A stretch of DNA of 64,000 nucleotides from a virus. Of this stretch, positions 1-64,000 are shown piece by piece (position 1 is the stretch's first letter; every line of letters begins with the position of its first letter). The notes under the pieces were generated by a model, which was given only the letters and a program-made list of their open reading frames with translations, ran no database searches and was not told where the DNA came from. Both the position numbers and the translations under genes were made by a program. The stretch lies in the IMG/VR virus record IMGVR_UViG_3300033153_006243, positions 1 to 64,000 of that record. The stretch is one strand, 5' to 3'.

Positions 1-1
1 C

Positions 2-739
2 CAACAAGTTCCGAGGAGGGATGATGAGTTGAGCTTCGTCCGTAGGGCATTTATCCCTCGGAACGACTGGCTACTCGCCTGTGATCTAAGGGGGGCGGAG
101 ATTCGGTGGATAGCGATATATTCGGGGGATAAGGTTCTAATTAAGCAGCTGGAGGACGGGCGGGACCTACATGCATACTGGGCGAGTCGGCTATTCAAGA
201 AGGCGGAGAAGAAGGTGACTAAGGCGGAGAGGGATCTCGTAAAGAGCGAGTTCGTGTTCCCCCTTTTCTATGGTAGCTTCTATAAATCTATAGCCCCGCA
301 TCTTAGAATGGAAGAGAATCACGTTAGGGAAGTCGAGGAGGAATTCTGGGGGACCCTTTTGGGAGTGAGGGCGTGGCAGGAGAAGCTTCGGAACGACTAT
401 GAGAGGGATATGGGGATTAGGACGATATTCGGATTCCGTAGGCAGGCCCCGCTATCCCGCAGGCAGGTGTTTAATTCCCCCATTCAGTCTACCAGCTTTC
501 ATTTTCTACTTAGGCTTATTCCGATAATTCGGAATGAGATGGAGAGGCGGGGGTTGCGCTCTAGGATGATAGCGGAGATTCACGACGAGATTCTCTTCGA
601 CGCCTTCGATAGCGAGCTTGAGGAGATAATCTCAATCGGGAACGAGGCCATCGTACATCCACAGGTCCCCGATCAACCCGTAAGTATGGAGTGGGAATGG
701 AGCGTCGGAAAAAACTGGTTAGAGATGCAGGAGATTTGA
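2..739 (+). CDS. polA: DNA polymerase family A, C-terminal part (5' truncated by window)
   Basis: Frame open from base 2 (QQVPRR). Motif A DLRGAEIR, motif B-like K...FPLFYG, NSPIQST, motif C IHDEILFD. Confidence 0.93.
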   Translation, partial: QQVPRRDDELSFVRRAFIPRNDWLLACDLRGAEIRWIAIYSGDKVLIKQLEDGRDLHAYWASRLFKKAEKKVTKAERDLVKSEFVFPLFYGSFYKSIAPHLRMEENHVREVEEEFWGTLLGVRAWQEKLRNDYERDMGIRTIFGFRRQAPLSRRQVFNSPIQSTSFHFLLRLIPIIRNEMERRGLRSRMIAEIHDEILFDAFDSELEEIISIGNEAIVHPQVPDQPVSMEWEWSVGKNWLEMQEI

Positions 740-966
740 GGTATAATAAGACGGAGGGAGATAATAGGTGCTAGCACAGAGTATTTATATTCCAGCCCTT
801 GAAAGGGAAATCCGGGTTCCGGCGTATACCGTTGAGCAGGGGCTTGGGCGGCAGATGATATTAGTAGCTTGCGAAACCCGCGAGCAGGTTTTAGCGTTTC
901 TCGCAGATTGGAAGCAGAAGGACTTAGAGAAGTGGGAAAAGGCTAAGAAAGAATTAAGGGAATAAA

Positions 967-1881
967 ATGCTCTACCAGGAAGCTAGGCCGGATACCCTCG
1001 ATAAATTCTATGGGAATCGGGTGGCCGTGAATTCGGTGAAGAAGTATTTTGAGGGCGGGAAGTTTCCTAATGCTTGTCTATTCACCGGGCCGACGGGATG
1101 CGGAAAGACGACGCTTGCGCGGATATGCGCGAAGATGTTGGGATGCGGGGAGGTTGATCTTCTGGAGATGAACGCGGCGAATGTAAGGGGAATAGAGACG
1201 GCGAGGGAAGTATCGGAGAAGTCCCGCCTACTTCCGTTGAGCGGGGGGGCGCGGGTGTTCCTTTTTGACGAATCCCACCAACTAACTTCTGCTGCGCAGG
1301 AGGCCTTGCTTAAGGCGGTCGAGGATTCTCCGCCGGAATCCTACTTTATGTTCTGTTCGACGAGGCCAAACGCGCTGATTAAGACGTTACGCGGGAGGTG
1401 CGCCGTATTTTCCCTCGAACCCCTTAGCAATGATGTAATTACGAAGATGCTGAAGGACGTTGCGGAGGACTATAACCTATCCCTTACCGAGACTGCGGTC
1501 GAGGCGATAATGTTAGAGTCGAAGGGACTAGCGAGGACGGCCCTTGTATTTGCGGAGCAGTTGAATGGAATTACGGATGAGGATACGATAATCGAGACCG
1601 TCAGCCTTCCCGAAAAGGAAGAGCGGGACGCGATTGAGATAGCTAGGGCATTGGCGAAAGGGAGGAATGTATCTCAGGTTCAGGGATTGTATAAGAAACT
1701 TAAGGCGGTGGATGCGGAACGACTAAGGCGGCTTATCATGGCATACTTCAAAACGGTTGCTATCAATAATCCGCAGCCGGAAGCGCTAGGTAGGGCCTTA
1801 AGTATTTTGGAAACATTCTCAAGCAGGACCTATGTTGACGAGCCTACGCTTGTCTGGATGATAATGAAGGTCGCTAACTAA
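967..1881 (+). CDS. Clamp loader AAA+ ATPase, DnaX/RFC-like
   Basis: RPDTLD N-terminus, Walker A GPTGCGKTT, Walker B DESH, LLKAVE, LRGRC. Confidence 0.9.
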   Translation: MLYQEARPDTLDKFYGNRVAVNSVKKYFEGGKFPNACLFTGPTGCGKTTLARICAKMLGCGEVDLLEMNAANVRGIETAREVSEKSRLLPLSGGARVFLFDESHQLTSAAQEALLKAVEDSPPESYFMFCSTRPNALIKTLRGRCAVFSLEPLSNDVITKMLKDVAEDYNLSLTETAVEAIMLESKGLARTALVFAEQLNGITDEDTIIETVSLPEKEERDAIEIARALAKGRNVSQVQGLYKKLKAVDAERLRRLIMAYFKTVAINNPQPEALGRALSILETFSSRTYVDEPTLVWMIMKVAN

Positions 1882-1894
1882 GGAGGCGGCGGTT

Positions 1895-2848
1895 ATGGTA
1901 GATAGGACGAAGGATATTGACAAGGAAATCAAGGATGGGGATAATCAGTGGAGCGGGAGCTGGTTCCATCTGAGTAGAGAGGAACTTGAGGAGGTGGGGC
2001 TTGGTCTTTGGAAGCCGGAAGTGGGGACGAACTTTATTGTCATAGTCCCCCCTAACGAACCGGGGTATTTCGGCAAGAAGATTAACGTCCATTACGAGGT
2101 GGGGCCGAGTAAGAGCGCCTTCCTTTGCCGGAAACAGATGCTAGGGGAGGCGTGTCCGCTTTGCGAGGAGCGGGGGCGGGTGATTTCCAATGCTTCAGAG
2201 GACGAGAAGCCGGAGATTCCGAAGGCGCTGAAGTCTATTCCCTCCCGCTATATGTTCTGGATTCTGGATATGAAGGATGCGGAGACGATGGCGAAGGGCG
2301 TCCAGCTCTATATCGCCCCGCGGACAGTCAACGATAATCTCAAGACGCTCTGTATGAACAAGAGAACTGGAGAGGTTATCGACATCTCCAACCCGGAGAA
2401 CCACTTTAACGTTATGTTCACGCGAACGGGAAAGGGGCAATATGATACTAAATATATCTCGTTTGAGAAGGAACTTCGGGTAGCCGCGGATAAAGGCGAG
2501 AAGGCGTTAAAGGAGGACAAGGAACAGATCGACGAATATACCTCTGGACTTCCTAAATTTGAGGAGTTACTTATCTGGGCGGACTACGAGACTATCGAGG
2601 CGGAATACTTCGGCCCGAAGGGGCGCGGGGAATCCCCGGTTGAGACGACGGAAGAGCCGGAGGAACCGCAGGAAGCCAAACCCGAACGGAGGCGGGGACC
2701 GACGATACCGGATCGGGGCGCGGTTGAGATGGAGACTGCCCCGGTGGAATCCCCTCCTACGGAAGAGACGACGGTGGCCGCGCCAATGAGTATGCGGGAG
2801 AGGCTTGCAGAGATTAGGGCGAAGAGACTTAAGGATTTGGAGGGATAG
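1895..2848 (+). CDS. ssDNA-binding protein, T4 gp32-like
   Basis: H...C...CPLC zinc ligands, RTGKGQYDTKY, acidic tail; sits in the replication cluster. Confidence 0.75.
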   Translation: MVDRTKDIDKEIKDGDNQWSGSWFHLSREELEEVGLGLWKPEVGTNFIVIVPPNEPGYFGKKINVHYEVGPSKSAFLCRKQMLGEACPLCEERGRVISNASEDEKPEIPKALKSIPSRYMFWILDMKDAETMAKGVQLYIAPRTVNDNLKTLCMNKRTGEVIDISNPENHFNVMFTRTGKGQYDTKYISFEKELRVAADKGEKALKEDKEQIDEYTSGLPKFEELLIWADYETIEAEYFGPKGRGESPVETTEEPEEPQEAKPERRRGPTIPDRGAVEMETAPVESPPTEETTVAAPMSMRERLAEIRAKRLKDLEG

Positions 2849-2849
2849 G

Positions 2850-3368
2850 ATGCGGAATTCGCTACTTACGAAGATCCGGGGGGAACTTGCCAAGATAAAG
2901 GAGCGGGTCCCCATAGATATCTATGGCCTTCATGTTGCTTGCGCTGAGCAGGCAGAGATGTTCATGGAGACAAGCGAGTTTGCTACCGACTATGATAATC
3001 ATTACCGGAGAAGCAAGCTTGGACTTGACCTTGCCCAGTCGGAAGCGGAGAGGGAGATACGGAAGGAGCCGGGGAAGGTAGGGATTGAGAAGGTTACGGA
3101 ATCCGCCATAAAGGCGGCGGTAGTCCTCCATCCGAAGGTGACCGCGGCGAGGGAGGAACTGCTTGACGCGCAGCAAGCGGCGGACGTAGCGAAGCTGGCT
3201 TTGGAGACCCTTCGGGAACGGCGGCACATGCTTAAGGCGGAAGTTGATCTCTTTACTTCCCACTACTTTGAGGCTAAGGGTGTTGAGCCTAGTGAGGAGG
3301 TTAAGGAGCAGACGGAGAGGGATATAGCGAATCTAAGGGGGGAAGTAGGCCATAGGAGGCGATTCTAG
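2850..3368 (+). CDS. Recombination mediator, UvsY-like coiled coil
   Basis: Helical protein with KVTESAIKAAV, lying between SSB and RecA. Confidence 0.55.
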   Translation: MRNSLLTKIRGELAKIKERVPIDIYGLHVACAEQAEMFMETSEFATDYDNHYRRSKLGLDLAQSEAEREIRKEPGKVGIEKVTESAIKAAVVLHPKVTAAREELLDAQQAADVAKLALETLRERRHMLKAEVDLFTSHYFEAKGVEPSEEVKEQTERDIANLRGEVGHRRRF

Positions 3369-3456
3369 GGGCCTATGCGCCCCATGGCGGCACTTTAGGG
3401 CTTTGGGCGTATGATTTACCCTGTTTTAGACTTAGGGCCGTAGAAAGGGAAATAGG

Positions 3457-4464
3457 GTGGCGAAGAAAGCAACGTCGAAGAATATAATCAATAGCCTCGG
3501 AAGGAAGTCTTTGGCCCCAGTGACCCATTGGCTTTCGACGGGGAGTACCCTTCTTAACCTAGCGATCTCCGATAGGCCGGGGGGAGGGTTCCCTGCCGGA
3601 CGGATATCTCAGGTTTATGGCCCCAACTCGACGGCAAAGACAGTGCTAGCAATCGAGCCGCTAGGTTCTGCGCAGAGGCAGGGGGGCCGGGCGTTCTTTG
3701 AGGACGCGGAGTTCACCTTTGACGAAAATAGGGCAAGGAGCCTTTTCGGGGTGGACGTAGATTCCCCCGAATGGTCCTATAGAAACCCAACTTCTATCGA
3801 GGAGCTTTTCGATGCCAATATCTCGAAGGCAATCGAGACGATAGGAAAGAAGACCGACCATCCGCACTTTATGTCCGTTGATTCCCTCTCTTCCCTGCCG
3901 TCCGCCGCGGAGATTGGGAAGGACTTGGAGGATACGGGCTACGGGACGAGCAGGGCGAAACAGTTCTCTACGGCGTTCCGAAAGTACATCTGGCCGTTGA
4001 ACGCGGCGAATCTTGGGGTTCTCTTCGTTGACCAAAGCCGAATTAACATATCAGGGTATGGTGAGAAGCTGGTGACTTCTGGGGGAGAGGCGCTGAAGTT
4101 CTACGCCTCGGTGCGGGTGAAGGTAACCTTAGCGAAGAAGCTGATCAACAGGAATAAGATAGTCGAGGGTGTCCAGATACATTTCCAGGTCGTGAAGAAT
4201 AAGGTGGCGTCTCCGTTTAGGGAGGGGGACTTCCGATTCATCTTCGATTATGGGATAGATGATATTGGCTCGAACCTTGAATGGCTTAAGGAAGACGAGG
4301 GGGGATGGTATAAGTTCGGGGAACTAAAGGCTCAGGGCCTCGATAAGATGGTACGTCTTATCGAGAAGGAGGAGAAGGAGGCGGAGTTAGTAGAGGCGGT
4401 CGAGGATAAGTGGCGGGAGCTATATCCGCCATCGGATAGGAAGCCGAAGAAGAGGGAGACATGA
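3457..4464 (+). CDS. recA: RecA/UvsX-like recombinase
   Basis: LSTGSTLLN, GPNSTAKT, VDSLSSL, TSGGEALKFYASVR, KNKVASPFR. Confidence 0.95.
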   Translation: MAKKATSKNIINSLGRKSLAPVTHWLSTGSTLLNLAISDRPGGGFPAGRISQVYGPNSTAKTVLAIEPLGSAQRQGGRAFFEDAEFTFDENRARSLFGVDVDSPEWSYRNPTSIEELFDANISKAIETIGKKTDHPHFMSVDSLSSLPSAAEIGKDLEDTGYGTSRAKQFSTAFRKYIWPLNAANLGVLFVDQSRINISGYGEKLVTSGGEALKFYASVRVKVTLAKKLINRNKIVEGVQIHFQVVKNKVASPFREGDFRFIFDYGIDDIGSNLEWLKEDEGGWYKFGELKAQGLDKMVRLIEKEEKEAELVEAVEDKWRELYPPSDRKPKKRET

Positions 4465-4742
4465 GTGAGAACTTCAGTGATGGGGTCAAGGCGGTGCTGG
4501 ATGAGGCAATACAACGTATGTTTGAGCTAAGTTGTTATGTAACTGATTACGGGCATACGCATACTAAGGCTCTCCGTTCCGGCATCACCGAAATCAAGGA
4601 GGCGCTGGAGTTAGTCAAAGAACAGAGAGAAGCCCTTCAATACATTAGAAACGAGTTGGGCGTACCAACCGATGACTATCCTATATCCGTGGTAAATGCA
4701 TCACAGCGGGCATGGGAGGCGTTACAGGAGCCAGAACCATGA
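4461..4742 (+). CDS. Hypothetical protein; N-terminus paralogous to 13764-14183
   Basis: Shared MSENFSDGVKAVL and SGI.EIK.AL. Confidence 0.6.
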   Translation: MSENFSDGVKAVLDEAIQRMFELSCYVTDYGHTHTKALRSGITEIKEALELVKEQREALQYIRNELGVPTDDYPISVVNASQRAWEALQEPEP

Positions 4743-5477
4743 AGCGTAAGCCGTTGAGAACCCAAGGGGAACAAAATCTCAAACAGCTAATCTACTCGTT
4801 GATCGGCCCGTCGTACTGCCCTTTGTGCTTGAAGGAAATCCCCCAAGTAGACCCTTGCCCGTTTTTTCATGTCGAAGGATGTCTAAACGCTCCGCCACTA
4901 TATATTGAACGGTGGGAAAAGGCGACAGGGCGTACCTGGCCCAAGGAACAAGGGGTACTGTAGTGATCAAACTAGCTAAGGCAATCATTCTACCACAAAC
5001 GAAGGAAATCAGCCTCCATTTCCGATGTCTATCGGATGAGCTAACTGCCGAAGATACGCTGCTGCTGGATACAGTCGGACAGGCAATTGTCGGTATGAAG
5101 GATTGGAAGATTGTCATCGTCGAAGGTGATGGGAAAGATCCAGAGCTATTCGTCTCGTTCCCGGCGATGCTAGATGTCGAGATGGAAATCGTTGAAATCA
5201 TAGGGGCGGATAAGGAATAGGAGGCTCCCGATGCTTAAATCTGTAAGCGATATCTCTACCGAAAGGAAGAAATGGACATTGGTTGAGATAGATGGAGGGG
5301 AGGGGAAGCTTAGGCTCTTGCGTTCTATACCGAGCGCCTCCGTTCGGGGTATATCGTGGCAGACGGTAGCAGAATTCCCTGTCTGGCGCTGTCCTCCATT
5401 GGCTTTTGAGAAGGTGGATACATCAAGCCTTTCACCGGAGATGCGTGGGGTATTGGGGTTGGCGATAGAGGAGGGGA

Positions 5478-6095
5478 ATGATGCATCCATATCCTAAAAT
5501 TCACAGTATCTTTAGGCGGGATAAAGGGGGGAAATTTACCAAGGAGTTTGCTTGTCCAGAATTTGAATATCTAAGGGATAATGAGTGGATGTGGACGGAG
5601 AAGGTAGATGGGACTAACGTTCGCGTAATGTGGCACTGCGTGGCGGGTGAGGTTAGGTTCGGGGGGAGAACGGATAGGGCGCAGATGCCTACGTTCCTTA
5701 TTGCCCGGTTACAGGAACTATTTCCCCCGAAAAAGTTCGTGCGATATGATTATGATCTTTGCCTCTACGGCGAGGGATACGGTGCGGGGATTCAGAGGGG
5801 CGGGGGCAAATATAAGGCGGACGGGGTAGATTTCGTCCTCTTCGACGTAAAGGTCGGGGACTGGTGGCTTAGGCGGGAAGCTATTGAGGATATCGCTTCT
5901 TGGATTGGTATAATGGTAGTACCAATTATGGGCGAGGGAACCCTTAATGGTGCTTTAGATTGGGTTGAGGATGGCCTTGAATCAAGGTGGGGTGAATTTG
6001 AGGCCGAAGGATTGGTACTTAAGCCAAAGACGGAGCTTCGGGATAGGGCGGGACGGCGAATAATTACGAAGGTTAAGACGAAGGACTTCAAATGA
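5478..6095 (+). CDS. ATP-dependent RNA ligase family protein
   Basis: YPKI, motif I EKVDG, LYGEGYG, FVLFDV, EGLVLKP, TKVK. Confidence 0.85.
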   Translation: MMHPYPKIHSIFRRDKGGKFTKEFACPEFEYLRDNEWMWTEKVDGTNVRVMWHCVAGEVRFGGRTDRAQMPTFLIARLQELFPPKKFVRYDYDLCLYGEGYGAGIQRGGGKYKADGVDFVLFDVKVGDWWLRREAIEDIASWIGIMVVPIMGEGTLNGALDWVEDGLESRWGEFEAEGLVLKPKTELRDRAGRRIITKVKTKDFK

Positions 6096-6928
6096 AAGCG
6101 ATTCCGGGCGACGAAGAGACTAGGGCGGCTGCGCTAGTTAATAATGCTAGGATATTTATTGGTCTTGATCTCTCCTTGAACCACTGGGGAATGGTGGGAA
6201 TGAGTAGGGGCGGAACGGTCGAGTTCGTCGCCTTCATTTCCGAAAGAAAGAGGCCGGTTACGGTGCTTACCCAAATTAGAAGAAGAAAAGGATTTGCCTT
6301 TCCCATTACGACGATAGGGCACTACCCCAATAAACCGAAGGGGATGGCTTCGGAACAGTTTATCGCAGTTCGTAGGAGGGATATGCTTGGGTTGGTTCAA
6401 GCGGCGCAGGCAAGAGCACAAGTAACCGCGAGGACAGGAAGGGTTCTTTGGCAGGACGATAGCGAGAGGGTGCTGGCGATAGAGGGATACGCCTATAACG
6501 CAAGGTCCCGCTCGACTTACCAGATAGGGGAGCTGGGGGGAATGGTGAGGAATCTATTCTACGAGAGTGGGGCGGTGATTAAGGAATACGATCCGCAGAC
6601 CGTGAAGATGTGGGGAACGGGAAGGGGGAATGCGATAAAGAAGGACATGAGGGGTGCGGCGGTAGGGAGATTCGTACTTCCCGACTACCTATTTGAGGAG
6701 AAGAAGGAGGACCTAATAGGTCCGGGGACGGATTTGGTTGACGCTTTCTTCCTTGCGGACATGGCGAGGCAGGAATTCCTTTATCGTTCGGGGGAGAGGA
6801 GCTTCGATTCCCTGAGTGAACATCAGAGGAGGGCATTTAATCGAGTAACGAAGAGCAATCCTGTTCCGCCGGTGGCAAGACCTTTGGTTCATAGGAGTGA
6901 TGGTTGGAAAGGAGAAAAGGATGAGTAA
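6092..6928 (+). CDS. RuvC-like Holliday junction resolvase
   Basis: IGLDLSL, AIEGYAY, GELGG, K...TGRGNA.K, DLVDAF. Confidence 0.8.
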   Translation: MKAIPGDEETRAAALVNNARIFIGLDLSLNHWGMVGMSRGGTVEFVAFISERKRPVTVLTQIRRRKGFAFPITTIGHYPNKPKGMASEQFIAVRRRDMLGLVQAAQARAQVTARTGRVLWQDDSERVLAIEGYAYNARSRSTYQIGELGGMVRNLFYESGAVIKEYDPQTVKMWGTGRGNAIKKDMRGAAVGRFVLPDYLFEEKKEDLIGPGTDLVDAFFLADMARQEFLYRSGERSFDSLSEHQRRAFNRVTKSNPVPPVARPLVHRSDGWKGEKDE

Positions 6929-7201
6929 GAAGAAGCTTAGGCTATTTTATGAAAAGGAAGATGGGACGTTGGACCTAGAGATATTCCGGGGAGGAAGATG
7001 GATAATGTTTACTGAGGATTATGTAGCTGAATGTGATTGGGAACCGGATGATGATGCCGGATGGGATAGTACTGGAAAATATAATCTTCGGTCCTTCCAA
7101 TGGGCGAACAAGACGGTAGAGGAGACTGTAAGAACCCTCATCTCCGCCGGTCTCTGCAAGGTTCCCCGTTTACCGAAGAAAGTTAAGGAGGCCCTCGGAC
7201 T

Positions 7202-8302
7202 GTGAAGCTGAAATCCCTCGATCTCCTTAATTTCCAGAGCCATGAGGATACCTCCCTTAAGTTCTGCGGTGGCGTGAACGTCATTATCGGCGCATCTGAT
7301 TCCGGGAAATCGTCTATTTGCCGAGCGCTAAACTGGGTTAGGACGAATAGGCCGATGGGGGATTCGTTCATTACTAAGGGGAAAAAGGATACCAAAGTTA
7401 CGGTGGAGGTTGGGGAGTATAGGATAGTAAGGGCAAAGAAGGCAGGGCAGGGAGGGACTTATACTGTCGCTGGAAAGGAGTTCAAGGCACTGCGGGGGAA
7501 CGTGCCGGAGGAGGTTTCCGCACTACTTGGCAATAACGATATCCTCTATCAGCACCAGCTTGAGCCACACTACCTCGTAACCGATTCTGCGGGGAGGATG
7601 GCGGAAGCAGTGGGGAGGATAGTGGACCTTGAGAATCTTATGCGGGCGCGGAAGTGGACAGATTCCAGGGAACGCGAGGAGAGGAGGAATGTGGATGCGG
7701 CAAGGGAGGAGATCGGAGGGATTGACGAGCAGCTTAAGGCTGAGAGATTCGATAGGCTTGATGAGATTAGGGAGGCCGTCGATGCGTGGGGGGAGGATGA
7801 GGATTCCCATGAGAGGATAATGGTGGAGATGGATAGGCTTGCGGGATTGGTAGATTCCTTCTATGAAGTAGACGGGGCAATACGAAAGATGCCTTCCGAA
7901 AAGAAGATAGCCGGAATACGGAAATTGATGGGGGGAATTGAAAAGAGGCAGAGGCAGTGGGCTGCCGTCGATTCCGAAGCTAACGACCTATTGGGGTTAG
8001 TAAAGGCGGCAAAGGAATCCGAGGAGAGGCGGGGATTGCGGGGGAAGGTAGGCGAGGGGATATGGCGGACTGTAGAGCTTCAAAGTAGCGTTAGGGACTG
8101 GGGGATGCTTGCGGATAGGATAGGGGCGCTCGCCTCTCTAATAGGGCAGGTAGAGGAAATAGATATTGAGTACGGCGATCTCGCTGAGGGGATTCTCGAA
8201 TGTACGGGGACGGCGAGGTCGTTGCGGTCGAGGTTGACTAATTGTCCAATGTGTGGTTCGGAGTTGACTGAGGATATGAAGAGGAAAGTATTAGATGGAT
8301 AA
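7202..8302 (+). CDS. SbcC/Rad50-like ATPase, N-terminal half
   Basis: NFQSH, Walker A GASDSGKS, Q-loop, coiled coil ending in Zn-hook CPMC. Confidence 0.88.
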   Translation: MKLKSLDLLNFQSHEDTSLKFCGGVNVIIGASDSGKSSICRALNWVRTNRPMGDSFITKGKKDTKVTVEVGEYRIVRAKKAGQGGTYTVAGKEFKALRGNVPEEVSALLGNNDILYQHQLEPHYLVTDSAGRMAEAVGRIVDLENLMRARKWTDSREREERRNVDAAREEIGGIDEQLKAERFDRLDEIREAVDAWGEDEDSHERIMVEMDRLAGLVDSFYEVDGAIRKMPSEKKIAGIRKLMGGIEKRQRQWAAVDSEANDLLGLVKAAKESEERRGLRGKVGEGIWRTVELQSSVRDWGMLADRIGALASLIGQVEEIDIEYGDLAEGILECTGTARSLRSRLTNCPMCGSELTEDMKRKVLDG

Positions 8303-8584
8303 GCCTTTGAGATTAGAAATGTCGGTTCTTGCTTATCCAGAGTACGGCCAACCATTTACTAAGATGTTGATATTTCGGGAAGCGGCAACCCCAGAGAATT
8401 TTGTGAGTCTTGCGGATTGGTGGGCTTCGGGTGGATACGTTGCCCCTTCGGAGACATGGATGCCAACTAAATTTTGGCGTCCGTGGTTTCTTCGGATATG
8501 TATAGATGCTGGATTGGTTGAAGTGGAGGCCACATTGGATTTGTCCGTTCGTGTATGGCTTAGGAATCAAGGGATAGAGGTATA

Positions 8585-9535
8585 ATGAAACTAGCCCTTG
8601 TAGGTGATATGCATCTAACACTGACTCTCCCGAAGAGACGGAAGGACGATTACGTTCAGGCGATGCTGGGTAAGCTTGATGCGGTATTCAGAATCGCAGA
8701 GAAGTATAACTGTAACGGTATATTTCAGGCTGGGGATATGTTTCATTCTCCGAGGGAATCCCTTTACCTACTTGGACTTGTTATCGAGAAGATTTATGGC
8801 TGGCGTAGTCCGGGGGGAGAAGGATTTTCAAAATTCATTACAGTTTATGGACAGCACGATCTTTGGTTCCATTCATTGAAGAGCAAGGCTAAGACGCCGA
8901 TTGCCTTACTTGAGAAGGTGGGGGTTCTGGATGTAGCGAATACGGATTCTCCTATTTTCGTTTCGCTTGGGAATGATATTCCGGGAGCTTGGGTTTATGG
9001 GGCAAGCTGGGGCGAGGAGATTCCGAAATCAGATCCGAAAGAGGGAAGAGTGGAAGTCCTTATCGTCCATGCCCCAATAATGATCCAGCAGCTCTATCCG
9101 GGGCATAAGTTCAGGAACCCCGACGAGTTCAAGGGGAAAGGATTTGACCTGGTTCTCTGTGGGGACTATCATTATCGCTTCGAGCGAAGGGTGGGGGATA
9201 CCCTTGTAGTGAATCCGGGGGTAATGATGCGGCGAAGTATATCCGAGGCGGACGTAGAGCCCGCCGTAGCTATATATGATACCGAGACAAGGGAGGTCGA
9301 GTGGGTTCCGCTACCCGCTAAGCCGTTTGAGGAGGTATTCGACCTAAGCGATATGGCGGGGAAAGACGAGGAGCTTGATAAGGAGGAGCTTCTCGCGCTG
9401 ATAGAGTCGCTGAAGGAGACGGGCGTGGGTAAGGCGGACCCAAAGGAGATAATTTTGGAACTATGTAAAGAGGCGAAGGCATCCGATAGGGTGAGGGAGA
9501 TAATCGCTGAAGCGCTGGAGGCGGCTAATGTGTGA
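8585..9535 (+). CDS. SbcD/Mre11-like nuclease
   Basis: GDMH, AGDMFH, GQHD, GDYH, NPG metallophosphoesterase motifs. Confidence 0.9.
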   Translation: MKLALVGDMHLTLTLPKRRKDDYVQAMLGKLDAVFRIAEKYNCNGIFQAGDMFHSPRESLYLLGLVIEKIYGWRSPGGEGFSKFITVYGQHDLWFHSLKSKAKTPIALLEKVGVLDVANTDSPIFVSLGNDIPGAWVYGASWGEEIPKSDPKEGRVEVLIVHAPIMIQQLYPGHKFRNPDEFKGKGFDLVLCGDYHYRFERRVGDTLVVNPGVMMRRSISEADVEPAVAIYDTETREVEWVPLPAKPFEEVFDLSDMAGKDEELDKEELLALIESLKETGVGKADPKEIILELCKEAKASDRVREIIAEALEAANV

Positions 9536-9771
9536 TCTGTGTCGGGCGGTGGCGTCGCAGAGGTACGTAGGCTATGGGGATTTTATATTCATCCCGAAAT
9601 GCCGGACGTGCGGGGAGCCTATGCTAGTCTACAACCACCATGTCGCGGAGCTTTCCGAAGGAATTTATAGGCAATTCAAAGCGATAATCTCCTCTTACTT
9701 CCCCAATATGAAACCGAGGGGAATAGGGATGCGGTCGCTGAAGGATCACTGGCATGAGTATCTTACGAGGC

Positions 9772-9800
9772 TTGACAAAGGAGCGTGAATGTGGTATACT
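9772..9800 (+). promoter_or_regulatory. sigma70 promoter for HNH gene 1
   Basis: TTGACA-17 bp-TATACT with TG extension. Confidence 0.8.
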
Positions 9801-9832
9801 ATCAACATAATGAAACACGTTCCCCTCCACAT

Positions 9833-9909
9833 AAAAGCCCAAGGTTTGGGAAAGAGCAATCTCCCCACGGCTTACTGTTTGCCGATTGTGGCCTTGGGCT
9901 TTCTTCTTA
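9833..9909 (+). ncRNA. Structured leader / attenuator-like RNA (copy 1)
   Basis: AAGCCCAAGG...CCTTGGGCTT closing stem, inner CGGC/GCCG hairpin, T-rich tail; conserved at 11001. Confidence 0.6.
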
Positions 9910-9919
9910 CAGGTGTGTG

Positions 9920-10555
9920 ATGCCGGTGGCCAAAAACGGAAAGAAAACATGCAGTAAGTGTGGTGAAGAATTTCCTGGAAGCGTTGATTATTTCTATCGA
10001 GACCGGGAGAGGCTTGATGGCTTGAGTCATCGTTGTAAAAAGTGTGATAGTGCTCGTTGCGCTTTGTGGCGAACAAAGTATCCAGAAAAGCATTGTGCTA
10101 TTCAGAGGCGTTGGCGCAAGAAAAACCCGAAAAAAGCCCACGCTGTTGTTGTACGGGCTCGGCGGAAAAGTTGGGCTCTACATCCTTGGCGACTTCATCG
10201 ACACCGACTGAGAATAAGTATTTCCCGTCGGGTGTCTAGGGCTCTTGTTACGGGCAAAGCTGGGCAGTCTTGGGAAAAGCTTGTTGGGTACAGTCTTGAC
10301 GAGCTTCGCGCTCATCTACAAAGTTTATTCAAGCCTCAAATGACCTGGCAGAACTATGGGCAATGGGTCGTAGATCACGTCAGACCTATTGCAAGTTTTT
10401 CGTTCACCGGGTTAGACGATCCCGGATTTAAGGAATGTTGGGCGCTACACAACCTTCAGCCATTATGGGCAAGGGAGAACCTGCGTAAAAGCGCCACTTG
10501 GGATGGCCAAGGCGTGTTACCGTTTGCGTCAATTGATTTCGGGAGAGAGCTATGA
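9920..10555 (+). CDS. HNH endonuclease (MTWxNYG/NLQPLW type) with N-terminal zinc finger
   Basis: CSKC...CKKC; WVVDHVRP...NLQPLWAREN. ATG 9920 chosen because it follows the promoter and leader. Confidence 0.85.
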   Translation: MPVAKNGKKTCSKCGEEFPGSVDYFYRDRERLDGLSHRCKKCDSARCALWRTKYPEKHCAIQRRWRKKNPKKAHAVVVRARRKSWALHPWRLHRHRLRISISRRVSRALVTGKAGQSWEKLVGYSLDELRAHLQSLFKPQMTWQNYGQWVVDHVRPIASFSFTGLDDPGFKECWALHNLQPLWARENLRKSATWDGQGVLPFASIDFGREL

Positions 10556-10938
10556 AACTGCTAACAGAACGAGAAAAGGAAAGGAGAGGAAATCGTGAAC
10601 GAAACATATTTCATGCTGGACCCACGGGAGTCTTGTAGTATTTGTCATCATGTTAGTCGGGTTTACTTGCGGACGCGGGCCGAGAGAGGTATATGCTGGT
10701 TGGTCGCAGTGAGGGAAACGAAGGGCGGCTTCCATATTTCGCAGCACGAGTTCGGCAATCATTATAATCCGGCTATACTCGCCGCAAAGGGCACGCTTGT
10801 TTTCCTTAACGCCTTGCTCTTGGCCGAGGAGCTTGATTACTCGAAGCTGCCCTTCGACATACGCGATTCCTTGCGCGATGTCGGGCTCAAGATACCGGTA
10901 AGTGCAGAGGAGGTGCGCCAAGGTAGATGATAAACCTC

Positions 10939-10967
10939 TTGACATTAAGGTCGCAATGTGGTACAAT
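10939..10967 (+). promoter_or_regulatory. sigma70 promoter for HNH gene 2
   Basis: TTGACA-17 bp-TACAAT with TG extension. Confidence 0.8.
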
Positions 10968-11000
10968 CGATATATGATAAAGATAGTCCCGTCGATGCAC

Positions 11001-11075
11001 AAGCCCAAGGTTCAAGCCAGAGTAATCTTGCCTACGGCCCACTATCGCCGATCATGACCTTGGGCTTTCTTTTTG
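11001..11075 (+). ncRNA. Structured leader / attenuator-like RNA (copy 2)
   Basis: Same closing stem and inner motifs as 9833. Confidence 0.6.
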
Positions 11076-11085
11076 TAGGTGGGTT

Positions 11086-11745
11086 ATGTCACAAGTAAAC
11101 GATGGAAGAAAGACCTGCTCCAAATGTGGCAAGGAATTCCTAGCAACGGCCCAATATTTCCACCGGCGCAGAGCCAGCCATGACGGATTGAATCCGTCGT
11201 GCAAAGAATGTGTAAGCGTGTGGATGAAGGAATACTATTACCAACATCGCGAACAGCAATTGGCCGCGAACAAGCGGTGGCATGAAGAGCACCGTGAGGA
11301 AAGGCGGGCCTATAATAGACGTTGGCGTGAAGAGCACCGTGAGGAAGTGCGGGCCTGGACGAATCAATACCGGCAAAAGAATCCTGTGCAACGTGTCCGG
11401 CGGTCTGTAAGCCAGGGAATGAGGCAAGCGTTACAGGAAAGAAAAAATGGGCGGCATTGGGAATCACTGGTCGGCTACACGTTGGATGATTTGATAAAGC
11501 ATCTTGAATCTCTTTTCTTGCCTGGTATGACGTGGGAAAATTATGGGGAATGGCATATTGATCATATCCGGCCAGTGTCATCTTTTTCGTTTGAATCCGT
11601 AGAGGACCCTGAGTTTAAGAAGTGCTTTGCGCTGTATAACCTTCAGCCTTTATGGGCAAAGGAGAATTGCCGCAAACATACCGATTGGGATGGACAAGTG
11701 ACGTTATCATTCGCGGGAGCTCCCGTAAAAGGAGATGGGGGATGA
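11086..11745 (+). CDS. HNH endonuclease, paralog of 9920-10555
   Basis: KTCSKCG, GMTWENYGEWHIDHIRP, NLQPLWAKEN. Confidence 0.88.
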   Translation: MSQVNDGRKTCSKCGKEFLATAQYFHRRRASHDGLNPSCKECVSVWMKEYYYQHREQQLAANKRWHEEHREERRAYNRRWREEHREEVRAWTNQYRQKNPVQRVRRSVSQGMRQALQERKNGRHWESLVGYTLDDLIKHLESLFLPGMTWENYGEWHIDHIRPVSSFSFESVEDPEFKKCFALYNLQPLWAKENCRKHTDWDGQVTLSFAGAPVKGDGG

Positions 11746-11958
11746 GGATAGAGACGTTTTGGGATCGTAAGCTTACCGTTGATAGCTTTTCGGACGATAG
11801 GGAGACGGCGAGACATAAGGCGATAGAGGAGCTTGAGTTCTTAATGTCGTGTAAGGAATGCTCGATGGTTTTCTGCTATAGTAAGATAGATAAGGTAGTT
11901 TTGTCTCTCGATATACTTCGATTGAGGAATCTAATAGCCGATCTGAGGAGGGAACCCG

Positions 11959-12210
11959 ATGAGTGAGGATGTAATTAAGATGCTGAACGAGGCGGAGGCT
12001 ACGCTAAAGGCGAAGGAGAAGGAACTCACTTTACTACAGGGGAAGCGGGAGGGCGTGATGGCCCGGCTGAAGCAGGAGTTTGGGGTGGATACGGTTGACG
12101 AGGCCCATGATCTTCTTGAGCAGAGGTCGAATGAGGCTAGCGAACTAAGCGCGAAGATAGATGAAGAACGGAAGGGGCTTGAGGAGCTGATGGAGAAGAT
12201 CAATGCCTAA
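11959..12210 (+). CDS. Small coiled-coil protein, possibly the middle segment of the split SbcC
   Basis: Heptad-rich; lies between the SbcC halves. Confidence 0.5.
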   Translation: MSEDVIKMLNEAEATLKAKEKELTLLQGKREGVMARLKQEFGVDTVDEAHDLLEQRSNEASELSAKIDEERKGLEELMEKINA

Positions 12211-13140
12211 AGATGGAGTAGAAAACGGAAGGATTAAGAAGGCGTTTCTAGGATTTGAGGATCATGGAATTCTTACCTGCTCCCTTCAAATTGAGGGAGA
12301 GCATTGGGAGCAGTCGTTTGGTAGCTATTGTACTGGGGCATCTATTAGCCGGGAGCCGACAAGCGTTCTTGGGTGGGAAATAATTAGGAGGATTCTGCTT
12401 ACGCTTGATGTAGACGAATGGGGCAATCTTCCAGGTACTGTTCTCCGCCTGAAGAGGGAGAAGGGGCTAATCGTAGCGATAGGACATATCTTTAAGAACC
12501 AGTGGTTTAACCCGTCGATGGAACTAAAGCACCTTTTCGAGGAGTGAGGAGTAAGGTAGGATGCCTAGGCGGAGTAGGGCGAAACCAAAATTGAGCGGAG
12601 GAACCGATTCTTAGAGTAAAGGAGGTAGAGAGATGGGCGAAATACTAGAAGGCTTGGCGTGGGGGATTAAGTGGGGGCTTGTTATTGGTGTAATTCTGGC
12701 CCCTTTTTATATCCACGGTTTTATTCTAGAGGAAAGGGAGAATAGCAAGAAAAAGAAAGAGGAGGCTAAGATTCGGAAGTGGAAGCTGGAGCAAATCAAG
12801 AAAGAGGAGTAGAGATCATAATGCCTGAAGACGAAGAGTGGTTTGGTGATCCTGATACTCATTCAAGGAGAAGTAGAACGGTAGCGCTGATTACAGCAAT
12901 GACAGAGGAGCGGTTTAGGGTTTTAGCGGAGACGTGGGAAGATGATTCTAAATATGAGCGCTGTTCTGAATGCGGCGGGGTTTTTTGTAATGATAAGATA
13001 GAACTCCGGGGAGTAATGGGGCGAGAACCAGAACAGTGCTTTATTTGTGATGAATGTGGAAAGGAGATTGCGTTGCGGAGTAGGGAATATCCGGAAAAGG
13101 ACATCAGAGAGCTAATGATAGAGATAAGGCGAATACGGGG

Positions 13141-13767
13141 ATGGAGATAGCTATGCTAACGCTTGAGGAGGCTAAGTCCTTCGTAGTTAATACCGAAGCC
13201 GAGAGGAAAGTCCTAGAGAACCGTAGGGACCAGCTTGAAAGGCAGAGGGATACGGCGGAGGGGGAGGAGGGGAGCTTTCACGAGGCAAGGCTTATTATCG
13301 CATCGGCGGCGATTAGGTCGCAGGAGTCCGTCTGCGGATTTATCGAGGAGATAGTATCCCTCGCGCTCCAGGCGGTGTTCGGGCGGGGATATGGGTTCAG
13401 GCTTGACTATAGGATTCAGAGGAATAAGGCGGAGGCGACGCCGATCCTCATTAGGGACGGAAGGGAGTTAGGGTTAAAGGACGAGGTAGGCGGGGGCATA
13501 GTGGACGTAGTGTCCTTTGCCATGCGTGTGGCCTTCTGGAGCCTTGAGAACCCGACGTTGAAGACCCTGGTTCTTGATGAGCCGTTTAAGTTCGTGTCGA
13601 AGGATAGGACCGCGGAGATTTCTGAGATGGTTCGGGCGATGAGCGAGAAACTGGGGATACAGTTTATTATCGTTTCGCATGATGCTGGATTGATAGGAGC
13701 GGCGGATAGGACGTGGGAGGTAACTCAAAGGCACGGAATTTCTCAAATAGAGAAGGAGGAGTCATGA
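13141..13767 (+). CDS. SbcC/Rad50-like ATPase, C-terminal half
   Basis: Coiled coil, signature variant VGGG, Walker B LVLDEP, H-loop IVSHD. Confidence 0.88.
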   Translation: MEIAMLTLEEAKSFVVNTEAERKVLENRRDQLERQRDTAEGEEGSFHEARLIIASAAIRSQESVCGFIEEIVSLALQAVFGRGYGFRLDYRIQRNKAEATPILIRDGRELGLKDEVGGGIVDVVSFAMRVAFWSLENPTLKTLVLDEPFKFVSKDRTAEISEMVRAMSEKLGIQFIIVSHDAGLIGAADRTWEVTQRHGISQIEKEES

Positions 13768-14183
13768 GCGAGAACTTCAGTGATGGGGTCAAGGCGGTGT
13801 TGGGACGGGCAGAACACTTCATAGACCCCTCGAAGAACACAGATGCCCCCAATCTGAATTATTTAACCCCCGATTGTCTAGCACATGCCACACTTCTTGT
13901 TTCCGGCATCGCCGAGATCAAGGCGGCGCTCGCCGTCCCGGAAGAGCTAACTGTTCAGAACATCGTCAAAACATGGCTCGTTGCACATGGCTACAGTGCA
14001 CTGTGCGGCGAGGAATGCGGATGCTCGACTGATGATCTCTTCGCTTGTGGCGGGGACGGTTTCGCCGTCCTAGAGTGCCGACCCGGTTACTGGCGGCGGC
14101 TTACTGACGAAGAGCGCCATGAGGCCGAGATACCGTCCGGAAGTTTCGGGGCATCAATGGTGAAGGAGGCCCCCGATGCCTGA
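13764..14183 (+). CDS. Hypothetical Cys-rich protein; N-terminus shared with 4461-4742
   Basis: SD AAGGAGG, ATGA overlap with the upstream gene. Confidence 0.6.
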   Translation: MSENFSDGVKAVLGRAEHFIDPSKNTDAPNLNYLTPDCLAHATLLVSGIAEIKAALAVPEELTVQNIVKTWLVAHGYSALCGEECGCSTDDLFACGGDGFAVLECRPGYWRRLTDEERHEAEIPSGSFGASMVKEAPDA

Positions 14184-15075
14184 AGCCATGCTAACGAAAC
14201 CATCAAGCCCAGCGGAAGATTATGAGCCGCCTTTAGACGTTGGCATCGCCAAGTATGTTAAAGTTCTCAGAAACGCGGGCATCGAGACCTACGAGTCGTG
14301 TCAGGGAGGCCGGGGTCATAGCTATCCTGAGCCGGCAGTGCGCTTTCACGGGGAGCATTCTGAGGGATTTAGGGCACTTGCGGTTGCGCTTCAGGCGCAA
14401 TTGCCTGTGTCTATGTTGAGTCGTTTTTGGTCTATTCAGGATGGTGAGCCAGTAGGCCCATCTTGGCAATTAACTTTCTGGAAACGAAGCGATGTTTAAC
14501 TATCTGCTTTTTCAAGTGTATCTGTGGGCGGAATGGGAATATGCTTGTGCGCTTCAAGACAGGCGAAGTGCACGTTGTCTGCGGGCGTAGATTGAGGAAG
14601 CGCAAAGCGGAGGTGCTAGATGGCTGAACAAGCCTTAGAACGTCCAACACCGTGGGCGGGAAGAGCCAGGGAGATGGAAGCGGAGAACAACGGTGGATGG
14701 TCTGATTACGCTGCTTGGGAAGAGTGGATTGATAGTGAAATAAATAAGCCCTGTTGCTTCGGCGGTGGGCCGGATTGTACGTGCCACGGCTGCACTGCGG
14801 CGAGGACATGGAACAATATATGTGTACACGCAAAGACAACAGTCTATGCCCTTATGGTGGATGCCGTTGATTACGCGCTGGCGCACAGAAAGGAGGCTCC
14901 CGATGCCTAAACCCATGAGCAGAGAGATCCTAGAGCAGTTCGAGTCGTATTTTGAGGATATGAAGCGGTGTGGCATAACCCAAGCATGTATTACACCAGA
15001 AACTGCCTTGGCTTTTGTTGACGAGATTAAGCGGCTAGGGACCAGGATCAAGCAACTGGAGCAAAAGGAGAAATA

Positions 15076-15516
15076 GTGAAGCCTAGAGTGATCGTAGATC
15101 TCGACGGGGTTCTCGCAAGCTGGAAGGATGGCTGGCAGGGAAGCCTAATTATAGGCGATCCGACGCCCGGAGCCAGAGATTTCCTCCGTAGGCTAAGGGC
15201 ACAGGGATGGGAGATAGTCATCTTTACATGCCGATGCTATATGCTGGAGGACCCGACGCGGAAGGCGGATGACGTTATAGAGAAGATTAAGGAATGGCTT
15301 GATACGCACGGGATGGTCTACGATTCGCTACATACCCTTCCCTGTAAGCCCCTTGGCTTCGCGTATATAGATGATCGGGCGGTATTCTGTAATCCAGACG
15401 GGGCGGGTAGGCAGACAACGTGGGATGGGATATTTAGGGAAGTCAAGCGCCTTGCCGACTTAGGATGGAAGGAGGATCTAGAGGTCGGGGATGGGAAAGG
15501 GGGAAAGGATAGGTGA
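15076..15516 (+). CDS. HAD-superfamily phosphatase
   Basis: DLDGVL, IFTCR, KP, YIDDRA. Confidence 0.8.
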   Translation: MKPRVIVDLDGVLASWKDGWQGSLIIGDPTPGARDFLRRLRAQGWEIVIFTCRCYMLEDPTRKADDVIEKIKEWLDTHGMVYDSLHTLPCKPLGFAYIDDRAVFCNPDGAGRQTTWDGIFREVKRLADLGWKEDLEVGDGKGGKDR

Positions 15517-16257
15517 GGGATCCGAAGGAAGTCCGCAAGGAATACAGACGGGAACTTGAGGCATCTATTAAAAGGGACAACGAGAGGATAGAGCTTCCCT
15601 GCCTTCTATGCGGTAGGATATTCATGACTACGAGGTCTAGGAGATTCTGTGCCAAATGCACCGAACGAAGAGGGAGATGGCGGGACCAGGATCTTAAGCA
15701 GAGATATTCTGTTCCGTCGAAGGGGGCGTCGCTTATGGGGGATTCGCTGTGGAGTGGGGGTGAATAGGTATGAAACATAGAAGGCCGTATCTTAGGATTA
15801 TCCAGCGGGGGCTTTCCCTACAGATAGAGGTAAGGGGGGATAGGGGGGGATGGGAATTCCTTTCGGTGCTCGTATGGCGGCGCGAGAGGTGGTGGCTTAC
15901 CGAAACAAATGGGGAAAAGCTTCGGAATATACCAAATTCCGCCGCTATCACCTTGACGAAAATTGTGAGACAGGCGCAGGATCGAGACGAGTTAGTATTT
16001 ACGTTTCCGTTCAGTCCCTGGGCGGTGCAATGGCTGAAGAGACGCAAGATATACCCTAAACGCGAGGGGAAAAAGGAGAAGCATCGAGGCCCCCGCATGC
16101 GGAGTGGGTGAAAATTAGGAAATAATAGAAACAGATCAGCAAGATTTCGGGTATAATATAGTAGAGGGGAACCCGTATGAGAGAGGCAGGAGGCGAGATG
16201 GAGGCGCGGTCATCCCAAAACGTTGAGATCGTTAGTTCTAGCTATAAGGAGACATAT

Positions 16258-16794
16258 ATGAGAAGGCTTTTTGTAATATTGGCGCTAGTTGCGGCCCTAT
16301 GCCTCGGCGGATTTACCTTTGCCGATGTCGAGCCTGTAGTTGAGGAGTCGTCCGCCCTATTTACCGTAGGGCCGGTGGACGTCCTATCCCTCGATCCATC
16401 CTATGGGATGCTTCTAGTCGTTGGTGCTGACGAGGATTCGGCGGTAGGCGAGGACGACGTTGCTCAGATGGTGACGATTTCCTTGGCGGAATACTCTTTC
16501 GATATTCCGACGAATATTGCTACGTTTAACGTCGCTCTCGGCGTGGATGTAGGAATCGAGATAAACGACGGGGTATCGCTCGATTCGGCTTTGGGTGGGG
16601 CGCTAACTGTCGGCGGACTAGAAGAAGTGATTGCTAAGGGAGTTGAGTATGTCCCGTGGCTAGGTAAACGGGTATCTCCGTTTATTATGCTGCTTGACGG
16701 ACGAATCGGCTACGGAGGGCTCTATGCCATCGGGGAAGGCGAGTTCAGGCACGGCGTTTACGTTGGTGTGATCTCGTTTACCTTGGACTTCTAG
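16258..16794 (+). CDS. Secreted / outer-membrane protein
   Basis: SD AAGGAG, signal peptide MRRLFVILALVAALCLGGFTFA, C-terminal amphipathic strand ending in Phe. Confidence 0.55.
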   Translation: MRRLFVILALVAALCLGGFTFADVEPVVEESSALFTVGPVDVLSLDPSYGMLLVVGADEDSAVGEDDVAQMVTISLAEYSFDIPTNIATFNVALGVDVGIEINDGVSLDSALGGALTVGGLEEVIAKGVEYVPWLGKRVSPFIMLLDGRIGYGGLYAIGEGEFRHGVYVGVISFTLDF

Positions 16795-17249
16795 GGGGAT
16801 ATGTGGTGCCCTCCCTGCGCGAGTGGGGAGGGCATCTATAAGGAGAGGAGACGTAATGGGGATCATAGAAATATTCGGAGATGGCCCGGAGATAATCGTG
16901 GCGTTCATTGTCGTAGGGTTCATCTTGTTGGCTCTATTCTCCATCGGTACGGATCAGAGGCCGAAGGAGAGTCGGTGGGCGGAGGAAGAATGAGTAAGCC
17001 AGAGTTTAGCTCCGATGTAGAGTTGGTTTTGGCCCTTGCAAGGAAAAGATCACCCCGTATTGGATCTAAACGTAGGCAATACGAATCCGGTCTTGTTAGG
17101 ATTAAAGTAGCATTACGGGCATTAGCATTTGATCAGTGCCTTACGGACCAGGAGCGAATTGGGGCTCTTTACGGAGAGGAAAGAAGGAATAAAGGAGATT
17201 AGGTGTGGGAGCTGGGAATAAAGCCGATATAACGGCAGGAGGATGTAGG

Positions 17250-17474
17250 ATGTCGCTAGGACTGAAGAGAATTCTGAGATCGTCGAAGTGGAACGCGGTG
17301 ATAATAACGCTTGTAGTTGCCGGGATCGCGGCGGTATTCGAGAAGGTGGAGATAGACCAGGTGATTAGGCTTGCCGAGATTCTCGTCGGCCTGGGAATCT
17401 TCGGGACCGCATTTGAGGATGGGCTTGAGAAGGCGAAGGGGACGTTCAAAGGATATTCGGGAACGGATAAATGA
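17250..17474 (+). CDS. Putative holin
   Basis: Small protein, SSKW motif followed by two hydrophobic helices and a charged tail. Confidence 0.5.
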   Translation: MSLGLKRILRSSKWNAVIITLVVAGIAAVFEKVEIDQVIRLAEILVGLGIFGTAFEDGLEKAKGTFKGYSGTDK

Positions 17475-17659
17475 GAAAATTAAGAAAACTAATGGACCCG
17501 TCCGTAACTCTCTCCTCCAGCGAGCGCGAAGGGGATATTCCTCCCCTAAAGAAACTAATCGCGCAGCGTAGGGATGCCGGGGACCCTCCTCCCCCCGCTG
17601 TCCCGGAAACCTGCGGGCGGGTCCGATCCCTGTATACATGAGGAAACTAGGATGAAAAA

Positions 17660-17757
17660 TACGGCGGGGTCCGCCGGAATTCAAGCCTGTGGAGAAGGGG
17701 AGGCAATGCCCCTCTGTGAAGCAGGAACCTTAGCGCAAGGGGGAAGGGAGGTTAGTA
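17660..17757 (+). ncRNA. Stand-alone TnpB omegaRNA-like scaffold plus putative guide (copy A)
   Basis: Homologous to the tnpB 3' end (19047-19113) and to 39891-39987, with compensatory pairs. Confidence 0.75.
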
Positions 17758-17765
17758 AGAAATTG

Positions 17766-17909
17766 GTCTCTTTCCCACGCGCGCGAGGAGACCAGGCTTA
17801 CGCTCGGCAGGAAGTTCTATCCTTTTCCCCACGCGCGCGAGGAGACCAGGAGAAGCTTCCGGCCCCGCCTTAGACTGGGCCCTATTTCCCATGCGCGCGA
17901 GGAGACTAG
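17766..17909 (+). repeat. Three spaced CRISPR-like direct repeats TTTCCC(C)ACGCGCGCGAGGAGACCAG
   Basis: Copies at about 17771, 17824 and 17885, separated by unique 25-34 nt segments; a fourth copy at 40001. Confidence 0.7.
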
Positions 17910-17928
17910 AGGGTTCTAGGAATGAAAA

Positions 17929-19128
17929 ATGAGAATCTCTAAATCCTATAAGACGGAACTTAGGCCGACTGAAGCCCAGGCTAAACGTTTCTCGCAGTGG
18001 GCGGAGGCGGTCAATCTCGTCTATAATCTTGCGCTCCGGGCAAGGAAGGATGCGTGGGAGAAGGAGAAGAAGACTCTCGGATGGTACGAGCAAAGCAAAC
18101 AACTTACCCAGTTTAAGAGGATCGGGAAGTTTGCCACGCTTAGAGATGTTCCGTCAAGCACCCTTGAATTTCCTCTTCGTAAGGTGGATTTAGCCTACCG
18201 AAACTTCTTTCGTCGAATCAAAAGAGGGGAGAAGCCGGGCTTTCCGAAGATGAAGCCGGAAAAGGGATATAGGAACTCATTTAAGCTGAGAAGCACTATT
18301 CACGTTGACGAGGATGCAATCAAGCTTCCGAAGGTAGGATGGGTTCGGTTAAAGGAGAAGGGATACCTGCCGACCGAAGGGATTAAGATTCTTTCAGCTA
18401 CGGTATCCGAAAAGGTAGGGAGGTGGTTCGTAAGCCTCAACTTCGAGCAGGAGATTGAAATTGAAAAGGCGGAAGGGCCGCCGATTGGAATCGACTTAGG
18501 TATAACCTCCCTTGCGGTGGTGTCGGACGGTAGGAGATTCGAGAACCCGAAGGCGCTGAAGAGAAGCCAAAAAAGACTGGTACGATTCCAAAAGGAATGG
18601 AGCAGGCGGAAACCGGGGAGCAAGAATAGGGAGAAGACAAGGCAGAAGATAGAAAAGCTCCATTATAGGATTGCCAATCTCCGTAAGGACGTTTTGCATA
18701 AGGCGACGAGCGAGATAACGGGAAAGAGGCTGTCGCCGGAGGAAAGGCCAAGAACGATAGGGATGGAGACGTTAAACGTCAAGGGGATGGTAAAGAATAG
18801 GCATCTAGCTAGGGCGATCTCCGATGTAGGTATGGCCGAGTTTAGGCGGCAGATGGAGTATAAGGCGGAATGGCGCGGTGAGGAGATTATCCTTGCCGAT
18901 AGATTCTTCCCGTCGTCGAAGAAATGCTCCGCCTGCGGATGGGTAAATAGGGAACTGAAGCTAGGCGATAGGAAATGGACTTGTGTTGAATGCGGCGTAG
19001 AGCACGATAGGGACTTGAACGCCGCGATGAATCTAAGGGATATAGCTACCGCTGGGTCGGCGGAATGTAACGCCTCTGGAGGCGAGGAAGTATCTTCGTC
19101 CATGAAGGAGGAATTTCAATATGTTTGA
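17929..19128 (+). CDS. tnpB: TnpB RNA-guided endonuclease (IS200/IS605/IS607 OrfB family); no tnpA in window
   Basis: HTH N-terminus YKTELRPT, RuvC-I GIDLG, RuvC-II METLN, Zn finger CSAC/CVEC, RuvC-III DRDLNAA; catalytic D/E/D intact. Confidence 0.95.
   Translation: MRISKSYKTELRPTEAQAKRFSQWAEAVNLVYNLALRARKDAWEKEKKTLGWYEQSKQLTQFKRIGKFATLRDVPSSTLEFPLRKVDLAYRNFFRRIKRGEKPGFPKMKPEKGYRNSFKLRSTIHVDEDAIKLPKVGWVRLKEKGYLPTEGIKILSATVSEKVGRWFVSLNFEQEIEIEKAEGPPIGIDLGITSLAVVSDGRRFENPKALKRSQKRLVRFQKEWSRRKPGSKNREKTRQKIEKLHYRIANLRKDVLHKATSEITGKRLSPEERPRTIGMETLNVKGMVKNRHLARAISDVGMAEFRRQMEYKAEWRGEEIILADRFFPSSKKCSACGWVNRELKLGDRKWTCVECGVEHDRDLNAAMNLRDIATAGSAECNASGGEEVSSSMKEEFQYV
19047..19119 (+). ncRNA. Cognate omegaRNA / right end overlapping the tnpB 3' end (copy C)
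   Basis: ACCGCTGGGTCGGCGG hairpin, GCCTCTGGAG...GAAGGAGGAA, followed by TTTCAA. Confidence 0.7.
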
Positions 19129-19351
19129 AAAGACCAGGAACTGGAAGAAAGCCGTCCTAAACTTGGTGAAGCTTGTTATTCTCTGGTTACTAGGCCGTAC
19201 CCGGAAGCAGAGGAAGAGACAGGTAGAGAAGGCGCTAATGGCGGCGAAGAAGAGGGCAAAATCTTATGAGAAGGCGATTGTTATGGGCGATGCTCGTCGT
19301 ATGTCTAATGATCTTGATAATCTTCTTAGGCGGCTGCGAAGAGGCCGATAG
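19121..19351 (+). CDS. Putative i-spanin (Rz-like)
   Basis: N-terminal TM helix then coiled coil; overlaps a lipoprotein ORF. Confidence 0.45.
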   Translation: MFEKTRNWKKAVLNLVKLVILWLLGRTRKQRKRQVEKALMAAKKRAKSYEKAIVMGDARRMSNDLDNLLRRLRRGR

Positions 19352-19550
19352 GTACGATGGGACGGGGCCGTATACCCTGAAGGCGGGGACGATGGTGAGG
19401 GAGCCGGAGGACGGGGGATACGGCGATGTATGGACGCTTGAGGGGGACGCGGTATTGGTTCCGAAGCATATCTACCTAGAGATTTTGGAGGCCCTCGATA
19501 TCGAGGCTTACAAAGAGGGCGGGACGGGAATCGTTATTGATATTCAGTGA
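19266..19550 (+). CDS. Lipoprotein, putative o-spanin (Rz1-like)
   Basis: Signal peptide with lipobox LGGC; overlaps the previous gene in another frame. Confidence 0.5.
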   Translation: MRRRLLWAMLVVCLMILIIFLGGCEEADRYDGTGPYTLKAGTMVREPEDGGYGDVWTLEGDAVLVPKHIYLEILEALDIEAYKEGGTGIVIDIQ

Positions 19551-20664
19551 GGAGAAGGTTAATGGAGCCGAAGATTCCTGAACCTGACGTACATAGCAAC
19601 GGGGAAAAGGCCAAACTTGATAGGCTTGATCAGTGGCATACATGCGCGTGGTGTCGCGGGTTAGGGTGGCAAGGAACTGACCCAATTCGGTGTTTACCGA
19701 ATGATCGCGAAGAATGTGAGGTCTGCGGTGGTAGGGGAAAAGTTAGTCAGATGCGTATTGAGGAATTTGTTAAGGAACATCCATTAACTGTTATTTTTTT
19801 CAAAGATTATCTATCGCCTGATGTGCAATATGGGGAACCCGTAGATGCATATTTACGTAGCACACTAAGCAAACGGGATGCGGAAGAAGGAACATGAGTA
19901 GGATAAAGATGTCGGTAAGGGAACGGAAAGCGCGGGACCTCTACTTTGACGAGTTTGTGCGTCGGCTAGGGGAGAGGATGGACGTAGGCGAGGGGGACGG
20001 GTACTACGAGAATAGGCTCTCAGACTTTACGACGTGGTTTGGGGAACTGAGGGCGCAGGCGGCGGAGGATGTGCTGGAGAGCCATCCAGAGACATTCAGG
20101 AATCCCGACGAGGATATGTGCGAACCCGATTGGGAATAGGGAGGAGATAAAGATGTTAGCATTAAACTTTGGGATCGCTGTTGGCCTATATGTAATATGG
20201 TTTGTAGGTGTTTTGCTTGCTGTCGGGATATTTGGTGGGTTTTGGGATATTGCGGAGTCAGGGGTAATTAAAGGCATTATTGCGCTATTACTAATTGAGG
20301 GCGGTGCTATGGGGCTGCACCAATATAGCCTAATGGAATCATCATGGCCTTTTGGGGTTTGGCCTAGAATAGCGGCGGGGGCCGCCGGCTTCGTTTTGGT
20401 ACATGGAATTTTAGGGCTGCTTTTTTGGCTAGTTGATAGGGAATAGAGTAACGGAAGATGTAGGGAGACGAGGATGATAGGTAGTAGGGAACAGACATAT
20501 TTCCATTTGAAAACGATTAGGGACTCTTTAGAGGCATTCCTCGCCGATTTTGCGTCTGAGGAGAACGAATCCCTTCAGGGCCGGGAAAGGGTCCGGCTTG
20601 AGATCATTCATAATCTACTGAATAGGACAATACAGGAGCTTAGGGAGAAGAAGGAGGAGACAAA

Positions 20665-20907
20665 ATAACAGCCGCATATTCTAAAGAGAAGTATCCTCCT
20701 GTACTGTCTGGGGCTAAAGCCTTTCTTCTTTACGATACTTGCGGGCTGCCAATAGAGTATATCCAGGAAGAGGCGGCAAGGCGGGGTATAAACGTAGACA
20801 TAGTGGAATTTGAACGGCTGCTTGAATTGCAACGGGAGCGTTCTCGTAAAGCAAGCAAATTTGGCGGGGATATCTTTAAGGGGGAGAAGAAGGAGGAGAA
20901 TAAATGA
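20665..20907 (+). CDS. Alanyl-tRNA synthetase helical-domain fragment (ATA start or pseudogene; absent from the ORF track)
   Basis: Translates as ...LSGAKAFLLYDTCGLPIEYIQEEAARRGINVDIVEFERLLELQRERSR; SD AAGGAGG upstream. Confidence 0.7.
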   Translation: MTAAYSKEKYPPVLSGAKAFLLYDTCGLPIEYIQEEAARRGINVDIVEFERLLELQRERSRKASKFGGDIFKGEKKEENK

Positions 20908-21228
20908 AACCGGAGCCACGGGTTGTAAAGAAAATCAAAGTTGATGGTATAGACCTAACAAAGGAACCTTCAGCGGGGTTTAGAGTTCTGTGCCCTGGAT
21001 GCGGGGAGCCCCAAAGCCAACTATGGGAACGCCATACCCCCGGATGCCCGGAGGCTCCGGCGGACTTCGTAGTTAAGTGGGAACAGGCGACCGGGAAGCA
21101 ATGGCCGGAGAGAATGGCTGAGAAGGGAGGGGACCGACGTGAATAATGTGAAACTATTGGCTGTAAAAACCCCCGTAATATATCTAAAAAGGCGGTTTTG
21201 GCTTCTATCATATAGGTAGGAATTCTGC

Positions 21229-21960
21229 AATCTGTAAATGGCCGAGAAACGACTTATAGTTCGCTTTTAGGCCGGAAAGGATTAGTATTCTGGCTTTGCA
21301 CGAAGAGGCATAAATAATTTGGTTTTGGCTGAGAAGACGAGAATGATTTGTTTCTAGCTGGAAAGGTAGGAATAATCTGCTTTTAGGCCGGGAACTAGAA
21401 CCGTTTTGTTTTCAGGGAGGGAAGCAAGAATAATTTGTATTTAGTTAGAAAAACGAAACCGATCTGCTTTTGGGCTAAAAAATAGGAAGGATATACTTTT
21501 TGGTTAGAAACGAGGAATATATTGCTTTCGGGCTCAAAAGCAAAAGTGATCTGCTTTTAGGCCGGGGACTAAGAGTATTCTCCTTTTGGACGGAGGATTA
21601 GAACTGATCTGCTTTTTGTCAAGAAGCCAGAAGCGATCTGTTTTTGAGGCAAAAGGGAAAAGTAAAATGTTTTTGAGGCAAAAGGGAAAAGTAAAATGTT
21701 TTTGAGGCAAAAGGGAAAAGTAAAATGTTTTTGGCCAGAAAAGTAGAATTGATCTGTTTTTAGGTAAAGTGGCAAAAATGATTTATTTTGGGCCGAAAAG
21801 AGGAAACTATTCGTTTTTGGGTAAGAAGGTAAAAATGATCCACTTTTGGGTAGGAAACGGAAAATGATCCGCCTTTTGAGGGAAAGACGAAACCGATCCA
21901 CTTTTGGGCTGGAGAACAAAAGCGATCTATTTTTAAGGAAGAAACCAAAAACGATATATT
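21229..21960. repeat. About 25 degenerate tandem units with a 29-bp period (approximately GATCTGYTTTTRGGYNRRAAARNNRRAAN)
   Basis: Manual phasing; near-exact tandem TGTTTTTGAGGCAAAAGGGAAAAGTAAAA at 21639-21725; non-coding. Confidence 0.85.
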
Positions 21961-22047
21961 CCTTTGTGAGCTATTTCGATAAACCGCTCTAACGGTAGCG
22001 TAAGGGGGGTTTTTGGGATGAAAAGTATCAAGTTTTAGGAGAGGGGC

Positions 22048-24507
22048 ATGATAACGCTCCATCTCGGCGACTGCCTGGAAGTATTAGGGACGCTGGAGGA
22101 GAATAGCGTGGATACGGTGATTACCGATCCCCCGTATGAACTTGGCTTCATGGGGAAGAAATGGGATGGTACGGGAGTCTCCTTCCAGAAAGAGACGTGG
22201 AAGGCGGTGCTTAGGGTAGCGAAACCGGGGGCGACGATGCTGTGCTTTGGGGGAACGAGGACATGGCATCGGCTGGCTTGTGCGGCAGAGGACGCGGGAT
22301 GGCAAATAAGGGATACATGCATGTTTTTGTACGGATCTGGATTTCCAAAATCTTTATCAATATCGAAGCAACTGGATAAGCAGGAGCGGGATAAGTGGTT
22401 GAAAGTAGAGAAGGCAACTTACGATATCAACAAACATACTGTAATGGTAGCATGGAAAGAGAACTCAAGAACTGCGAAGTCTGCGGGGCTACTATTCGCA
22501 AAGAATGGAATCGGAACTGGAATGAATACGCCAAAAAGCGATTTTGTTCTAGGAAATGCAATGCTATCAATCAATCCCAAAAAATCAAGTGTAAATGCGA
22601 TCATTGCGGAACTATCTTTGAACGTTCCCCATCACATCTACGACAAAAGAAATGGGTATTCTGTTCCAGAGAATGTAGACATAAGCACCTATCGGTCGAA
22701 GCCATCTGCGGAATTTGTGGTAAGCAAGCAACCGTGCCTAGAAGTAGGGCCAGCGGAAAGTATTATTGTTCCCGTCAATGTATGGGGTTGGCAAAGCGGA
22801 AATACAATGGGCAATCTCAAGGCCGTCGAAGCCCTGAGGATTTGGCTTGGAAGCAAAAAGTCCTCAAGGACGCAAACTATAAATGTGCTATGTGCGGCAT
22901 TGACCGACGACTTGAAGCACATCATATTAAGTCAATCAAAGACTTTCCAAACCTTCGACACGATCCAACAAATGGAATGTGTGTCTGCCATGAATGTCAT
23001 TATTACGGAATCCACGGCGGAGCACCTAATTTCATTCATGGTCGATATGCTAAGAAGTAAAGCTATTGATAAGGCGAAAGGAGCGAAAAGGAAAGTGGTA
23101 GGTAAATCCCGCTCAATAGATTGTATCGAGCGTGGGTATACCAAAGAGTACAGTACGAAGGCGGAAAATAGTGGTTACGGAACATCTCGCCAATTTGGGC
23201 TTGGCCTCCCCATCACCGCCCCCGCGACCGATCTCGCCAAGCAATGGAATGGATGGGGTAGTTCCCTTAAGCCCGCATGGGAACCTATACTTGTATGCAT
23301 GAAACCATTAGACGGGACATACGCGGAAAATGCAGAAAAGCATGGTGTGGCTGGATTGAATATCGATGGGGGAAGGATAGAGATACAAGGTAATCCATAT
23401 AAGCAGGGGTTTAGAAAGGGAATCTATGTTGATAATTACGAAGCGACCTCTTGGAGGCTACGGAAGAATGGAATCCCGCATACAAAGCTCCCGCACACTC
23501 AAGGCCGCTGGCCCGCGAATCTGATACTCTCCCATTCCCTCGAATGCCGCCAAGTCGGGGAACAATGGGAATGTGCTGAGGGCTGCCCGGTGAGGATGCT
23601 AGACGAGCAGAGCGGGGAGCTGGATGGAAGAGGGAATAAGGGGCCTAGTATATCAAGGGCGGATGTATATGGATTCACTTTTGTTCATAGCTGCGGAGGG
23701 GAATTCTCTCGTGGCGATTCGGGCGGAGCATCTCGATTCTTCTACTGTGCGAAGGCGTCGAGGAAGGAACGGAATATGGGGCTTAACAGCATACATACGA
23801 TAAAGTATAATGTAGGCAAGTCAACTTTAGGGGGCTTGTTATGCAAAGACGTAAGTATGGTACTGGTAGCATTTCTCGAAAAGGCTACATCAGGATCAAT
23901 GGTCAGATGGCTCATCGACGAGTCTGGCGAAAGCATCATGGGCCTGTGCCCGTCGGATTCTTTATCCACCACATTGATGGGGATAAGCAAAATAACCGAA
24001 TCGAAAATCTCAGACTTATTGATGCCCTTACTCACAAAAGACTGCATACCGGATGTGAATTGCGGAACGGGGAATGGTGGAAGCCCTGCCGCAAGTGTGG
24101 AGAGTTCAAGCAAGTCTCAACGGACTATTATAAGCGAAAGCCAAGCGGGATTAGTCCGTGGTGTAAAAGCTGTTGCGTTGCCAATGCTGTCTATAATAAG
24201 CGACGCCGCAAACTGGAAGCCGCTAACCAATACACATAGTACAGTAAAGCCTCTTGCCCTCCTAGATTACCTCTGTAAGCTGACTAAGACGCCTACGGGG
24301 GGAATCGTTCTCGACCCGTTTATGGGTAGCGGGACTACGGGGATAGCGGCGATCAGGATGGGTAGGAAATTCATAGGTATCGAGAAGGATAAGGAGTCGT
24401 TTGAGATAGCGAAGATGAGGATAGAGGCGGCGAAACCGGAGGCGGAGGCGATTAGGTTGGGGATAAAGCCGGAGAATCACCTGCCGGGGATTAAGCCGCT
24501 GTTCTGA
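22048..24507 (+). CDS. DNA N6A/N4C methyltransferase (beta class) with two large insertions
   Basis: TDPPY, YGSGFPKS, LKPAWEPI, GRWPAN, SRFFYCAKAS, H.TVKP, DPFMGSGTT. Confidence 0.9.
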   Translation: MITLHLGDCLEVLGTLEENSVDTVITDPPYELGFMGKKWDGTGVSFQKETWKAVLRVAKPGATMLCFGGTRTWHRLACAAEDAGWQIRDTCMFLYGSGFPKSLSISKQLDKQERDKWLKVEKATYDINKHTVMVAWKENSRTAKSAGLLFAKNGIGTGMNTPKSDFVLGNAMLSINPKKSSVNAIIAELSLNVPHHIYDKRNGYSVPENVDISTYRSKPSAEFVVSKQPCLEVGPAESIIVPVNVWGWQSGNTMGNLKAVEALRIWLGSKKSSRTQTINVLCAALTDDLKHIILSQSKTFQTFDTIQQMECVSAMNVIITESTAEHLISFMVDMLRSKAIDKAKGAKRKVVGKSRSIDCIERGYTKEYSTKAENSGYGTSRQFGLGLPITAPATDLAKQWNGWGSSLKPAWEPILVCMKPLDGTYAENAEKHGVAGLNIDGGRIEIQGNPYKQGFRKGIYVDNYEATSWRLRKNGIPHTKLPHTQGRWPANLILSHSLECRQVGEQWECAEGCPVRMLDEQSGELDGRGNKGPSISRADVYGFTFVHSCGGEFSRGDSGGASRFFYCAKASRKERNMGLNSIHTIKYNVGKSTLGGLLCKDVSMVLVAFLEKATSGSMVRWLIDESGESIMGLCPSDSLSTTLMGISKITESKISDLLMPLLTKDCIPDVNCGTGNGGSPAASVESSSKSQRTIISESQAGLVRGVKAVALPMLSIISDAANWKPLTNTHSTVKPLALLDYLCKLTKTPTGGIVLDPFMGSGTTGIAAIRMGRKFIGIEKDKESFEIAKMRIEAAKPEAEAIRLGIKPENHLPGIKPLF
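22395..23060 (+). CDS. HNH endonuclease nested in the -1 frame of the methyltransferase (insert 1)
   Basis: SD AGGAG before GTG; CxxC and FCSRxC repeats; CAMC...LEAHHIKS...NGMCVCHECH. Confidence 0.85.
   Translation: MVESREGNLRYQQTYCNGSMERELKNCEVCGATIRKEWNRNWNEYAKKRFCSRKCNAINQSQKIKCKCDHCGTIFERSPSHLRQKKWVFCSRECRHKHLSVEAICGICGKQATVPRSRASGKYYCSRQCMGLAKRKYNGQSQGRRSPEDLAWKQKVLKDANYKCAMCGIDRRLEAHHIKSIKDFPNLRHDPTNGMCVCHECHYYGIHGGAPNFIHGRYAKK
23783..23811 (+). promoter_or_regulatory. sigma70 promoter inside the methyltransferase CDS, upstream of nested HNH 2
   Basis: TTAACA-17 bp-TATAAT, 30 nt before ATG 23841; SD AGGGGG. Confidence 0.7.
23841..24239 (+). CDS. HNH endonuclease nested in the -1 frame of the methyltransferase (insert 2)
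   Basis: GYIRI, AHRRVW, IHHIDGDKQNNRIENL, C-terminal CRKC...CKSC. Confidence 0.88.
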   Translation: MQRRKYGTGSISRKGYIRINGQMAHRRVWRKHHGPVPVGFFIHHIDGDKQNNRIENLRLIDALTHKRLHTGCELRNGEWWKPCRKCGEFKQVSTDYYKRKPSGISPWCKSCCVANAVYNKRRRKLEAANQYT

Positions 24508-24832
24508 GGAAAACGAAGGATGATTAAGGAATTCGAGGACGGAAGGGTGCAGATAGAGTTAGATACCGATAGGGATCCCTTCGGGTGGATATCGTGGAAG
24601 GGCACTGATGTATGTATGACTATCAAGTGTACTAAGTGCGGGTTCACGGGGCATGTGGATGCAGAGGGGGCCTATTTCGTCCGTTGCGCCGTATGTGGCC
24701 AGATGTATAGGGTACTTGGCTTCGTTATCCTTCAGGCCGTAGATACCCTACCGGAATGGATGGGGGAGGATGGGGAACGGATAGCGGATTCTGGTATCGA
24801 AAAGGAGGAAATAGAGGAAGCAAAGCAAGACT

Positions 24833-25189
24833 ATGAGAGGTGAGGTGATGAGGAGAAGGTTTGCACTATATGTTATTATGGTACTCTTACTGGCATTGGG
24901 GGCGTGTGCAGAGAAGCGGGAAGAGAAAATTGACGGAATATATAAGGGTTCAGTCTTTGTCGCCGGATATATGATGAACTACTTGAGTTCACAACCCGCA
25001 CGATGCCATGTACTGGTTTTAATCGACGGTATAGAGAAAGTCTATACGTTTTCCTACCAGTCGGCAGAGGTAGCATGGTTGAAGCTTAAGAACTGCCCCA
25101 ATGGGACGCCTGTAACCGTGATCATGGTAGGCGATAAATTTCGCGGACTAGAATGGAGTAGAGGTGATTATTACGACGGTAAACGGTAA
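24833..25189 (+). CDS. Putative lipoprotein
   Basis: Lipobox LGAC after a hydrophobic stretch. Confidence 0.5.
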   Translation: MRGEVMRRRFALYVIMVLLLALGACAEKREEKIDGIYKGSVFVAGYMMNYLSSQPARCHVLVLIDGIEKVYTFSYQSAEVAWLKLKNCPNGTPVTVIMVGDKFRGLEWSRGDYYDGKR

Positions 25190-26430
25190 GTTTCGCATTA
25201 GGAATAGAGGAAGGAAGAAGGATGAAGGAAATAGGTAGGATAGAGATCTGTAGTATATCTAAGGGGGATGTAAGTAGGAAGTGTGAATGGATGGATAGGG
25301 GGGACTATAACAAACAAGATTATGTTAGATGTCTCAATCCCGCCGTCCGTGAGATTAGTACGGTACATATAAGCGATAGCGAGCAGGGAAAGGAACGTCC
25401 GGGCGGCGTATTTCGTATCGCCGTCTGCATGGAACATACGGAAGATGCGGTTATTGGCGGGCTTAACGCCCTACGTGGATGTTATCTACTACTGTCGGAT
25501 GAGAAGGAGGAAGAGAAATGAACGGGATGGATAGGAGTATGATAATGGAGACGTATAAGTTTGGTAGGACCCCTATCGAGATATGGAGGCATTGTGATAC
25601 GGGGGAGGAGATCCGGCTAGAGCCAAAGAGGGATAAGATTGACTACTGGGGGATGAGTTTCGCCGCGGAGGTGAAGTATTGGGAGGCGAAGGAGGAGGAG
25701 TATAGCCTAATCGGGCTAGGGACGAGCCAAAGACTGGCTATCGAGGACCTACGGAGAAAGATAGAGAAGGAGAACGCCGCTTAGGAACGTAGAGAGAGGA
25801 GGACGGGGGAATGAAGACAAACATCCTATGCAAGGAGATTAGGCAGGTGGCCACGGGATTCATCGTAGAGGCGCAATGGCCTACTGGAGGGGAGCCGGGC
25901 GGATACGGAGAGGTGATCTGTAAGGATATGGAGGAGGTTATCCGCGTACTGAAGGACTGCCAATGTGTAGATGTAGATGAGGAAATCGTGAACGAAGAAC
26001 CTGAAGAACGAACAACTAGCGAACTCCTACGTAAATTGGAAACCACGATGTTATTGTGGAGGGGGCCGTATGATCATAGGGATTTCGAGGAAGTGATACG
26101 TAGGATTGTAGCGCTCTTGCGGCGGCTATATGATAAGAGATGCTGTGTAAAGGCTGCGGAACGGAGATGAAGGAGAGGGAACCGAACATTGGGGCGGGAA
26201 TCCTAGGGAGCCTATTGGAGATATTCGATTGTCCCAAATGCAGTATGGGATACGCCGGTGGTGCGTGGTGCTATAGCGATAAGAGGGAAGAGGAGATAAG
26301 AAGGGAACTGGAACGGAACAATGAGGATACAAAAGAATGAATACGCTACCTAACATTCCCAAGCTACCCCACATTACACTATAGTGCAATACATAGTAGC
26401 TCTATAGCATAGAATACGAAAAGGAATATC

Positions 26431-27219
26431 ATGGCAAAGAAGAAGAAACCAAATAGAACACCAAAACCGTCCCCGTCAAAGGCACTGGCGAAAGGAGGAA
26501 AGACAGGGAAAGGAACATGGAAGAAATTGGATAAGGAAAGCGGGGAAAGAGGTATAGAGTTCCCTACGGCTAATAGGGCGGAAACCCCTAGTATACTTGG
26601 GTTTGAGGTGCCAAGGGAAAGGGCGCAGAGCTATTCAAGACAGAAAGGGGATATGGTAGAGGAGATGCTTAGGAAAGGAGCACCGGATATAGTAGCAGCA
26701 GCTTCGGTAGGATGGACTATGGATACTGTATTCGCACATATGAAGGCCCGCCCTGACTTCCGCCTGCGTCTCAAGAAAGCCGTGATCGACTCAATCATGG
26801 AGATGGTAGGGAATATCAGGCGCGCAGCGGGGGAAACGAGGGCATGGACTGCCGGGGGCTGGTGGTTGGAGCGGTCTCTCCCGGAACTGTTCTCTCTACG
26901 CCGTGAGGCGCATGTGAAACATGAGCACGTGGTCAAGGTAGTCTCCAATCTCCCTAGACCCTCCAGGGCGCAGCAGGATGCCCTACAGGCGAAGATAGTG
27001 GATGCGGAGTACGAAGTTAAGGATAAGGGCCGTATAGAGGATTCTAGGCTCCCTACGGAGGATACCGGCGAGAACCTCGATGCATTAGTGTACAAAAATG
27101 TACATAAAGAGGGAGAGACATCTGACGATACAACGCCCGACGCGACAATGTCCAAAAATGTACATAGGGGGAAGGCCAAGGTAAGGGAGGGGGTAGGGCC
27201 TGCGGATGATTGGCCATGA
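26431..27219 (+). CDS. Putative terminase small subunit
   Basis: HTH-like region and AWTAGGWWLER motif typical of TerS-like proteins. Confidence 0.6.
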   Translation: MAKKKKPNRTPKPSPSKALAKGGKTGKGTWKKLDKESGERGIEFPTANRAETPSILGFEVPRERAQSYSRQKGDMVEEMLRKGAPDIVAAASVGWTMDTVFAHMKARPDFRLRLKKAVIDSIMEMVGNIRRAAGETRAWTAGGWWLERSLPELFSLRREAHVKHEHVVKVVSNLPRPSRAQQDALQAKIVDAEYEVKDKGRIEDSRLPTEDTGENLDALVYKNVHKEGETSDDTTPDATMSKNVHRGKAKVREGVGPADDWP

Positions 27220-30123
27220 GGGGGGAATAGAGGCGATGAAGCGAGGGAGCCTATCCATCTGTCCCCGATGCGGTACTAGAATGAATCGGAAGTCCCGTTT
27301 TATTCCCCTAATGGCGGGGGAGGGGAGGCTGGAACTAGGGATACAGGTGTATATTACTGCACGGAACAGCATAGAGAGAGGATGGAATGGGCGTTAAGGG
27401 AGGAAATGAGAGGACGAATATAGGGATGATCCGGGGGGTGTACCAGGACTCCTTGGGAATCCTTTTCCCCCCAGTCCCAAACTCCACTAAGGTATTGATA
27501 CATAAGGACTTATAATTTTAGTAAAAGGTTAGTAAATGACTACTATATTGCTTAGTACGGAGAGGTTCATTCGGGGGATAAAAAGGGTAGAGAGGACGAT
27601 AGAGAAACAGAGGCGGCTGGGAAGGATGGATATGGGCCATAGGAAGCATAGGAGACATGGAATAGGGACGACGAGGGGAACCGAAGGGATGTATAAGACC
27701 GATAGACCCCCCCTCCCTTTGGGGAAAAAACAAAATAGGGAGTATATGGGGCTAGGGTACGCCAGTAACAAATCCTGGCCGATTCTAGACGTTTTTAGTA
27801 TCACTATTGAACCTAAGTAAGGAGGGGGGTTATGGACAAAGACTATCGTACCCCCGGCTGGCCCGATATCGTTATCGAGGCCGGTAAGATAACGCAGGTA
27901 GTTAGGGGGGGCTATGTTCATCAAACGTTCCATGATTGTACGATTCGCATAAGAGGAACTTGGCTTCGGAGCATGAAACAAGAGGTAGCTAGAGGTAGAG
28001 GGTAGAAATAGCGGATAGTTCAAAATTGGACATGGGGGATAGATGGAATGGTAAAGTTCATTTTTAGTCCGGGGGCTGACGACTACGGGAACATTCAAGC
28101 GTTAGAGGGCTGGCTTCAGAACGCAGGGATCGTCTTCGGGAAGGAGTCCGTGTATTTCTACGGCGAGGGGGCTAGGGTAACGCTGACAGTGGATTCCACC
28201 GGGGCACAGGAATCGACAGCGGTAGATATCGCAAAGCGGCTGAATGTATCCGATTGCCGTACAGAGAAGGATTAGTATTCTTAGTTTAGTTACGGATGAA
28301 TCCTTATGCGCATATATAGGAATACGGATACCCGGAAATCGAGGAGAAAGAGGTCCCGTGGGCGGGGGTTCCATCCATCTAGGTGCGCAAGGCCGAAGAG
28401 GCGCGGGAGTAGGGGGGTGAAGAGATGACGGCGCGGGGGCATGTTCGGGGCTGGCCGTGCGAATACAGGGGGGATAGGTGGGTATATACGGATAATGGGC
28501 AGCCGATTGATGGGCGTCGAGCATGTTCCCGGTGTGGTAGGAGGCCGACTGAGGAGGGGTATGATGCCTGTTTAGGGTTCATTCCGAGAGCTGTATCGGC
28601 CTGTTGCGGACATGGCGTCGAGAAGGGGTATACGATTAAGAAGGAGGCGAAAAGATGACAGGTGAATCCGCCGAAATCCATGCGCTTACTGAGGAGGTCC
28701 ATGGGGCAAAAGGTGCGGAGTTTACATCTAGGGGGAGGCCGACCGCGGAAGCGTCTGCGGAACTATTCGCCGCGATGGAGAGGGAAGGCCGGGAGCAAAG
28801 GGTGGAGACAGAGAAATGGAATCCCGGATTGGGGGCCGAAGCGGAGGAAGAGATATTTAGGGAGGATGCGATTCGGAGGGTGGAAGCGGGGAAGGCGGAA
28901 CGGCGGACGAAAAGGAGACAGAGGGAAATTGGCCGGAAACTCAAGGGCATAGCGAACGAGTTTGCAGAAGCAATTAACAGGGAGCGGAAACTTGGCTACC
29001 CTGTAGTCTATACATTCAAGGGAAGGCTACTTGCGGATGCCAAGAGGGAGTGTAAGGAGCTTCTGGAGGAGCAAAGGGAGATAGAGGGTGCTAGCAGACT
29101 TTATTGAGGAGGAATACATTATTTATGATGAGACTAAGACATTTGCAGGGGCCTATAGGCGATTAGGGGACGCTCTTCGGGAGTTCGGGGGGCTAATTTA
29201 TCGGCATAACCTAAAGTGGCTAGAGCGTCCGGTTGCTTGGCTGAACCGGAAACTCGAAAGGATCATGAGATGAAGAATCTTTGGTTCCCTATACTGAACG
29301 TCGTAGGTGGCTTAGTAATGGTAGCGGCCATTATCCTTCCGCTCGTTAACGCTATGATTAACGGCGGAGCCTTGAACTGGTGGGTATTCGCTTGCGTAGC
29401 GGCGGGGATGGGGATGAACACATTTCTTTGGGTGACGATAATGATAGCGATTTTTATGATGGCGATTAAGCATTAGTAGGAGAAGAACGGATGGAACACA
29501 GGGAGTTCTTCGACCCGATCATCGATTGGATTCTTAGGACAATGGAGTTAGCCGATCCAGCGATGGATAGGATAGCTAAAATGGCGGACAAGGTTTTCGG
29601 TGGGGTGCTCTTTACGGTTCTGATTGCGTCTATATTCGTGATCTACTTTTGTATAGTAGTTCCGATACATCTATTTATTGGCGTCCTTATTAGGTTTGGG
29701 GGGTTAAGGCGGCGGAAATGATCTGGCCAGAGGATAGAGAAGAAACTAGGAAATATATTAACTCCCTGCGGATTGAAAATGAGCGGTTAAGACTAAGGCT
29801 TGAATCTCTTACCAAGTGGGCATACAAAAAGGCTCGACCGGGTCTGTGGCTATCGTTTGCGCTAGGAAGGTTTATCGGAAGAAGGGAGAGGCGAAGAGGT
29901 GGATGAGAAGCATTATTGGTATTTCGTAGTAGATAGGGGAGAAGGATAATGGATGGAGTGACTGAACAGGATCTGATGATCTCGGTGAGCTTCCTTATGG
30001 GAATGGTATTCTCCGGCATTTTCCATTGGCTTATCTTTGGGATCGCTCTTTGGGGGGTTACGAGATTTTTCAGAGGCAGGATTAACGACATGAAAAGACA
30101 GCTTACGGTGAGAGGAAGTATAG

Positions 30124-30360
30124 ATGCTCAAGAAGAAGATATTCACGGAGGACGGGGAGTTTGAGATTGAGCTGGAGACGGAATTGATAGAGGCCCATGC
30201 AGGAATGGACGAGCGGCTAGTCTGGTGCTCCTTTTGCCCGGAACTGGGGGCGGCATCCTGCGGGGATACAAAAGGGGAGGCGATTAGGAATATCAAGGAG
30301 GCGATAGAGACCCAGTTAGACGCGATGCGGGAGCTTGGAAAGAGGATGGAGGAAGAATGA
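30124..30360 (+). CDS. HicB-like antitoxin domain protein
   Basis: CPELGAASCGDTKGEAIRNIKEAI. Confidence 0.7.
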   Translation: MLKKKIFTEDGEFEIELETELIEAHAGMDERLVWCSFCPELGAASCGDTKGEAIRNIKEAIETQLDAMRELGKRMEEE

Positions 30361-31055
30361 AGGTAGTCGTTATCGGAGCAGGGCCGAGCGCGACGGTCTA
30401 TCCTCATGCTAAAGAGATAGATTCGGCGGATAAGGTGGTCCGGGTGAACTACTACGAGATCAAGGGATACGAGGATCGTGTAGGAACCCGGACGGATATA
30501 TGGATCACGACCCGTCTTGATTCCCATAAAGGCTTTCGGGACAATATGAGGGATTTCTTAATAGATTGGGTTCCCGACGGGATCGATAAGATTGAGGCTA
30601 TATGGATATATCCGCGAAGGGGAAAGGAGAGATATGGGGATCAGCTTACTAGAATCCTGGCCCTTCGGCCCGATCTGGAGCCTGTCATAACGGAGCGCGG
30701 CTTTGTTACCTATACGAATAAGGAATGCGGGAACGAGGGGACGAGTATAGCGTCGGGGCGACCGTCCTCTGGGACAATGGCCGTGTTCCTCGCCTTTCAG
30801 CGGTTCGATCCGACGGAAATGCTGATTATGGGGTTTGACGCGGTGCTTACGGATAGCCCTGCCTATATGGACTATTATGGTTCGATTGGGAGGCCAATTT
30901 TTCAGAAGGAAAACCCCCGCAGTTCCGGCCATCACTATGATAGAGAGCGGGCGTTGATATTTAAGACCGCTAGGGAGTTCGATATGGACATGGATGCCGT
31001 GGAGCAGTATAGCGGGATTGTGCGTTTCCGAAAGGTAGGGATTCCGAATGAATGA
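30357..31055 (+). CDS. Glycosyltransferase, GT29/sialyltransferase-like
   Basis: VVIGAG...IDSADKVVRVN...VGTRTD, PSSG, GFD, YY, H.YDRE. Confidence 0.7.
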   Translation: MKVVVIGAGPSATVYPHAKEIDSADKVVRVNYYEIKGYEDRVGTRTDIWITTRLDSHKGFRDNMRDFLIDWVPDGIDKIEAIWIYPRRGKERYGDQLTRILALRPDLEPVITERGFVTYTNKECGNEGTSIASGRPSSGTMAVFLAFQRFDPTEMLIMGFDAVLTDSPAYMDYYGSIGRPIFQKENPRSSGHHYDRERALIFKTAREFDMDMDAVEQYSGIVRFRKVGIPNE

Positions 31056-31444
31056 TATTCTGCTATCCGAAAAGTATCTAGTAAGCAGCCATTGGTATAG
31101 AGCAATGGCCGATGAGCTACAAAGGATAAAGCGGGGCCTTGAGGAAAGCCGGAGGGGGCTTTTTACCCTTGGGAAGACCCCGGAATCGAACCCCGAAATG
31201 TTTGGTAGGATTGATAGGGTATCGGGGGCTTGCGACGTGGCTGTAGCCCATCTCCATCTTACGAAGTTGGGACTAGACTTTGAGGAGAGTATAGCGGGGA
31301 TAAGCGGTAGGGAGATTAAGGACATCAAGTGCCCTAAATGTGGGTTCGAGTGGGCGGAGAATCACCCGCGATTCTGTATGGTAGATATAACTTGTCCGTT
31401 CTGTGGAAAGGAGAAGGAGGCGGAACTATGGTAAGGAGGAATAG

Positions 31445-32848
31445 GTGAAAGTTCTCCTAATTGCCTATGACAATGGTTCCTTCATTCACCACTTCCCTTT
31501 GGGTTTGGGGTATATTGCATCGGCCCTGCGGGAGGCGGGGCATGATGTGGAGATATACAACCAGGATAAGAACCATTGGCCCGACCAGCACCTAGCAACC
31601 TATCTCTATCATAATCCAGTTGACGTGGTGGGTCTTGGAATCATCGCGGGCTATTATCAATACCAGAAGATACTGGCGATCTCAAAGGCCGTTATGGAGG
31701 CGAGAAGCGCGGGAGTAGAATTCCTTTACGTCCTTGGTGGGCACGGCCCCTCACCAGAGCCGGAGTTCTTCCTGAAGAAGACGGGCGCGGACGTAGTGGT
31801 ATTAGGCGAGGGCGAGAGAACCTTTGTTGAGCTTCTCGATGCGGAGAAGCAGGGGATAGGGAGGGAAGCCGTAAATGGCATCTATTTTCTGGCGGAGGAT
31901 GGGACGGGGGTAAAAACGGCAGCAAGGCCGCTTATCTCAAATATTGATGGGATTCCGTGGCCCGCGTGGGACCTATTCCCGATGGACTATTATTCCCTCA
32001 TACGGCTATCCCATACGGCGAATGAGGATAGGGTGGCGGCGGTAGTCTCCGCCCGCGGCTGCCCGTTCAAATGTAATTTCTGCTATCGGCTGGATAAGGG
32101 AATCCGGTTGCGGTCGCCTGAACCTATCGTTACGGAGATGCAGGAATTAAGGTCGAAATACGGAATGAACTACTTTGGCTTTCTTGATGAGCTTTTGATG
32201 TTTGGTGAACAAAGGACAATAGCGGTCTCGAATGCGATTGAGGAAGCTTTCTTCGGATCGGTTAAGTGGGCATGTAATGGGCGGCTGAATTACGCTACCC
32301 CGAAGGTACTTAAGGCAATGAAGGATTCGGGATGCGTGGAAATCAATTATGGCGTGGAGTGCTTCGACGACGAGGTTCTAAGGAGAATGAATAAGCAGCT
32401 TACTACGAGGCAGATTGAGGAGGGGACTAAGGCAACGCTTGATTCGGGCATAACTCCGACGCTTAACGTTATGTTCGGGAATCTCGGCGAGACTGAGGAA
32501 ACGCTATGGAAGACCGTCGAGTTCATGTTGAAGTATGATCCGCATGAGACCCTACGGACGATAAGGCCGCTGACCCCCTATCCCGGCTCCCCGCTTTACT
32601 ATCAGGCGATTGAGATGGGACTGCTCGAAGGGCCGGAGGACTTCTATGAGAACAAGCATACTAATTCCGATCTAATGAGCGTGAACTTTACCGACATACC
32701 CGATGATAGATTCTATGAGCTTCTCCTTCAGGCGAACGGAATGCTAATTGAGAAATACTACGAGCGCCAGAGAGAGCGGAACGAAGAGGTGCTTGATTCC
32801 CTATATCGAAAAAAGGATGCTAGCTTTAGGGGGTTCAGGCAGACATGA
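31445..32848 (+). CDS. B12-binding radical SAM enzyme (class B methyltransferase-like)
   Basis: PLGLGYIAS, GGHGPS, GEGE, RGCPFKCNFC, TPYPGS. Confidence 0.92.
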   Translation: MKVLLIAYDNGSFIHHFPLGLGYIASALREAGHDVEIYNQDKNHWPDQHLATYLYHNPVDVVGLGIIAGYYQYQKILAISKAVMEARSAGVEFLYVLGGHGPSPEPEFFLKKTGADVVVLGEGERTFVELLDAEKQGIGREAVNGIYFLAEDGTGVKTAARPLISNIDGIPWPAWDLFPMDYYSLIRLSHTANEDRVAAVVSARGCPFKCNFCYRLDKGIRLRSPEPIVTEMQELRSKYGMNYFGFLDELLMFGEQRTIAVSNAIEEAFFGSVKWACNGRLNYATPKVLKAMKDSGCVEINYGVECFDDEVLRRMNKQLTTRQIEEGTKATLDSGITPTLNVMFGNLGETEETLWKTVEFMLKYDPHETLRTIRPLTPYPGSPLYYQAIEMGLLEGPEDFYENKHTNSDLMSVNFTDIPDDRFYELLLQANGMLIEKYYERQRERNEEVLDSLYRKKDASFRGFRQT

Positions 32849-33292
32849 AAGTTGATGCGGGGTTACCGAGCTAAGGAGGATTCTTATGTGGCATGATTGG
32901 GAATGGTTTAAGGCTGTAATTTGGATGTGGTGTTTAAGGCTTTTGTTGTGGGGATGCATTGTAATCGGCGTTAGTTGTACCTTTGCATTAGTTGCCACGA
33001 TAGTTTACTGTATTAAACATTGGAACGATCCGGTTCCTAATTTGAGTGATCAGTTATTTACAGAGATGCTTAAGGACTACAATGATGGTTGGAGGCCGTC
33101 TACTGCTCAATTTGTACCTGGACTTTTCGGGGTACAAGTGAATCCGTGGTATAAGAAGTGTCTTTCCCCTTCTAAGTTAGTGAAGTGGTCAGAAGAGGTT
33201 CCATTTGATGAGGAACATAAGGAAGAATACCATGAGCGGGCAAACCTCGTTCTTGATACAATTTTAACATTAGCGAAGGACGCGATGCACCC

Positions 33293-34249
33293 ATGAAAGT
33301 CAACGTAGTAGGCAAGACAAACTTCCGCTGGCTTTTCCACGGGTTATCTACGGCCCTTGAGAAGAATATAGATGGGGTGAAGGCGACAAAATTCTATGAG
33401 AAGGGCTTCGATCTCTATCACTTCTTCAGGCCGCAGGATTTAATGCGGGAGAATTTCTCGTGGGACGTTCCTGCTGTAACCTCCTGTTTCGGGGTAGTCC
33501 CCGGTGAGACAGACTACGAGAGCTGTAAGAAGGCTTACGATTATTGCGAGAGGATAATCGTCCAGTCTACCCCGAACCGCCAGCATTTCCTCGACATAGG
33601 GATTGCCCCGGAGAAGATCGTAGTTATCCCTACGGGTTCCGATCCGAACCTATTTGACTTCCAGGAATGGAATATGACTCTTCCGTTTACCGTGGGGTTT
33701 GTAGGTAAGTGGTATTGGCATCTCGGAACCGTCGTGGATATTAAGGGGCTGCATCTACTACGGGATACCTTCTTGGAGCTTGACCGTAGAGGAGTATATG
33801 CCCGGCTGTTTTTCCTCGGCCTCGGTTGGGAGAAGACCGTGGATGAATTCCGCCAGTTGGGTATAGATGCCTTCAGCATGGAGCGGGACGTGGAGATGAA
33901 ATGGCCGGAGGACTACCCCCTTTTCTATAACTGGATGGACTGTGTGATTGTTACGTCAAAGATAGAGGGGGGACCTGCCTGCATCACCGAGGCCCTTTCC
34001 TGCGGACGGCCCGTAGTCGGGACGGATGTGGGGATGGTTCACGACTTAATTACGAATGGCATAAACGGATATATCTGCGACCGGAGTGCAGATGCTTTGG
34101 CGGGGGGAATCATAAAGATTCTACTTAAAAGGGAGTCCCTTGCGGCGGGGGGTTGGAGGGGGGTTAGGAATTCCGTTGAGGGGCTGACTTACGATAATTG
34201 GGTTTGGAGACATAGGGAACTTTATCAGGAGGTGCTGGATGGCTATTAG
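33293..34249 (+). CDS. Glycosyltransferase family 4
   Basis: SKIEGGPACITEALSCGRPVVGTDVG. Confidence 0.88.
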   Translation: MKVNVVGKTNFRWLFHGLSTALEKNIDGVKATKFYEKGFDLYHFFRPQDLMRENFSWDVPAVTSCFGVVPGETDYESCKKAYDYCERIIVQSTPNRQHFLDIGIAPEKIVVIPTGSDPNLFDFQEWNMTLPFTVGFVGKWYWHLGTVVDIKGLHLLRDTFLELDRRGVYARLFFLGLGWEKTVDEFRQLGIDAFSMERDVEMKWPEDYPLFYNWMDCVIVTSKIEGGPACITEALSCGRPVVGTDVGMVHDLITNGINGYICDRSADALAGGIIKILLKRESLAAGGWRGVRNSVEGLTYDNWVWRHRELYQEVLDGY

Positions 34250-34494
34250 GCCGATAGTGAATACGGGCTTGACTGAGCATAAACTAATGAGCGAGATTGA
34301 CAATTCAATTCGCGGGGGGTTTGTTCTCCTTGCGAAGATTCTTGCCGTTTGGGTTTGTAGTAATAATCCTAGTCCGGAGGCTACGGCAAAGACTATAGGG
34401 GAGAGCATTGAGGACTACGCATATCAAGAGCAGGGACCCCCGCCTGATCCTATGAACGTTCTGGCCAAAATGAAAGAAAGAAAGGGGTAGAAAG

Positions 34495-34752
34495 ATGCCT
34501 TGGACTGCTAGCGACGCGCCGAGTACGGTTAAGACCCCGGCAAAGCGTAAGAAGTGGGCGGAGATAGCGAACGCCGTAAGGGAGGAGTGTATTGCCGACG
34601 GCGGCGAAGAGAAGGAATGCGATGCCCAAGCAAAGATTGTAGCAAGCACTACGGTTAAGAAGAAGGCGGAAATGATTCTTCCTACCATGAAGATCGTGGA
34701 GATCGCAAGGATAGCCAGAAAAGGGGCAGTCGAGAATGCCGGAGACGAATAG
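34495..34752 (+). CDS. ChaB-like small protein
   Basis: MPWT..D.P...KRKKWAEIAN. Confidence 0.5.
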   Translation: MPWTASDAPSTVKTPAKRKKWAEIANAVREECIADGGEEKECDAQAKIVASTTVKKKAEMILPTMKIVEIARIARKGAVENAGDE

Positions 34753-35058
34753 AGCGCCTATGCCGTTTATCGCACCGAAGAGACAGAGGGAAAGAATTGA
34801 GCAGGCGAGAACGATGAGGATTAACCTTACCGTCGAGTCGAACGCCCATGAGATTCTTAAACGTATAGAGAACGAGATCGGCGGGCGGGTTGAACGAATC
34901 GAGATGGCGATTAAGGAGCTTACCGAGGCGATAGAGGACTTAGAGGGGCTTGAGGAGACATTCGAGATTGAGATGACCTTGCGGCCTAATGCAAAATGGA
35001 AGGAACCGAAAGAGAAGAAGCCCTCGTGGATTACGTGGGTATGGAGGCTGTTTGGGGT

Positions 35059-35130
35059 TCCAGGGCAGGCTAATCGGTAGGCCAACGGACTTTGAATCCG
35101 TCAGAGGAGGTTCGATTCCTCCCTCTGGAG
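35059..35130 (+). tRNA. tRNA-Gln(TTG)
   Basis: Cloverleaf; ACGGA-CTTTGAA-TCCGT; GGAGG-TTCGATT-CCTCC. Confidence 0.88.
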
Positions 35131-35135
35131 CAAAC

Positions 35136-35203
35136 GCGGGTGAAAGGGTTTTGGCTTGGGATTCCATCCCAGGTATACGCGGGTTCGACTCCCGCCGCCC
35201 GCT
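35136..35203 (+). tRNA. tRNA-Gly(TCC)-like with reduced D-arm
   Basis: GCGGGTG/CGCCCGC acceptor, intact T-arm, only 13 nt between acceptor and anticodon stems. Confidence 0.6.
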
Positions 35204-35217
35204 CTAAGGAGATAGCG

Positions 35218-36618
35218 ATGCTAAAGGCAGAAGAAGAAGTAATCAATCTCGCCGATTACTATAAGCCAAATAAGAGGCAATGGCTCGCCCACCAGAGTTC
35301 GGCCCTAGTCACCGGGGTCGGCGGCGCGAAGGGGGGCGGCAAGACCGTGTTCCTAGTTAGGGAGGGGCTTGAACTGAGTCTCGATGTTCCGGGGAATGTG
35401 GGGTTTATTTGCCGACATGAGGCATCCTCATTTATCAAGAATGTCCTTCCGGTGATGGAGAAGTTTATTCCAAGGAAACTGATTAGGGAGCACAATAGGG
35501 TCCAAAAATATATGATCATTAACACCGATATCCCCTCCCTTCCGAGCAGAATCTATTATGGGGGGTTGAGGCCAACTAGGGGGGTAAGCCCGCTTGATAG
35601 GATTAAGGGATTCGGCGGGGGGTTAGGTTGGTTCGCAATAGACGAAGCGAGCGAGACGGAGGAGCAGTTCTTCTTGATGCTATTGGGTGAGCTGAAGCTG
35701 AACCTTCTAGATAGGCACGGCAAACCTATGATACATAGGGCAATGATCTCGACGAATCCCGAACCCGGATGGGTATATCGGAGATTCATCAAGAATCTTC
35801 CGCCTGACCATAGTTTCATCCCGTTTCTTCCAAAGGATAATCCGTTTCTTCCGAAGGATTACGTTAAACGGCTAAGAGCCAACTATCCTCCTGATTGGGT
35901 ATTGAGGTACCTTGAGGGAATTTGGGCGGTAGAGTCCGATACTAATAGGGTCATTCCGTATCTGCTGCTTCAGAAGACCATAGATTTGCCGGAATCGGAG
36001 AACGGCCCTATACGGCTTGCCGTGGATGTCGCGAGATTCGGCGGGGATAGGTCGGTAATCGCCCGGAGTAGGGGGCCGAAGGTGAAGATACTATGGAGTA
36101 AATCCCATACGGACATGATGGTTGTTGCCGAGAAGGCCGTCCAGGAATACCGTAGGGAGGTTGCGTATCAACAGGCACAGCATAAGAAGAGGATAGAGGC
36201 CGGAAGGGATTCCGAACCTAATAAGGTCGATCTAATTATTGACGCCGTTGGTTTGGGGGCGGGCGTGGTTGATCGGGTGAGGGAGATGGACAATAGTATT
36301 CGGGTAACGGAGTATATCGGCGGAGCTTCCGCAATGGAACCGGATAGGTTCATTAACCTACGGGCGGAAACCTGGTGGAAGATGAGGAAGATGCTTGAGA
36401 ATGGTGAGGTATGCCTTCCCGACGAGGACGAGCTTCACGCCGAACTAACTGCACCGAAATACTCTATCCGTTCCGATCAGAAGATTGCGATAGAGTCTAA
36501 GGAGGATTTGAAGAAGCGGGGATTCCGGTCCCCGGATAAGGCCGATGCTGTAACGATGCTCTTTGGGGCGAAGGTGTTCCCAAAGTTGGATATTCTTATG
36601 TTAGGAGGTAGAAGATGA
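35218..36618 (+). CDS. terL: Terminase large subunit
   Basis: GGAKGGGKT, IDEASE, STNP, DNPFL, VDVARFGGD, SPDKADA. Confidence 0.95.
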   Translation: MLKAEEEVINLADYYKPNKRQWLAHQSSALVTGVGGAKGGGKTVFLVREGLELSLDVPGNVGFICRHEASSFIKNVLPVMEKFIPRKLIREHNRVQKYMIINTDIPSLPSRIYYGGLRPTRGVSPLDRIKGFGGGLGWFAIDEASETEEQFFLMLLGELKLNLLDRHGKPMIHRAMISTNPEPGWVYRRFIKNLPPDHSFIPFLPKDNPFLPKDYVKRLRANYPPDWVLRYLEGIWAVESDTNRVIPYLLLQKTIDLPESENGPIRLAVDVARFGGDRSVIARSRGPKVKILWSKSHTDMMVVAEKAVQEYRREVAYQQAQHKKRIEAGRDSEPNKVDLIIDAVGLGAGVVDRVREMDNSIRVTEYIGGASAMEPDRFINLRAETWWKMRKMLENGEVCLPDEDELHAELTAPKYSIRSDQKIAIESKEDLKKRGFRSPDKADAVTMLFGAKVFPKLDILMLGGRR

Positions 36619-37946
36619 GTTTCATTTCGAGAATCAAGAAGGCGGTGGGGGAGCTTGTCGGGAGAAGGTCTTCCCTTGGGGTTCCCTACATGCAGATCGG
36701 CGGGATGGGAATAGCATCCCCGAATAAGCCAAAGGAGTATCTCCAGTTATATGGAAGCATGGTCTGGGTCTATTCCTCAACCTTTGCGATATCGACGGGG
36801 GCGGCATCAGTTCCGATCAAGCTCTTCCAGATTAGCAAGGACAAGAAGGATCGTACTGAGATTCTAGATCACGATCTACTTACCCTTCTTAATAAGCCTA
36901 ACGCCCATACGACGTGGAGCGAACTAATTGAGGGGACGCTGGTATACCTCGAACTTACGGGAGATGCCTATTGGGAGATAGCAAAGCCTGCGGTAGGTAA
37001 TCCGGGGGGGCTCTACCTTCTGCGGCCCGATAGGGTAAGGGTTAATCCCTCGGAGGACGGTAAGGCGGTTGCTGGGTATACCTATACCGTAGATGAGGGA
37101 AGGAGTAGGAAGAAGATCGCAAACTTCCCGGTGGACGACATTATCCACTTCAAGTATTTTAACCCGCTTGACGACTGGCTTGGACAGGGAAGCGCAAAGG
37201 CGGCGACGGACACGATAATCCTTGAGCAATATGCTACCCGGTATAATCAGGCGTTCTTTAAGAACTTCGGCTCTCCTGCCGGTTTCCTGAAGACCAACCA
37301 GCCTATTGATGAAAATGAGGCGGAAAGGCTCGAACGGAAGTGGGCACAGATGCATTCCGATCCATCAGATTCATTCAAGACCCCGGTACTTCCGGGCGGT
37401 ATCGAGTATGAGGAGATAGGGCAGACCCCGCGGGGTGCGGAGCTTCTCGTTCAGCGGAAGGTCTGCCGCGAGGAGCAGCTTAGTTCCTTTGGCGTTCCTC
37501 CGGTAAAGGTAGGGTTGTTGGAGAATGCGAAGTACGCAAATTATACCCTTCAGGATAGGGCGTTCTTTAGGGATACTATGCGTCCGAGATTGCGGATGAT
37601 ACAGGCGATAATCAACGTCTACCTCGTCCCGCTATTCGGGGATAATCTACATTTCGAGTTCGATCTCTCAGAATATCTTGGCGAGGATAAGATACAGCAG
37701 ATATTAAGGATCGAAAAGAGCATTTCCCTTGGTGCGATGACCCCGAACGAGGCTAGGAGAGAGCTTGACCTCGGCGAGCCATACGAAGGCGGGGATCAGT
37801 TCTATATGAGCACGAAGCTCCAGGCAGTTTCCGAAACTACGGAGAGCACCCTTGAGGGGGCCGCGCAGAAACTCGGCTATACTTCTGTTGCCCATTGGAA
37901 GTCCAGCCTGAAGAAGACCATTGAGGAGGAAGCAAAGCAGGAATGA
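36615..37946 (+). CDS. Portal protein (HK97-like)
   Basis: GDAYW, LRPDRV, IIHFK, FGVPP, TPNEAR. Confidence 0.95.
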   Translation: MSFISRIKKAVGELVGRRSSLGVPYMQIGGMGIASPNKPKEYLQLYGSMVWVYSSTFAISTGAASVPIKLFQISKDKKDRTEILDHDLLTLLNKPNAHTTWSELIEGTLVYLELTGDAYWEIAKPAVGNPGGLYLLRPDRVRVNPSEDGKAVAGYTYTVDEGRSRKKIANFPVDDIIHFKYFNPLDDWLGQGSAKAATDTIILEQYATRYNQAFFKNFGSPAGFLKTNQPIDENEAERLERKWAQMHSDPSDSFKTPVLPGGIEYEEIGQTPRGAELLVQRKVCREEQLSSFGVPPVKVGLLENAKYANYTLQDRAFFRDTMRPRLRMIQAIINVYLVPLFGDNLHFEFDLSEYLGEDKIQQILRIEKSISLGAMTPNEARRELDLGEPYEGGDQFYMSTKLQAVSETTESTLEGAAQKLGYTSVAHWKSSLKKTIEEEAKQE

Positions 37947-38863
37947 AAGTTCCGTCGAAAGCGAAAAAGAAGCTATTCGCCCTGGACGTAATTCGGTTCC
38001 GTCTTAGTAGGGCGCGCATGATCCATCTTAGGACGAAACCCATGTTCCAGGCTTGGGATAAACAGTGGGTAAGCTATACCCGAAAGAGCGGAATTCTTAA
38101 TAAGGCCGAAAGGGAGGCTAAGAGAATTAGGGAGGTCCAGGGTCTAGTTAAGTCCGCAATTCCAATGGAAAAGGGGATGGCTATCGCCCTCGACGATTTC
38201 GGGGCGTGGCTGGATGATAGGGTACTTTTTCCATTCGATACCCCAAAGACTACTACCAAGAGAATCCATGATGGTCTTGTTAAGACGGCGGAGAAGTATG
38301 CCCCATTTCCAAAAAGGGGTTTGGGGCTTGCCGTTAGTTTGAGCCTCCAAGACCCGGCATACGCAGCGATTCTTGAGGGACGAGATAACCTGATAACCGT
38401 AGGGACGGCTAAAACCCGATTTGAGCAGATAAAGACTACGATTAGGGATGAGTTCATTCGGCATGGGAGGAATGCTGAGGAAGTACGGCGCGCCCTGCTT
38501 CCCGTTTTTAGGGATGCCTATAGGAACCAGGGATTATTGATAGCAAGAACCGAAGTTCACCATATTATTGGTAAGGCGAACTTCGAGACCTTTAAGGCGA
38601 ACGGATTCGAGTTCAAGTCTTGGTATTGCGCCGGGAATAAGCCTTGTGATGTTTGTCTAGGTAGATGGGCGGAGGGAACCATCCCTTTTGGAGATGCGTG
38701 GGGCGATGGGGCTATGGACGCGGGGGATTCCCACCCGAATTGTTTTTGCATGATAGTACCGGAAAACCAAGGGGCAACTCCCCTACATCCTGTGGCTTTT
38801 GAGGGAATAGAAGTCCCGGATGCCGCTCTTGAACGCGGATATTGGGAGAGGGTTGCTGTTTAA
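37943..38863 (+). CDS. Head morphogenesis protein (SPP1 gp7 / Mu gpF-like)
   Basis: IARTE, C..C, HPNCFC. Confidence 0.85.
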   Translation: MKVPSKAKKKLFALDVIRFRLSRARMIHLRTKPMFQAWDKQWVSYTRKSGILNKAEREAKRIREVQGLVKSAIPMEKGMAIALDDFGAWLDDRVLFPFDTPKTTTKRIHDGLVKTAEKYAPFPKRGLGLAVSLSLQDPAYAAILEGRDNLITVGTAKTRFEQIKTTIRDEFIRHGRNAEEVRRALLPVFRDAYRNQGLLIARTEVHHIIGKANFETFKANGFEFKSWYCAGNKPCDVCLGRWAEGTIPFGDAWGDGAMDAGDSHPNCFCMIVPENQGATPLHPVAFEGIEVPDAALERGYWERVAV

Positions 38864-38885
38864 TCAATAGAATAGGAGAAAGCGA

Positions 38886-39836
38886 ATGAGGATCGAGGAT
38901 CTCGATTCAGAACGGATTACTAAGCTGACCGACGGGCAGCTCTATTCCATGCGGCTGAGGTTCATACAGATTTGGGATCGCTGGTTTACAAAGGGGACTC
39001 TACGGCTTAATGCCGCAGGGGGCCTTGACAGGGGGGAACTCCTGTCAAAGTATCAGGAGCTTGCCTCTGAGATGGGAAGTAGGAACCTAAAATTCAAGAG
39101 GCACCATAGTATCGACCGGGCGGCGTCGAAGGCTAAGATGTTCTTAGGTATTGATGTTCCCTCTCTTCCGACAAAGATAATTTCTGAGGGGTTCGTCTCT
39201 CTGGGGAAGGGATTCGTCGAGGATCCGAAGGGTGCTAAGATAATCAAAGTCATCGTGAAGGGGGATAAGTCCGCCGCGCTTGAGAAGTACATTGCCAATA
39301 TCCTAGATGGAATGGGCAAGCCGTTGGAGTTCTCCTTTGGAGAGCCGGAGGAGACCCATGCAATGGTCTATGACCTTGCCTTGATCCCACGACCTGAAAT
39401 GGCGATAGTCAAGATTAAGGGGGGAACGGTTCCGGCTTCTTCCCAGAAGGTTAAGAAGGCCGAAGCTAATTTTGGGTTTGAGATTATGAAGGTAGATGAG
39501 GATAAGCATCTTATTGGTGGGGTAATCTACGCTCCTGATGAGGTTGATTCACAGGGGGATTACACCGATGCTGAAGAAATCTATAAGGCTATGGAATACT
39601 TCATGATCAATAGCCAGAAGATCAAGGTAATGCATAAGGGCAGGCAGATTCGGGCGGCAGTAATTGAAACCTATCAGGTTCCTATAGATTTGGATCTCTA
39701 TGGTAGGGAGATTAAGAAGGGAACTTGGTGGATGACCGTAAAAGTTCTTGCCGAACCGGATGTATGGAATGATGTTAAATCAGGGAGATTCGGGGGATTC
39801 TCGATGGGTGGTAGGGCTATGGTAGCTGAAGAATAG
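38886..39836 (+). CDS. XkdF-like prohead serine protease
   Basis: VDSQGD, MH, KGTWW, GFSMGG. Confidence 0.85.
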   Translation: MRIEDLDSERITKLTDGQLYSMRLRFIQIWDRWFTKGTLRLNAAGGLDRGELLSKYQELASEMGSRNLKFKRHHSIDRAASKAKMFLGIDVPSLPTKIISEGFVSLGKGFVEDPKGAKIIKVIVKGDKSAALEKYIANILDGMGKPLEFSFGEPEETHAMVYDLALIPRPEMAIVKIKGGTVPASSQKVKKAEANFGFEIMKVDEDKHLIGGVIYAPDEVDSQGDYTDAEEIYKAMEYFMINSQKIKVMHKGRQIRAAVIETYQVPIDLDLYGREIKKGTWWMTVKVLAEPDVWNDVKSGRFGGFSMGGRAMVAEE

Positions 39837-39846
39837 AATATTTGAT

Positions 39847-39875
39847 TTGACTTTTTACATGATTTCTGTTATAAT
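39847..39875 (+). promoter_or_regulatory. sigma70 promoter upstream of omegaRNA copy B and the capsid genes
   Basis: TTGACT-17 bp-TATAAT. Confidence 0.85.
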
Positions 39876-39890
39876 ATAGGCGCAAGAGAA

Positions 39891-40026
39891 TACCGGCGGG
39901 TCGCCGGGATTTTAAGCCTATGGAGATGGAGAGAAAATCTCCTCTGTGAAGTAGGAACCTTAGCGCAAGGGGGAAGGGAGGTTAGTAGAAAGTTAATCTC
40001 TTTCCCACGCGCGCGAGGAGACCAGG
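39891..40026 (+). ncRNA. Stand-alone omegaRNA-like scaffold, putative guide and one CRISPR-like repeat (copy B)
   Basis: Homologous to 17660-17796, with an identical 30-nt post-scaffold segment. Confidence 0.75.
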
Positions 40027-40090
40027 AAAGGAATAGGCCAGGCTCGTATAGCAGGCCGTTCGCAGCGTTGGGAATCTACTCGTATAGTAG

Positions 40091-40130
40091 ACCCGCAGCA
40101 CTGGAAACAAATCGGTGCTGCGGGTTTTTT
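40091..40130 (+). terminator. Intrinsic terminator
   Basis: ACCCGCAGCAC/GTGCTGCGGGT stem followed by a T-tract. Confidence 0.8.
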
Positions 40131-40157
40131 GTTGCCCTCGAAAGGAGGGAACCTATA

Positions 40158-41597
40158 TTGCCAGAAGCAAAGAGAAAGTTAAAGAACATCCAGCCGGAGG
40201 AAATTTCCCTTGTGGACTTTCCGGCGAATATGATCCCGTTCTTCTTTATCAAGCAGGACGAAAGGCTTGAGAAGGCAGAAGCGTTGAGCCTTGCAATTGG
40301 ATCCGACGGAACCGCCGCCGGGACAGAGATTCAGGTCAACGGAAAGAAAATCAAGGATCTCAAAGAGTTTAGCTTTTCCTATTGGGTTCCTGATACTCCT
40401 ACTGCGGAGGTATCGGAGACAATGGGGGATCAGTTAGCTCCTATGATTACCGCAACTTGGGCGGTAAAAGGGGACAAAGCGGGGTTTAGGCATATCTACG
40501 GGATTAGCAAGGCGGAGATTGACGAGGCAAGGAAACTTTCGGGGGAATTGAACGACGCCGAGGAAATGAAGAAGGCATCGGCGCTTCTTGAGACCTATAG
40601 GGAGGACCTTCCATCCGATCTTGCCGGGGCGATGCAGTTCTTGATTAGTAAGGCCCGTGGACAGGGACAGGGAGTTGGGGGTCCGCGACAGGGGGATGGT
40701 GGCGCGGATAAGTGTGTATGCCCCGATTGCGGGGCGGAATACCCACATGATAGAGGAACGCCATGTAATGAACAGACCTGCCCGGAATGTGGTGCTACGT
40801 TAGTAGGCAAGGCCAAGGGGGGGCCAGTTCCTCCGCATACATCTCCAAAGGCCCCTGAAGATATGGCTTGGAGTAAGCCGAAGGATTCCGAGCTGAAGGA
40901 TTCCCATTACGCTTGGATTGACCCGGAATATGCAAGCGGGGAATCCGAAGATAAAAGTAAGCGGAAACTTCCTCACCACCTACCTGATGGCAGGGTGGTC
41001 TGGCGCGGGGTTGCTGCCGCTGCCCAAAGGCTTGACGGAACTGATATCCCCGAAGGTGATATGGCAGGGGTAAGGAAGCATCTTGAACGGCATTATACCC
41101 AATTTGATAAGACGCCTCCGTGGAAAGTTGAAAAAGGAGATGAAGAGATCGATACAACCGAAGTTTCTAAGGCGCGGGTAAAAATGCTAAAGGAACTCGA
41201 AGACTCCTTGGGAGCCGCATCGAAGATCATACGGGACCTAGCGGAATCCTTTAAGCCCGTCCAGAAGGACGAGGAGGGGGATACCGCCGGGGACGCCGCG
41301 GACGCTTCGGAGGGAACCGAGGATAAGACCGAGGACGCCGCTTCGGCGGGCGATAAGGATGGAACTACTGCGGTGGCTGAGCAGGGAACCCAGGCAGGCG
41401 ACGCTAAGGACGGCGATGCGAAGGCCGAGGGAGCCGAAGAGGCCAGCGGAGGGGCGGGGGAAGATAAGACCGAAGCCTCCGCATCATTGTATACTCCCGA
41501 ATTCGCCGAGACTATTGCTTCAACAGTAGGTACAGCGGTTTCGGAAAGTGTAGGTAGATTACTTGGTACTAATGACAAAGAAGGGAATTCAGAATGA
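40158..41597 (+). CDS. Multidomain scaffold / protease-associated head protein
   Basis: TTG start after AGGAGG; EISLVDFPAN, Cys-rich Zn domain, KLPHH...VWRGV domain, acidic low-complexity tail. Confidence 0.65.
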   Translation: MPEAKRKLKNIQPEEISLVDFPANMIPFFFIKQDERLEKAEALSLAIGSDGTAAGTEIQVNGKKIKDLKEFSFSYWVPDTPTAEVSETMGDQLAPMITATWAVKGDKAGFRHIYGISKAEIDEARKLSGELNDAEEMKKASALLETYREDLPSDLAGAMQFLISKARGQGQGVGGPRQGDGGADKCVCPDCGAEYPHDRGTPCNEQTCPECGATLVGKAKGGPVPPHTSPKAPEDMAWSKPKDSELKDSHYAWIDPEYASGESEDKSKRKLPHHLPDGRVVWRGVAAAAQRLDGTDIPEGDMAGVRKHLERHYTQFDKTPPWKVEKGDEEIDTTEVSKARVKMLKELEDSLGAASKIIRDLAESFKPVQKDEEGDTAGDAADASEGTEDKTEDAASAGDKDGTTAVAEQGTQAGDAKDGDAKAEGAEEASGGAGEDKTEASASLYTPEFAETIASTVGTAVSESVGRLLGTNDKEGNSE

Positions 41598-42724
41598 ACG
41601 AAATCGAATTCCAGAAGGCTTTGTCTGACGGGATTACTAAAGCGGTTGATGAGGCGCTTGCGCCTTTGAAGAAGACCGTCCGGAAATCCTCTGGTGCTAC
41701 TGAGGTTATTGAGGTAAATCGGGTTCGCCCCTTTTCCATTGCCAAGTATTTCCGTGGTGCATGGAAAGGGAACTGGACTGATGCCAACTTGGAGAAATCC
41801 GAGTACGTCAAGATGAATAAGGCTCTTGGCGGGGGCACTGGTGCAGGTGGCGGGTTCCTGGTTCCACCTGAGTATTCCAGCGAAATCATCGAGCTTGCGA
41901 GGGCACAAGCCGCCGTTCGCAATATGCCTGGTGTTCGCACCGTGAATATGAAAGGGGACCAACTCAATATCGTGGCACAGTCAGGCGCAGGCACGGCCTA
42001 CTGGGTAGGTGAGAATAAAGAGAAGACCTCTGCCGATGCTACGTTTGAGCAGAAGTCTCTCGTCCTGAAGAAATGCGCGGCCCTGACCTACGTCTCTAAT
42101 GAGCTTTTGGATGACGCAGATCCTGCGGTCGATGACATAATCAAGGGCGACCTTAGTATAGTTCTTAGTCTTGCTGAGGATATTGCGTTCCTTGAAGGCG
42201 CAGGGGGCGCGGCTCCAAGCGGGCTGTTTACTACGGCGAATGTAGGATCAACTACAGTAGCCGGACTCGTTAGCTATGACAATCTAATCGACGCGATTGA
42301 CGACATCGAAGGGAATAATGGCATACCTAACGGCTGGCTGATGCATCCGAGCGCGAAGAACAGCGTCCGTAAGCTCAAGGACGGCGAGGGCCGTTTCGTT
42401 TGGGATAGTGGCGACGTGACGAAGAAAGAGCCGCCTTCTCTATTTGGATTGCCTATAGGACTCTCGACTCAGATCTCTACGACCTGTAATGAGACGACCG
42501 GGGCGCTTGATGCTTCTGGTACGGATTACACCTATATCGTCCTTGGCGATTGGAGACAGTTCATGATCGGTCAGAAGGCTGGGGAGGCAATCGTAATTGA
42601 GGCTAATGCTCAAGATACGACCTCCTGGACTTATGACCAAACGTCCTTCAGAGCGGTTCTGAGGACGGATTGTCTAGTAAGACAGCCTACTCATTTCCAC
42701 ATTTTGAAGGCTGTCAACTTCTAA
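41594..42724 (+). CDS. Major capsid protein (HK97 fold)
   Basis: GGFLVPPE, AYWVGE, SNELLDD, LKDGEGR, GDW. Confidence 0.95.
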   Translation: MNEIEFQKALSDGITKAVDEALAPLKKTVRKSSGATEVIEVNRVRPFSIAKYFRGAWKGNWTDANLEKSEYVKMNKALGGGTGAGGGFLVPPEYSSEIIELARAQAAVRNMPGVRTVNMKGDQLNIVAQSGAGTAYWVGENKEKTSADATFEQKSLVLKKCAALTYVSNELLDDADPAVDDIIKGDLSIVLSLAEDIAFLEGAGGAAPSGLFTTANVGSTTVAGLVSYDNLIDAIDDIEGNNGIPNGWLMHPSAKNSVRKLKDGEGRFVWDSGDVTKKEPPSLFGLPIGLSTQISTTCNETTGALDASGTDYTYIVLGDWRQFMIGQKAGEAIVIEANAQDTTSWTYDQTSFRAVLRTDCLVRQPTHFHILKAVNF

Positions 42725-42741
42725 GAAAGGAGTGAGAACTG

Positions 42742-43146
42742 ATGAGTAAAGAAATCACCGAATATATTGATTTCCAGATTGGACTCGCTCCTCAGGACAT
42801 AGCTCACGATACGGCTACTGACTCTAGTACGTTCTTTGCAATAGCGAATTACGATAGATTCGCAGCCGTAGCCTCTTGCGAGGCGCTGGGAGCGGCTACG
42901 GACACACTGAAGGTACAGCTCTTGCAGGCAACCGATTCTTCGGGAACTAGCAAGACGACCGTCGGTGACGCGGGAACATATACCGGGGCAGTTTCCGGTC
43001 CCGCCGAGTGCAACGCACGGGGCGACGAGTTCACTTCTGGTTATGGATACGTCGGGGTTCGGGTTACTCCCGATCCCGATGACGACGCGGCCAAGATGTG
43101 CGCGGCATTCATAATGAGGGGTCGAGCTAAGGTCGAGCCCGTCTAA
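42742..43146 (+). CDS. Virion protein (capsid decoration-like)
   Basis: Directly after the MCP; beta-rich composition. Confidence 0.55.
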   Translation: MSKEITEYIDFQIGLAPQDIAHDTATDSSTFFAIANYDRFAAVASCEALGAATDTLKVQLLQATDSSGTSKTTVGDAGTYTGAVSGPAECNARGDEFTSGYGYVGVRVTPDPDDDAAKMCAAFIMRGRAKVEPV

Positions 43147-43155
43147 GTAACAACT

Positions 43156-43210
43156 AACGGGGAAGGGGGCTAGTAACCCCTTAAGGTGAAGTCCCCCCTT
43201 CCCCGTTTTA
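43156..43210 (+). terminator. Terminator-like hairpin
   Basis: AACGGGGAAGGGGG/CCCCCTTCCCCGTT followed by TT. Confidence 0.6.
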
Positions 43211-43288
43211 CTCATGCCTTAAATGGCTACTCGAACTCGATTCTGCTTTGTCGGGTTCCGGGGCAACCAATGAGAAAGGAAAAGCAAA

Positions 43289-43654
43289 TTGGCTCTCCCA
43301 TACCTACCGAAAGTCTACCGCTCTGAGGGCGGAGACCGGATCACAATATCGACCGGGGGTAACATTGTTTTCGGGGCGACGAGAACTACCGCTTCGGGGA
43401 ACATTACGCTTACCACCGCGTCGTCAATCATACAGACTATTGACCCCGCGTCTACGGCCCGAACTGTTACGCTTCCTGCCGAAGCGGATGCGGACGGATT
43501 CATCTATATGATCGCGAACGAGGCAAGCGATGCTACAGTTGTTACGATCAAGGATGATGGTGGATCAACGGTCTGCACACCCACGCAGAATGAGGCGGCC
43601 CTATGCTTCTGTGACGGGACGGCCTGGGTTGGTCTCGTCGGCGACTGGAGCTAA
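43289..43654 (+). CDS. Virion structural protein
   Basis: Thr-rich, TVTLPA motif, in the head module. Confidence 0.5.
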   Translation: MALPYLPKVYRSEGGDRITISTGGNIVFGATRTTASGNITLTTASSIIQTIDPASTARTVTLPAEADADGFIYMIANEASDATVVTIKDDGGSTVCTPTQNEAALCFCDGTAWVGLVGDWS

Positions 43655-43686
43655 CCTCCATACCTTTTTGAAAGGAGGTTAGTTCT

Positions 43687-44457
43687 ATGCAAAACTGGAA
43701 GCTAATGTCGCGGGCGGTCCCGTTTGGTGACTATATTCGCCTTGCGGGGTATAACCTGCACGTCCACGGTGAGTCCTCTGCCGTTGCGAATTCCTTTGAG
43801 GACCTATCGGCGAGGGGTGCCGATAACGACTATATTACGGGTACTTCCGGGGTTCAGCTCGTTTTTCGTTCCACTAGCGCCCAAGACGCGGCGGCGGGAA
43901 CGGGGGCGCGGACAGTTGCCCTTACCTACCTCGATGAGAATTGGGATAGGCAAATTGAAACCGTCACGTTAAGCGGAACTACTCCGGTTGCGACTACGGC
44001 AACCGATATCCTACGGGTATGCGAGTTAGAGGTAATGACCGTAGGAACTAATGGGAGTCCCGTGGGGACGATTATCCTTACCGAGGTAGGCGGCGTAACG
44101 AAGCGCTATCTAGTTCTCAGGCCGGGCGATAACCATAGTCGTTGCGGGTACTTCTACGTTCCGAGGGACACGGCCTACTTCATCACTGGAGTAAATGCGG
44201 GAACTACGTCTACGGATACCAACCTCATGCAGATTAGGCTCTATATGGAGCGACGGGAATCCGCTACGTCCGATCCTATCGAGGGGTTCTACAATCTCGT
44301 TTCATTCAAGTCGGCGAGTAAGGTGTTTGATTTAGATGCGCCGATTATGATCGGCGAGAAGTGTAGGGTCCGGGTTAAGGCGATTTCCGCAACGACCGGA
44401 GCGGGCTATTGTGAGCTACGAGGCTACTTCGCCCCGGCGCACCAGACCCCAACATAA
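43687..44457 (+). CDS. Virion structural protein
   Basis: STSAQDAAAGTGARTV motif, in the head module. Confidence 0.55.
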   Translation: MQNWKLMSRAVPFGDYIRLAGYNLHVHGESSAVANSFEDLSARGADNDYITGTSGVQLVFRSTSAQDAAAGTGARTVALTYLDENWDRQIETVTLSGTTPVATTATDILRVCELEVMTVGTNGSPVGTIILTEVGGVTKRYLVLRPGDNHSRCGYFYVPRDTAYFITGVNAGTTSTDTNLMQIRLYMERRESATSDPIEGFYNLVSFKSASKVFDLDAPIMIGEKCRVRVKAISATTGAGYCELRGYFAPAHQTPT

Positions 44458-44470
44458 ACGGAGGTGACTG

Positions 44471-45316
44471 GTGGCAGTAGGTACTTATGCGTTGACTACG
44501 CTGGATAACCTAAAGCTCCATCTCGAAATCTCCGCCTCCTCTGATGATTCGCTATTAGAGGATCTGATAGACAAGGCTACGGACATGATCGAGCGGGAAA
44601 CACACCGCTTGCTCATGTCCCGTAGTTACACGAAGGAGCAGTACAACGGGAATGGATGGGGTGATCTTATCCTCCGTCAATATCCCGTGACCGCCGTAGC
44701 TAGGCTAGCAATCGGGGAGGCTACGGCCCTGACTATTAAGGGGACTACGGCAAGCGTTACACAGGCGCTCGTCAACGTGACCTCTACGGCAGTAAACTGC
44801 ATCGAGGTAGCTTCAACGACGACGACGAACGAGATCGACTTCGCGACTTACGCGACGCTGGCGGATGTGAATACTGCGATCAACGCGCTTGCGAATTGGT
44901 CATCGACGGTGGTCTCGGCCTATTCCGGGTTTGTCTCTTCGGAACTTATTCAGCAGGGCGGGCTTAACGCGAGGAACGGGACGGCAGTATCTCTCCTGAT
45001 TCCCAACCGGGGGGAAAACAGTTTTGACGTAGACTGGGATAGGGGAATAATCTCCGTCGATTCCGGGTTCACGAAGGGGGAAAGGATCTGGATTGATTAC
45101 ACAGCGGGGTATTCGACTATTCCCGACGCGCTGGAGCAGGCATGTATTGACCTCGCCTCGTCGCTTTATCATAGCAGGGATAAGGATCTCGGCGTAGCGT
45201 CTGAGAAGATAGGTGACTATTCCTATTCCCGCGCATCAGGAGTAGGCAGCGTGGACATTCCCGATAGAGTGAAAAGGGCACTTGGGCCGTTTACGAAATA
45301 CACACCGTTCGGATAA
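44471..45316 (+). CDS. Head-tail connector (gp6-like)
   Basis: LTTL..LK.HL, YTAGY..IP.ALEQAC, SEKIGDYSYS. Confidence 0.85.
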   Translation: MAVGTYALTTLDNLKLHLEISASSDDSLLEDLIDKATDMIERETHRLLMSRSYTKEQYNGNGWGDLILRQYPVTAVARLAIGEATALTIKGTTASVTQALVNVTSTAVNCIEVASTTTTNEIDFATYATLADVNTAINALANWSSTVVSAYSGFVSSELIQQGGLNARNGTAVSLLIPNRGENSFDVDWDRGIISVDSGFTKGERIWIDYTAGYSTIPDALEQACIDLASSLYHSRDKDLGVASEKIGDYSYSRASGVGSVDIPDRVKRALGPFTKYTPFG

Positions 45317-45341
45317 GGGAATTTCTTATGGGGCACTCTAC

Positions 45342-46652
45342 ATGAAACAGCGGACTTCGGGCGTTACGAAAACCTTGGGGCGGCACAAGAATAGGCCGAG
45401 GAGACTGAGGGGGAAGAAATTCCACCTCTTCCTTCGTTCCCATCAGGCGGATGACTACTGGCCCCTGTATAGCGAATTGCTAAAAGAGGGGGCGATCCCG
45501 CAGTTTATCGAGATACAGCGGTCGCGTCCGGACGACGATGCGAACGCAGCGTTCCTCGCGAATAAAGGAATCCCGCTATTCAGTACGACGTGGGAGGAGC
45601 CGCAGGAGTTCTCGGCGAGTATGGTCCAGGAGAACTATAACGGTTTCGACATCGAGGGGATAACCAAGTTCGCCCGTTGGCGCTGGCGTAGAGGCGGAGC
45701 CAAGATGGACTATATCATCCTTGCCAGAACCAACTGGATTCTACACCGATACGAGAAGTTCTTTAAGGAGAATAGACCGGACTACATAGTGACCTGGGGG
45801 GATATGGCCCATGACTCCGCAGCGATCAAGGCGCTTGCGGACAAACTGAAAATCCCCCATTTGCTTTTCGAGGGGGGGTTCCTGCCGAACTCTATGTGCC
45901 TTGACGGCGGGGGGATGTATTACACGCCGGAAAGCGACTGGAATGGGATATGGGAAAACCAAAGCGAACCTACGGCGGACGAGAGGATACGAATTAAGAA
46001 GCTGATGGATCAGTGGCGGCAAAAGGATATGTCGAAATACAATAACAAGACCGCCTTTACCGAAATCGAAACGGGGGTAGATTGTAGGGCACTGGCCCCG
46101 AAGGGTAAGAAGATCATGCTTATCGTCTGCCAGACTACTGGGGATGCAACGATGTATTTCCCACGGGTCCTGGTGGATAACAAGCTCTCCCTGACGAATC
46201 TCGTTCTTCGGACGATGGCGGGGATGACGGACTGGCATATTTTGGTCAAGCCCCATCCCCATGAGCGGCACGACGACTTGGCTTTGATGGTTAATCCCTA
46301 CGAGGGCATCGACATTATCCCAAAGGCGTCGCCGCATTCCGCTTTGAGGGCGGCAGATATGGTTATTACGATTAACTCGACGATGGGATTCGAGGCGTTG
46401 GGGTACGGAATCCCGGTGATAACCTTTGGGGACAACTTCTATACGGGAAAGGGGCTGACATGGGATATAAGGCGGGCGGATAGGCGACTGAAGGAACAGC
46501 TTCGTACTGCAATAGATCAGGCGAAGCCGCCAGATATGAACGAAGTGTACTCCCTGTTTAATCTAGTCGCGTATAAGTTCCTATTCCTCTTCGGCTATAA
46601 CAACGGGAGGCTGATAGATGCAGCCAAAAGCGCTCGTCAACATTGTAGGTGA
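45342..46652 (+). CDS. Capsular polysaccharide biosynthesis KpsS/KpsC-like glycosyltransferase
   Basis: FEGGFLP, Q...D, VKPHP, TINSTMGFEAL..G.PV. Confidence 0.8.
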   Translation: MKQRTSGVTKTLGRHKNRPRRLRGKKFHLFLRSHQADDYWPLYSELLKEGAIPQFIEIQRSRPDDDANAAFLANKGIPLFSTTWEEPQEFSASMVQENYNGFDIEGITKFARWRWRRGGAKMDYIILARTNWILHRYEKFFKENRPDYIVTWGDMAHDSAAIKALADKLKIPHLLFEGGFLPNSMCLDGGGMYYTPESDWNGIWENQSEPTADERIRIKKLMDQWRQKDMSKYNNKTAFTEIETGVDCRALAPKGKKIMLIVCQTTGDATMYFPRVLVDNKLSLTNLVLRTMAGMTDWHILVKPHPHERHDDLALMVNPYEGIDIIPKASPHSALRAADMVITINSTMGFEALGYGIPVITFGDNFYTGKGLTWDIRRADRRLKEQLRTAIDQAKPPDMNEVYSLFNLVAYKFLFLFGYNNGRLIDAAKSARQHCR

Positions 46653-47586
46653 GACGATCAATGGGTGGATTTTCAGGGCAATGGCCGACGCCATCGCGAA
46701 ATCTGCGGAGAAGTTCGAGGTACGGATAACCGAGAAGCCCGTTTCCGATGCAGACCTATACCATTTCTTCCGCCCCCAAGAGATGAACATGCTCCTCTCC
46801 GGCGGATGGGAGGGAAGGGCAGTGACGACGCTTCACGGGTTCCTTCCGGGAGCTACGGACTTTAAGACGTGCGAGCTGGCCTATTCCCAGGCGGAAAGGG
46901 TTATCTGCGTCTCCTTGGGCTGTAGGAACTATCTAGTCGAAAATGGAATCCCTATGCACAAGACGGAAGTTATACACGCGGGGGTAGATCACGAGAAATT
47001 CAAGATGTTCTCCTGGCCAGCTAACCACTTTACGATTGGGGTCGTCGGTCGCCTATATCCCTTCCACGGGAGTATTGTAGACAATAAGGGGGGTAAGCTC
47101 GTCTTGGAGGTAACAAAAAGGCTAAAGAGTAGGCTTACCGACCTTATGCTCTTGATAGTCGGGGAGGCGTGGGGTCCCCTCTGTAATTCGCTTGCGAACC
47201 TTCCGGCACCCTTCGAGTTTTGGAACCGGGAATTGAACTGTAACTATGATCACTACCCCATGCTCTATAACCGAATGGACTGCCTACTTGTCGCGTCGAA
47301 GCACGAGGGAGCCCCCGTTCCCGCATACGAAGCGATGGCCTGCGGGAGGCCCGTCGTAGGTCCGAGGATAGGCACTCTCCCTGAAATTGTAGAGGATGAC
47401 AAAACCGGATACCTCGTTGACCGCGACCCGGAACAGATGGCGGACGCGCTACTGAAGATCGCTAAGGCACGGGGAAGATGGGCGAAGCGCAACTTCTCCT
47501 TCTGTCAGAATAAGGTTAAGGAATTCACGTGGGACAACTGGGGAAGGATGCATGAGGAAGTATATATGGAGGCCCTAGATGCCTGA
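46618..47586 (+). CDS. Glycosyltransferase family 4 (paralog of 33293)
   Basis: DLYHFFRPQ shared with 33293; SKHEGAP...EAMACGRPVV. Confidence 0.88.
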   Translation: MQPKALVNIVGETINGWIFRAMADAIAKSAEKFEVRITEKPVSDADLYHFFRPQEMNMLLSGGWEGRAVTTLHGFLPGATDFKTCELAYSQAERVICVSLGCRNYLVENGIPMHKTEVIHAGVDHEKFKMFSWPANHFTIGVVGRLYPFHGSIVDNKGGKLVLEVTKRLKSRLTDLMLLIVGEAWGPLCNSLANLPAPFEFWNRELNCNYDHYPMLYNRMDCLLVASKHEGAPVPAYEAMACGRPVVGPRIGTLPEIVEDDKTGYLVDRDPEQMADALLKIAKARGRWAKRNFSFCQNKVKEFTWDNWGRMHEEVYMEALDA

Positions 47587-47896
47587 CGATGTGAAGCAGT
47601 TTACCGAAAAGGATCTCGAAGATACGGCGTTCAAGGTATCGGTACTAACTCAGCTCGAAAGGCTTAAGCCCATCGAGGAGAAGCTGATAACCATGAACGG
47701 AAGATGCGCGGAGAGGCTAGAGATGATCCACGGTAATGAAATCTCCATGACCCAACTAGACGGGAAGGTTGATAGCCTGAACGATAATGTAAAGTTCTGG
47801 CGTAAGGTGGTATTCATCATACTAGGCTTCATCGGAACCCTATCCGCTGGGATTGGTGGCGTTCTCGCCTATATGAAAGCCGCCAACGGAGGCTAA
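47579..47896 (+). CDS. Coiled-coil membrane protein (holin-like)
   Basis: C-terminal TM helix. Confidence 0.4.
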   Translation: MPDDVKQFTEKDLEDTAFKVSVLTQLERLKPIEEKLITMNGRCAERLEMIHGNEISMTQLDGKVDSLNDNVKFWRKVVFIILGFIGTLSAGIGGVLAYMKAANGG

Positions 47897-47897
47897 G

Positions 47898-48224
47898 ATG
47901 ATTGGGCCGCTTTCTGACGTAGTGAACGTCTGGAGGAAAACCTATACGAGTGACGGAAAGGGAGGGCATACAGCAACCGAATCGTCCATTGGTCCCTATA
48001 GATGCAGAATCTATACCGAAAGGGGTTCCTATTTTCGCGGGGAAAGGGGACCGGAACCTGCGGGGACAATGAAGATCATTGGACCTACCGGGACGCTTCA
48101 GGACGGGGATAGGATTGAGCATAGCCCAAGCGGGACGAACTATATCCTACGGAAGGTACGGGACGTAATGGGTTCCATGAGTGCCCATCATATCGAGGGC
48201 GCAATCGAGGAATGGCAGGAATAA
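47898..48224 (+). CDS. Head closure / head-tail adaptor
   Basis: SDGKGG motif, size and position. Confidence 0.7.
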   Translation: MIGPLSDVVNVWRKTYTSDGKGGHTATESSIGPYRCRIYTERGSYFRGERGPEPAGTMKIIGPTGTLQDGDRIEHSPSGTNYILRKVRDVMGSMSAHHIEGAIEEWQE

Positions 48225-48628
48225 TGAAGACGGAATGGATAGTAGACTACAGCAAGCTTAAGGACTATATGGCCAACGTCAAGCATAAGGTGGAGAACGA
48301 GGGGGAGCGGGAACTAATGAAGCTTGCAGGGCCGATAGTTAAAAGGGCAAAGGAGCTTGCGCGTAAGGGTCCTACGAAGAATATGTCACAGACAACCCAT
48401 GCCGCATTTATGACAGGGGAGGGATTCGGGGGGCGGCAGAGTGCGGTATTGGGGTTACTTATAGGAACCCCGATGTATTACGCATACTTCCAAGAGATGG
48501 GGTTTACCCATTGGAAGTCGAGGGCGTGGATAAGGAACCAATTCCTTGCACCGGCAGTAAACCAGGGATTCCCCGCGTTTGTCGATGGGGTTAAGGGAAT
48601 GGTAAATAAATGGATAGCGTTCTTCTAA
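48212..48628 (+). CDS. HK97 gp10-like neck protein
   Basis: YAYFQEMG...FLAPA. Confidence 0.75.
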   Translation: MAGIMKTEWIVDYSKLKDYMANVKHKVENEGERELMKLAGPIVKRAKELARKGPTKNMSQTTHAAFMTGEGFGGRQSAVLGLLIGTPMYYAYFQEMGFTHWKSRAWIRNQFLAPAVNQGFPAFVDGVKGMVNKWIAFF

Positions 48629-48629
48629 A

Positions 48630-49058
48630 ATGGCAAGCCTGATTGAATATACGAATAATGCGATATACGCCGCGCTTGCGGCGGACTCCGCGCTGGAGAC
48701 GGCTATAGGCGTTTCAGGTAGAATCCAACGCGGATATCAGGGGGCCAAGATAACGGTCCCTGGGATTGTCTACCAGATCGACGGACAGCAGAAGCTATTG
48801 GCTGAGGTGACGGAGCCAAGGCGGGTAGACGTTCTTATATCCTGCTATCACGGCGTTGACTTGGGTTCGCCCTCAAGTTGCGCCTCAATAGCGGAGGCGG
48901 CCTTCGCCGTATTGAACGACAATGTGACACTGACCGCCACAGGATCCAAGATTTATTTTTCGGATTGTACGCCAATTCTAGGCGCTCCCATCTGGAGCGA
49001 ACCGGAAAGAGCATATCGACAGGACTTCCACGTTGAAGTCTACTTACGTGCCGACTAA
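48630..49058 (+). CDS. Tail terminator protein
   Basis: AIYAAL.AD..L motif and position. Confidence 0.65.
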   Translation: MASLIEYTNNAIYAALAADSALETAIGVSGRIQRGYQGAKITVPGIVYQIDGQQKLLAEVTEPRRVDVLISCYHGVDLGSPSSCASIAEAAFAVLNDNVTLTATGSKIYFSDCTPILGAPIWSEPERAYRQDFHVEVYLRAD

Positions 49059-49076
49059 CCAAAAGGAGATAAACAA

Positions 49077-49577
49077 GTGGCTGTTGATGATGATAATGTA
49101 ATCATTGGACCAATAAAAATCGAGTATTCGCTTGATGGAGATAATTGGACCGATGTAGGCATTACGAATGGTGGCTTCGAGATCCGTAAGGAAGAGGAGA
49201 TCGTCGAGACCCTAAGTGATCAGGGTATCGGCGTCCTCGACAAGAATCGAAGTCTTGTCCGCCAGTTCCTGAAGTTTACGATTAACGAGGTGCTAACGAC
49301 CTCCCTCGTCAAGTTAGCCTTCGGAATGGAATCCTCGCCTGATACGGCGATGGATTACGTCTCGTCGGTTCCGAAGAGATACTTCAGGGTAACTGGGAAG
49401 AGCGTGACGGGGACAATGAAGATATACACCAGCAAAGAATGTTGGGTTGGTGGAAATACCCCCACCCTCATGCTCGCGAGAGACGCGGCTGCCGGAATCG
49501 AAATCGAGGCCGAAGAGAAACCGACCATAGACGATACGACCGGAAAGACGACGTTCGGCGTCTGGAGTGATAGTTAA
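49077..49577 (+). CDS. Major tail tube protein
   Basis: DVGITNGG...DQ; precedes the chaperone and tape measure genes. Confidence 0.7.
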   Translation: MAVDDDNVIIGPIKIEYSLDGDNWTDVGITNGGFEIRKEEEIVETLSDQGIGVLDKNRSLVRQFLKFTINEVLTTSLVKLAFGMESSPDTAMDYVSSVPKRYFRVTGKSVTGTMKIYTSKECWVGGNTPTLMLARDAAAGIEIEAEEKPTIDDTTGKTTFGVWSDS

Positions 49578-49602
49578 ACCCTAATACATAGGGAGCAAGA
49601 GT

Positions 49603-50348
49603 ATGCCTGAAGAAGCGGGAACGGTTACGGTACAGTCTATCGTAGACGAGGGGAAGGTATCCCTCGATCCGATTGAACCTACGCCGAGATCGAGAACAGT
49701 GGAAATCGGGGGCAAAAAAATCGAGATTACCCCCGTCAAGGTAAGGAACTGGAGTGGATTTACCTCTGCGCTATCCTCCTTGGCGAAGCTGTTCGAGGCG
49801 AAGAGGGGGGAGATGTTTAAGGAGGAGGAGAAGTTTTCCGCTTCCCTTTTCCTGGATGCCCTCAGCGACTGCGGGGGGGATATCATTTCTATTCTCTCCG
49901 GTATGACGGGAATCGCAAAGGAGGACCTTGAGGATGCAGACTTGGCAGGAATGATCGGGCTAATCGATGCATGGCTTGAGGTGAACGATGCGGAGAGGGT
50001 GGCAGAACGTTTTTTCGCTCTATCGGGAAGGATCAGGGGAACGAGAAAGGCCCTACAAGAACTGTCGAAGAAGGTAGCGACTTCAGCCAGTTAATTGCGA
50101 TTTTTCTTCAGGCGTACTCTTATACCCTCGATGAGGTTATGGAGATGCCTGTGGTAACTTTCTTTCAGATGGTAAGCCACGGGATACGGACGAAGGGGGC
50201 TGACCTCGCTATCTATGCGAGAGCGACCCAACTTGCCGTCGGTAGCATACTAGGCGGTAAGAAAGGTCTCCAGGCGTTTGAGCAATATCTCGACATACTG
50301 CAAGGCAGGCGGGGGATTACGGTCGAGGAGGTTCTTAGGAGACTCTAG
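49603..50348 (+). CDS. Tail assembly chaperones G (49603-50094) and G-T via a -1 frameshift
   Basis: T TTT TTC at 50010-50016; the -1 frame is open into ORF 50139-50348. Confidence 0.8.
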
Positions 50349-52942
50349 TGGCCAATGTTGAGGGCATCTACGTCAAGGTAGTTGCCGACATCAAGCAATT
50401 CATGACGGGCATAGATAAAACTATGGCCAAGACGGAAGCCTTCGCAAGGAAGGCACGTGCCGCGTCTATGGCCGTCGCCGCTATCGGGGCTGCCGCGACT
50501 GCGGCCTTCGCCCTCTCCGTCAAGACCGCCGCCCAGTTCCAGCAGGAGCTAGCGAATACCCAATCCGTAGCGAATGCGACCAAAGTGGAATTAGGGAGGC
50601 TACGCGACGCTGCGGAGGACTTCGGGCGTACTACGATATTCACGGCAAAACAGGCGGCTGCCGCGATGTATGATCTTGCTTCCGCTGGATTGGATACCAC
50701 AGAGATTATCGAGACCCTTCCGGGAGTCATCGCCCTTGCCGCCGCTACACAGAACGACCTTGCTTTTACTTCCCAGCTTGTGACCGCATCCCTTAAGCAG
50801 TTCGGCCTCGCGACCTCGGAATCCGAGAGGATTGCGAACGTTATGGCGGCAACTATCTCGAAAACGAAGGCCACAATGGACAAGCTGGCCTCATCAATGG
50901 CTTATATCGGCCCGATTGCAAGCGCCATAGGGATGTCTCTTGAGGAAACCGCCGCCTCCCTGGGTCTACTTTACGATGCAGGATTCGAGGCGTCGATGGC
51001 AGCAACGGGATTGAGGATGGGAATCGCGCAACTCCTCGGCCCGACCCCAAAGGCTACTAAGCTTCTTGCTCAGATGGGCCTGACTGCTCAGGATGTAAAC
51101 GTCGAAATTCATGGGCTTGCTAATGTCATTGATAAATTAAGAGAAGCCGACATAGGCGCGACGGAAGCCTTCGAGATATTCGGGAACAGATCCGCCGCCG
51201 CGATGCTTAGCTTGACAAAGCAGGGAGGAGGGGCGCTTCGAGAACTAACTAAGGAAATTACAGGAACCGATGATGCCGCACGAATGTCCGCTCAGCAGCT
51301 TGATACCCTGCCGGGAAGAGGAAAGCTTTTGCTATCCGCCCTTGAGGGTCTGAAGATTGAGATTGGAACCTACCTTGTTCCTGCTCTTGAAGGCTTAACG
51401 GATAAATTAACAACGATAGTAAACGCAGTCACCAATTATTTAAAAGAGCATCCGGCGGTGGGTAAGGCACTAACCTTTCTCGGTTCAACTCTTGGTATAA
51501 TCGCTACAGTTCTAGGGACTATCGGAATTATTCTAGCCCCAGCTATTTATACCCTTAAAAGCATAAAGGTCGTGCTTATTGCGCTAGGCGTTAAGATAAA
51601 GGTTATAGTGGGGTTTCTTCTTTCCATCCCATCGGCCATCGCGGCGATCCTAGTCGCTGGGGCTGCCCTTCTTGCTTGGGTAGTCGCCTTCCCGATACAT
51701 TTTGTCCGTACAACGTCCAGAGTGAAGACCGCGCTACTTGGAATTGGGGAGGCTATAACCGAACTTCTTGAACAGTTCTTTAATCTTCTTGGGAAAATCC
51801 CCATCGTCAGCAAGGTATTTGAGAAACTAGCGGGGATTATCGAAAAGGTCGGGGATAAATTTGGGAAGGCAAAAGAAAAGGAGGAGAAGTTCCGTGCGGC
51901 GCTCGAATGGACCGAGGAGGAAGTCGAAGGGGTCGGAGAGGGGCTTGAAAAGGTAGGGGATAAGGTAGACGAGACCGCGAATAAGGTGAATGCCGCCGCG
52001 AATACTATGAAGGACGGCTTTGATGGGGTTGCCAATGCGGTAGGCGGAATGGCCGACCAGTTTGACGATGTAGAAAATAACGTTACAAATCTGACGAAGG
52101 CCCTTGAGACTTATGAGGAGTTTATCGAAAGGATAAATGCGGAGCGGGAGAGGGCGGCGAATGAGGAGAAGAATCTAGCCCGCTACCAGAAGGAAAGCCT
52201 TAAGGCGTTCAAGGAATCCGCGGTTGGGCGGATGCTTGGACTCAAAGAGGAAGCAGTAGGCCGCACTAAGGAAATCTACGAGTATAAGGCTAGGGAAGCA
52301 AGGGAGAAATATGTCGAGGATCGGCTTGCAAAATATCGGGAAAGATGGGGGGATAAACTTAGTGAGAAGAGAGAGAAGTCCGAAAGATCGAGGGCGGAAG
52401 CTACGGCGAAGGCTATGTTTCCTATGTATGATAAGTTAAACGAGCTTTTAGAGAAGAGAAAGGCCACGCTAATCGAGAAGTATGGGGAGGAGTCCGTTAA
52501 GAAGATCGACCTAACAAAGACCCTTCCTATGGGATTAAGGGAAATGATAGATGCAGCGAAGGGGAAGCAAAGGGCTGAGGTCGATTGGGATGTGGTGCTT
52601 AGGGGTCGGGGGGCAGAAATGGTTAGCGAGGCTAGAACTAAGAATATGATAGACGCGCTTAGTACCGCCGTTACCGCGGGCATAAAAATGGCAGTAGAAA
52701 CCCCAAGGGGATTTATACCAAAAGTTTCAAAGCCCGAAGTAGAAGCCAAACCCGTATCTGTTGAAGCCCAAAGGCAAATGAATCGGGAAATGATCAAGGG
52801 AACATTTACGGATCCCTTTACCCGTCTCGTATTCCAAAATACCTGGAACATCAAGGACGTAACCTTACAGGAACTGATCAAGAAATCCGCTAAGGAGCTT
52901 GAGGATCAGGTCAAAGCGGGAACGGCAAACGCGGGGGATTGA
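50348..52942 (+). CDS. Tape measure protein (TP901 family core)
   Basis: Ala-rich; FTAKQAA, ASMAATGLR, IFG..SA. Confidence 0.93.
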   Translation: MANVEGIYVKVVADIKQFMTGIDKTMAKTEAFARKARAASMAVAAIGAAATAAFALSVKTAAQFQQELANTQSVANATKVELGRLRDAAEDFGRTTIFTAKQAAAAMYDLASAGLDTTEIIETLPGVIALAAATQNDLAFTSQLVTASLKQFGLATSESERIANVMAATISKTKATMDKLASSMAYIGPIASAIGMSLEETAASLGLLYDAGFEASMAATGLRMGIAQLLGPTPKATKLLAQMGLTAQDVNVEIHGLANVIDKLREADIGATEAFEIFGNRSAAAMLSLTKQGGGALRELTKEITGTDDAARMSAQQLDTLPGRGKLLLSALEGLKIEIGTYLVPALEGLTDKLTTIVNAVTNYLKEHPAVGKALTFLGSTLGIIATVLGTIGIILAPAIYTLKSIKVVLIALGVKIKVIVGFLLSIPSAIAAILVAGAALLAWVVAFPIHFVRTTSRVKTALLGIGEAITELLEQFFNLLGKIPIVSKVFEKLAGIIEKVGDKFGKAKEKEEKFRAALEWTEEEVEGVGEGLEKVGDKVDETANKVNAAANTMKDGFDGVANAVGGMADQFDDVENNVTNLTKALETYEEFIERINAERERAANEEKNLARYQKESLKAFKESAVGRMLGLKEEAVGRTKEIYEYKAREAREKYVEDRLAKYRERWGDKLSEKREKSERSRAEATAKAMFPMYDKLNELLEKRKATLIEKYGEESVKKIDLTKTLPMGLREMIDAAKGKQRAEVDWDVVLRGRGAEMVSEARTKNMIDALSTAVTAGIKMAVETPRGFIPKVSKPEVEAKPVSVEAQRQMNREMIKGTFTDPFTRLVFQNTWNIKDVTLQELIKKSAKELEDQVKAGTANAGD

Positions 52943-52945
52943 CGA

Positions 52946-53392
52946 ATGGCTCTTGAATATAATATGGGAATCAAGCCGAGTGGAGGAGCCTTCACCGCCT
53001 TCCCCGCTTCCGTTACCCTACAGGAGTTCACCGTTGGTCAGGATACGATCTCGAATGAACACCAGGTTCCGCTCGCCGAAGGTATAGTTAGGACGGGATG
53101 GCGGCCCGGCGCGGTTACCATTACTATACGAGGAAGGGTAACCCAGACTTCCCACGTTGCGGCCCTTGATGATATCCAGGAGATCAGGAACCTCTTCCTT
53201 GATAACTCGAACTATAGGCTTGTCCGCTACCGGACGGGAAGCACGGATCAGGAATACTGGGAGGAGTGCTATACAGAAAGCTTTCGTTGGCCACGCGACC
53301 GAAAACCCCCACGGGTTATTGACTGGCAGGCAACCGTGATAGCGAGCGATCCTGAGCATTACCAGGCAACTCCGCTTGCTCAGGACCCCTGA
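52946..53392 (+). CDS. Distal tail protein-like
   Basis: Position after the TMP; ITIRG, ASDP. Confidence 0.55.
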   Translation: MALEYNMGIKPSGGAFTAFPASVTLQEFTVGQDTISNEHQVPLAEGIVRTGWRPGAVTITIRGRVTQTSHVAALDDIQEIRNLFLDNSNYRLVRYRTGSTDQEYWEECYTESFRWPRDRKPPRVIDWQATVIASDPEHYQATPLAQDP

Positions 53393-53493
53393 TAGTCCTT
53401 GAGATACGATTCTAAGTGCCCAGGACGCCCATAGCAGGACTTTAATCTCCTAGATGTACGATTAGAACTTAAGCCTGTAGAAAGCAAATTACG

Positions 53494-54120
53494 ATGGGAA
53501 CAGCGGCAGTAATTGGCAATGGCGCGGGAATGCTAAAGGAGGAGAGGTTGGGGGGGCTCATAGACTCCTTTGACGCCGTAGTCCGCGTGAACTGGTATCG
53601 CATTAGGGGCTACGAGGAATTCGTCGGCTCCCGAATAGACTACTGGGTTACTGATCTTCGTCCCGTAAAACACGGCCCGCCGGAGAATCTTGATCAGATC
53701 AAGGAGGTTTGGATCTACCCGTTCTACGAATTCTCGCCGGAGACCCATCAAGGCCACATCAAGTTCTGTCCCGATACGGAAATCGTTTCCAACAAGAAGT
53801 TCTATATGTGGACGTATGGCTTCATTCCAGGGAAAAGGTGGCCGTCGAATGGGTTTGGCGCACTGATGTATACCTTAACGAGGCTGAAGCCCTCTAAGCT
53901 CCTTTTAGCCGGGTTCGATTCCCTTCTCGACCCTACCGTTGCGTATACCTACTACTACGGTAAAATCGGCGTCAGTTCTAGGGAGGGAACCGGATTTGAT
54001 ATAGCACACTCGAACCATAGCCTTAAGGACGAGAATAGGGCATTTACAGAATTCACCCAAGATGGATATAGAGAAGAATGGAGGCGTAACGGATGCCAGC
54101 TCTTGATCTCTCAGTCGTAA
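53494..54120 (+). CDS. Glycosyltransferase, GT29-like (paralog of 30357)
   Basis: AVIGNG, IDSFDAVVRVN, VGSRID, PSNG, GFD, HSLKDE. Confidence 0.72.
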   Translation: MGTAAVIGNGAGMLKEERLGGLIDSFDAVVRVNWYRIRGYEEFVGSRIDYWVTDLRPVKHGPPENLDQIKEVWIYPFYEFSPETHQGHIKFCPDTEIVSNKKFYMWTYGFIPGKRWPSNGFGALMYTLTRLKPSKLLLAGFDSLLDPTVAYTYYYGKIGVSSREGTGFDIAHSNHSLKDENRAFTEFTQDGYREEWRRNGCQLLISQS

Positions 54121-54887
54121 TCTCCACGATGGGAAGGCCAAGGCTATTCGACCTCTGCTTAAGATCATTGGTAATGACGGAAATGAATCCGTCCCGATGG
54201 GAGATTGTCGTAATTGACGACGGGAGCCTCCCGCTAGATAAGGATCGGAACCGTGCTATAGTCAACTGGGTACGGGCGGAATCTCCCGTTGCCATCTCGT
54301 ATTTCTACCGCTCGATAAACATAGGTAGGCCGAACAATGTCGCGCTGCCGAGAAACTGTGGGCTTAGAAAGGCTAGGGGGAAATATATTGCCTTTGTAGA
54401 CGGAGATTGCGTATTCGTCAGCGATGTGATTCGGCGGGCGATGGACTGGATTAAGATGCTGGAGGAGACCGGCGTCCCTACGTTCATGACAAGCGGGGAT
54501 TGGGATAGGATATCAAAGGATTCAGGAGGGCGCTTCCATCGGAATATGTCCATCGGAAATGTCTCCTGTTCGCATAGGGGGGCGACCTCAAGCGTTCCGT
54601 TCGGCCCCTGGTTCTCCGTTGACCGCGAGGTGCTGCTACGGATCAACGGATTCGACGAGAGGTTTAGTACCTACGGCGGCGAGGACGAGGATATAGTATC
54701 GCGGCTAATGCGACTGCACTACCGTCCGTTCCGGGATACCCAGGTAATAGCGATTCATCTATATCATGATCCCGGAATAGCAGGGCAGGATAAGGAGCAG
54801 CACCAAAGGCAGAAGGAATGGATTCGCGAAAAGACCAACGTCCGTAACGAGGGGGTAGAATGGGGAATTTTATGCCTACCGAAATAG
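54093..54887 (+). CDS. Glycosyltransferase family 2
   Basis: SVVIST, IDDGS, RNCGL, FVDGD, GFDERF..YGGED, HLYH. Confidence 0.9.
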   Translation: MPALDLSVVISTMGRPRLFDLCLRSLVMTEMNPSRWEIVVIDDGSLPLDKDRNRAIVNWVRAESPVAISYFYRSINIGRPNNVALPRNCGLRKARGKYIAFVDGDCVFVSDVIRRAMDWIKMLEETGVPTFMTSGDWDRISKDSGGRFHRNMSIGNVSCSHRGATSSVPFGPWFSVDREVLLRINGFDERFSTYGGEDEDIVSRLMRLHYRPFRDTQVIAIHLYHDPGIAGQDKEQHQRQKEWIREKTNVRNEGVEWGILCLPK

Positions 54888-55723
54888 AGAAGACGTTCCC
54901 TCACCGTAAGATAGACGAGAAGGGACTGAAGGCGCGGGCTGAAGCCCTTAAGGATATGTCTGAATCCGTGAAGAAAAAGGTTGATCGGATTAACGGGCAG
55001 ATTTCGGATCTTACCATCATGAAGAAGGAGATTCGCTACGAATGGGTAGAGGCCGTTTGGCGGCTAGGGGTGATCCCCGGAAACGTAAGTGAGTTCAAGG
55101 TGCTTGCGGTGACGAAGGATGGACGGAACGTAGGCTGGAGCCTAAAGGAGCCGGAGTTCAAGGAGATTGATAGCGATGGAAAGTAGGATCATAGAGTCCG
55201 GGCCGATTGGCGGCGCTGCCGTTGTCTCGTCGGAAGGACTCTCCAAGTCGAGGGAGATATGGCCGGAAAGCAGCCCGGCCCCTAAGATCACGAAGGACCC
55301 TATCGTCATCGAGCGGGTGAAGATAGACCCGCAGGAGCTTGAGGCGGTTTCCGCTACCGTCATCTCGGATACCGAGAGGATGCTTACGGCCTTGAGGAAT
55401 ACGGAAAGCAAGATGGACGAAATCGTCGAGAAGGAATTCGAGGGGAATAGGCAGAAGGCGTTCGAGAACAGTAAGGAATACAAGGCGCTTTGGAAAGTTC
55501 ATAGGGGTACGGTGATGGACTGGGGGTCGGATATATCGAGGGCGAAGCTCCACGTAGGCAGGATTCCAACATGGGGGAGGAAGCCAAAGATCATGGCGTT
55601 GGGAACCGATGGGAAGACCAGGACATGGGAAAAGGGACAGGTTGGATTTAGAGCCGAGGCGCAGATCGTTCCTAAGCCTCTGGGTTCCCCTAGTTCCGGT
55701 GGATTGGAAGGGGAGACTCCCTA

Positions 55724-58700
55724 ATGGCCGACTATAGGCAGAGCTGGTTCTTTTATCGAATATCTAGCGCTTGGATGGGGCTCCCTATGACCTTCTATGG
55801 GGGCTACTATCATAACCCAGTTCAATATGGATTCCTTGACGCGCCGACAAGCTATACCCTAGATGATCTTGGCTTTCTAAGAACGGGAGGTATACACGAA
55901 TGGACATACCAGAAGAATAGTATCCCTATATTCCTCAGAAGGGATAACTGCGATAACTTTACTGACGGGGAGGTAGAGAATTATTGGACTATAACGAATA
56001 ATGGGGGTTCGGGAATATATGAAACTAACTCTCCGGTGGTTGCTACTTGGCCTGCGTGGTTTTATATTGCTGGGAGCTATGGGGGGGGAATGCGTAGGCA
56101 GGATGCCGTTGGACACGACCCGATGTCAACGGGGCACATGTGGGTAGATACATTTACCCACGGCGAGATGATACGGAATTTGAATAATAACGATACCGAA
56201 TTCTGGGTAGCAGCACGTCTCTGTCCAAGAGGTGGACCAACTGCAACAACAGGTACGATTGGAGCATGGTCTATATTCAATTCCGATGACTATTATACTT
56301 CGGGACTCTTCCTCTTTCCCGACCATGACGGCGGGTGGGGGGTAAATAAGAGATATAACCGAATCGAGATAGGTCTTACCTACGATTCCTCAATCGGCGG
56401 ATCAAATGTAGGTATCTGGTTTGCGGCATCTGCCTGGGATCCAGATGCAGGGGACGATATAAGGGACCATAATGTCGAAGAGGTACTTGATACGACAGAT
56501 GGTCCTGTTGAGGTAATGATCCAGCGTAGGAATATTAGCGGCATTACGGCGGATTGGTATGTCTATTATCGTATTCACGGTTCCGTTGGCGGACCGAACG
56601 ACTGGGGGGCTTGGCAGGAGGCGGACGATGCGGGGGTAAAGGCAGTAATCGCCGCTTGGGGGACCGCCTGGACAGACCCCGGTAGGCTAGACCAAAGCGT
56701 TACCTGTTACTGCGGAACATATGCGTATACCCAGAACGCCGGGTTAGATAACGAGCGGGCGTTCTTCGGAAGATTCCAGTATGGGCTTAACCCGTCTGAT
56801 CCGGCGTCTAACCAGCTATATCTTGAGGACCATTTAGCATCCGAGGAGATCGAGTTTAAGGAGGTTCTCACCGGGACCCCGTATGCCTATTGGGATATGA
56901 GCACATTTGACCATACTATTACCAATACATTAGTAACAAATGTCTTCGGTATCGAAGGATCCGCGAAGAACGATCTTGTCCAGTTTGCCTACGATATTGA
57001 TAACGACAATACGCCGTCCTATTCTGCCTATAAGACCCTTGCCCAAATGCAGGCAGAACCGGATAAGCATGGGAAGTATTTCCATCTGAAGGCGAAGTTG
57101 ATTGATGGCGCAGGAGCGCCTACTCCCTATGGTGGGGTTGTCTTTCCGGGGTCTTCTGATAATGAGGGGGAATATAGTTTTTTCGATTATGATGCCTCGA
57201 CGACCCCAGAGTTCGGGATAACGACCTGTGTATTCAAGTATGGGCCGGACTTCACATTCGAGGGTTCCCCGACTAGCGGCGGTCCACCCCTTTCCGTTAA
57301 TTTCTGGCCGATAATAGAGTCAAGTGCGACAGTAGTTTCCTCATGGGATTTCGGCGATCCCGATAGCGGAACGCTTAATTACTCGATGGAAACGACACCA
57401 ACCCACGTCTACAATGATTATGGGGTCTATTCGGTCGCCCTTACCTGCGAGAATCCGTATACTTGGACTACGGTAACCCGATCTGATTATATCACCGTAA
57501 TCGAACCACAGATAACCTACGCCGTAGATTTCGAGGGATCGCCGACTAGCGGGTATACCCCACTTAACGTCCAATTCTACGAGACGGGAAGCAACAAGAT
57601 GGCAAAGGCGTGGTCCTGGGACTTTGGGGACGGACAGACCTCGGCAAACGCCAACCCGTTCCATCTCTATTCCGAGGCCGGGGTATATACCGTAGCGATG
57701 ACGGGGACTAGCGTAGACGATGATTCCGATACCGAGACTAAGGTTAATTATATTACGGTAATCGACGAGGGGTCGCCCGGCCCGCAGCCGAACTTCTATT
57801 ACGAAAGCTCCCCGATAGATTCACGGGGGGGTATTGCCCCGTACCATGTTCACTTCTATGATGCATCGTCGAATAATCCCGACACCTGGAGCTGGGACTT
57901 TGATGGGGATGGGGTCGAAGATAGTACCCTCCAGAATCCAAGCTATACCTACGATTCGGCGGGGACCTATTCGGTTACTTTGGGGGTTTCGCGGGACGGG
58001 GGTTCCGTGAACTCGTTTACCTGGGGGAATCTGATTAACGTCGAAAGCTCATGGGCTCCTTCGGTTTCGGATTCCTACGAATACGGATTCAAGATATGGC
58101 ATCTCCCCTCGGCGAGCAGATATCTTGAGGGGGGACGGCACTTAATCTCTGATAATGCAGTAAAGCACTTCTCATGCTCCTATCTTGCTCGCGGGGGATT
58201 GGGCGGAGCGCGTCTAGTCTTAGCGAAGGAATGGACGAACCGGGCGTCAGAAGCTATAGAGATCGGGGACCCCATCGCCCTAATGAAGAAAAACTCCTCC
58301 GCCTATTCCGAGGAGGCTGGCTATATCCAGGTCTGGTACTACGGATACGTTTCCGAAATATCGAGCGATGCGGGATCGGACGAAGTTACCTACATCCTTG
58401 AGGGGCCGATGGGTAGGCTCGCCGGGATATATCCAGGCGGTAATTCGGACGACGATAAAACCATTTTCTATAAAACCCATATTTATAACATCTATACGGA
58501 GAACCCGAACGACCCCCGGCTTCTAGAATCAAGCTTCGTCATTGATAAGAACAACATCGAGGACATCGTAAAGGACCTATACGACCGATACCTCGCGACG
58601 CTAACCTTTTCGGAGAACCCGAACGATCTTGTCTATGGGGCGAGGGGAGTTACCCCTAGATTCTATTCGGAGGCGACCGCGGCGACTACGAACATTTTCT

Positions 58701-60151
58701 CCCTTCGCCTTGATGGGGAGCAGAGCCTTTGCGAGATAATGGATCAGCTCTGCATCCTCGCCGGGGATTACGTTTGGGGCGTCGATGTAAGATGCCATTA
58801 TGGAGGTAGCCCCGAATCTATTGTCTACGTTGAGCCGGTATTCTTCTTCCGTAAGAGATCGAGAGATGCCGGATACCCCGCAACTGCCTCCTTTGCCTTT
58901 GGAGATAGATCCTACCCGCTAACTAGCATCACCGAGACGGAATCCCGCAGATACCTATATAACGAACTCGCCCTTGAGGGCGGGTATATGTACGGCGGGC
59001 TACCCTATGTCGTTCCCTATGCGAGAGTGTGGAGACATGCAGGGTCCATTGCTAAGTACGGCAAACGGCGAATCTCGATGTGCTTCCCGATGGCAAAGAC
59101 CTATACCCAGGCGGAGCAGTATATCAACGAGTTCTTCTCTAAGTATTCCTTCCCCCACAAGTTCTACAGCGTTACTCAGATAGGATCGACGGAGCGGATA
59201 CAGCCGTGGCGAATGGAATACTATATCAATGGGGACGGCGACTGGACGCCGGAGGGCGGCCACATTATGCTGAAGAACGAAAGCGGAGGGGTCGTCGGGG
59301 TCTACGAGTTCGACGAAAGTACCCTAAACATTCTAGGCCCCACATCTGTCTGGACGGTAGAGCTTGGTCCAAGGAATCCAAAGCTGAAATCCGGGATTTC
59401 CACCCTGACTACATCGGGCCTAGGTGGCTCCCTACATATCGGTCCTGATGTAAGCACCCAAGCCCGCAAGACACAAGAAGCCATTACCCAGGACGACTAC
59501 GATACTCCATATAAGCCGGTTTACTTAGGATACGCCCAGGTATTATCGGGGGATTACGACGCCGATCTGAAGGATTATCTCTATACCATCATGCCGATTC
59601 AGGATCCTACGGGCATAATTGGCGTGGAACCGGAACGGATGGGGGAGTCTATCTCCGGCGTACTCAATATCCAGAGCGTCCTAATCATGCCTTCAGTTGC
59701 GGGGCACGGGAACCTTTCATATAGCGCGAGGAAGATCGTTCCGGGAACGATAGTGAACTACTATCGCGGGTGGAACCCAATAAAGCGCTCTTCATATTAC
59801 TATATCGCGGAGCAAGGCCAGAGGCTTGTTGCATACAGCATCAACCCCGTGAATAAGGGGGTTGTATCCACATTCACGGTAACGGCGGATATCCCGCCAG
59901 AAAGCGCATTCTATAATGGGCTCCGGTACGACCATGTTGCTCCGACCGTACAGACGTTCATCCAGGGTGGTGAGAAGGAAGACTGGACCGTTTGGGCCTC
60001 CTGGACAATGGATGATAACCCGAAGCTTCACGTCCACGGAAGAACCGTAGATAACCTTCCCCGCAGTACGGCTAGCCTAACTGTGGATCTCTGGTTCCTC
60101 GGCAATATTGAAAAGAGGAGCGACTGGGGATTCGCCTGGCCCATACTATAA
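55724..60151 (+). CDS. Large tail tip / adhesin protein with three PKD repeats
   Basis: Three SWDFGD/WDFDGDG...P.H.Y...G.Y.V repeats; 1475 aa. Confidence 0.8.
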   Translation: MADYRQSWFFYRISSAWMGLPMTFYGGYYHNPVQYGFLDAPTSYTLDDLGFLRTGGIHEWTYQKNSIPIFLRRDNCDNFTDGEVENYWTITNNGGSGIYETNSPVVATWPAWFYIAGSYGGGMRRQDAVGHDPMSTGHMWVDTFTHGEMIRNLNNNDTEFWVAARLCPRGGPTATTGTIGAWSIFNSDDYYTSGLFLFPDHDGGWGVNKRYNRIEIGLTYDSSIGGSNVGIWFAASAWDPDAGDDIRDHNVEEVLDTTDGPVEVMIQRRNISGITADWYVYYRIHGSVGGPNDWGAWQEADDAGVKAVIAAWGTAWTDPGRLDQSVTCYCGTYAYTQNAGLDNERAFFGRFQYGLNPSDPASNQLYLEDHLASEEIEFKEVLTGTPYAYWDMSTFDHTITNTLVTNVFGIEGSAKNDLVQFAYDIDNDNTPSYSAYKTLAQMQAEPDKHGKYFHLKAKLIDGAGAPTPYGGVVFPGSSDNEGEYSFFDYDASTTPEFGITTCVFKYGPDFTFEGSPTSGGPPLSVNFWPIIESSATVVSSWDFGDPDSGTLNYSMETTPTHVYNDYGVYSVALTCENPYTWTTVTRSDYITVIEPQITYAVDFEGSPTSGYTPLNVQFYETGSNKMAKAWSWDFGDGQTSANANPFHLYSEAGVYTVAMTGTSVDDDSDTETKVNYITVIDEGSPGPQPNFYYESSPIDSRGGIAPYHVHFYDASSNNPDTWSWDFDGDGVEDSTLQNPSYTYDSAGTYSVTLGVSRDGGSVNSFTWGNLINVESSWAPSVSDSYEYGFKIWHLPSASRYLEGGRHLISDNAVKHFSCSYLARGGLGGARLVLAKEWTNRASEAIEIGDPIALMKKNSSAYSEEAGYIQVWYYGYVSEISSDAGSDEVTYILEGPMGRLAGIYPGGNSDDDKTIFYKTHIYNIYTENPNDPRLLESSFVIDKNNIEDIVKDLYDRYLATLTFSENPNDLVYGARGVTPRFYSEATAATTNIFSLRLDGEQSLCEIMDQLCILAGDYVWGVDVRCHYGGSPESIVYVEPVFFFRKRSRDAGYPATASFAFGDRSYPLTSITETESRRYLYNELALEGGYMYGGLPYVVPYARVWRHAGSIAKYGKRRISMCFPMAKTYTQAEQYINEFFSKYSFPHKFYSVTQIGSTERIQPWRMEYYINGDGDWTPEGGHIMLKNESGGVVGVYEFDESTLNILGPTSVWTVELGPRNPKLKSGISTLTTSGLGGSLHIGPDVSTQARKTQEAITQDDYDTPYKPVYLGYAQVLSGDYDADLKDYLYTIMPIQDPTGIIGVEPERMGESISGVLNIQSVLIMPSVAGHGNLSYSARKIVPGTIVNYYRGWNPIKRSSYYYIAEQGQRLVAYSINPVNKGVVSTFTVTADIPPESAFYNGLRYDHVAPTVQTFIQGGEKEDWTVWASWTMDDNPKLHVHGRTVDNLPRSTASLTVDLWFLGNIEKRSDWGFAWPIL

Positions 60152-60197
60152 TAAGATTTTTCCTATCACGAATCCCTCTTTTTAGGGGTATAATAAT

Positions 60198-60575
60198 ATG
60201 AAGGCCGACGACATTGACGCCGCGGACTGCGAACGGATAGTAAGGCTCTTCCAGCCCCTAATGCTACTTTCCGACTGGAGAATTGAGGTTAAGGACGGGG
60301 AGACTAGCAAGGAGGAAAGGGCCGAGGCGTATATCAACGGAGGGGCTAAAAGCCTCCTAATCCGGGTATTCTCCGATTGCGAGGCTGGAAGAAATGAAAT
60401 TATGGTTCCCGTTGAGGAGACTATCCTACACGAAATGCTTCATGGGGTTCTTAATGATTTCTGTGAAAGCAGGGAACTTAAGGAAGATGATGAAGATTGG
60501 CTTTGCGACAGGTTCGCCGCTATTCTCTATAGGGTCTGGAGGAACGCGGATCGCCTAACGGCCCAATCGGAGTAA
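60198..60575 (+). CDS. HExxH metallopeptidase-like protein
   Basis: ILHEMLH...E. Confidence 0.55.
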   Translation: MKADDIDAADCERIVRLFQPLMLLSDWRIEVKDGETSKEERAEAYINGGAKSLLIRVFSDCEAGRNEIMVPVEETILHEMLHGVLNDFCESRELKEDDEDWLCDRFAAILYRVWRNADRLTAQSE

Positions 60576-60580
60576 GCCTT

Positions 60581-61678
60581 ATGTTGTACCAAAAGGTCTG
60601 CGAATATTGCGGGGAGCCGTTTGAAACTAGGGAATACCGGAGAAGATACCACCCGGAATGCGCGAGGAAATATAAGCGGGAACGGGCAAAGGAACTTCGG
60701 CGGGAAGATAGGAGGAGGAATAAGCAGGAGTTCACCTGCTCCCTTTGTGGTAAGAAGTATACGATCTCGATGTTGGGGAAGAACCTCGACGACTACAAAC
60801 GGGCATGTCCATCCTGCCGACCAAAGCTTGCTCATGAGAGTAAGAAGAAAAAGGAAGAAGAACTATTTAGGGAGCTTAAGGAAACCCAGGAATGGTATGA
60901 CAAGTGGCCCGTCCTTGAAGGCGACTGGATAGTCTCTGCGGATTTCCACGGCCACCGCCTCTTCCTCCCGATGCTAAAGAGGCTCATTACGATAGCCAAG
61001 AAGTTCGGGATACGGAACCTGCTCATCAACGGCGACCTCTTTGACGTGAATACCCTACAGCATTACGATATCTACGTCAAGGACTCCAACGTCCATAAGG
61101 AGATGGTGGCGGTTAGGAAGGTCATCGAGATTATCTTTATGCATTTCGACCGGGTAATCTGGACGATGGGAAACCACGACCTACGACTCCTTCGGGTAAT
61201 GCAATTCGAGGTTACGCCGGAAGACTTAGGCAGACGGATATGTGATAAGATGGATTCCGGGGAGCTCCAGGCTTCGCTCTATCCCTACGCGGTAATCAAG
61301 GGGAAGTTCGGGGACTACCGAATCACCCACCCGAATTCCTATGGAAATAGGACGGGAACCGTACCTAGAGCCTTATGCCATAAGTACCACAAGCACTGTA
61401 TCGTTACCCACGGGCATCATGGGGGGATGGAATGGGATGATAGCGGCGACTACATGGCGATAGACCTTGGGGCGATGACCCATCATCAGCTTCATCCCTA
61501 CATAATGTTCAGCGATACGACGCATAAGAGATGGAATCGGGACTTCGGGATGGTCTACCGGGGGTCCTGGTATAGATTCACCGATCATCCCGCAGCGACC
61601 GATTGGGACTTCTGGCTAAAGGCGGTTGACCCGCGCAAGCTGGAGGGGAGAGAGAGAAAAGAGGAGATGCCCATTTGA
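60581..61678 (+). CDS. Metallophosphoesterase with N-terminal Zn ribbons
   Basis: ADFH, NGDLFD, GNHD, THP, HGHH; CxxC pairs. Confidence 0.85.
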   Translation: MLYQKVCEYCGEPFETREYRRRYHPECARKYKRERAKELRREDRRRNKQEFTCSLCGKKYTISMLGKNLDDYKRACPSCRPKLAHESKKKKEEELFRELKETQEWYDKWPVLEGDWIVSADFHGHRLFLPMLKRLITIAKKFGIRNLLINGDLFDVNTLQHYDIYVKDSNVHKEMVAVRKVIEIIFMHFDRVIWTMGNHDLRLLRVMQFEVTPEDLGRRICDKMDSGELQASLYPYAVIKGKFGDYRITHPNSYGNRTGTVPRALCHKYHKHCIVTHGHHGGMEWDDSGDYMAIDLGAMTHHQLHPYIMFSDTTHKRWNRDFGMVYRGSWYRFTDHPAATDWDFWLKAVDPRKLEGRERKEEMPI

Positions 61679-61703
61679 CTTTTCTTTACAAATGGGGTAT
61701 AAT
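61675..61703 (+). promoter_or_regulatory. sigma70 promoter of the tRNA cluster
   Basis: TTGACT-17 bp-TATAAT. Confidence 0.85.
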
Positions 61704-61734
61704 GATAGAACGTTGGGGGCAGTATCCGCCCCTA

Positions 61735-61853
61735 AGCCGGGCCGCTAGGCGAGGATACTTCGCCGAGTGCCGTAGGTCAATCGGCCTGTGACGGCGGGTT
61801 ATACGATTGGCACGACGAACCTTCTGCGGAAGGGGATGGCCGGTGGCCCGGTT
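61735..61853 (+). ncRNA. Unidentified structured RNA
   Basis: 11-bp closing stem enclosing three hairpins; lies between the promoter and tRNA-Thr. Confidence 0.5.
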
Positions 61854-61862
61854 ATAAAATTC

Positions 61863-61936
61863 GCCGGAGTAGCTCAACTAGGTAGAGCAGTCGCCTTGTA
61901 AGCGAAACGTTGAGGGTTCAATTCCTTCCTCCGGCC
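61863..61936 (+). tRNA. tRNA-Thr(TGT)
   Basis: GCCGGAG/CTCCGGC acceptor; loop CTTGTAA. Confidence 0.88.
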
Positions 61937-61939
61937 CCT

Positions 61940-62203
61940 ATGAAATTCAAAATCTACGGCAGGGAATCCTGTCCCAAATGCCAATCTACCCGGCGTAAGA
62001 TTTTCCACCTGCTCAAGCGGATAGGAATAGAGGCGGCGATATCCTATATCGAGATGGATACGGTGGATGGGATGGCGGAGGCGATGTGGGACGATGCCTA
62101 TGAAGTACCTACTACGATCCTCTCGCTTGGCGGGGCGGAGATATCCCGATGGAACGGACGGATTCCTAAGTCCGATGAATTGATTAAGGCGATGGGGGAA
62201 TAG
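61940..62203 (+). CDS. Glutaredoxin/thioredoxin-like protein
   Basis: IYG...CPKC, VPT. Confidence 0.75.
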   Translation: MKFKIYGRESCPKCQSTRRKIFHLLKRIGIEAAISYIEMDTVDGMAEAMWDDAYEVPTTILSLGGAEISRWNGRIPKSDELIKAMGE

Positions 62204-62267
62204 CTCTAATTGGGAGAGCGGCTGGTTTGCACCCAGTATGTTCGGGATTCGATTTCCCGTTCCTCCA
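62194..62267 (+). tRNA. tRNA-Ala(TGC)
   Basis: Loop TTTGCAC; G3:U70 pair present. Confidence 0.85.
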
Positions 62268-62273
62268 CAATAT

Positions 62274-62356
62274 GCGGGTGTAGTCTTTAGGACGTCAAGA
62301 GACTAGGGCATTGCGCAATGCCTGAGTGGAAAATCAAATCTCCTCCACCCGCTCCA
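62274..62356 (+). tRNA. Atypical tRNA-like element with a Gly-type acceptor
   Basis: GCGGGTG/CACCCGC-T-CCA; 8-nt palindromic loop TTGCGCAA; degenerate T-arm. Confidence 0.5.
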
Positions 62357-62362
62357 ATTTTT

Positions 62363-62434
62363 AGCATCGTAGCGCAACGGTAGCGCAGCTCCCTGTTAAG
62401 GAGATGATTGGAAGTTCGAATCTTCCCGATGCTG
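62363..62434 (+). tRNA. tRNA-Asn(GTT)
   Basis: Loop CTGTTAA; GGAAG-TTCGAAT-CTTCC. Confidence 0.88.
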
Positions 62435-62439
62435 CTGAC

Positions 62440-62513
62440 GGTTACGTAGACTGGCGAAGTAAGTCACTTTCCTGTCAAGGAGGAGATCGCGGATTCAAAT
62501 TCCGCCGTAACCG
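62440..62513 (+). tRNA. tRNA-Asp(GTC)
   Basis: GGTTACG/CGTAACC acceptor; loop CTGTCAA. Confidence 0.82.
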
Positions 62514-62521
62514 CCTTTAAT

Positions 62522-62592
62522 TGCGGAGTGGAGCACTGGAGGCTCATGGGTCTCATACGCCCATTAAGGAGGTTCGATTCCTCCCTCCGCTA
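62522..62592 (+). tRNA. tRNA-Met(CAT), initiator-like
   Basis: 1:72 mismatch; loop CTCATAC. Confidence 0.8.
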
Positions 62593-62596
62593 CTAT

Positions 62597-62648
62597 GGGG
62601 GCCCGGCTGTGACCCAGGAGATGGGAGTTCAATTCTCCCCATCCAGAC
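62597..62648 (+). pseudogene. tRNA-His(GTG) remnant lacking the 5' half
   Basis: Loop CTGTGAC and T-arm GGGAG-TTCAATT-CTCCC; no D-arm. Confidence 0.5.
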
Positions 62649-62771
62649 TCGATAGTATCATTACCAGATATACATTAGTGGATAGGTTTTTATCAAGGTA
62701 GTATATGTCCTTTACCAGAGGTAAGGGACCCACAAAGGCTTCTGCCGCTGAGCCGTATCGGCGGCATACTA

Positions 62772-62842
62772 GCGGAGCTGGTGTAATGGTAGCATCCTTG
62801 CCTTCCAAGCAAAGGGTGGGGGTTCGAATCCCCCGTTCCGCT
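62772..62842 (+). tRNA. tRNA-Gly(TCC)
   Basis: GCGGAGC/GTTCCGC acceptor; loop CTTCCAA; canonical T-arm. Confidence 0.9.
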
Positions 62843-62848
62843 CCTATT

Positions 62849-62922
62849 AGGTTTTTGATATAGTAATAACACGGTAGGTTCTAACCCCGTAGCCGGGAGC
62901 TCAATTCCTATAAGGTCTGCCA
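62849..62922 (+). pseudogene. Degenerate tRNA with CTA anticodon (Trp-like scaffold)
   Basis: AGG...TCT-GCCA ends, TTCTAAC loop, weak stems. Confidence 0.45.
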
Positions 62923-63136
62923 ACTTAGGAGAACAAGGGAATGGAAAAGAAATGGGAAGAAGATTCTAGTGGGGTCGGGAAACTTGCAGCAAGAATAGCG
63001 GTAAGGAAATTAAAAATAATGCTAAAGGTTTTTCAAAAGGAGGCTAAAGAAAAAGAACAGGTGAGTAGTGCAATAGGCAAACATACCAACATATAATCGA
63101 TTCCTCTAGGGCCTGCCGACTTAGGAGAACAAGGGA

Positions 63137-64000
63137 ATGGAAAAGCCCCACGGGATTATGTTCCACCATTTCCACGGGGGAGAGCATCCGAAGCAGCAAG
63201 GATCCATTTCGGAATCCGAATTCAACGGCCTACTCGATTTCTATTCCAGGGATCACGCCATCCTCAGCGCGGATGAATGGAAAAGACGGGCGTTCTGTCA
63301 AACGCTCAACGAGAATGATGTCTGCCTTACCTTCGACGATGGACTCCGGTGCCAGTACGACCTCGCGCTCCCCATTCTAAAGGATAGAGGGCTTACGACG
63401 TTCTGGTTTGTCTATACCGGGGAGCCGTGGGTAGAAATATACCGTAGGTTTCGGCATGAATTCTTCGATTCCATTGATAACTTCTACGCCGAATTCTATC
63501 GGCAGGCGAAGCTACAAGGGCTTGGAAATCTGTTCGACCGGATACCCATGCCCCTTAACTACCTTTCGGAATATAAGTTCTATTCGGATTCCGATAGACG
63601 ATTCCGCTGGGTTCGGGATAGGGTTCTAAGCAAAGAACAGTTCGGTAGGATCATGCGCTCCTTAATGAATAGTAAAGATACAGACCCCGTAAAGCTAGCG
63701 GAGGGCCTAATAATGGGCGCAGAAGAATTCCAGGAATTGGTGAATAGTGGGAACGTCGTCGGGCTCCATTCCCATAATCACCCGACGAACATGGCAGAGT
63801 TAGGCGAGAGGGAGCAGCTCAAGGAATACTATTTCAATCAATCCCACATCCTCGGCGCGACGGGGATTCTAGCAGACTCTATGTCCCATCCAAGCAATAG
63901 TTATAGCGAGAAAACCCTACGGCTCCTAAAAGCAATCGAAATATCGCTAGGCTTCCGGGCGAACATGGAGGATGGGTACGGTTCTCTCTTGGAGATGCCG
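63137..64000 (+). CDS. Polysaccharide deacetylase (NodB-like), 3' truncated by window
   Basis: IMFHHF, LTFDDG, GLHSHNHP, MSHPSN. Confidence 0.88.
   Translation, partial: MEKPHGIMFHHFHGGEHPKQQGSISESEFNGLLDFYSRDHAILSADEWKRRAFCQTLNENDVCLTFDDGLRCQYDLALPILKDRGLTTFWFVYTGEPWVEIYRRFRHEFFDSIDNFYAEFYRQAKLQGLGNLFDRIPMPLNYLSEYKFYSDSDRRFRWVRDRVLSKEQFGRIMRSLMNSKDTDPVKLAEGLIMGAEEFQELVNSGNVVGLHSHNHPTNMAELGEREQLKEYYFNQSHILGATGILADSMSHPSNSYSEKTLRLLKAIEISLGFRANMEDGYGSLLEMP

Follow-up and report, generated by a model that had tools for sequence, protein, structure and literature searches.

A phage IS607-type TnpB with three putative guide-RNA genes, one of which leads into a short repeat array

The window analysed here, a stretch of 64,000 nucleotides from an 85,443-bp virus record (IMGVR_UViG_3300033153_006243), encodes one TnpB nuclease and three related RNA scaffolds, two of which lie away from the 3' end of tnpB. 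This raises the question of where each scaffold ends and which guide it would hand to the nuclease. The initial annotation read the 30 nt that follow two of the scaffolds, and are identical in both, as a shared guide aimed at one fixed target. We consider it probable that the locus instead holds a domesticated IS607-type TnpB with three RNA genes whose guides differ, one of them (A) also carrying an array of repeats.

The nuclease gene is located between two of the scaffolds:

17929 to 19128, plus strand: tnpB, 399 aa, with the RuvC residues D189/E280/D362 and the zinc ribbon intact, and with Pfam, PHROG and PDB matches

The Pfam matches are to HTH_OrfB_IS605 (PF12323), OrfB_IS605 (PF01385) and Cas12f1-like_TNB (PF07282), and the protein belongs to PHROG 506 (E 2e-112). 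ISDra2 TnpB (3e-67) and ISFba1 TnpB (8IAZ; E 4.6e-59) in the PDB are matched over the full length, whereas the match to LaTranC (2e-28) covers the RuvC part only. D189, E280 and D362, together with the cysteines C333/C336/C352/C355 of the CxxC...CxxC zinc ribbon, are invariant in 30 homologues and are present here, in agreement with the initial statement that the catalytic D/E/D is kept. The predicted architecture of HTH/REC, RuvC and zinc ribbon around this triad is that of a TnpB. The absence of a tnpA, also noted initially, extends to the whole 85-kb record, in which neither a serine-recombinase tnpA nor Cas1 nor another tnpB was found. The closest relatives (about 55% identity) adjoin a MerR-plus-resolvase TnpA, and no left end like theirs is recognisable at the locus. 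RGGG motifs were seen before the left ends of the relatives. A mobile element would have TnpA and transposon ends; because the resolvase and the left end are both missing, the locus is taken as a derivative of an IS607 element and not as a mobile IS607. The composition of tnpB matches that of the surrounding phage.

Homologous scaffolds are found three times, at 17660-17727 (A), 39891-39957 (B) and 19047-19113 (C). A covariance model was built solely from relatives, 10 in number, all from other phage contigs and representing unrelated phage IS607 elements. In the whole record this relatives-only model matched A, B and C alone, with scores of 42.2, 36.2 and 35.3 bits, respectively (E 3e-8 for A, up to 1e-6), while the next-best match reached E 0.9. 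The model aligns C at 19047-19137. The three copies first reported are therefore real, as is the covariation claimed for them, since four pairs have changed on both sides among A, B and C and one core pair appears as G-C, A-U and C-G. Rfam family RF03064 gave no match to A, B or C at E <= 1; one relative (L010) scored 29.3 bits against it (E 0.039), below the gathering score of 44.9. As modelled, each of the three RNAs is a complete guide-RNA (omegaRNA/reRNA) gene, with the following extents and parts:

17660 to 17796, plus strand: omegaRNA/reRNA scaffold A (relatives-only model, individual fold and alignment to B)
17662 to 17676, plus strand: first hairpin of scaffold A, with loop GGGUC
17686 to 17725, plus strand: RAGATH-18-like core of scaffold A
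17728 to 17757, plus strand: 'anti-repeat' of scaffold A, the 30-mer of the initial annotation
17758 to 17767, plus strand: terminal loop of scaffold A
17768 to 17796, plus strand: repeat R1 in scaffold A, ending AGACCAGG
39891 to 40026, plus strand: omegaRNA scaffold B (relatives-only model, alignment to A and fold)
39958 to 39987, plus strand: anti-repeat of scaffold B
39998 to 40026, plus strand: repeat of scaffold B
19047 to 19138, plus strand: omegaRNA scaffold C, in the 3' end of tnpB (relatives-only model, fold and tail)

Alignment of A and B confirms that the 30-mer is identical in the two, but their homology is not limited to it. Past the core, 35 identical nucleotides are followed by a 9-nt loop with five differences and by a further 30 identical nucleotides, so that the homology runs on through the loop and the repeat to 17796 in A and 40026 in B. 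The last 29 nt of both scaffolds constitute an element that we call R (CTCTTTCCCACGCGCGCGAGGAGACCAGG). The 30-mer is the 5' strand of a terminal stem-loop, in which it pairs with the R that comes next. The stem-loop takes up about 60 nt in its expanded form in A and B, but 17 nt in its minimal form in C, where the sequence past 19113 holds a 6-bp hairpin (TTTCAA-TATGT-TTGAAA) and then the tail AGACCAGG, up to 19138. Folded singly, A, B, C and most relatives have an outer stem, an inner hairpin and a single-stranded tail of 7-8 nt; across 41 relatives the outer stem is 97% paired, with changes on both sides in 3/3 pairs.

The differences between A and B are informative about selection. Over the first 63 columns of their alignment there are 16, of which 10 make up five compensated pairs and six fall in loops or linkers, none being pair-breaking. 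Because of the five compensated pairs and the lack of disruptive changes, A and B seem to have been selected as RNAs. Both strands of the terminal stem are 100% identical between the two (65 nt), whereas the intervening loop differs at 5/9 positions. At a background rate of 25% the probability of such stem identity is ~5e-9; a need for the stem to fit partners at further loci as well would make it expected. The duplexes of the anti-repeat with R1 and with the two further repeats of locus A described below (R2 and R3) have predicted energies of -26.5 (R1), -27.0 (R2) and -23.3 (R3) kcal/mol; shuffled R1 sequences gave -17.1 +/- 3.2 kcal/mol, and 12/2000 shuffles were as good as R1. The anti-repeat has a high purine content, and pairing as good as that with R was found for several unrelated places in the window, so that complementarity alone is weak evidence.

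The position of the scaffold end follows from a pseudoknot between the loop of the first hairpin and the tail, in which GGUC in the window (GUUC in relatives) pairs with GACC (GAAC in relatives). In 41 relatives this pseudoknot is 92% paired, and 3/4 of its pairs show compensation (GUUC/GAAC, GUUA/UAAC, GUAC/GUAC and GCUA/UAGC). The loop GGGUC and the tail GACC are common to A, B and C. R carries the GACC strand, C and R have the 8-nt tail AGACCAGG in common, and this tail closes all three scaffolds, at 17796 (A), 40026 (B) and 19138 (C). The fit of loop and tail thus places the scaffold end only at ...GACCAGG. A, B, C and R2 all end in CCAGG and then continue with differing sequence, while the relatives end in ACGG and diverge there. 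A guide-RNA scaffold with a RAGATH-18 core that overlaps or follows the 3' end of tnpB, and an element and scaffold that end in GG with the guide as whatever follows, characterise IS607-type systems, and both appear to be present here. With the end set by the pseudoknot, the true guides of A, B and C differ, beginning CTTACGC... (A), AAAGGAAT... (B) and AACTGGAA... (C). The predicted guide starts are 17797 (A), 40027 (B) and 19139 (C), the guide being roughly the 20 nt after the tail. Those of C and B are as follows, and that of A is given with its array:

19139 to 19158, plus strand: putative guide of C, AACTGGAAGAAAGCCGTCCT, following the tail, inside a downstream 76-aa ORF (19121-19351)
40027 to 40046, plus strand: putative guide of B, AAAGGAATAGGCCAGGCTCG, following the tail, unique in the record

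Two other placements of the scaffold end have to be weighed. If the scaffold ended at GAAG.AGGAA, the identical 30-mer would be a guide common to two orphan RNAs with one fixed target. The 30-mer does start exactly at the end of the Rfam RAGATH-18 model, and it is identical in A and B though the scaffold upstream has diverged. However, it aligns with a conserved segment behind GAAGCAGGAA in the IS607 relatives, in which copies of one IS at different insertion sites are identical for 47 nt beyond GAAGCAGGAA and diverge directly after ...GGAGAACGG. Its pairing with R, the continuation of the A/B identity through R and the location of the pseudoknot tail downstream of it also contradict a guide. 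In the ISFba1 reRNA, likewise, a 64-nt 3'-flanking motif separates the RAGATH-18 motif from the guide (PMC11061315). The 30-mer was excluded as a guide by its homology to the relatives' scaffold, which diverges only 47 nt later, and by its pairing with R; it is base-paired scaffold, and the sequences that follow the actual ends differ. A common guide with one fixed target is, in our view, scarcely credible. The initial annotation had itself named membership of the 30-mer in the element's right end as an observation that would speak against a guide, and the alignment with the conserved IS607 3' segment comes close to just that. The covariance model, for its part, puts the 3' ends of A and B at 17748 and 39978, which would let the scaffolds end ...CCTTAGCGCAAGG GGGAAGGG, the guides start AGGTTAGTAAG... 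and AGGTTAGTAGA..., and R stand apart behind the guide. A 4-bp stem of CCTT/AAGG would then be possible, and GGGAAGGG is similar to some other tails, for example GGGACGG in relative L021. Yet the model is unable to hold the 60-nt insert of A and B, and the tail so obtained has no GACC for the GGUC loop, whereas the tail of R has it and is the one used by C. The supposed guides would also be 14/20 identical and followed by an identical 29-mer in both loci, which looks like one duplicated structured unit. We regard this placement as improbable. The end of the Rfam RAGATH-18 motif is hence not the end of an IS607 guide RNA, and "guides" read from there are scaffold; the loop-tail pseudoknot, with its compensatory changes in 41 elements, offers a simple way to read from the sequence where the guide really begins in the IS607 family.

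R recurs twice more in tandem in locus A (17822 and 17882), which makes four copies in the window against 0 expected by chance. Following R1 at 17768, the array consists of:

17797 to 17821, plus strand: spacer S1, 25 nt, starting CTTACGCTCGGCAGGAAGTT; putative guide of the fused scaffold A, following the R1 tail, unique in the record
17822 to 17850, plus strand: repeat R2, 27/29 identical to R1
17851 to 17881, plus strand: spacer S2, 31 nt, starting AGAAGCTTCCGGCCCCGCCT; between R2 and R3, unique in the record
17882 to 17910, plus strand: repeat R3, degenerate, 25/29, with tail AGACTAGA; then GAGGG (17909-17913), directly before the tnpB leader

The array R1/R2/R3 ends 18 nt before the tnpB ATG, and R2 and R3 share the left boundary of R1, which is the base of the loop. 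It is a minimal array, R3 being degenerate and the spacers unequal in length. A TnpB-like effector adjoining direct repeats with unique spacers, and a repeat from the 3' part of the guide RNA with its anti-repeat in a tracrRNA-like scaffold, are the marks of TranC systems, and locus A may be read as a TranC-like mini-array in which scaffold and first repeat are still one unit. Adaptation genes, as found near the array of an adaptive CRISPR-Cas system, are lacking in that cas1 is absent from the record. One relative (L036) has a solo copy of its own right-end tail 90 nt downstream, so that IS607 biology can give rise to partial copies of a right end as a by-product.

Locus B has transcription signals of its own:

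39847 to 39875, plus strand: promoter of B (TTGACT, 17-nt spacer, TATAAT, extended -10 TG; 11/12 consensus matches)
40089 to 40135, plus strand: intrinsic terminator closing the B transcript (16-pair stem and T run)

The promoter ends 15 nt before scaffold B, as had been described, and B is predicted to be transcribed by itself, from its own near-consensus promoter to its own terminator, as an RNA of about 250 nt encoded in the head-morphogenesis module. It sits between this strong promoter and the next gene, with a hairpin over the ribosome-binding site of that gene. Locus A has no recognisable sigma-70-type promoter, and A is probably transcribed together with tnpB, as a leader.

In the arrangement that we propose, one IS607-type TnpB would be served by three RNAs, each with a 5' hairpin, a RAGATH-18-type core and a terminal stem-loop. 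Within the 8-nt tail of each RNA, GACC would pair with GGUC in the loop of the 5' hairpin to form the pseudoknot, and TnpB would bind the RNAs of A and B in trans. The array would repeat the 3' strand of the terminal stem, together with the pseudoknot tail, two more times with unique spacers. If the guide RNA is split into tracrRNA and crRNA, R2 and R3 alone would be the split partners, R1 being fused to the scaffold. If used, R2 or R3 could replace R1 on the 30-mer anti-repeat and present another guide, an exchange with the tracrRNA:crRNA logic of TranC and type V in which the first repeat is joined as in a natural single-guide RNA. The initial idea of a domesticated nuclease with trans-encoded guides thus survives as regards the intact TnpB, the lost transposase and the extra guide-RNA genes lying away from it, but not as regards a single fixed target. 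Protospacer searches with every guide found none, and the collections searched contained no close relatives of the phage. The guides would presumably be aimed at competing phages or at foreign DNA of other kinds. Published IS607-type TAMs are AGGAG or GAGGG, and a TAM of this type may be presumed here.

Other origins and functions of these RNAs can be envisaged. A, B, R2 and R3 might be dead right-end remnants of earlier IS607 insertions, only tnpB with C being or having been active. The lack of a tnpA and of a recognisable left end, the nested or partial right-end copies in relatives (L064 and L036) and the targets that were not found all agree with this. Against it, A and B are both full-length and are separated by compensated pairs with no disruptive substitution, their terminal stem is perfectly conserved around a diverged loop, and B is accompanied by a strong terminator and, 15 nt upstream, by a consensus promoter; moreover, independent deletions would not give R2 and R3 a common left boundary. 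We hold such a history to be unlikely. Another proposal, to which we would assign a small chance, is that neither A nor B is primarily a source of guides, A with its repeats serving TnpB mainly as a leader for the binding or processing of its own mRNA, and B mainly an attenuating leader of the operon from 40158. The position of A directly upstream of tnpB without a promoter of its own would suit such roles, as would that of B, with its terminator and ribosome-binding-site hairpin, between a strong promoter and the next gene. However, the model made from other elements marks A and B as complete guide-RNA scaffolds, and regulation in cis is compatible with guide function while leaving the repeats and the conserved terminal stem unexplained. 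Phage mini-arrays and solitary repeat units are known, and R, at 29 nt with a weak internal palindrome (CUCUUU...GAGGAG), could be thought to imitate a host CRISPR repeat, so that the array or the solitary B repeat would hijack or block host Cas instead of working for TnpB. This appears very improbable to us, in that R is the conserved 3' end of the guide-RNA family of this TnpB, with the tail of C and the pseudoknot strand, and folds alone at only -3.8 to -4.9 kcal/mol. Host class 1 repeats of the mimicked kind typically have a stable hairpin. Among the at least 120 metagenome contigs listed with the R core, moreover, there was no CRISPR array with unique spacers.

Within our preferred reading of a domesticated TnpB with three differing guides, a more far-reaching interpretation can be offered tentatively. 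The locus may represent an independent, very early TnpB-to-CRISPR transition in a phage, combining an unexpanded 399-aa TnpB, the ancestral cis guide RNA, a trans single-guide gene with a promoter and a nascent array. The splitting of the RNA would then be in the making, and selection for pairing in trans would account for the stem identity at two loci. Should the array be in use, one genome would show the passage from a transposon guide RNA to a tracrRNA plus CRISPR repeats, with only the 3' strand of the last stem and the pseudoknot strand duplicated and the protein unchanged. For experiments, too, a 399-aa nuclease that has guides in several natural formats would be convenient to work with. 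Systems of this kind, midway between transposon and CRISPR, have already been published as TranC, so the locus contributes a further variant rather than a new principle.

Among the known systems that come close to the locus is IS607-family TnpB with its RAGATH-18-derived reRNA, as represented by ISFba1 (PDB 8IAZ; PMC11061315). The protein family is the same, with a match over the full length, and so is the RNA plan of 5' hairpin, RAGATH-18 core, 3'-flanking motif with loop-tail pseudoknot and guide, in an element that ends in GG. Unlike ISFba1, the window locus has no tnpA or recognisable left end, its nuclease has three RNA genes, two of them away from the 3' end of tnpB, the 3' end of the scaffold is tandemly repeated, and the terminal stem-loop is enlarged in A and B but minimal in C.

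TranC lineages are reported to have emerged more than once from TnpBs of IS605 and IS607 (Jin et al., Cell 2025, via PMC13565253, bioRxiv 10.64898/2026.03.27.714800), and a phage-borne example is CauTranC9, of 414 aa (PMC13565253; bioRxiv 10.64898/2026.03.27.714800). As TranC is described in these sources, the locus shares with it a TnpB-sized effector, a short adjoining array, carriage by a phage, and a repeat that stems from the 3' portion of the guide RNA, whose remaining scaffold holds an anti-repeat; TranC is there without cas1/cas2, and Cas1 is absent here. The array here has 3 repeats of 29 nt, against repeats of 32-38 nt and a median of 4.5-5 repeats given for TranC in the preprint (bioRxiv 10.64898/2026.03.27.714800). 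Unlike TranC as portrayed there, the scaffold here is covalently continuous with the first repeat, the nuclease still has a cis guide RNA of its own, and a second fused scaffold-repeat-guide gene (B) lies 22 kb away with its own promoter. The protein, too, is an ordinary TnpB by its matches, to ISDra2 TnpB over the full length and to LaTranC over the RuvC part only.

PATEs are protein-less IS200/IS605 derivatives whose omegaRNAs must be used in trans by a distant TnpB (PMC10055086), and the locus resembles them in having guide-RNA genes that lack an adjoining nuclease gene and would be served in trans. However, PATEs are mobile with both ends and take their guides from the insertion flank (PMC10055086), whereas B is an RNA gene, complete from promoter to terminator, within a structural module of the phage, and A continues into a repeat array. 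TldRs are TnpB derivatives of phages that have lost nuclease activity and, with guide RNAs encoded next to them, repress host flagellin (bioRxiv 10.1101/2023.11.30.569447; PMC13418256). The locus likewise appears to be a domesticated phage TnpB with dedicated guide RNA, but it has several guides, and protospacer searches found no host target. Because its RuvC triad is intact, unlike that of TldR, cleavage and not repression would be expected of this nuclease.

The 85,443-bp IMG/VR phage record, of which the window is the first 64 kb, contains genes for a large terminase, a portal-like protein and a prohead protease as well as a tRNA cluster, and its large terminase is about 30% identical to those of known phages, indicating that the phage is only distantly related to them. 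One tRNA gene (58 bits, window 35059-35130) overlaps the TTG codon (35092) called mechanically as start of the large-terminase ORF, which probably begins further downstream. No phage relatives for synteny could be identified by TnpB peptide patterns, and among 5.8 billion proteins there was no full-length homologue of the gene that follows scaffold copy B. The features on which the analysis centers are as follows.

17660-17796, scaffold copy A of the guide RNA (omegaRNA/reRNA)
17929-19128, tnpB ORF, typical TnpB with Pfam domains HTH_OrfB_IS605, OrfB_IS605 and Cas12f1-like_TNB
19047-19138, scaffold copy C, overlapping the 3' end of tnpB
39891-40026, scaffold copy B
40089-40127, intrinsic terminator of B, with a 16-pair stem

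TnpB matches solved structures over its full length (ISDra2 TnpB, 3e-67; ISFba1 TnpB, PDB 8IAZ, 4.6e-59). The catalytic D/E/D that the initial annotation had read in the protein is seen as D189, E280 and D362, and all four zinc-ribbon cysteines are present. The base composition of tnpB is that of its surroundings. The annotation had also noted that tnpA is lacking in the window, and this extends to the whole 85,443-bp record, in which no serine recombinase, Cas1 or second TnpB was found.

A covariance model was built from ten right-end RNAs of related TnpBs on other viral contigs, including no sequence from the window, and was searched with filters off. It recovered the three scaffold copies that had been proposed, at their proposed positions, with 42.2 bits (A), 36.2 bits (B) and 35.3 bits (C), while the next best match in the window had an E value of 0.9; a search of the whole record returned the same three matches. 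MAFFT alignment of the window copies with the relatives puts the variable middle and the terminal parts in the wrong place, so the analysis relied on folding each sequence separately and on aligning the relatives with the model. The covariation described earlier is real: among A, B and C, both partners have changed in three 5'-hairpin pairs and in one pair of the core (G-C, A-U, C-G). In copy C the core pair (C-G in place of G-C or A-U) creates a GGAGG 7 nt before the ATG of a 76-aa ORF (19121-19351; motif region 19100-19125), so that the guide-RNA core doubles as the ribosome-binding site of this ORF. An ORF that overlaps A (17574-17873) was rejected as a gene, as no ORF spans the homologous stretch in B, which has a 1-nt indel.

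The closest TnpBs are about 55% identical and are located in phage contigs as IS607 elements, with a MerR-HTH plus resolvase TnpA directly upstream. In one such relative, found at different insertion sites, the copies are identical for 47 nt beyond GAAGCAGGAA and diverge right after ...GGAGAACGG. This segment begins CCAAGCGCAG... in the relatives, and the 30-mer that is identical after 17727 and 39957 in A and B begins CCTTAGCGCAAGG...; the relatives' segment folds into an outer stem around a hairpin and ends in a 7-nt tail that is single-stranded. In 41 model-aligned relatives, 97% of the outer stem is paired, and each of its three pairs has changed on both sides. The scaffold had seemed to end at GAAGCAGGAA because the Rfam RAGATH-18 model stops exactly there; one relative (L010) matches this model with 29.3 bits, below the gathering score. 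The reRNA of ISFba1 is likewise described as a 37-nt 5' flank, a 73-nt RAGATH-18 motif and a 64-nt 3'-flanking motif, followed by the guide (PMC11061315).

The initial annotation was thus sound with regard to the copies, their covariation and a promoter, but incomplete, as A and B remain homologous beyond the 30-mer, across a 9-nt variable loop and into a 29-nt element, R, that ends at 17796 and 40026. The terminal stem of A and B comprises CCUU/GAGG, GCGC/GCGC, GGGAAGG/CUUUCCC and a stem next to the loop, giving 26 pairs in 61 nt, and the tail behind it is AGACCAGG. In C the terminal module is reduced to UUUCAA-UAUGU-UUGAAA, and the tail is identical. Since all three copies follow the relatives' plan of terminal stem-loop plus tail, the 30-mer is the 5' strand of this stem-loop and R its 3' strand plus tail.

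Several related loci depart from this organization. In L015 (2256-3025) the scaffold lies about 600 nt after tnpB, and within the 5' part of the scaffold region is a cargo segment carrying a promoter-like TTGACA...TATACT together with a small Cys-rich ORF (MKKICRKCGRV...). In five more distant loci (L051, L056, L057, L058 and L062; about 31-35% identity), an inverted copy of the final 24 nt of the right end is present close to the left end, about 1.6-1.9 kb upstream; such ends are terminal-inverted-repeat-like, unlike those of the close IS607 relatives.

The covariance model aligns A and B to a shorter alternative end (17748 and 39978), which can be attributed to its inability to hold a 60-nt insert. 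A loop-to-tail pseudoknot decides between the two ends. In the model-based alignment of 41 relatives, four bases of the 5'-hairpin loop are complementary to four tail bases, mostly as GUUC/GAAC, as GUUA/UAAC in six, and as GUAC/GUAC, GCUA/UAGC or GUGA/UUAC in others; pairing in this helix reaches 92%, and both bases have changed in three of the four pairs. Across the whole structure, pairing in these relatives is 93%, compared with 68% in shuffles and 36-47% with partners slid. A loop-to-flank pseudoknot has also been described in the ISFba1 structure. In the window the loop is GGGUC in A, B and C, and GACC lies within the tails of R and C, a U-A to G-C exchange with respect to the family consensus. 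The tail at the short end, GGGAAGGG, offers no partner for the GGUC loop, and the scaffolds therefore end at 17796 (A), 40026 (B) and 19138 (C). The guides that follow, CTTACGCTCGGCAGGAAGTT (A), AAAGGAATAGGCCAGGCTCG (B) and AACTGGAAGAAAGCCGTCCT (C), are mutually unrelated; guide C lies inside the coding sequence of the downstream 76-aa ORF. The proposal that A and B share an identical guide is refuted, the 30-mer being scaffold. With it the most striking claim is gone; what remains is a clean, compact example, and the loop-tail pseudoknot is a usable rule for locating the true guide start.

Over the first 63 aligned positions, A and B show 16 differences, of which ten make up five compensated pairs and six fall in loops or linkers; none breaks a pair. 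The terminal stem strands (35 and 30 nt) are identical, with five differences in the 9-nt loop between them; if the upstream rate of 25% applied, the chance of finding 65 positions unchanged would be about 5e-9. That two separate tracts of gene conversion left out just the loop seems unlikely. The pattern is consistent with a terminal stem whose sequence may be constrained by partners at other loci or by recognition by the protein.

Copy B forms a self-contained unit of about 250 nt, running from promoter to terminator. The near-consensus promoter reported in front of it was found as TTGACT-17-TATAAT with a TG, ending 15 nt 5' of the scaffold. No sigma-70-type promoter was recognized for A, which is probably carried on a transcript running into tnpB. 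That omegaRNAs of protein-less IS200/IS605 elements need use in trans is a known idea (PMC10055086). Two copies of CTCGTATAG(C/T)AG(G/A)CC follow guide B at 40043 and 40079 (window 40043-40160), and downstream of the terminator a TTG start at 40158 has its ribosome-binding site covered by a hairpin, CCCTC-GAAAG-GAGGG; for the operon that follows, the B transcript may additionally serve as a leader or an attenuator. Upstream of A, about 93 nt are duplicated in tandem (window 17433-17559; GCGAAGGGGA..TTC ... TAA(A)GAAA(A)CTAAT, twice), and a hairpin, AGGGGA-TATTCC-TCCCCT, lies in the second of these copies.

R occurs four times in the window, as opposed to never in 100 shuffles, the extra copies being at 17822 and 17882. 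Together with the scaffold's own copy at 17768 they form a small array at locus A (R1, R2 and R3), all starting at the base of the loop, with spacings of 54 and 60 nt and unique spacers of 25 nt (S1, which is guide A) and 31 nt (S2). When paired with the 30-mer as anti-repeat, R2 forms a duplex of -27.0 kcal/mol, using the extra G of a GGGGG run, R1 one of -26.5 and R3 one of -23.3. Shuffled R1 gives -17.1 +/- 3.2 kcal/mol, and 12 of 2000 shuffles are as good; some unrelated stretches rich in pyrimidines also form good duplexes with the purine-rich anti-repeat. The pseudoknot strand GACC is kept in R2 and is GACU in R3, still compatible via a G-U pair. The minimum-energy fold of the 281-nt A transcript pairs the anti-repeat with R3, so alternative pairings are close in energy. 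Judged by sequence, R has all the parts required of a crRNA repeat that would complete the scaffold. Caveats are the very small size of the array and the degenerate state of R3.

Other origins for the repeats were considered. A left end with TnpA binding sites was rejected: the relatives' left-end repeats (ATAATCTACT) are unlike their right-end tails, and the window repeats are themselves right-end tail in direct orientation. Duplications of the right-end tail may also arise unused: in L036 (3736-3879) the last 27 nt of the scaffold recur once, 90 nt downstream (23/27, GAGATTCTAGCAGGTATCAGAGAACGG), resembling R2 and R3 but for the 90-nt gap. None of the 68 viral loci with related TnpBs has an arrangement like that of locus A; besides this solo tail they hold just canonical 3'-end RNAs and a nested IS fragment. 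The latter, in L064 (1926-3532), breaks tnpB after about 38 codons and ends in a second, near-identical scaffold (2202-2362); it is a nested or partial IS insertion and no orphan guide gene. The anti-repeat 17-mer is absent from IMG/VR, where the R core has one match, by chance. In metagenomes the R core gave at least 120 single chance matches, none with a scaffold among the matches listed, and one tandem repeat. This was rejected as an array: on the high-GC contig L099 (13840-14050, minus strand), four exact 61-nt tandem units contain the core CCACGCGCGCGAGGAGAC with near-identical 'spacers', an ordinary tandem repeat with the R core common by chance.

Guide matches in the phage's own 85-kb record did not exceed 12-nt chance matches. 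Exact 20-mers of guides B, S1 and S2 were not found in IMG/VR, and matches in GenBank phages were at chance level only (E >= 2). Guide B was absent from 185,579 species genomes; S1 had one 20-mer match there, in a Caenibius MAG, lacking a preceding AGGAG or GAGGG, where about one is expected by chance. Published IS607 TnpBs recognize AGGAG or GAGGG as TAM (PMC11061315). A GAGGG is located at 17909-17913, directly 5' of the tnpB leader, and RGGG motifs lie 5' of the relatives' left ends. Each spacer is preceded by ...GACCAGG, which is not of the AGGAG/GAGGG type, so the array would be expected to escape cutting by its own guides. Given an intact nuclease and guides without a match in the phage itself, the most likely role, by analogy with a phage-borne TranC, would be the cutting of foreign DNA, such as that of rival phages, during infection.

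The protein and RNA described here are members of the IS607 TnpB/reRNA family, although the element is no longer a transposon. In TranC systems, a transposon guide RNA is reported to have been split into tracrRNA and crRNA, in lineages that arose repeatedly from IS605 and IS607 TnpBs (PMC13565253). One phage-borne TranC has 414 aa and a 5-repeat array (bioRxiv 10.64898/2026.03.27.714800). The protein here is an ordinary TnpB, and its match to LaTranC is local only (2e-28). At the level of sequence the putative array has the features of TranC, with a proposed anti-repeat/repeat logic like the one reported there, but it differs in that its first repeat has stayed fused to the scaffold and its nuclease retains a cis RNA of its own.

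Follow-up and report, generated by a model that had tools for sequence, protein, structure and literature searches.

Reiterated omegaRNA 3' ends upstream of a transposase-less phage tnpB gene may form a TranC-like multi-guide arrangement

Why does a phage genome carry a short, CRISPR-like series of repeats immediately upstream of a tnpB gene? The repeats lie in a 64-kb stretch of viral DNA (hereafter, the window), which covers positions 1 to 64,000 of an IMG/VR virus record of 85,443 bp that is ~86% complete. The window encodes head proteins of the tailed-phage type, including terminase, portal, protease and major head proteins (PHROGs). The phage has no close relatives among isolate phages or IMG/VR contigs, and the best match of its major head protein is only 30-31% identical. 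The record contains one tnpB gene. A first-pass annotation of this DNA had remarked on the absence of cas genes, and a profile search extended to the whole 85,443-bp record is in agreement, finding no cas1. The whole record also lacks any match to a Y1 transposase (TnpA, PF01797), and the two open reading frames that overlap the array (17574-17873 on the plus strand and 17752-18102 on the minus strand) have no Pfam match. We propose that the locus consists of a phage-borne, transposase-less TnpB with multiplied guide RNAs in a TranC-like arrangement, an interpretation that we consider somewhat probable on the evidence below.

The array is composed of three 29-nt direct repeats with start-to-start distances of 54 and 60 nt (Table 1). 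Repeat 2 is 93% (27/29) and repeat 3 is 86% (25/29) identical to repeat 1, and the C-to-T change in the paired part of repeat 3 retains a G-U pair. The 19-nt repeat core, CCCAYGCGCGCGAGGAGAC, occurs in four copies in the window and also in four copies in the whole record, all of them on the plus strand (starting at 17774, 17828, 17888 and 40004). Only 0.03 copies are expected by chance, and none of 100 shuffled sequences reached four. The two spacers, S1 and S2, show no mutual similarity in a pairwise comparison. The repeat search, the core count and the shuffles bear out the original description of three repeats with unique spacers directly upstream of tnpB. The fourth repeat, which had been assigned to a second, distant copy of the upstream element, is likewise confirmed, and its offset from the scaffold equals that in the first copy.

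Table 1. Positions of the guide-RNA elements and of tnpB in the window
Feature	Position	Strand	Remarks
omegaRNA scaffold copy A, orphan	17654-17796	+	Ends in repeat 1; R1 model 175.9 bits
Anti-repeat CCTTAGCGCAAGGGGGAAGGGAGG	17728-17751	+	5' strand of terminal stem; pairs with repeat 1 in MFE and consensus folds
Repeat 1	about 17768-17796	+	3' end of scaffold A: 3' strand of terminal stem plus GGAGACCAGG tail
Spacer 1 (S1)	17797-17821	+	Putative guide of scaffold A, 25 nt
Repeat 2	17822-17850	+	Best predicted duplex with the anti-repeat among repeats 1-3
Spacer 2 (S2)	17851-17881	+	Putative guide, 31 nt; unique in the record
Repeat 3, degenerate	17882-17910	+	Followed by 18 nt that hold the tnpB ribosome-binding site
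tnpB	17929-19128	+	399 aa, ISDra2-like RNA-guided endonuclease; starts 18 nt after repeat 3
omegaRNA scaffold copy C	19041-19138	+	Canonical position; R1 model 47.2 bits, E 1.7e-10
Copy B promoter	39847-39875	+	Sigma-70-type, TTGACT-17 nt-TATAAT, read from sequence
omegaRNA scaffold copy B	39885-40026	+	R1 model 175.3 bits
Copy B anti-repeat	39958-39981	+	24/24 identical to the copy A anti-repeat
Repeat 4 (copy B)	39997-40026	+	Identical core; end of scaffold B
Putative guide of copy B	40027-40046	+	First sequence past the scaffold end
Copy B intrinsic terminator	~40091-40131	+	14-bp GC-rich stem, then T run

The protein encoded next to the array retains the features of a TnpB nuclease. It contains the HTH_OrfB_IS605 (5e-13), OrfB_IS605 (RuvC; 8e-23) and Cas12f1-like_TNB (1.5e-22) Pfam domains and scores 303 bits against the NCBIfam guided_TnpB model NF040570 (cut-off 100). 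In the PDB, it matches the ISDra2 TnpB structures 8bf8 and 8h1j with an E value of 3e-67 over residues 4-385, which corresponds to the full length. The RuvC triad residues D189, E280 and D362 and the zinc-finger residues C333, C336, C352 and C355 (CxxC...CxxC) occupy invariant columns of a 21-sequence alignment (A2). With its catalytic residues intact, the window TnpB is predicted to be nuclease-competent. Its nearest protein homologs are about 55% identical. An IMG/VR search with the single TnpB protein as the query identified no close TnpB relative, and an alignment-based search gathered 80 IMG/VR loci that encode TnpB relatives.

What do the repeats represent in molecular terms? A ~143-nt segment that ends in the repeat is present twice, as copies A and B. 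Both copies adopt a similar predicted fold, in which two hairpins at the 5' end precede a long terminal one, with five compensatory pairs between A and B. The repeat (TCTCTTTCCCACGCGCGCGAGG...) constitutes the 3' strand of the terminal hairpin in both copies and pairs with CCTTAGCGCAAGGGGGAAGGGAGG, the anti-repeat. When only copies A and B were used to build a covariance model (the R1 model), it matched ~35 of the 80 IMG/VR tnpB-homolog loci. Nearly all of these matches are on the plus strand and at the 3' end of tnpB, where an omegaRNA is canonically located. In 19 aligned omegaRNAs, 93% of the cells are paired, compared with about 45% in slid controls, and 23 pairs exhibit compensatory changes in this alignment, which was fitted to the model. 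Helix 4, which has its 3' strand inside the repeat, covaries at 8/8 pairs across the 19 omegaRNAs. Because the R1 model recognizes the canonical omegaRNA place and the covariation supports the helix, the 29 nt of the repeat are the 3' terminus of the omegaRNA scaffold. No Rfam family covers the scaffold or the array.

The identity of the repeat also bears on the location of the guides. The similarity among copies A, B and C and the repeats stops exactly after CCAGG, the point at which a TnpB guide starts, which argues for the order repeat-then-guide, as in type V crRNAs. The putative guides would sit 3' of each repeat, rather than in a guide-then-repeat order. The first-pass annotation had taken a stretch preceding the repeat to be the guide of copies A and B. 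The folds assign this stretch, a 9-nt segment immediately 5' of the repeat in which A and B differ, to the apical loop of the terminal hairpin. For the same reason, its suggestion that the repeat is a processing site that defines the 3' end of a guide does not hold, given that the repeat supplies the 3' strand of the terminal stem and the putative guides lie 3' of the repeats.

A DNA-level function of the repeats can be evaluated against the same structural facts. Three direct repeats ahead of a gene could be transposon-end or operator sequences recognized by TnpA or a phage repressor, and the ends of IS200/IS605 elements carry subterminal hairpins on one strand. However, the record is devoid of a Y1 transposase, the repeated unit is half a hairpin, the fourth copy resides within a transcribed, covarying RNA, and all of the copies are found on the transcribed strand. 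We give DNA-level sites very little credence.

The three scaffold copies occupy distinct genomic contexts. Copy C overlaps the tnpB 3' end and ends in AAGACCAGG, and its canonical guide would be the flanking DNA from 19139. Both 5' hairpins and the AGACCAGG tail are retained in copy C; the terminal stem is reduced to a hairpin of few pairs with a 6-nt loop, and an anti-repeat is absent. Copy B, which stands alone as a gene between the head protease and major head genes (PHROGs), has a fold z-score of -5.2. Upstream of copy A, tblastn detected no tnpB remnant, except for the part that overlaps the omegaRNA. No sigma-70-like promoter was predicted on the plus strand between 17000 and 19500, and scaffold A, the array, tnpB and copy C therefore probably form a single transcript.

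Could the array regulate the gene that it precedes? The scaffold and its reiterated 3' ends might be binding or processing sites at which TnpB cuts or occludes its own mRNA and thereby restricts TnpB synthesis, with the spacers serving only as linkers. TnpB processes its own transcript into omegaRNA. The array would be part of the tnpB transcript, given that no promoter is found between the two, and 18 nt that include the ribosome-binding site separate repeat 3 from the start codon. Moreover, the minimum free energy (MFE) fold of the leader pairs repeat 3 and the bases that follow it with upstream elements. However, regulation through the leader accounts neither for copy B, which has the same repeat under its own promoter and terminator far from tnpB, nor for the arrays of related phages, which are located downstream of tnpB. 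Leader regulation is improbable as the explanation of the array, and it is possible that autoregulation coexists with a guide function.

The anti-repeat of the scaffold is predicted to pair with each of the three repeats. The duplexes, of about 20 bp each, have energies of -28.1, -31.7 and -28.7 kcal/mol for repeats 1, 2 and 3, respectively, and these energies were equalled in 0 of 500 shuffles. When the 5' scaffold is cut after the anti-repeat and combined in trans with each unit of a repeat plus 20 nt, pairing provides a gain of -16 to -23 kcal/mol. In the MFE fold of the whole leader, the anti-repeat is paired with repeat 3, not with repeat 1. Since repeats 2 and 3 pair with the anti-repeat because they are near copies of repeat 1, their predicted pairing demonstrates feasibility only and is largely not independent evidence. 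The comparison of copies A and B provides a separate observation. The anti-repeat and repeat strands are identical at 54/54 positions, compared with 65/89 in the remaining scaffold (Fisher p = 3.7e-6), and the other scaffold stems have drifted with compensatory changes. Such strict conservation of the strands would be expected if every repeat must suit every anti-repeat, whereas a simple hairpin would have been free to covary like the other stems. Gene conversion would yield the same strand conservation between A and B.

We propose the following mechanism for the TranC-like arrangement. One TnpB would be served by three omegaRNA scaffolds, namely copy A in the tnpB 5' leader, the stand-alone copy B and the canonical copy C. 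The 3' piece of copy A would have been reiterated twice more, with a different sequence after each, to generate the locus order scaffold(anti-repeat)-repeat 1-S1-repeat 2-S2-repeat 3. Scaffold A and repeat 1 would together function as a natural single-guide RNA that presents S1. Repeat 2, and perhaps repeat 3, would act in a crRNA-like manner together with about 16-20 nt of downstream sequence. We infer that these RNAs are expressed and processed, and that a repeat 2 or repeat 3 unit base-pairs with the anti-repeat of either scaffold A or scaffold B, in trans or through alternative folding in cis. Such pairing would rebuild a complete omegaRNA that carries a new guide for the same TnpB. By analogy to related published systems, the likely biological use would be the cutting of competing phages or other mobile DNA.

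Does the reiteration of the scaffold end recur beyond this phage? Arrays are found at the loci of relatives whose TnpBs are 40-47% identical to the window TnpB, with three repeats in L012/L013 and L018, five in L020/L022/L023 and two each in L032 and L034. The repeats of these relatives are homologous to the window repeat, are 29-30 nt long with a period of 61-63 nt, lie on the same strand and begin at the omegaRNA scaffold end. Their spacers are 32-33 nt long, the last repeat is degenerate, and the arrays are placed downstream of tnpB. Aligned in the same register, the L013 repeat and the window repeat agree at about 20 of 29 positions. In a quick maximum-likelihood tree of modest support (85-94 SH-aLRT), six of the seven array-bearing genes, including the window tnpB, belong to one 12-member clade. 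A single 143-kb phage carries both L018 and L020 as two modules, with scaffolds of about 97% identity and with identical repeats, whereas every spacer differs. This contrast reads as the signature of arrays that undergo turnover of their guide content. As far as sequence comparison can tell, the recurrence of the design in relatives is the most important evidence that the reiteration exceeds an accident. Among the options raised in the first-pass annotation, an intermediate between TnpB and Cas12-like systems that links TnpB to an array fits best, given that the repeat is a piece of the scaffold and that relatives carry arrays, although the anatomy of the RNA had been misread.

The window repeat differs from those of the relatives in its predicted secondary structure. 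The relatives' repeats fold on themselves with energies of -8.7 to -15.6 kcal/mol, whereas the self-fold of the window repeat reaches -3.8 to -4.9 kcal/mol, with z-scores of -0.3 to +1.0 against shuffles. By these folding energies, the window repeat has lost a self-hairpin that the relatives' repeats have kept. A search for anti-repeats in the relatives' scaffolds gave no significant result, save for L018. The anti-repeat design seems to be special to the window phage because the relatives' repeats are self-hairpins. The resemblance to type I-E repeats that had been pointed out earlier is valid at the level of the family, on account of the 29-nt length, the 61-63 nt period and the hairpins of the relatives, but does not extend to the self-fold of the window repeat.

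A serious alternative is that the extra repeats are functionless and decaying, as remnants either of a duplicated omegaRNA 3' end or of an array that was formerly longer, similar to the arrays in the relatives. We regard such a plain relic as possible, at well short of even probability. Several features favour it and likewise weigh against the TranC-like reading. The array has only two spacers, whose irregular lengths of 25 and 31 nt contrast with the 32-33 nt of the relatives, and its third repeat is degenerate. The self-hairpin that is kept in the relatives' repeats has been lost, and copy A has no predicted promoter. In addition, the first 18 nt of S1 bear a weak, borderline likeness to the anti-repeat (13/19, p about 0.05), so that the unit of S1 and repeat 2 may have originated by duplication of the whole hairpin, followed by decay, and not by acquisition of a spacer. 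The similarity of S2 to the anti-repeat is not significant, and folding each spacer-repeat unit as a decayed whole terminal hairpin gave results no better than shuffles. If the repeats are relics, the working guides would be those of complete scaffolds only, that is, of copies C and B and perhaps of copy A with S1, a consequence that we entertain tentatively.

Other features speak against simple decay. Repeat 2 remains identical to repeat 1 at 27 of 29 positions and is predicted to pair with the anti-repeat more strongly than repeat 1 itself, and the change in the paired part of repeat 3 preserves a G-U pair. Copies A and B show no difference in the anti-repeat and repeat strands, in contrast to the other stems, which have drifted. 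The array sits in the tnpB leader, from which co-transcription follows, and the relatives' arrays also end in a degenerate last repeat.

The likeness to type I-E repeats raises another possibility, in which the repeats would serve as an anti-CRISPR decoy (Racr-like) that mimics host type I-E repeats and titrates host Cas proteins. The window repeats share their length of 29 nt and their initial TTCCCCACGCG with type I-E repeats, and the relatives' repeats fold as I-E-like hairpins. However, a lone window repeat does not form the hairpin, with two stem mismatches, an energy of -3.8 kcal/mol and a z-score of +0.7 to +1.0. Features of a host-type I-E array are also missing: the spacers are 25 and 31 nt long rather than 32-33 nt, and no Cas1 is encoded in the record. 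Furthermore, the pattern TTCCCCACGCGCGNGNGGRGA, which covers the repeat and its perfect-stem version, was searched as an exact motif in one genome per species across 185,579 prokaryote species and produced 13 single matches and no array. The comparison with CRISPR repeats that the first-pass annotation had called for thus retrieved no host array with the window repeat, and its proposal of repeat-mimic anti-CRISPR RNAs finds support neither in these genomes nor in the fold of the repeat, which lacks an I-E-like hairpin. Given that the repeat is fully accounted for as the omegaRNA 3' end, we judge a decoy function to be exceedingly improbable.

Sequence searches also addressed the distribution of the elements and the possible targets of the guides. 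An exact scan of IMG/VR for the repeat core returned one chance match, on a 1.9-Mb contig, and an exact scan for the anti-repeat returned none. In a metagenome scan with an 18-nt repeat core, the scaffold was present at 0 of the 80 loci among the matches listed. The only locus with multiple matches among those listed in the metagenomes, L107, is an unrelated 61-nt tandem repeat. No protospacer of S1 or S2 was found in 50,697 isolate phages, and the copy B tail has chance-level 22-nt matches in Gordonia phages. Exact 18-mers of S1, S2 and the copy B guide have 2, 1 and 0 matches in IMG/VR, respectively, which do not extend and are about the number expected by chance. The protospacers anticipated for the spacers were thus not recovered beyond chance in isolate phages or, by exact matching, in IMG/VR. 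The L020 array likewise has no match in the isolate phages.

How does the TranC-like arrangement compare with known systems? In TranC, the right-end (omega) RNA is functionally split into a tracr-like scaffold and array-borne crRNAs, and clades 3, 9, 11 and 20 are reported to have repeats of 32-38 nt (Jin et al., Cell 2025;188:6283, doi 10.1016/j.cell.2025.09.004, via PMC13565253; bioRxiv 10.64898/2026.03.27.714800). The window locus resembles TranC in that a TnpB-derived nuclease adjoins a short repeat-spacer array on the same strand, in that the 3' portion of the right-end or omega RNA matches the repeats and the remaining scaffold contains an anti-repeat, and in that a transposon-type guide RNA and an array occur together. 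Differences from the TranC features described there are also apparent. The window protein is an ordinary ISDra2-like TnpB; among TranC proteins, only LaTranC was compared by structure (9jfo), and its match to the window TnpB is confined to the C-terminal half. The window repeats are 29 nt long, and a long anti-repeat:repeat stem still joins the first of them to the scaffold. The window array lies upstream of the gene, and a separate canonical omegaRNA without an anti-repeat is retained. The window also contains a promoter-driven orphan single guide.

Two phage-borne systems are closer in particular respects. CauTranC9 is carried by Caudoviricetes, has a clade average of 414 aa without expanded domains and is associated with a short array of five 38-bp repeats, whose spacers are reported to match phages, and its activity has been demonstrated (bioRxiv 10.64898/2026.03.27.714800). 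Phage origin, TnpB size without expanded domains and a short array are common to CauTranC9 and the window locus. The window locus differs from CauTranC9, as described, in its 29-nt repeats, its two spacers and its lack of a known target. Cas12r, encoded by the Thermus Lalka phages, is a TnpB-like protein of 564 aa that belongs to a TnpB branch specific to thermophiles (Trofimova et al., bioRxiv 10.64898/2026.04.20.719267). Its downstream array consists of degenerate 29-bp repeats that resemble those of type I-E, with 31-33 nt spacers and no adaptation genes, and its guides comprise 26 nt of the repeat 3' part and 18 nt of downstream sequence; one repeat suffices, and neither a tracrRNA nor a scaffold is involved (bioRxiv 10.64898/2026.04.20.719267). 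Its authors propose spacer uptake through the host type I-E machinery (bioRxiv 10.64898/2026.04.20.719267). The window locus has in common with Cas12r a phage TnpB-like nuclease, short 29-nt I-E-like repeats, the absence of cas adaptation genes and the repeat-then-guide order. In contrast to Cas12r, the window protein has 399 aa and presumably needs a ~140-nt scaffold, and its array is located upstream.

Compared with ISDra2 TnpB (8bf8 and 8h1j), the window system has the same protein family, domain set and catalytic residues, and an omegaRNA that overlaps the gene 3' end and is followed by the guide. It departs from canonical IS200/IS605 elements in that it is devoid of TnpA, possesses two extra orphan scaffolds and reiterates the scaffold 3' end with spacers. 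Systems of this kind have already been published (TranC in 2025, and CauTranC9 and Cas12r in 2026), and the layout described here differs from the published ones in parts.

The origin of type V CRISPR systems from TnpB transposons has recently become a subject of active study. The window TnpB belongs to a phage clade whose arrays share the repeat and spacer geometry of type I-E, and three states of the guide RNA, that is, canonical, orphan single guide and reiterated fused scaffold, are present in one phage genome together with one unmodified 399-aa TnpB. If the extra repeats do not work, the locus represents an ordinary and decaying case of a known class. If they do, it would be a very small natural multi-guide nuclease, and the formation of an array by reiteration of the 3' strand can precede both protein change and separation of the tracrRNA. 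We tentatively raise the possibility that the guide RNA was split functionally before any split at the DNA level, and that a TnpB with neither protein change nor cas genes may have become a multi-guide weapon that a phage directs against rival mobile DNA. On this doubtful but conceivable reading, a canonical omegaRNA, a promoter-driven single guide and a scaffold whose strictly conserved anti-repeat would accommodate each of the three 3' strands, either in trans or by refolding in cis, stand side by side in the same genome.

The 143-kb phage IMGVR_UViG_3300031566_000001 carries the module of tnpB, omegaRNA scaffold and array twice, at two of the IMG/VR loci that encode relatives of the window TnpB (L018 and L020). 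The two scaffolds are approximately 97% identical, and the 29-nt repeats of one module are identical to those of the other. L018 contains three repeats and L020 contains five, and all of the spacers differ between the two modules.

Coordinates of the features in the window, homolog loci and a metagenome contig
Feature	Location	Remarks
Module in L018	3560-3930	IMGVR_UViG_3300031566_000001
Module in L020	3560-4055	IMGVR_UViG_3300031566_000001
Array in L064	2279-2403	repeats roughly 35 nt, period 73-76 nt
Tandem omegaRNA scaffolds in L044	3556-3687 and 3715-3846	matches to R1, the omegaRNA covariance model
36-nt repeat arrays	L039:3963-4084; L069:3963-4305; L082:1532-1632	
Tandem repeat in L107	13848-14048	high-GC metagenome contig Ga0079224_100004593
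Non-coding stretch upstream of scaffold A	window 17475-17650	
Tail of the copy B transcript	window 40040-40090	between putative guide and terminator

The L064 array is a further instance of placement upstream of a tnpB homolog, and a single tnpB homolog in L044 is followed by two complete scaffolds in tandem (3556-3846). Arrays of 36-nt repeats (GTAACAGAATATATTCCAGTTGAACAAGGATTAAAAC; period 73-75 nt) lie approximately 350 nt downstream of phage TnpB-like genes in L039, L069 and L082; these genes form a separate set with 35-38% identity to the window TnpB. L107, a locus from the metagenome scan with the repeat core, is a 61-nt tandem repeat that includes the core by chance, and it was rejected as an unrelated, non-CRISPR array because conservation spans the entire period.

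In the window, the ORF at 16177-16794 is without a match in Pfam and PHROG, and its 16563-16616 part gives weak tblastn matches (E 0.1-0.5) to the N-terminal helix-turn-helix region of several TnpB homologs. Upstream of scaffold A, the non-coding stretch includes the palindrome AGGGGATATTCCTCCCCT as well as a sequence repeated in direct orientation (TAAGAAAACTAAT / TAAAGAAACTAAT); promoter prediction gave no hit there. In the transcript tail of copy B, the stand-alone omegaRNA, the motif CTCGTATAG occurs in each of two small hairpins.

Follow-up and report, generated by a model that had tools for sequence, protein, structure and literature searches.

Free-standing homing endonuclease genes of phages, such as the T4 seg and mob genes and F-CphI, are autonomous elements with their own expression signals, and they spread by cutting a related genome that is without them, a process known as 'intronless homing'. 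They lie between genes or split the host gene. Group I introns with HNH ORFs, and likewise the bypass and mobA cassette of T4 gene 60 (compare bioRxiv 10.1101/2022.08.31.505936), are endonuclease-linked mobile insertions in phage genes. They have stops in the host frame and are neutralised by RNA splicing or by ribosomes skipping them, which leaves the host gene working. Endonucleases lying out of frame have also been reported in inteins, namely in a cyanobacterial dnaX intein (bioRxiv 10.64898/2026.09.14.751524) and, as endonuclease VII-like genes, in actinophage inteins (bioRxiv 10.1101/2025.01.02.630785). The nearest described design is the ShiLan domain, a hidden out-of-frame HNH that interrupts DNA methylase genes of mycobacteriophages (Gosselin et al. 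2023, PMC9957025; Arsenault, Gosselin and Gogarten, Genes 2025, PMC11855218). In GenBank, the methylases of mycobacteriophages Molly, Lamina13, StellaBean and Applejack already have their nested HNH genes annotated.

Here we describe a phage DNA methyltransferase gene in a window of 64,000 nt (positions 1 to 64,000 of IMG/VR record IMGVR_UViG_3300033153_006243) that most probably carries two independent read-through HNH homing cassettes, unspliced, within one 819-aa enzyme. An original prediction made from this DNA had proposed a new class of element; the design had already been published (PMC9957025, 2023; PMC11855218, 2025), and the inserts are further members of a kind that is real and widespread. 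Particular to this gene are its two unrelated lineages, the promoter and ribosome-binding site of insert 2, and a stop-depletion test with a natural control, for which no counterpart was found in the available text of PMC11855218. The features are as follows.

22048..24507, + strand: host gene, beta-class N6/N4 DNA methyltransferase ORF, 819 aa (ORF list; Pfam PF01555)
22048..22368, + strand: methyltransferase segment 1, from motif IV DPPY to YGSGFPKSLSISK (aligns with all alleles)
22369..23061, + strand: insert 1, in-frame HNH cassette, 693 nt / 231 codons (defined by alleles without it)
22452..23060, + strand: HNH1, zinc-ribbon HNH endonuclease gene, 202 aa, frame -1 (+2)
23062..23781, + strand: methyltransferase segment 2, from AIDKAKG through a variable middle to RFFYCAKASRKERNMG (alignment)
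23782..24228, + strand: insert 2, in-frame HNH cassette, 447 nt / 149 codons (defined by alleles without it)
23783..23811, + strand: promoter-like TTAACA-17-TATAAT in insert 2 (11/12 consensus matches)
23829..23834, + strand: Shine-Dalgarno-like AGGGGG, 6 nt 5' of the HNH2 ATG (sequence read)
23841..24239, + strand: HNH2, HNH_3 (I-HmuI-like) endonuclease gene, 132 aa, frame -1 (+2)
24229..24507, + strand: methyltransferase segment 3, with motif X NTHSTVKP and motif I LDPFMGSGTTG, to the stop

The locus shares several features with the ShiLan-type methylases. The host gene is of family PF01555 in both, and over its first 116 aa the methyltransferase here has 57% identity to Molly gp60. Both have an in-frame insertion with 0 host-frame stops, nearly all of it taken up by a complete zinc-ribbon HNH that lies in another frame and ends within the final bases, and at the left junction both repeat a downstream host motif in degenerate form. 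They also have in common the lack of intron or intein signs and a patchy occurrence among alleles. The Molly insert even has the position of insert 1, right after GSGFPKS. The endonucleases themselves differ, as the Molly HNH lies in the +1 frame whereas HNH1 and HNH2 lie in the +2 frame, searches with HNH1 and HNH2 gave no mycobacteriophage hit at E values up to 1e-3, and Molly gp61 gives only a short local zinc-ribbon match to the HNHs here (E 1e-4); the HNHs here are of the same kind as the ShiLan/Molly HNH but not detectably of the same gene family. Insert 2 departs further in its HNH_3-type endonuclease, sigma-70-like promoter and Shine-Dalgarno sequence, whereas PMC11855218 reports finding no ribosome-binding site and proposes leaderless translation. 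Finally, the hosts here are not actinobacteriophages, and two hidden HNHs of different families share one gene. Compared with the other systems, HNH1 and HNH2 sit inside a continuous ORF, unlike free-standing homing genes, and the host frame must translate the endonuclease DNA stop-free, as in the out-of-frame-endonuclease inteins; those inteins remove themselves by splicing, whereas the inserts here are without a Hint domain or splice-junction residues. Neither a ribozyme match nor a host-frame stop links them to the introns or the bypass cassettes.

The methyltransferase gene and its two inserts

The 819-aa ORF matches N6_N4_Mtase (PF01555) at 4.8e-31 and has the motif order of the beta class, in which DPPY (motif IV) precedes a C-terminal FxGxG (motif I), and the fold of the class as known from CcrM, RsrI and PvuII. 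The AF2 model of the methyltransferase has CcrM (6pbd, 3e-7) as its top Foldseek match, with TTHA0409, M.BceJIV, M1.HpyAVI, MboIIA and RsrI among the other best matches, and segment 3 superposes on solved beta-class methyltransferases with an rmsd of 1.0-1.4 Å. Segments 1 and 3 are modelled at pLDDT 74-94 and 86-92, respectively, and segment 2 contains the conserved blocks GWG..LKPA.EP, NIDG and GRWPANLI. DPPY (residues 27-30) and LDPFMGSGTTG are invariant across 13 aligned methyltransferase alleles, and the flanking segments are under purifying selection, with codon-position identities of 0.78, 0.69 and 0.37 at positions 2, 1 and 3 of segment 1, and of 0.68, 0.60 and 0.31 at the same positions of segment 3 in invaded alleles. 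On this sequence evidence, purifying selection on the flanks together with the intact DPPY and FxGxG motifs argues that the methyltransferase gene remains in use in invaded alleles.

Insert 1 lies directly 3' of the GFPKS..SK block, where the host frame reads SISK/QLDKQ...DMLRSK/AIDK (slashes mark the borders) and the empty allele aligns as SK/AIDK. HNH1 occupies 609 of its 693 nt, and its TAA stop falls within the last 4 nt. The gene belongs to phrog_1271 (2.6e-24, PHROGs) and HNH_2 (8.6e-5, Pfam), and a PDB sequence search returned only IcmJ at E 0.08 and no clear HNH structure. HNH1 is 66% identical to a nested HNH of Escherichia phage BUCT618, and its Cys pairs and HH..N..H motif are invariant between these two aligned copies. 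Exact peptide words taken from HNH1 alone found no relatives in viral contigs, whereas the alignment with BUCT618 led to 18 loci. A -10-like TGTAAT at 22440-22445 ends 6 nt 5' of the ATG, promoter-like elements of this kind are not kept in all relatives, and no convincing ribosome-binding site was seen at the conserved ATG.

Insert 2 lies directly 5' of the HPTVKP block, and the host frame reads ERNMG/LNSIH...NWKPLT/NTHSTVKP across its borders, against ERN.G/N.HPTVKP in the aligned empty allele. HNH2 takes up 399 nt, compared with an insert of 447 nt, and its TAG stop is formed from the host codons CAT-AGT (His-Ser) of NTHSTVKP, 11 nt beyond the insert border. It matches HNH_3 (1.5e-18, Pfam) and phrog_1891 (7e-16, PHROGs), and 12 relatives all keep four Cys along with H43, H44, N52, N56, H65 and H69. 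The HNH2 sequence alone matched nothing in the PDB, and a profile gave a weak match to I-HmuI (1u3e, E 0.09). The promoter-like site, which the host frame reads as L N S I H T I K Y N, is kept as TTGACA...TATAAT in L006, L007, L009, L010 and the free-standing copy L008, and AGGAGG stands at the equivalent of the Shine-Dalgarno position in L006, L009 and L010. A BLAST match had offered the left junction of insert 2 as a degenerate duplicate of the methyltransferase C-terminus; the cassette promoter shared with L008 is the simpler account. Inside the inserts, identities at codon positions 2, 1 and 3 are 0.81, 0.78 and 0.61 for HNH1 and 0.77, 0.68 and 0.49 for HNH2, and since second positions exceed first and first exceed third, the HNH frame is the selected one. 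The 85-kb phage record has no HNH genes other than these two.

The three ORFs of the original prediction were recovered exactly; they are of 819 aa, 221 aa (22395-23060) and 132 aa (23841-24239), the nested ones in frame -1. The insertions that it placed at about 22380-23050 and 23780-24230 are present and were refined by allele alignment to 22369-23061 and 23782-24228. Its HNH1 gene is likewise in the -1 frame, but not with the start proposed, as the 221-aa reading begins at an alternative GTG (22395) whereas seven relatives keep the ATG at 22452.

Stop codons in the host frame

Across insert 1 the host frame has 0 stops and the third frame 17; across insert 2 the numbers are 0 and 13. We extended the count to 19 nested copies, comprising the two here and 17 other nested relatives (12 HNH2-type and 7 HNH1-type in all; HNH identity 50-82%), and host-frame stops were absent from 19/19, while the third frame contained 7-23. 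To obtain an expectation, the HNH protein was held fixed and its codons were redrawn from host-exon usage. This null predicts 4.6-5.0 stops for the inserts here, with P(0) = 0.003-0.004, and 4.4-7.0 stops over the nested copies, with P(0) <= 0.004 for each. The natural control behaves differently, as L008, which is free-standing, carries 7 stops where the null expects 6.5. Stops number 1-6 in a set of 16 free-standing relatives, of which 15 come from MAGs labelled Planctomycetota. A simple shuffle of the codons within each gene put P(0) at 0.02-0.38 and was set aside, being too conservative because codon usage is already adapted. The host frame is thus kept stop-free by selection, through synonymous codon choice. 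The original prediction, that this frame is open beyond chance and that the HNH genes are tolerated by keeping it so, is borne out by the survey of homologous inserts, in which stops were found only in free-standing copies.

Pairwise wobble identity also looked raised in nested copies. When the comparison was confined to the same codon families, wobble identity was 0.51 in nested and 0.48 in free-standing copies, with no clear link to AF2 confidence, and given this result we do not claim selection on the host-frame peptide beyond stop avoidance.

Fate of the inserts

We propose that each cassette, being a whole number of codons whose synonymous choices leave the methyltransferase frame without a stop, would be read through by the ribosome to yield an 819-aa methyltransferase with passenger peptides of 231 and 149 aa, and would undergo neither RNA nor protein splicing. 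We infer that this protein is made and active, with nothing removed. The HNH proteins would be made separately from the -1 frame, HNH2 probably from its own near-consensus promoter and ribosome-binding site, and HNH1, with its weak signals, possibly by leaderless translation or an internal start; since it has no clear signals of its own, HNH1 may depend on expression of the host gene. By analogy with known homing enzymes, each HNH would cut the empty methyltransferase allele of a co-infecting phage, and repair would copy the cassette in; the intact catalytic residues and the patchy occurrence of the cassettes speak for such homing indirectly.

The host-frame peptide of insert 1 matches no PHROG or Pfam family and is modelled at pLDDT 25-49, and AF2 of the whole 819-aa protein (mean pLDDT 51) is of too low quality to show where the inserts lie with respect to the DNA cleft. 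For insert 2, whose peptide likewise matches no PHROG or Pfam family, a truncated construct gave pLDDT 76-90 over most of the peptide. Such a confident fold is a poor fit to a pure 'junk loop'; it has no match among solved structures. It is conceivable, if unlikely, that this read-through peptide is a folded module, in which case 447 nt would encode two structured proteins in two frames and the module might tune the methyltransferase. Against such a module, the HNH wobble positions, which are the second positions of the host frame, are nearly unconstrained, and the model derives from the truncated construct.

Removal at the protein level, by a non-canonical intein-like element or by proteolysis that cuts the chain after translation, would need a stop-free host frame just as read-through does, so that stop depletion alone is no proof that the peptides stay in the enzyme. 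The out-of-frame endonucleases of inteins cited above provide a precedent, true inteins do occur in this family of methyltransferases (P0006 has the look of one, located at YG/SGFPKS), and the predicted structure of the insert 2 peptide would also suit such an element. We nevertheless consider it quite unlikely. The 819-aa protein contains no Hint or intein family in Pfam and the insert peptides no PHROG family; the first insert residues (Q, S, R or N in insert 1, L or V in insert 2) and the +1 residues (Ala in insert 1; N, F, T or S in insert 2) include no conserved nucleophile, which led us to reject an intein; the predicted insert 2 structure is helical/mixed and resembles no solved fold; and host-frame second codon positions at HNH Gly, Pro and Ala codons vary almost freely.

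Removal or skipping at the level of RNA or the ribosome, whether through bypassing or through some small ribozyme or intron of a new type, is very unlikely. Its attraction is that degenerate repeats of host motifs bracket both inserts (SKQLDK...SKAIDK and HTIKY...HSTVKP), resembling intron/exon pairing or take-off and landing sites, and that PMC11855218 remarks on the same repeat. The left 'repeat' of insert 2 is, however, the cassette promoter that also occurs in free-standing L008, and neither process gives a reason for 149-231 stop-free codons in 19/19 copies. An Rfam scan of 21000-25500 at E values up to 1 found no family and no intron, and group I and group II introns were rejected on this ground. 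A group I intron carrying an HNH ORF would also lack room for a ribozyme core of ~200 nt, as only 83 nt (HNH1) and 59 nt (HNH2) of insert lie 5' of the HNH reading frames; at the other end the HNH stops fall at or just past the 3' insert borders, with nothing left behind them. A bypass of the T4 gene 60 type is marked by a stop directly behind the take-off codon, a matched landing codon and a short gap, whereas here gaps of 447 and 693 nt would have to be crossed, and no host-frame stop exists anywhere, including after any possible take-off site. The original prediction was right to see neither intron nor intein here, and its suggestion of ribosome bypassing is unsupported, because bypassing would not require 149-231 codons to be free of stops.

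The proposal that the methyltransferase is non-functional, its frame being kept open for some other reason, such as letting ribosome traffic protect the transcript and expose HNH starts, or avoiding downstream polarity, strikes us as just as improbable. HNH1 is indeed without clear expression signals of its own, and the mycobacteriophage methylase has been argued to be non-essential, close ShiLan relatives being without it (PMC11855218), but every segment of the invaded alleles has the purifying codon-position pattern, DPPY and FxGxG are invariant, and HNH2 has a strong promoter-like site and a ribosome-binding site of its own. Chance, by which a T-poor coding strand would have few stops and long alternative-frame ORFs would mean little, is a negligible prospect and is rejected by the codon-resampling nulls, for despite the strong positive GC and AT skew of the strand and the many spurious ORFs of at least 100 aa around the gene, nulls with the locus's codon usage still expect 4.4-7 stops, the third frame of the identical DNA holds 13-17, and the zero-stop pattern recurs in 19 nested copies and fails in free-standing relatives.

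Distribution and mobility of the cassettes

Some alleles have insert 1 alone and others insert 2 alone, while the gene here has both: insert 1 is missing from the L002-L014 alleles and found at the identical site in BUCT618 and L058-L064, and insert 2 is missing from BUCT618, L058, L060 and L061 and found at the identical site in L002-L015 and several MAG contigs. Since the two HNHs are of different families and each occurs singly in other alleles, they invaded independently, as the original prediction had supposed from their subfamilies. Mean identity among HNH2 copies is 0.66, compared with 0.52-0.62 for the exons. HNH2 identity is uncorrelated with that of the N-terminal segment (rho 0.14, p 0.43) and weakly correlated with that of the neighbouring C-terminal segment (rho 0.42, p 0.011), the latter being compatible with co-conversion. 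L008 is exactly the kind of copy expected of a free-standing homing gene, adjoining a methyltransferase gene, and in a poorly resolved tree it is sister to nested L002 (support 93/79); judged from this tree, nested and free-standing HNH copies may have a single origin.

Read-through insertion can be regarded as a 'third way' of housing a homing endonuclease within a gene, neither intron nor intein, and not as a mycobacteriophage oddity. Within one methyltransferase family it serves at least two HNH families that are unrelated to each other, and nested stop-free copies span viral contigs and further MAG contigs whose labels name several different phyla. The depletion of stops relative to the free-standing control provides quantitative evidence for selection on the open host frame. 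For annotation, long 'methyltransferases' with unexplained insertions deserve a look in their other frames.

The methylase of BUCT618 (OM735461.1, UOK17941.1) is a case in point, since its GenBank record shows one long methyltransferase only, with no HNH annotated. It carries an insert of the insert 1 lineage, 71% identical in nucleotide sequence and matching insert 1 in both site and relative frame, and its host frame is open; unlike the gene described here it is without insert 2 and reads KKDRGEG/NNHPTVKP. As BUCT618 is an E. coli phage, the presence of the insert 1 lineage in it makes read-through, methylase activity and homing amenable to routine methods.

Two HNH genes nested in a methyltransferase ORF

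The original prediction placed two complete HNH genes in the -1 frame of a methyltransferase gene, and the ORF list, Pfam and PHROGs bear this out. Pfam N6_N4_Mtase matches are confined to both ends of the 819-aa protein, and the families matched by the nested ORFs, phrog_1271 and phrog_1891, are both labelled HNH endonuclease, so that PHROGs agrees with Pfam; a PHROGs search with the peptides that the host frame encodes across each insert matched no family. Borders were set by aligning host proteins across related loci, including ones that lack insert 1 or insert 2, and then reading the border DNA, as had been proposed for insertion-free homologs. The features are as follows.

22048-24507, +, 819-aa methyltransferase ORF (Pfam N6_N4_Mtase, 4.8e-31)
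22369-23061, +, insert 1 (693 nt, 231 codons), from host-protein alignment and border DNA
22395-23060, +, frame -1, first nested ORF (HNH1, longest form; Pfam HNH_2, 8.6e-5; phrog_1271, 2.6e-24)
23782-24228, +, insert 2 (447 nt, 149 codons), from host-protein alignment and border DNA
23783-23811, +, promoter-like TTAACA-17-TATAAT at the start of insert 2 (11/12 to consensus)
23841-24239, +, frame -1, second nested ORF (HNH2; Pfam HNH_3, 1.5e-18; phrog_1891, 7e-16)

With carets marking the borders, the host frame reads YGSGFPKSLSISK^QLDKQ...DMLRSK^AIDKAKG across insert 1, where empty alleles have ...GFPKS..(S/G)K^A(I/V)DK, and ...KASRKERNMG^LNSIH...NWKPLT^NTHSTVKP across insert 2, where empty alleles have ...KKDRGEG^NNHPTVKP. 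Within both inserts the GC skew is about 0.08, against about 0.3-0.4 in flanking DNA, which is compatible with foreign DNA. Relatives share the HNH1 start at ATG 22452, which gives a 202-aa protein, but not the GTG extension upstream of it. The HNH start codons are preceded by just 83 nt of insert DNA in insert 1 and 59 nt in insert 2, and the HNH stops fall at the 3' border or just past it: the TAA of HNH1 lies within the final four bases of insert 1, and the TAG of HNH2 is formed by the host codons CAT-AGT (His-Ser) in the NTHSTVKP motif.

In insert 2 the promoter-like sequence is followed by AGGGGG and, 6 nt on, by ATG 23841. Relatives, and also L008, a locus with a free-standing HNH gene, have TTGACA...TATAAT and AGGAGG in matching positions, so the seeming left-hand "repeat" of the host motif, read as GLDSTYTVKYN, is the cassette's own promoter. 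HNH1 has only a -10-like TGTAAT ending 6 nt ahead of its ATG. Three related loci (L060, L061 and L063) have TTGACA-16-(C/T)ATAAT in its place, which would yield a leaderless HNH1 mRNA; this site is absent from the branch of HNH1 relatives that includes Escherichia phage BUCT618.

Stop codons in the host frame

Close relatives of HNH2 were found at 13 IMG/VR loci (50-77% identity), and in all but one of these the frame +1 to the HNH gene is open for about 300-700 codons and encodes a methyltransferase of the same family, in which the insert occupies the same position. The exception, L008 (3001-3396; 70% identical in alignment A3), is free-standing, retains the promoter-like sequence and is immediately followed, with a 17-nt overlap, by an unrelated 335-aa N4/N6 methyltransferase gene. 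The relatives of HNH1, in BUCT618 and seven IMG/VR loci (59-68% identity), all sit inside the host gene at the insert 1 site, and none has a host-frame stop; distant free-standing relatives have 2-10.

We compared these counts with a null model in which the HNH protein was held fixed and synonymous codons were redrawn at the frequencies used in the methyltransferase segments on either side. Under this null 4.4-7.0 host-frame stops are expected, yet none was observed in 19/19 nested copies tested (P(zero stops) <=0.004 for each), which upholds the prediction that the frame is open beyond chance and indicates that it is held open by synonymous codon choice in the HNH gene. L008 has 7 stops in the corresponding frame against 6.5 expected, and the third frame has 7-23, in line with expectation. 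Further nested stop-free copies occur in species-representative genomes, on MAG contigs labelled Deltaproteobacteria, Bacteroidota, Bacillota, Actinomycetota, Cloacimonadota and Betaproteobacteria, while a free-standing clade (n=16, 15 from MAGs labelled Planctomycetota) has 1-6 stops. The overprinted arrangement is thus real and strongly non-random. On a Betaproteobacteria-labelled MAG contig (L082:2387-3628), a nested HNH2-type gene with 0 host-frame stops sits at the equivalent site, ahead of the YPTEKP motif, in a different methyltransferase subfamily.

Probable translation through the inserts

Within the inserts the coding signature belongs to the HNH frame, as judged by identity at codon positions 2/1/3 (0.77/0.68/0.49 for HNH2 and 0.81/0.78/0.61 for HNH1), and the catalytic His and Asn and the zinc Cys are invariant. 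In invaded alleles, identities of 0.78/0.69/0.37 in the N-terminal methyltransferase segment and 0.68/0.60/0.31 downstream of insert 2 indicate purifying selection, and DPPY and LDPF.GSG.T do not vary among aligned methyltransferases; the segment past insert 2 is thus still selected coding sequence. As this segment follows in frame on an insert that is itself kept free of stops by selection, the most economical interpretation is that the ribosome reads the host gene continuously through the inserts. Protein-level removal by some unrecognised process would likewise demand an open host frame, but we consider it very improbable; Pfam gave no Hint or intein family, and the junction residues in the host-protein alignment are not nucleophiles. 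Together with an Rfam search that matched no family at E up to 1, this agrees with the prediction of neither intron nor intein. Ribosome bypassing, which the prediction offered as an alternative, is not supported, as it requires a stop and leaves the stop-free gaps unexplained. Host-frame read-through, a mechanism originally proposed, is best supported, though not new.

Wobble identity within codon families gave no sign that selection on the read-through peptides goes further than avoiding stops (0.51 nested vs 0.48 free-standing), and the Gly/Pro/Ala wobble positions of the HNH genes, which correspond to second codon positions in the host frame, are almost free to vary (0.22-0.38). On these results we treat the peptides as largely unconstrained passengers. 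An AF2 model of the whole protein (13-sequence alignment) is confident in the methyltransferase core and poor in insert 1 (pLDDT 25-49), with a mean pLDDT of 51 over the protein, and Foldseek groups it with the beta-class amino-methyltransferases CcrM, TTHA0409, M.BceJIV, M1.HpyAVI, MboIIA, RsrI and PvuII. A second AF2 model, of insert 2 together with the C-terminal methyltransferase piece (15 alleles), gives the read-through peptide of 23782-24228 an alpha/beta structure of fair confidence, with pLDDT 76-90 over much of it. Foldseek aligned only the true methyltransferase C-terminus of this second model (rmsd 1.0-1.4 A) and found no structural match for the peptide in the PDB. Because the HNH wobble positions carry no matching constraint, this confidence is unexplained and probably artefactual.

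Mobility and known systems

Insert 1 alone is present in BUCT618, L058, L060 and L061, insert 2 alone in L002-L013, and both in the window. HNH1 and HNH2 belong to different Pfam and PHROGs families, so the two invasions were independent, as predicted. HNH2 proteins are more similar than their host segments (mean 0.66 vs 0.52-0.62), and their similarity is uncorrelated with that of the N-terminal segment (rho 0.14, p 0.43) and weakly correlated with that of the adjacent C-terminal segment (rho 0.42, p 0.011), a pattern compatible with transfer plus co-conversion. A maximum-likelihood tree places nested L002 as sister of free-standing L008 (93/79 support); as the tree is poorly resolved, we draw no direction of change between the two states. 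Mobile insertions of several kinds concentrate in this methyltransferase family.

The "ShiLan domain" is a 202-aa insertion, patchy among mycobacteriophage methylases (Gosselin et al. 2023, PMC9957025). Arsenault, Gosselin and Gogarten 2025 (PMC11855218) reported that it conceals an HNH gene of 195 aa, read in the third frame and with a stop codon inside the final four bases, that it has neither host-frame stops nor intron or intein features, and that it resembles downstream host sequence at its left end; they also described phage Pacc40 as a second hidden-HNH case, and other phages in which free-standing relatives precede methylases. Given this published design, the window elements do not form a class of their own, as had been suggested. 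In GenBank, the methylases of phages Molly, Lamina13, StellaBean and Applejack already carry annotated nested HNH genes. The Molly insert occupies the insert 1 site, in a methylase 57% identical to that of the window over the N-terminal 116 aa, but its HNH is only remotely similar to those of the window and lies in the other alternative frame. As no mycobacteriophage relative of HNH1 or HNH2 was found at E up to 1e-3 either, the window genes represent new lineages of a known design. This locus is particular in that one methyltransferase gene holds two unrelated hidden HNH cassettes, that host codons spell out a near-consensus promoter together with a ribosome-binding site, and that a free-standing relative serves as a natural control when stop depletion is tested. 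Read-through, methylase activity and homing are predicted here from sequence, and E. coli phage BUCT618 is the obvious experimental system for all three.

Several related proteins carry further insertions. The ORF at L063:2576-4813 has insert 1 and a third, different insertion after RFF, and stops short of the HPTVKP and FxGxG motifs, so that another element may have split it. L015:1751-3607 combines insert 2 with a Cys-rich stretch of about 170 aa inserted where insert 1 would lie. P0006, an 848-aa metagenomic methyltransferase, has an HNH2-type read-through insert and, at YG^SGFPKS, an apparent canonical intein that starts CLSDDSEV... and ends ...VTGN^S.

The source IMG/VR record is 85 kb, and portal, capsid and tape-measure genes in the window identify a tailed phage. 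It also encodes a TnpB/IS605 OrfB-like protein (17929-19128; OrfB_IS605, 8e-23; Cas12f1-like TNB, 1.5e-22), a B12-binding radical SAM protein (31445-32848) and a capsule-polysaccharide-synthesis-family protein (45282-46652). Just upstream of the methyltransferase gene, at 21631-21908, lies a tandem array of 29-bp period, with 3.3 perfect copies at 21639-21733, degenerate copies besides, and GATC within some units.
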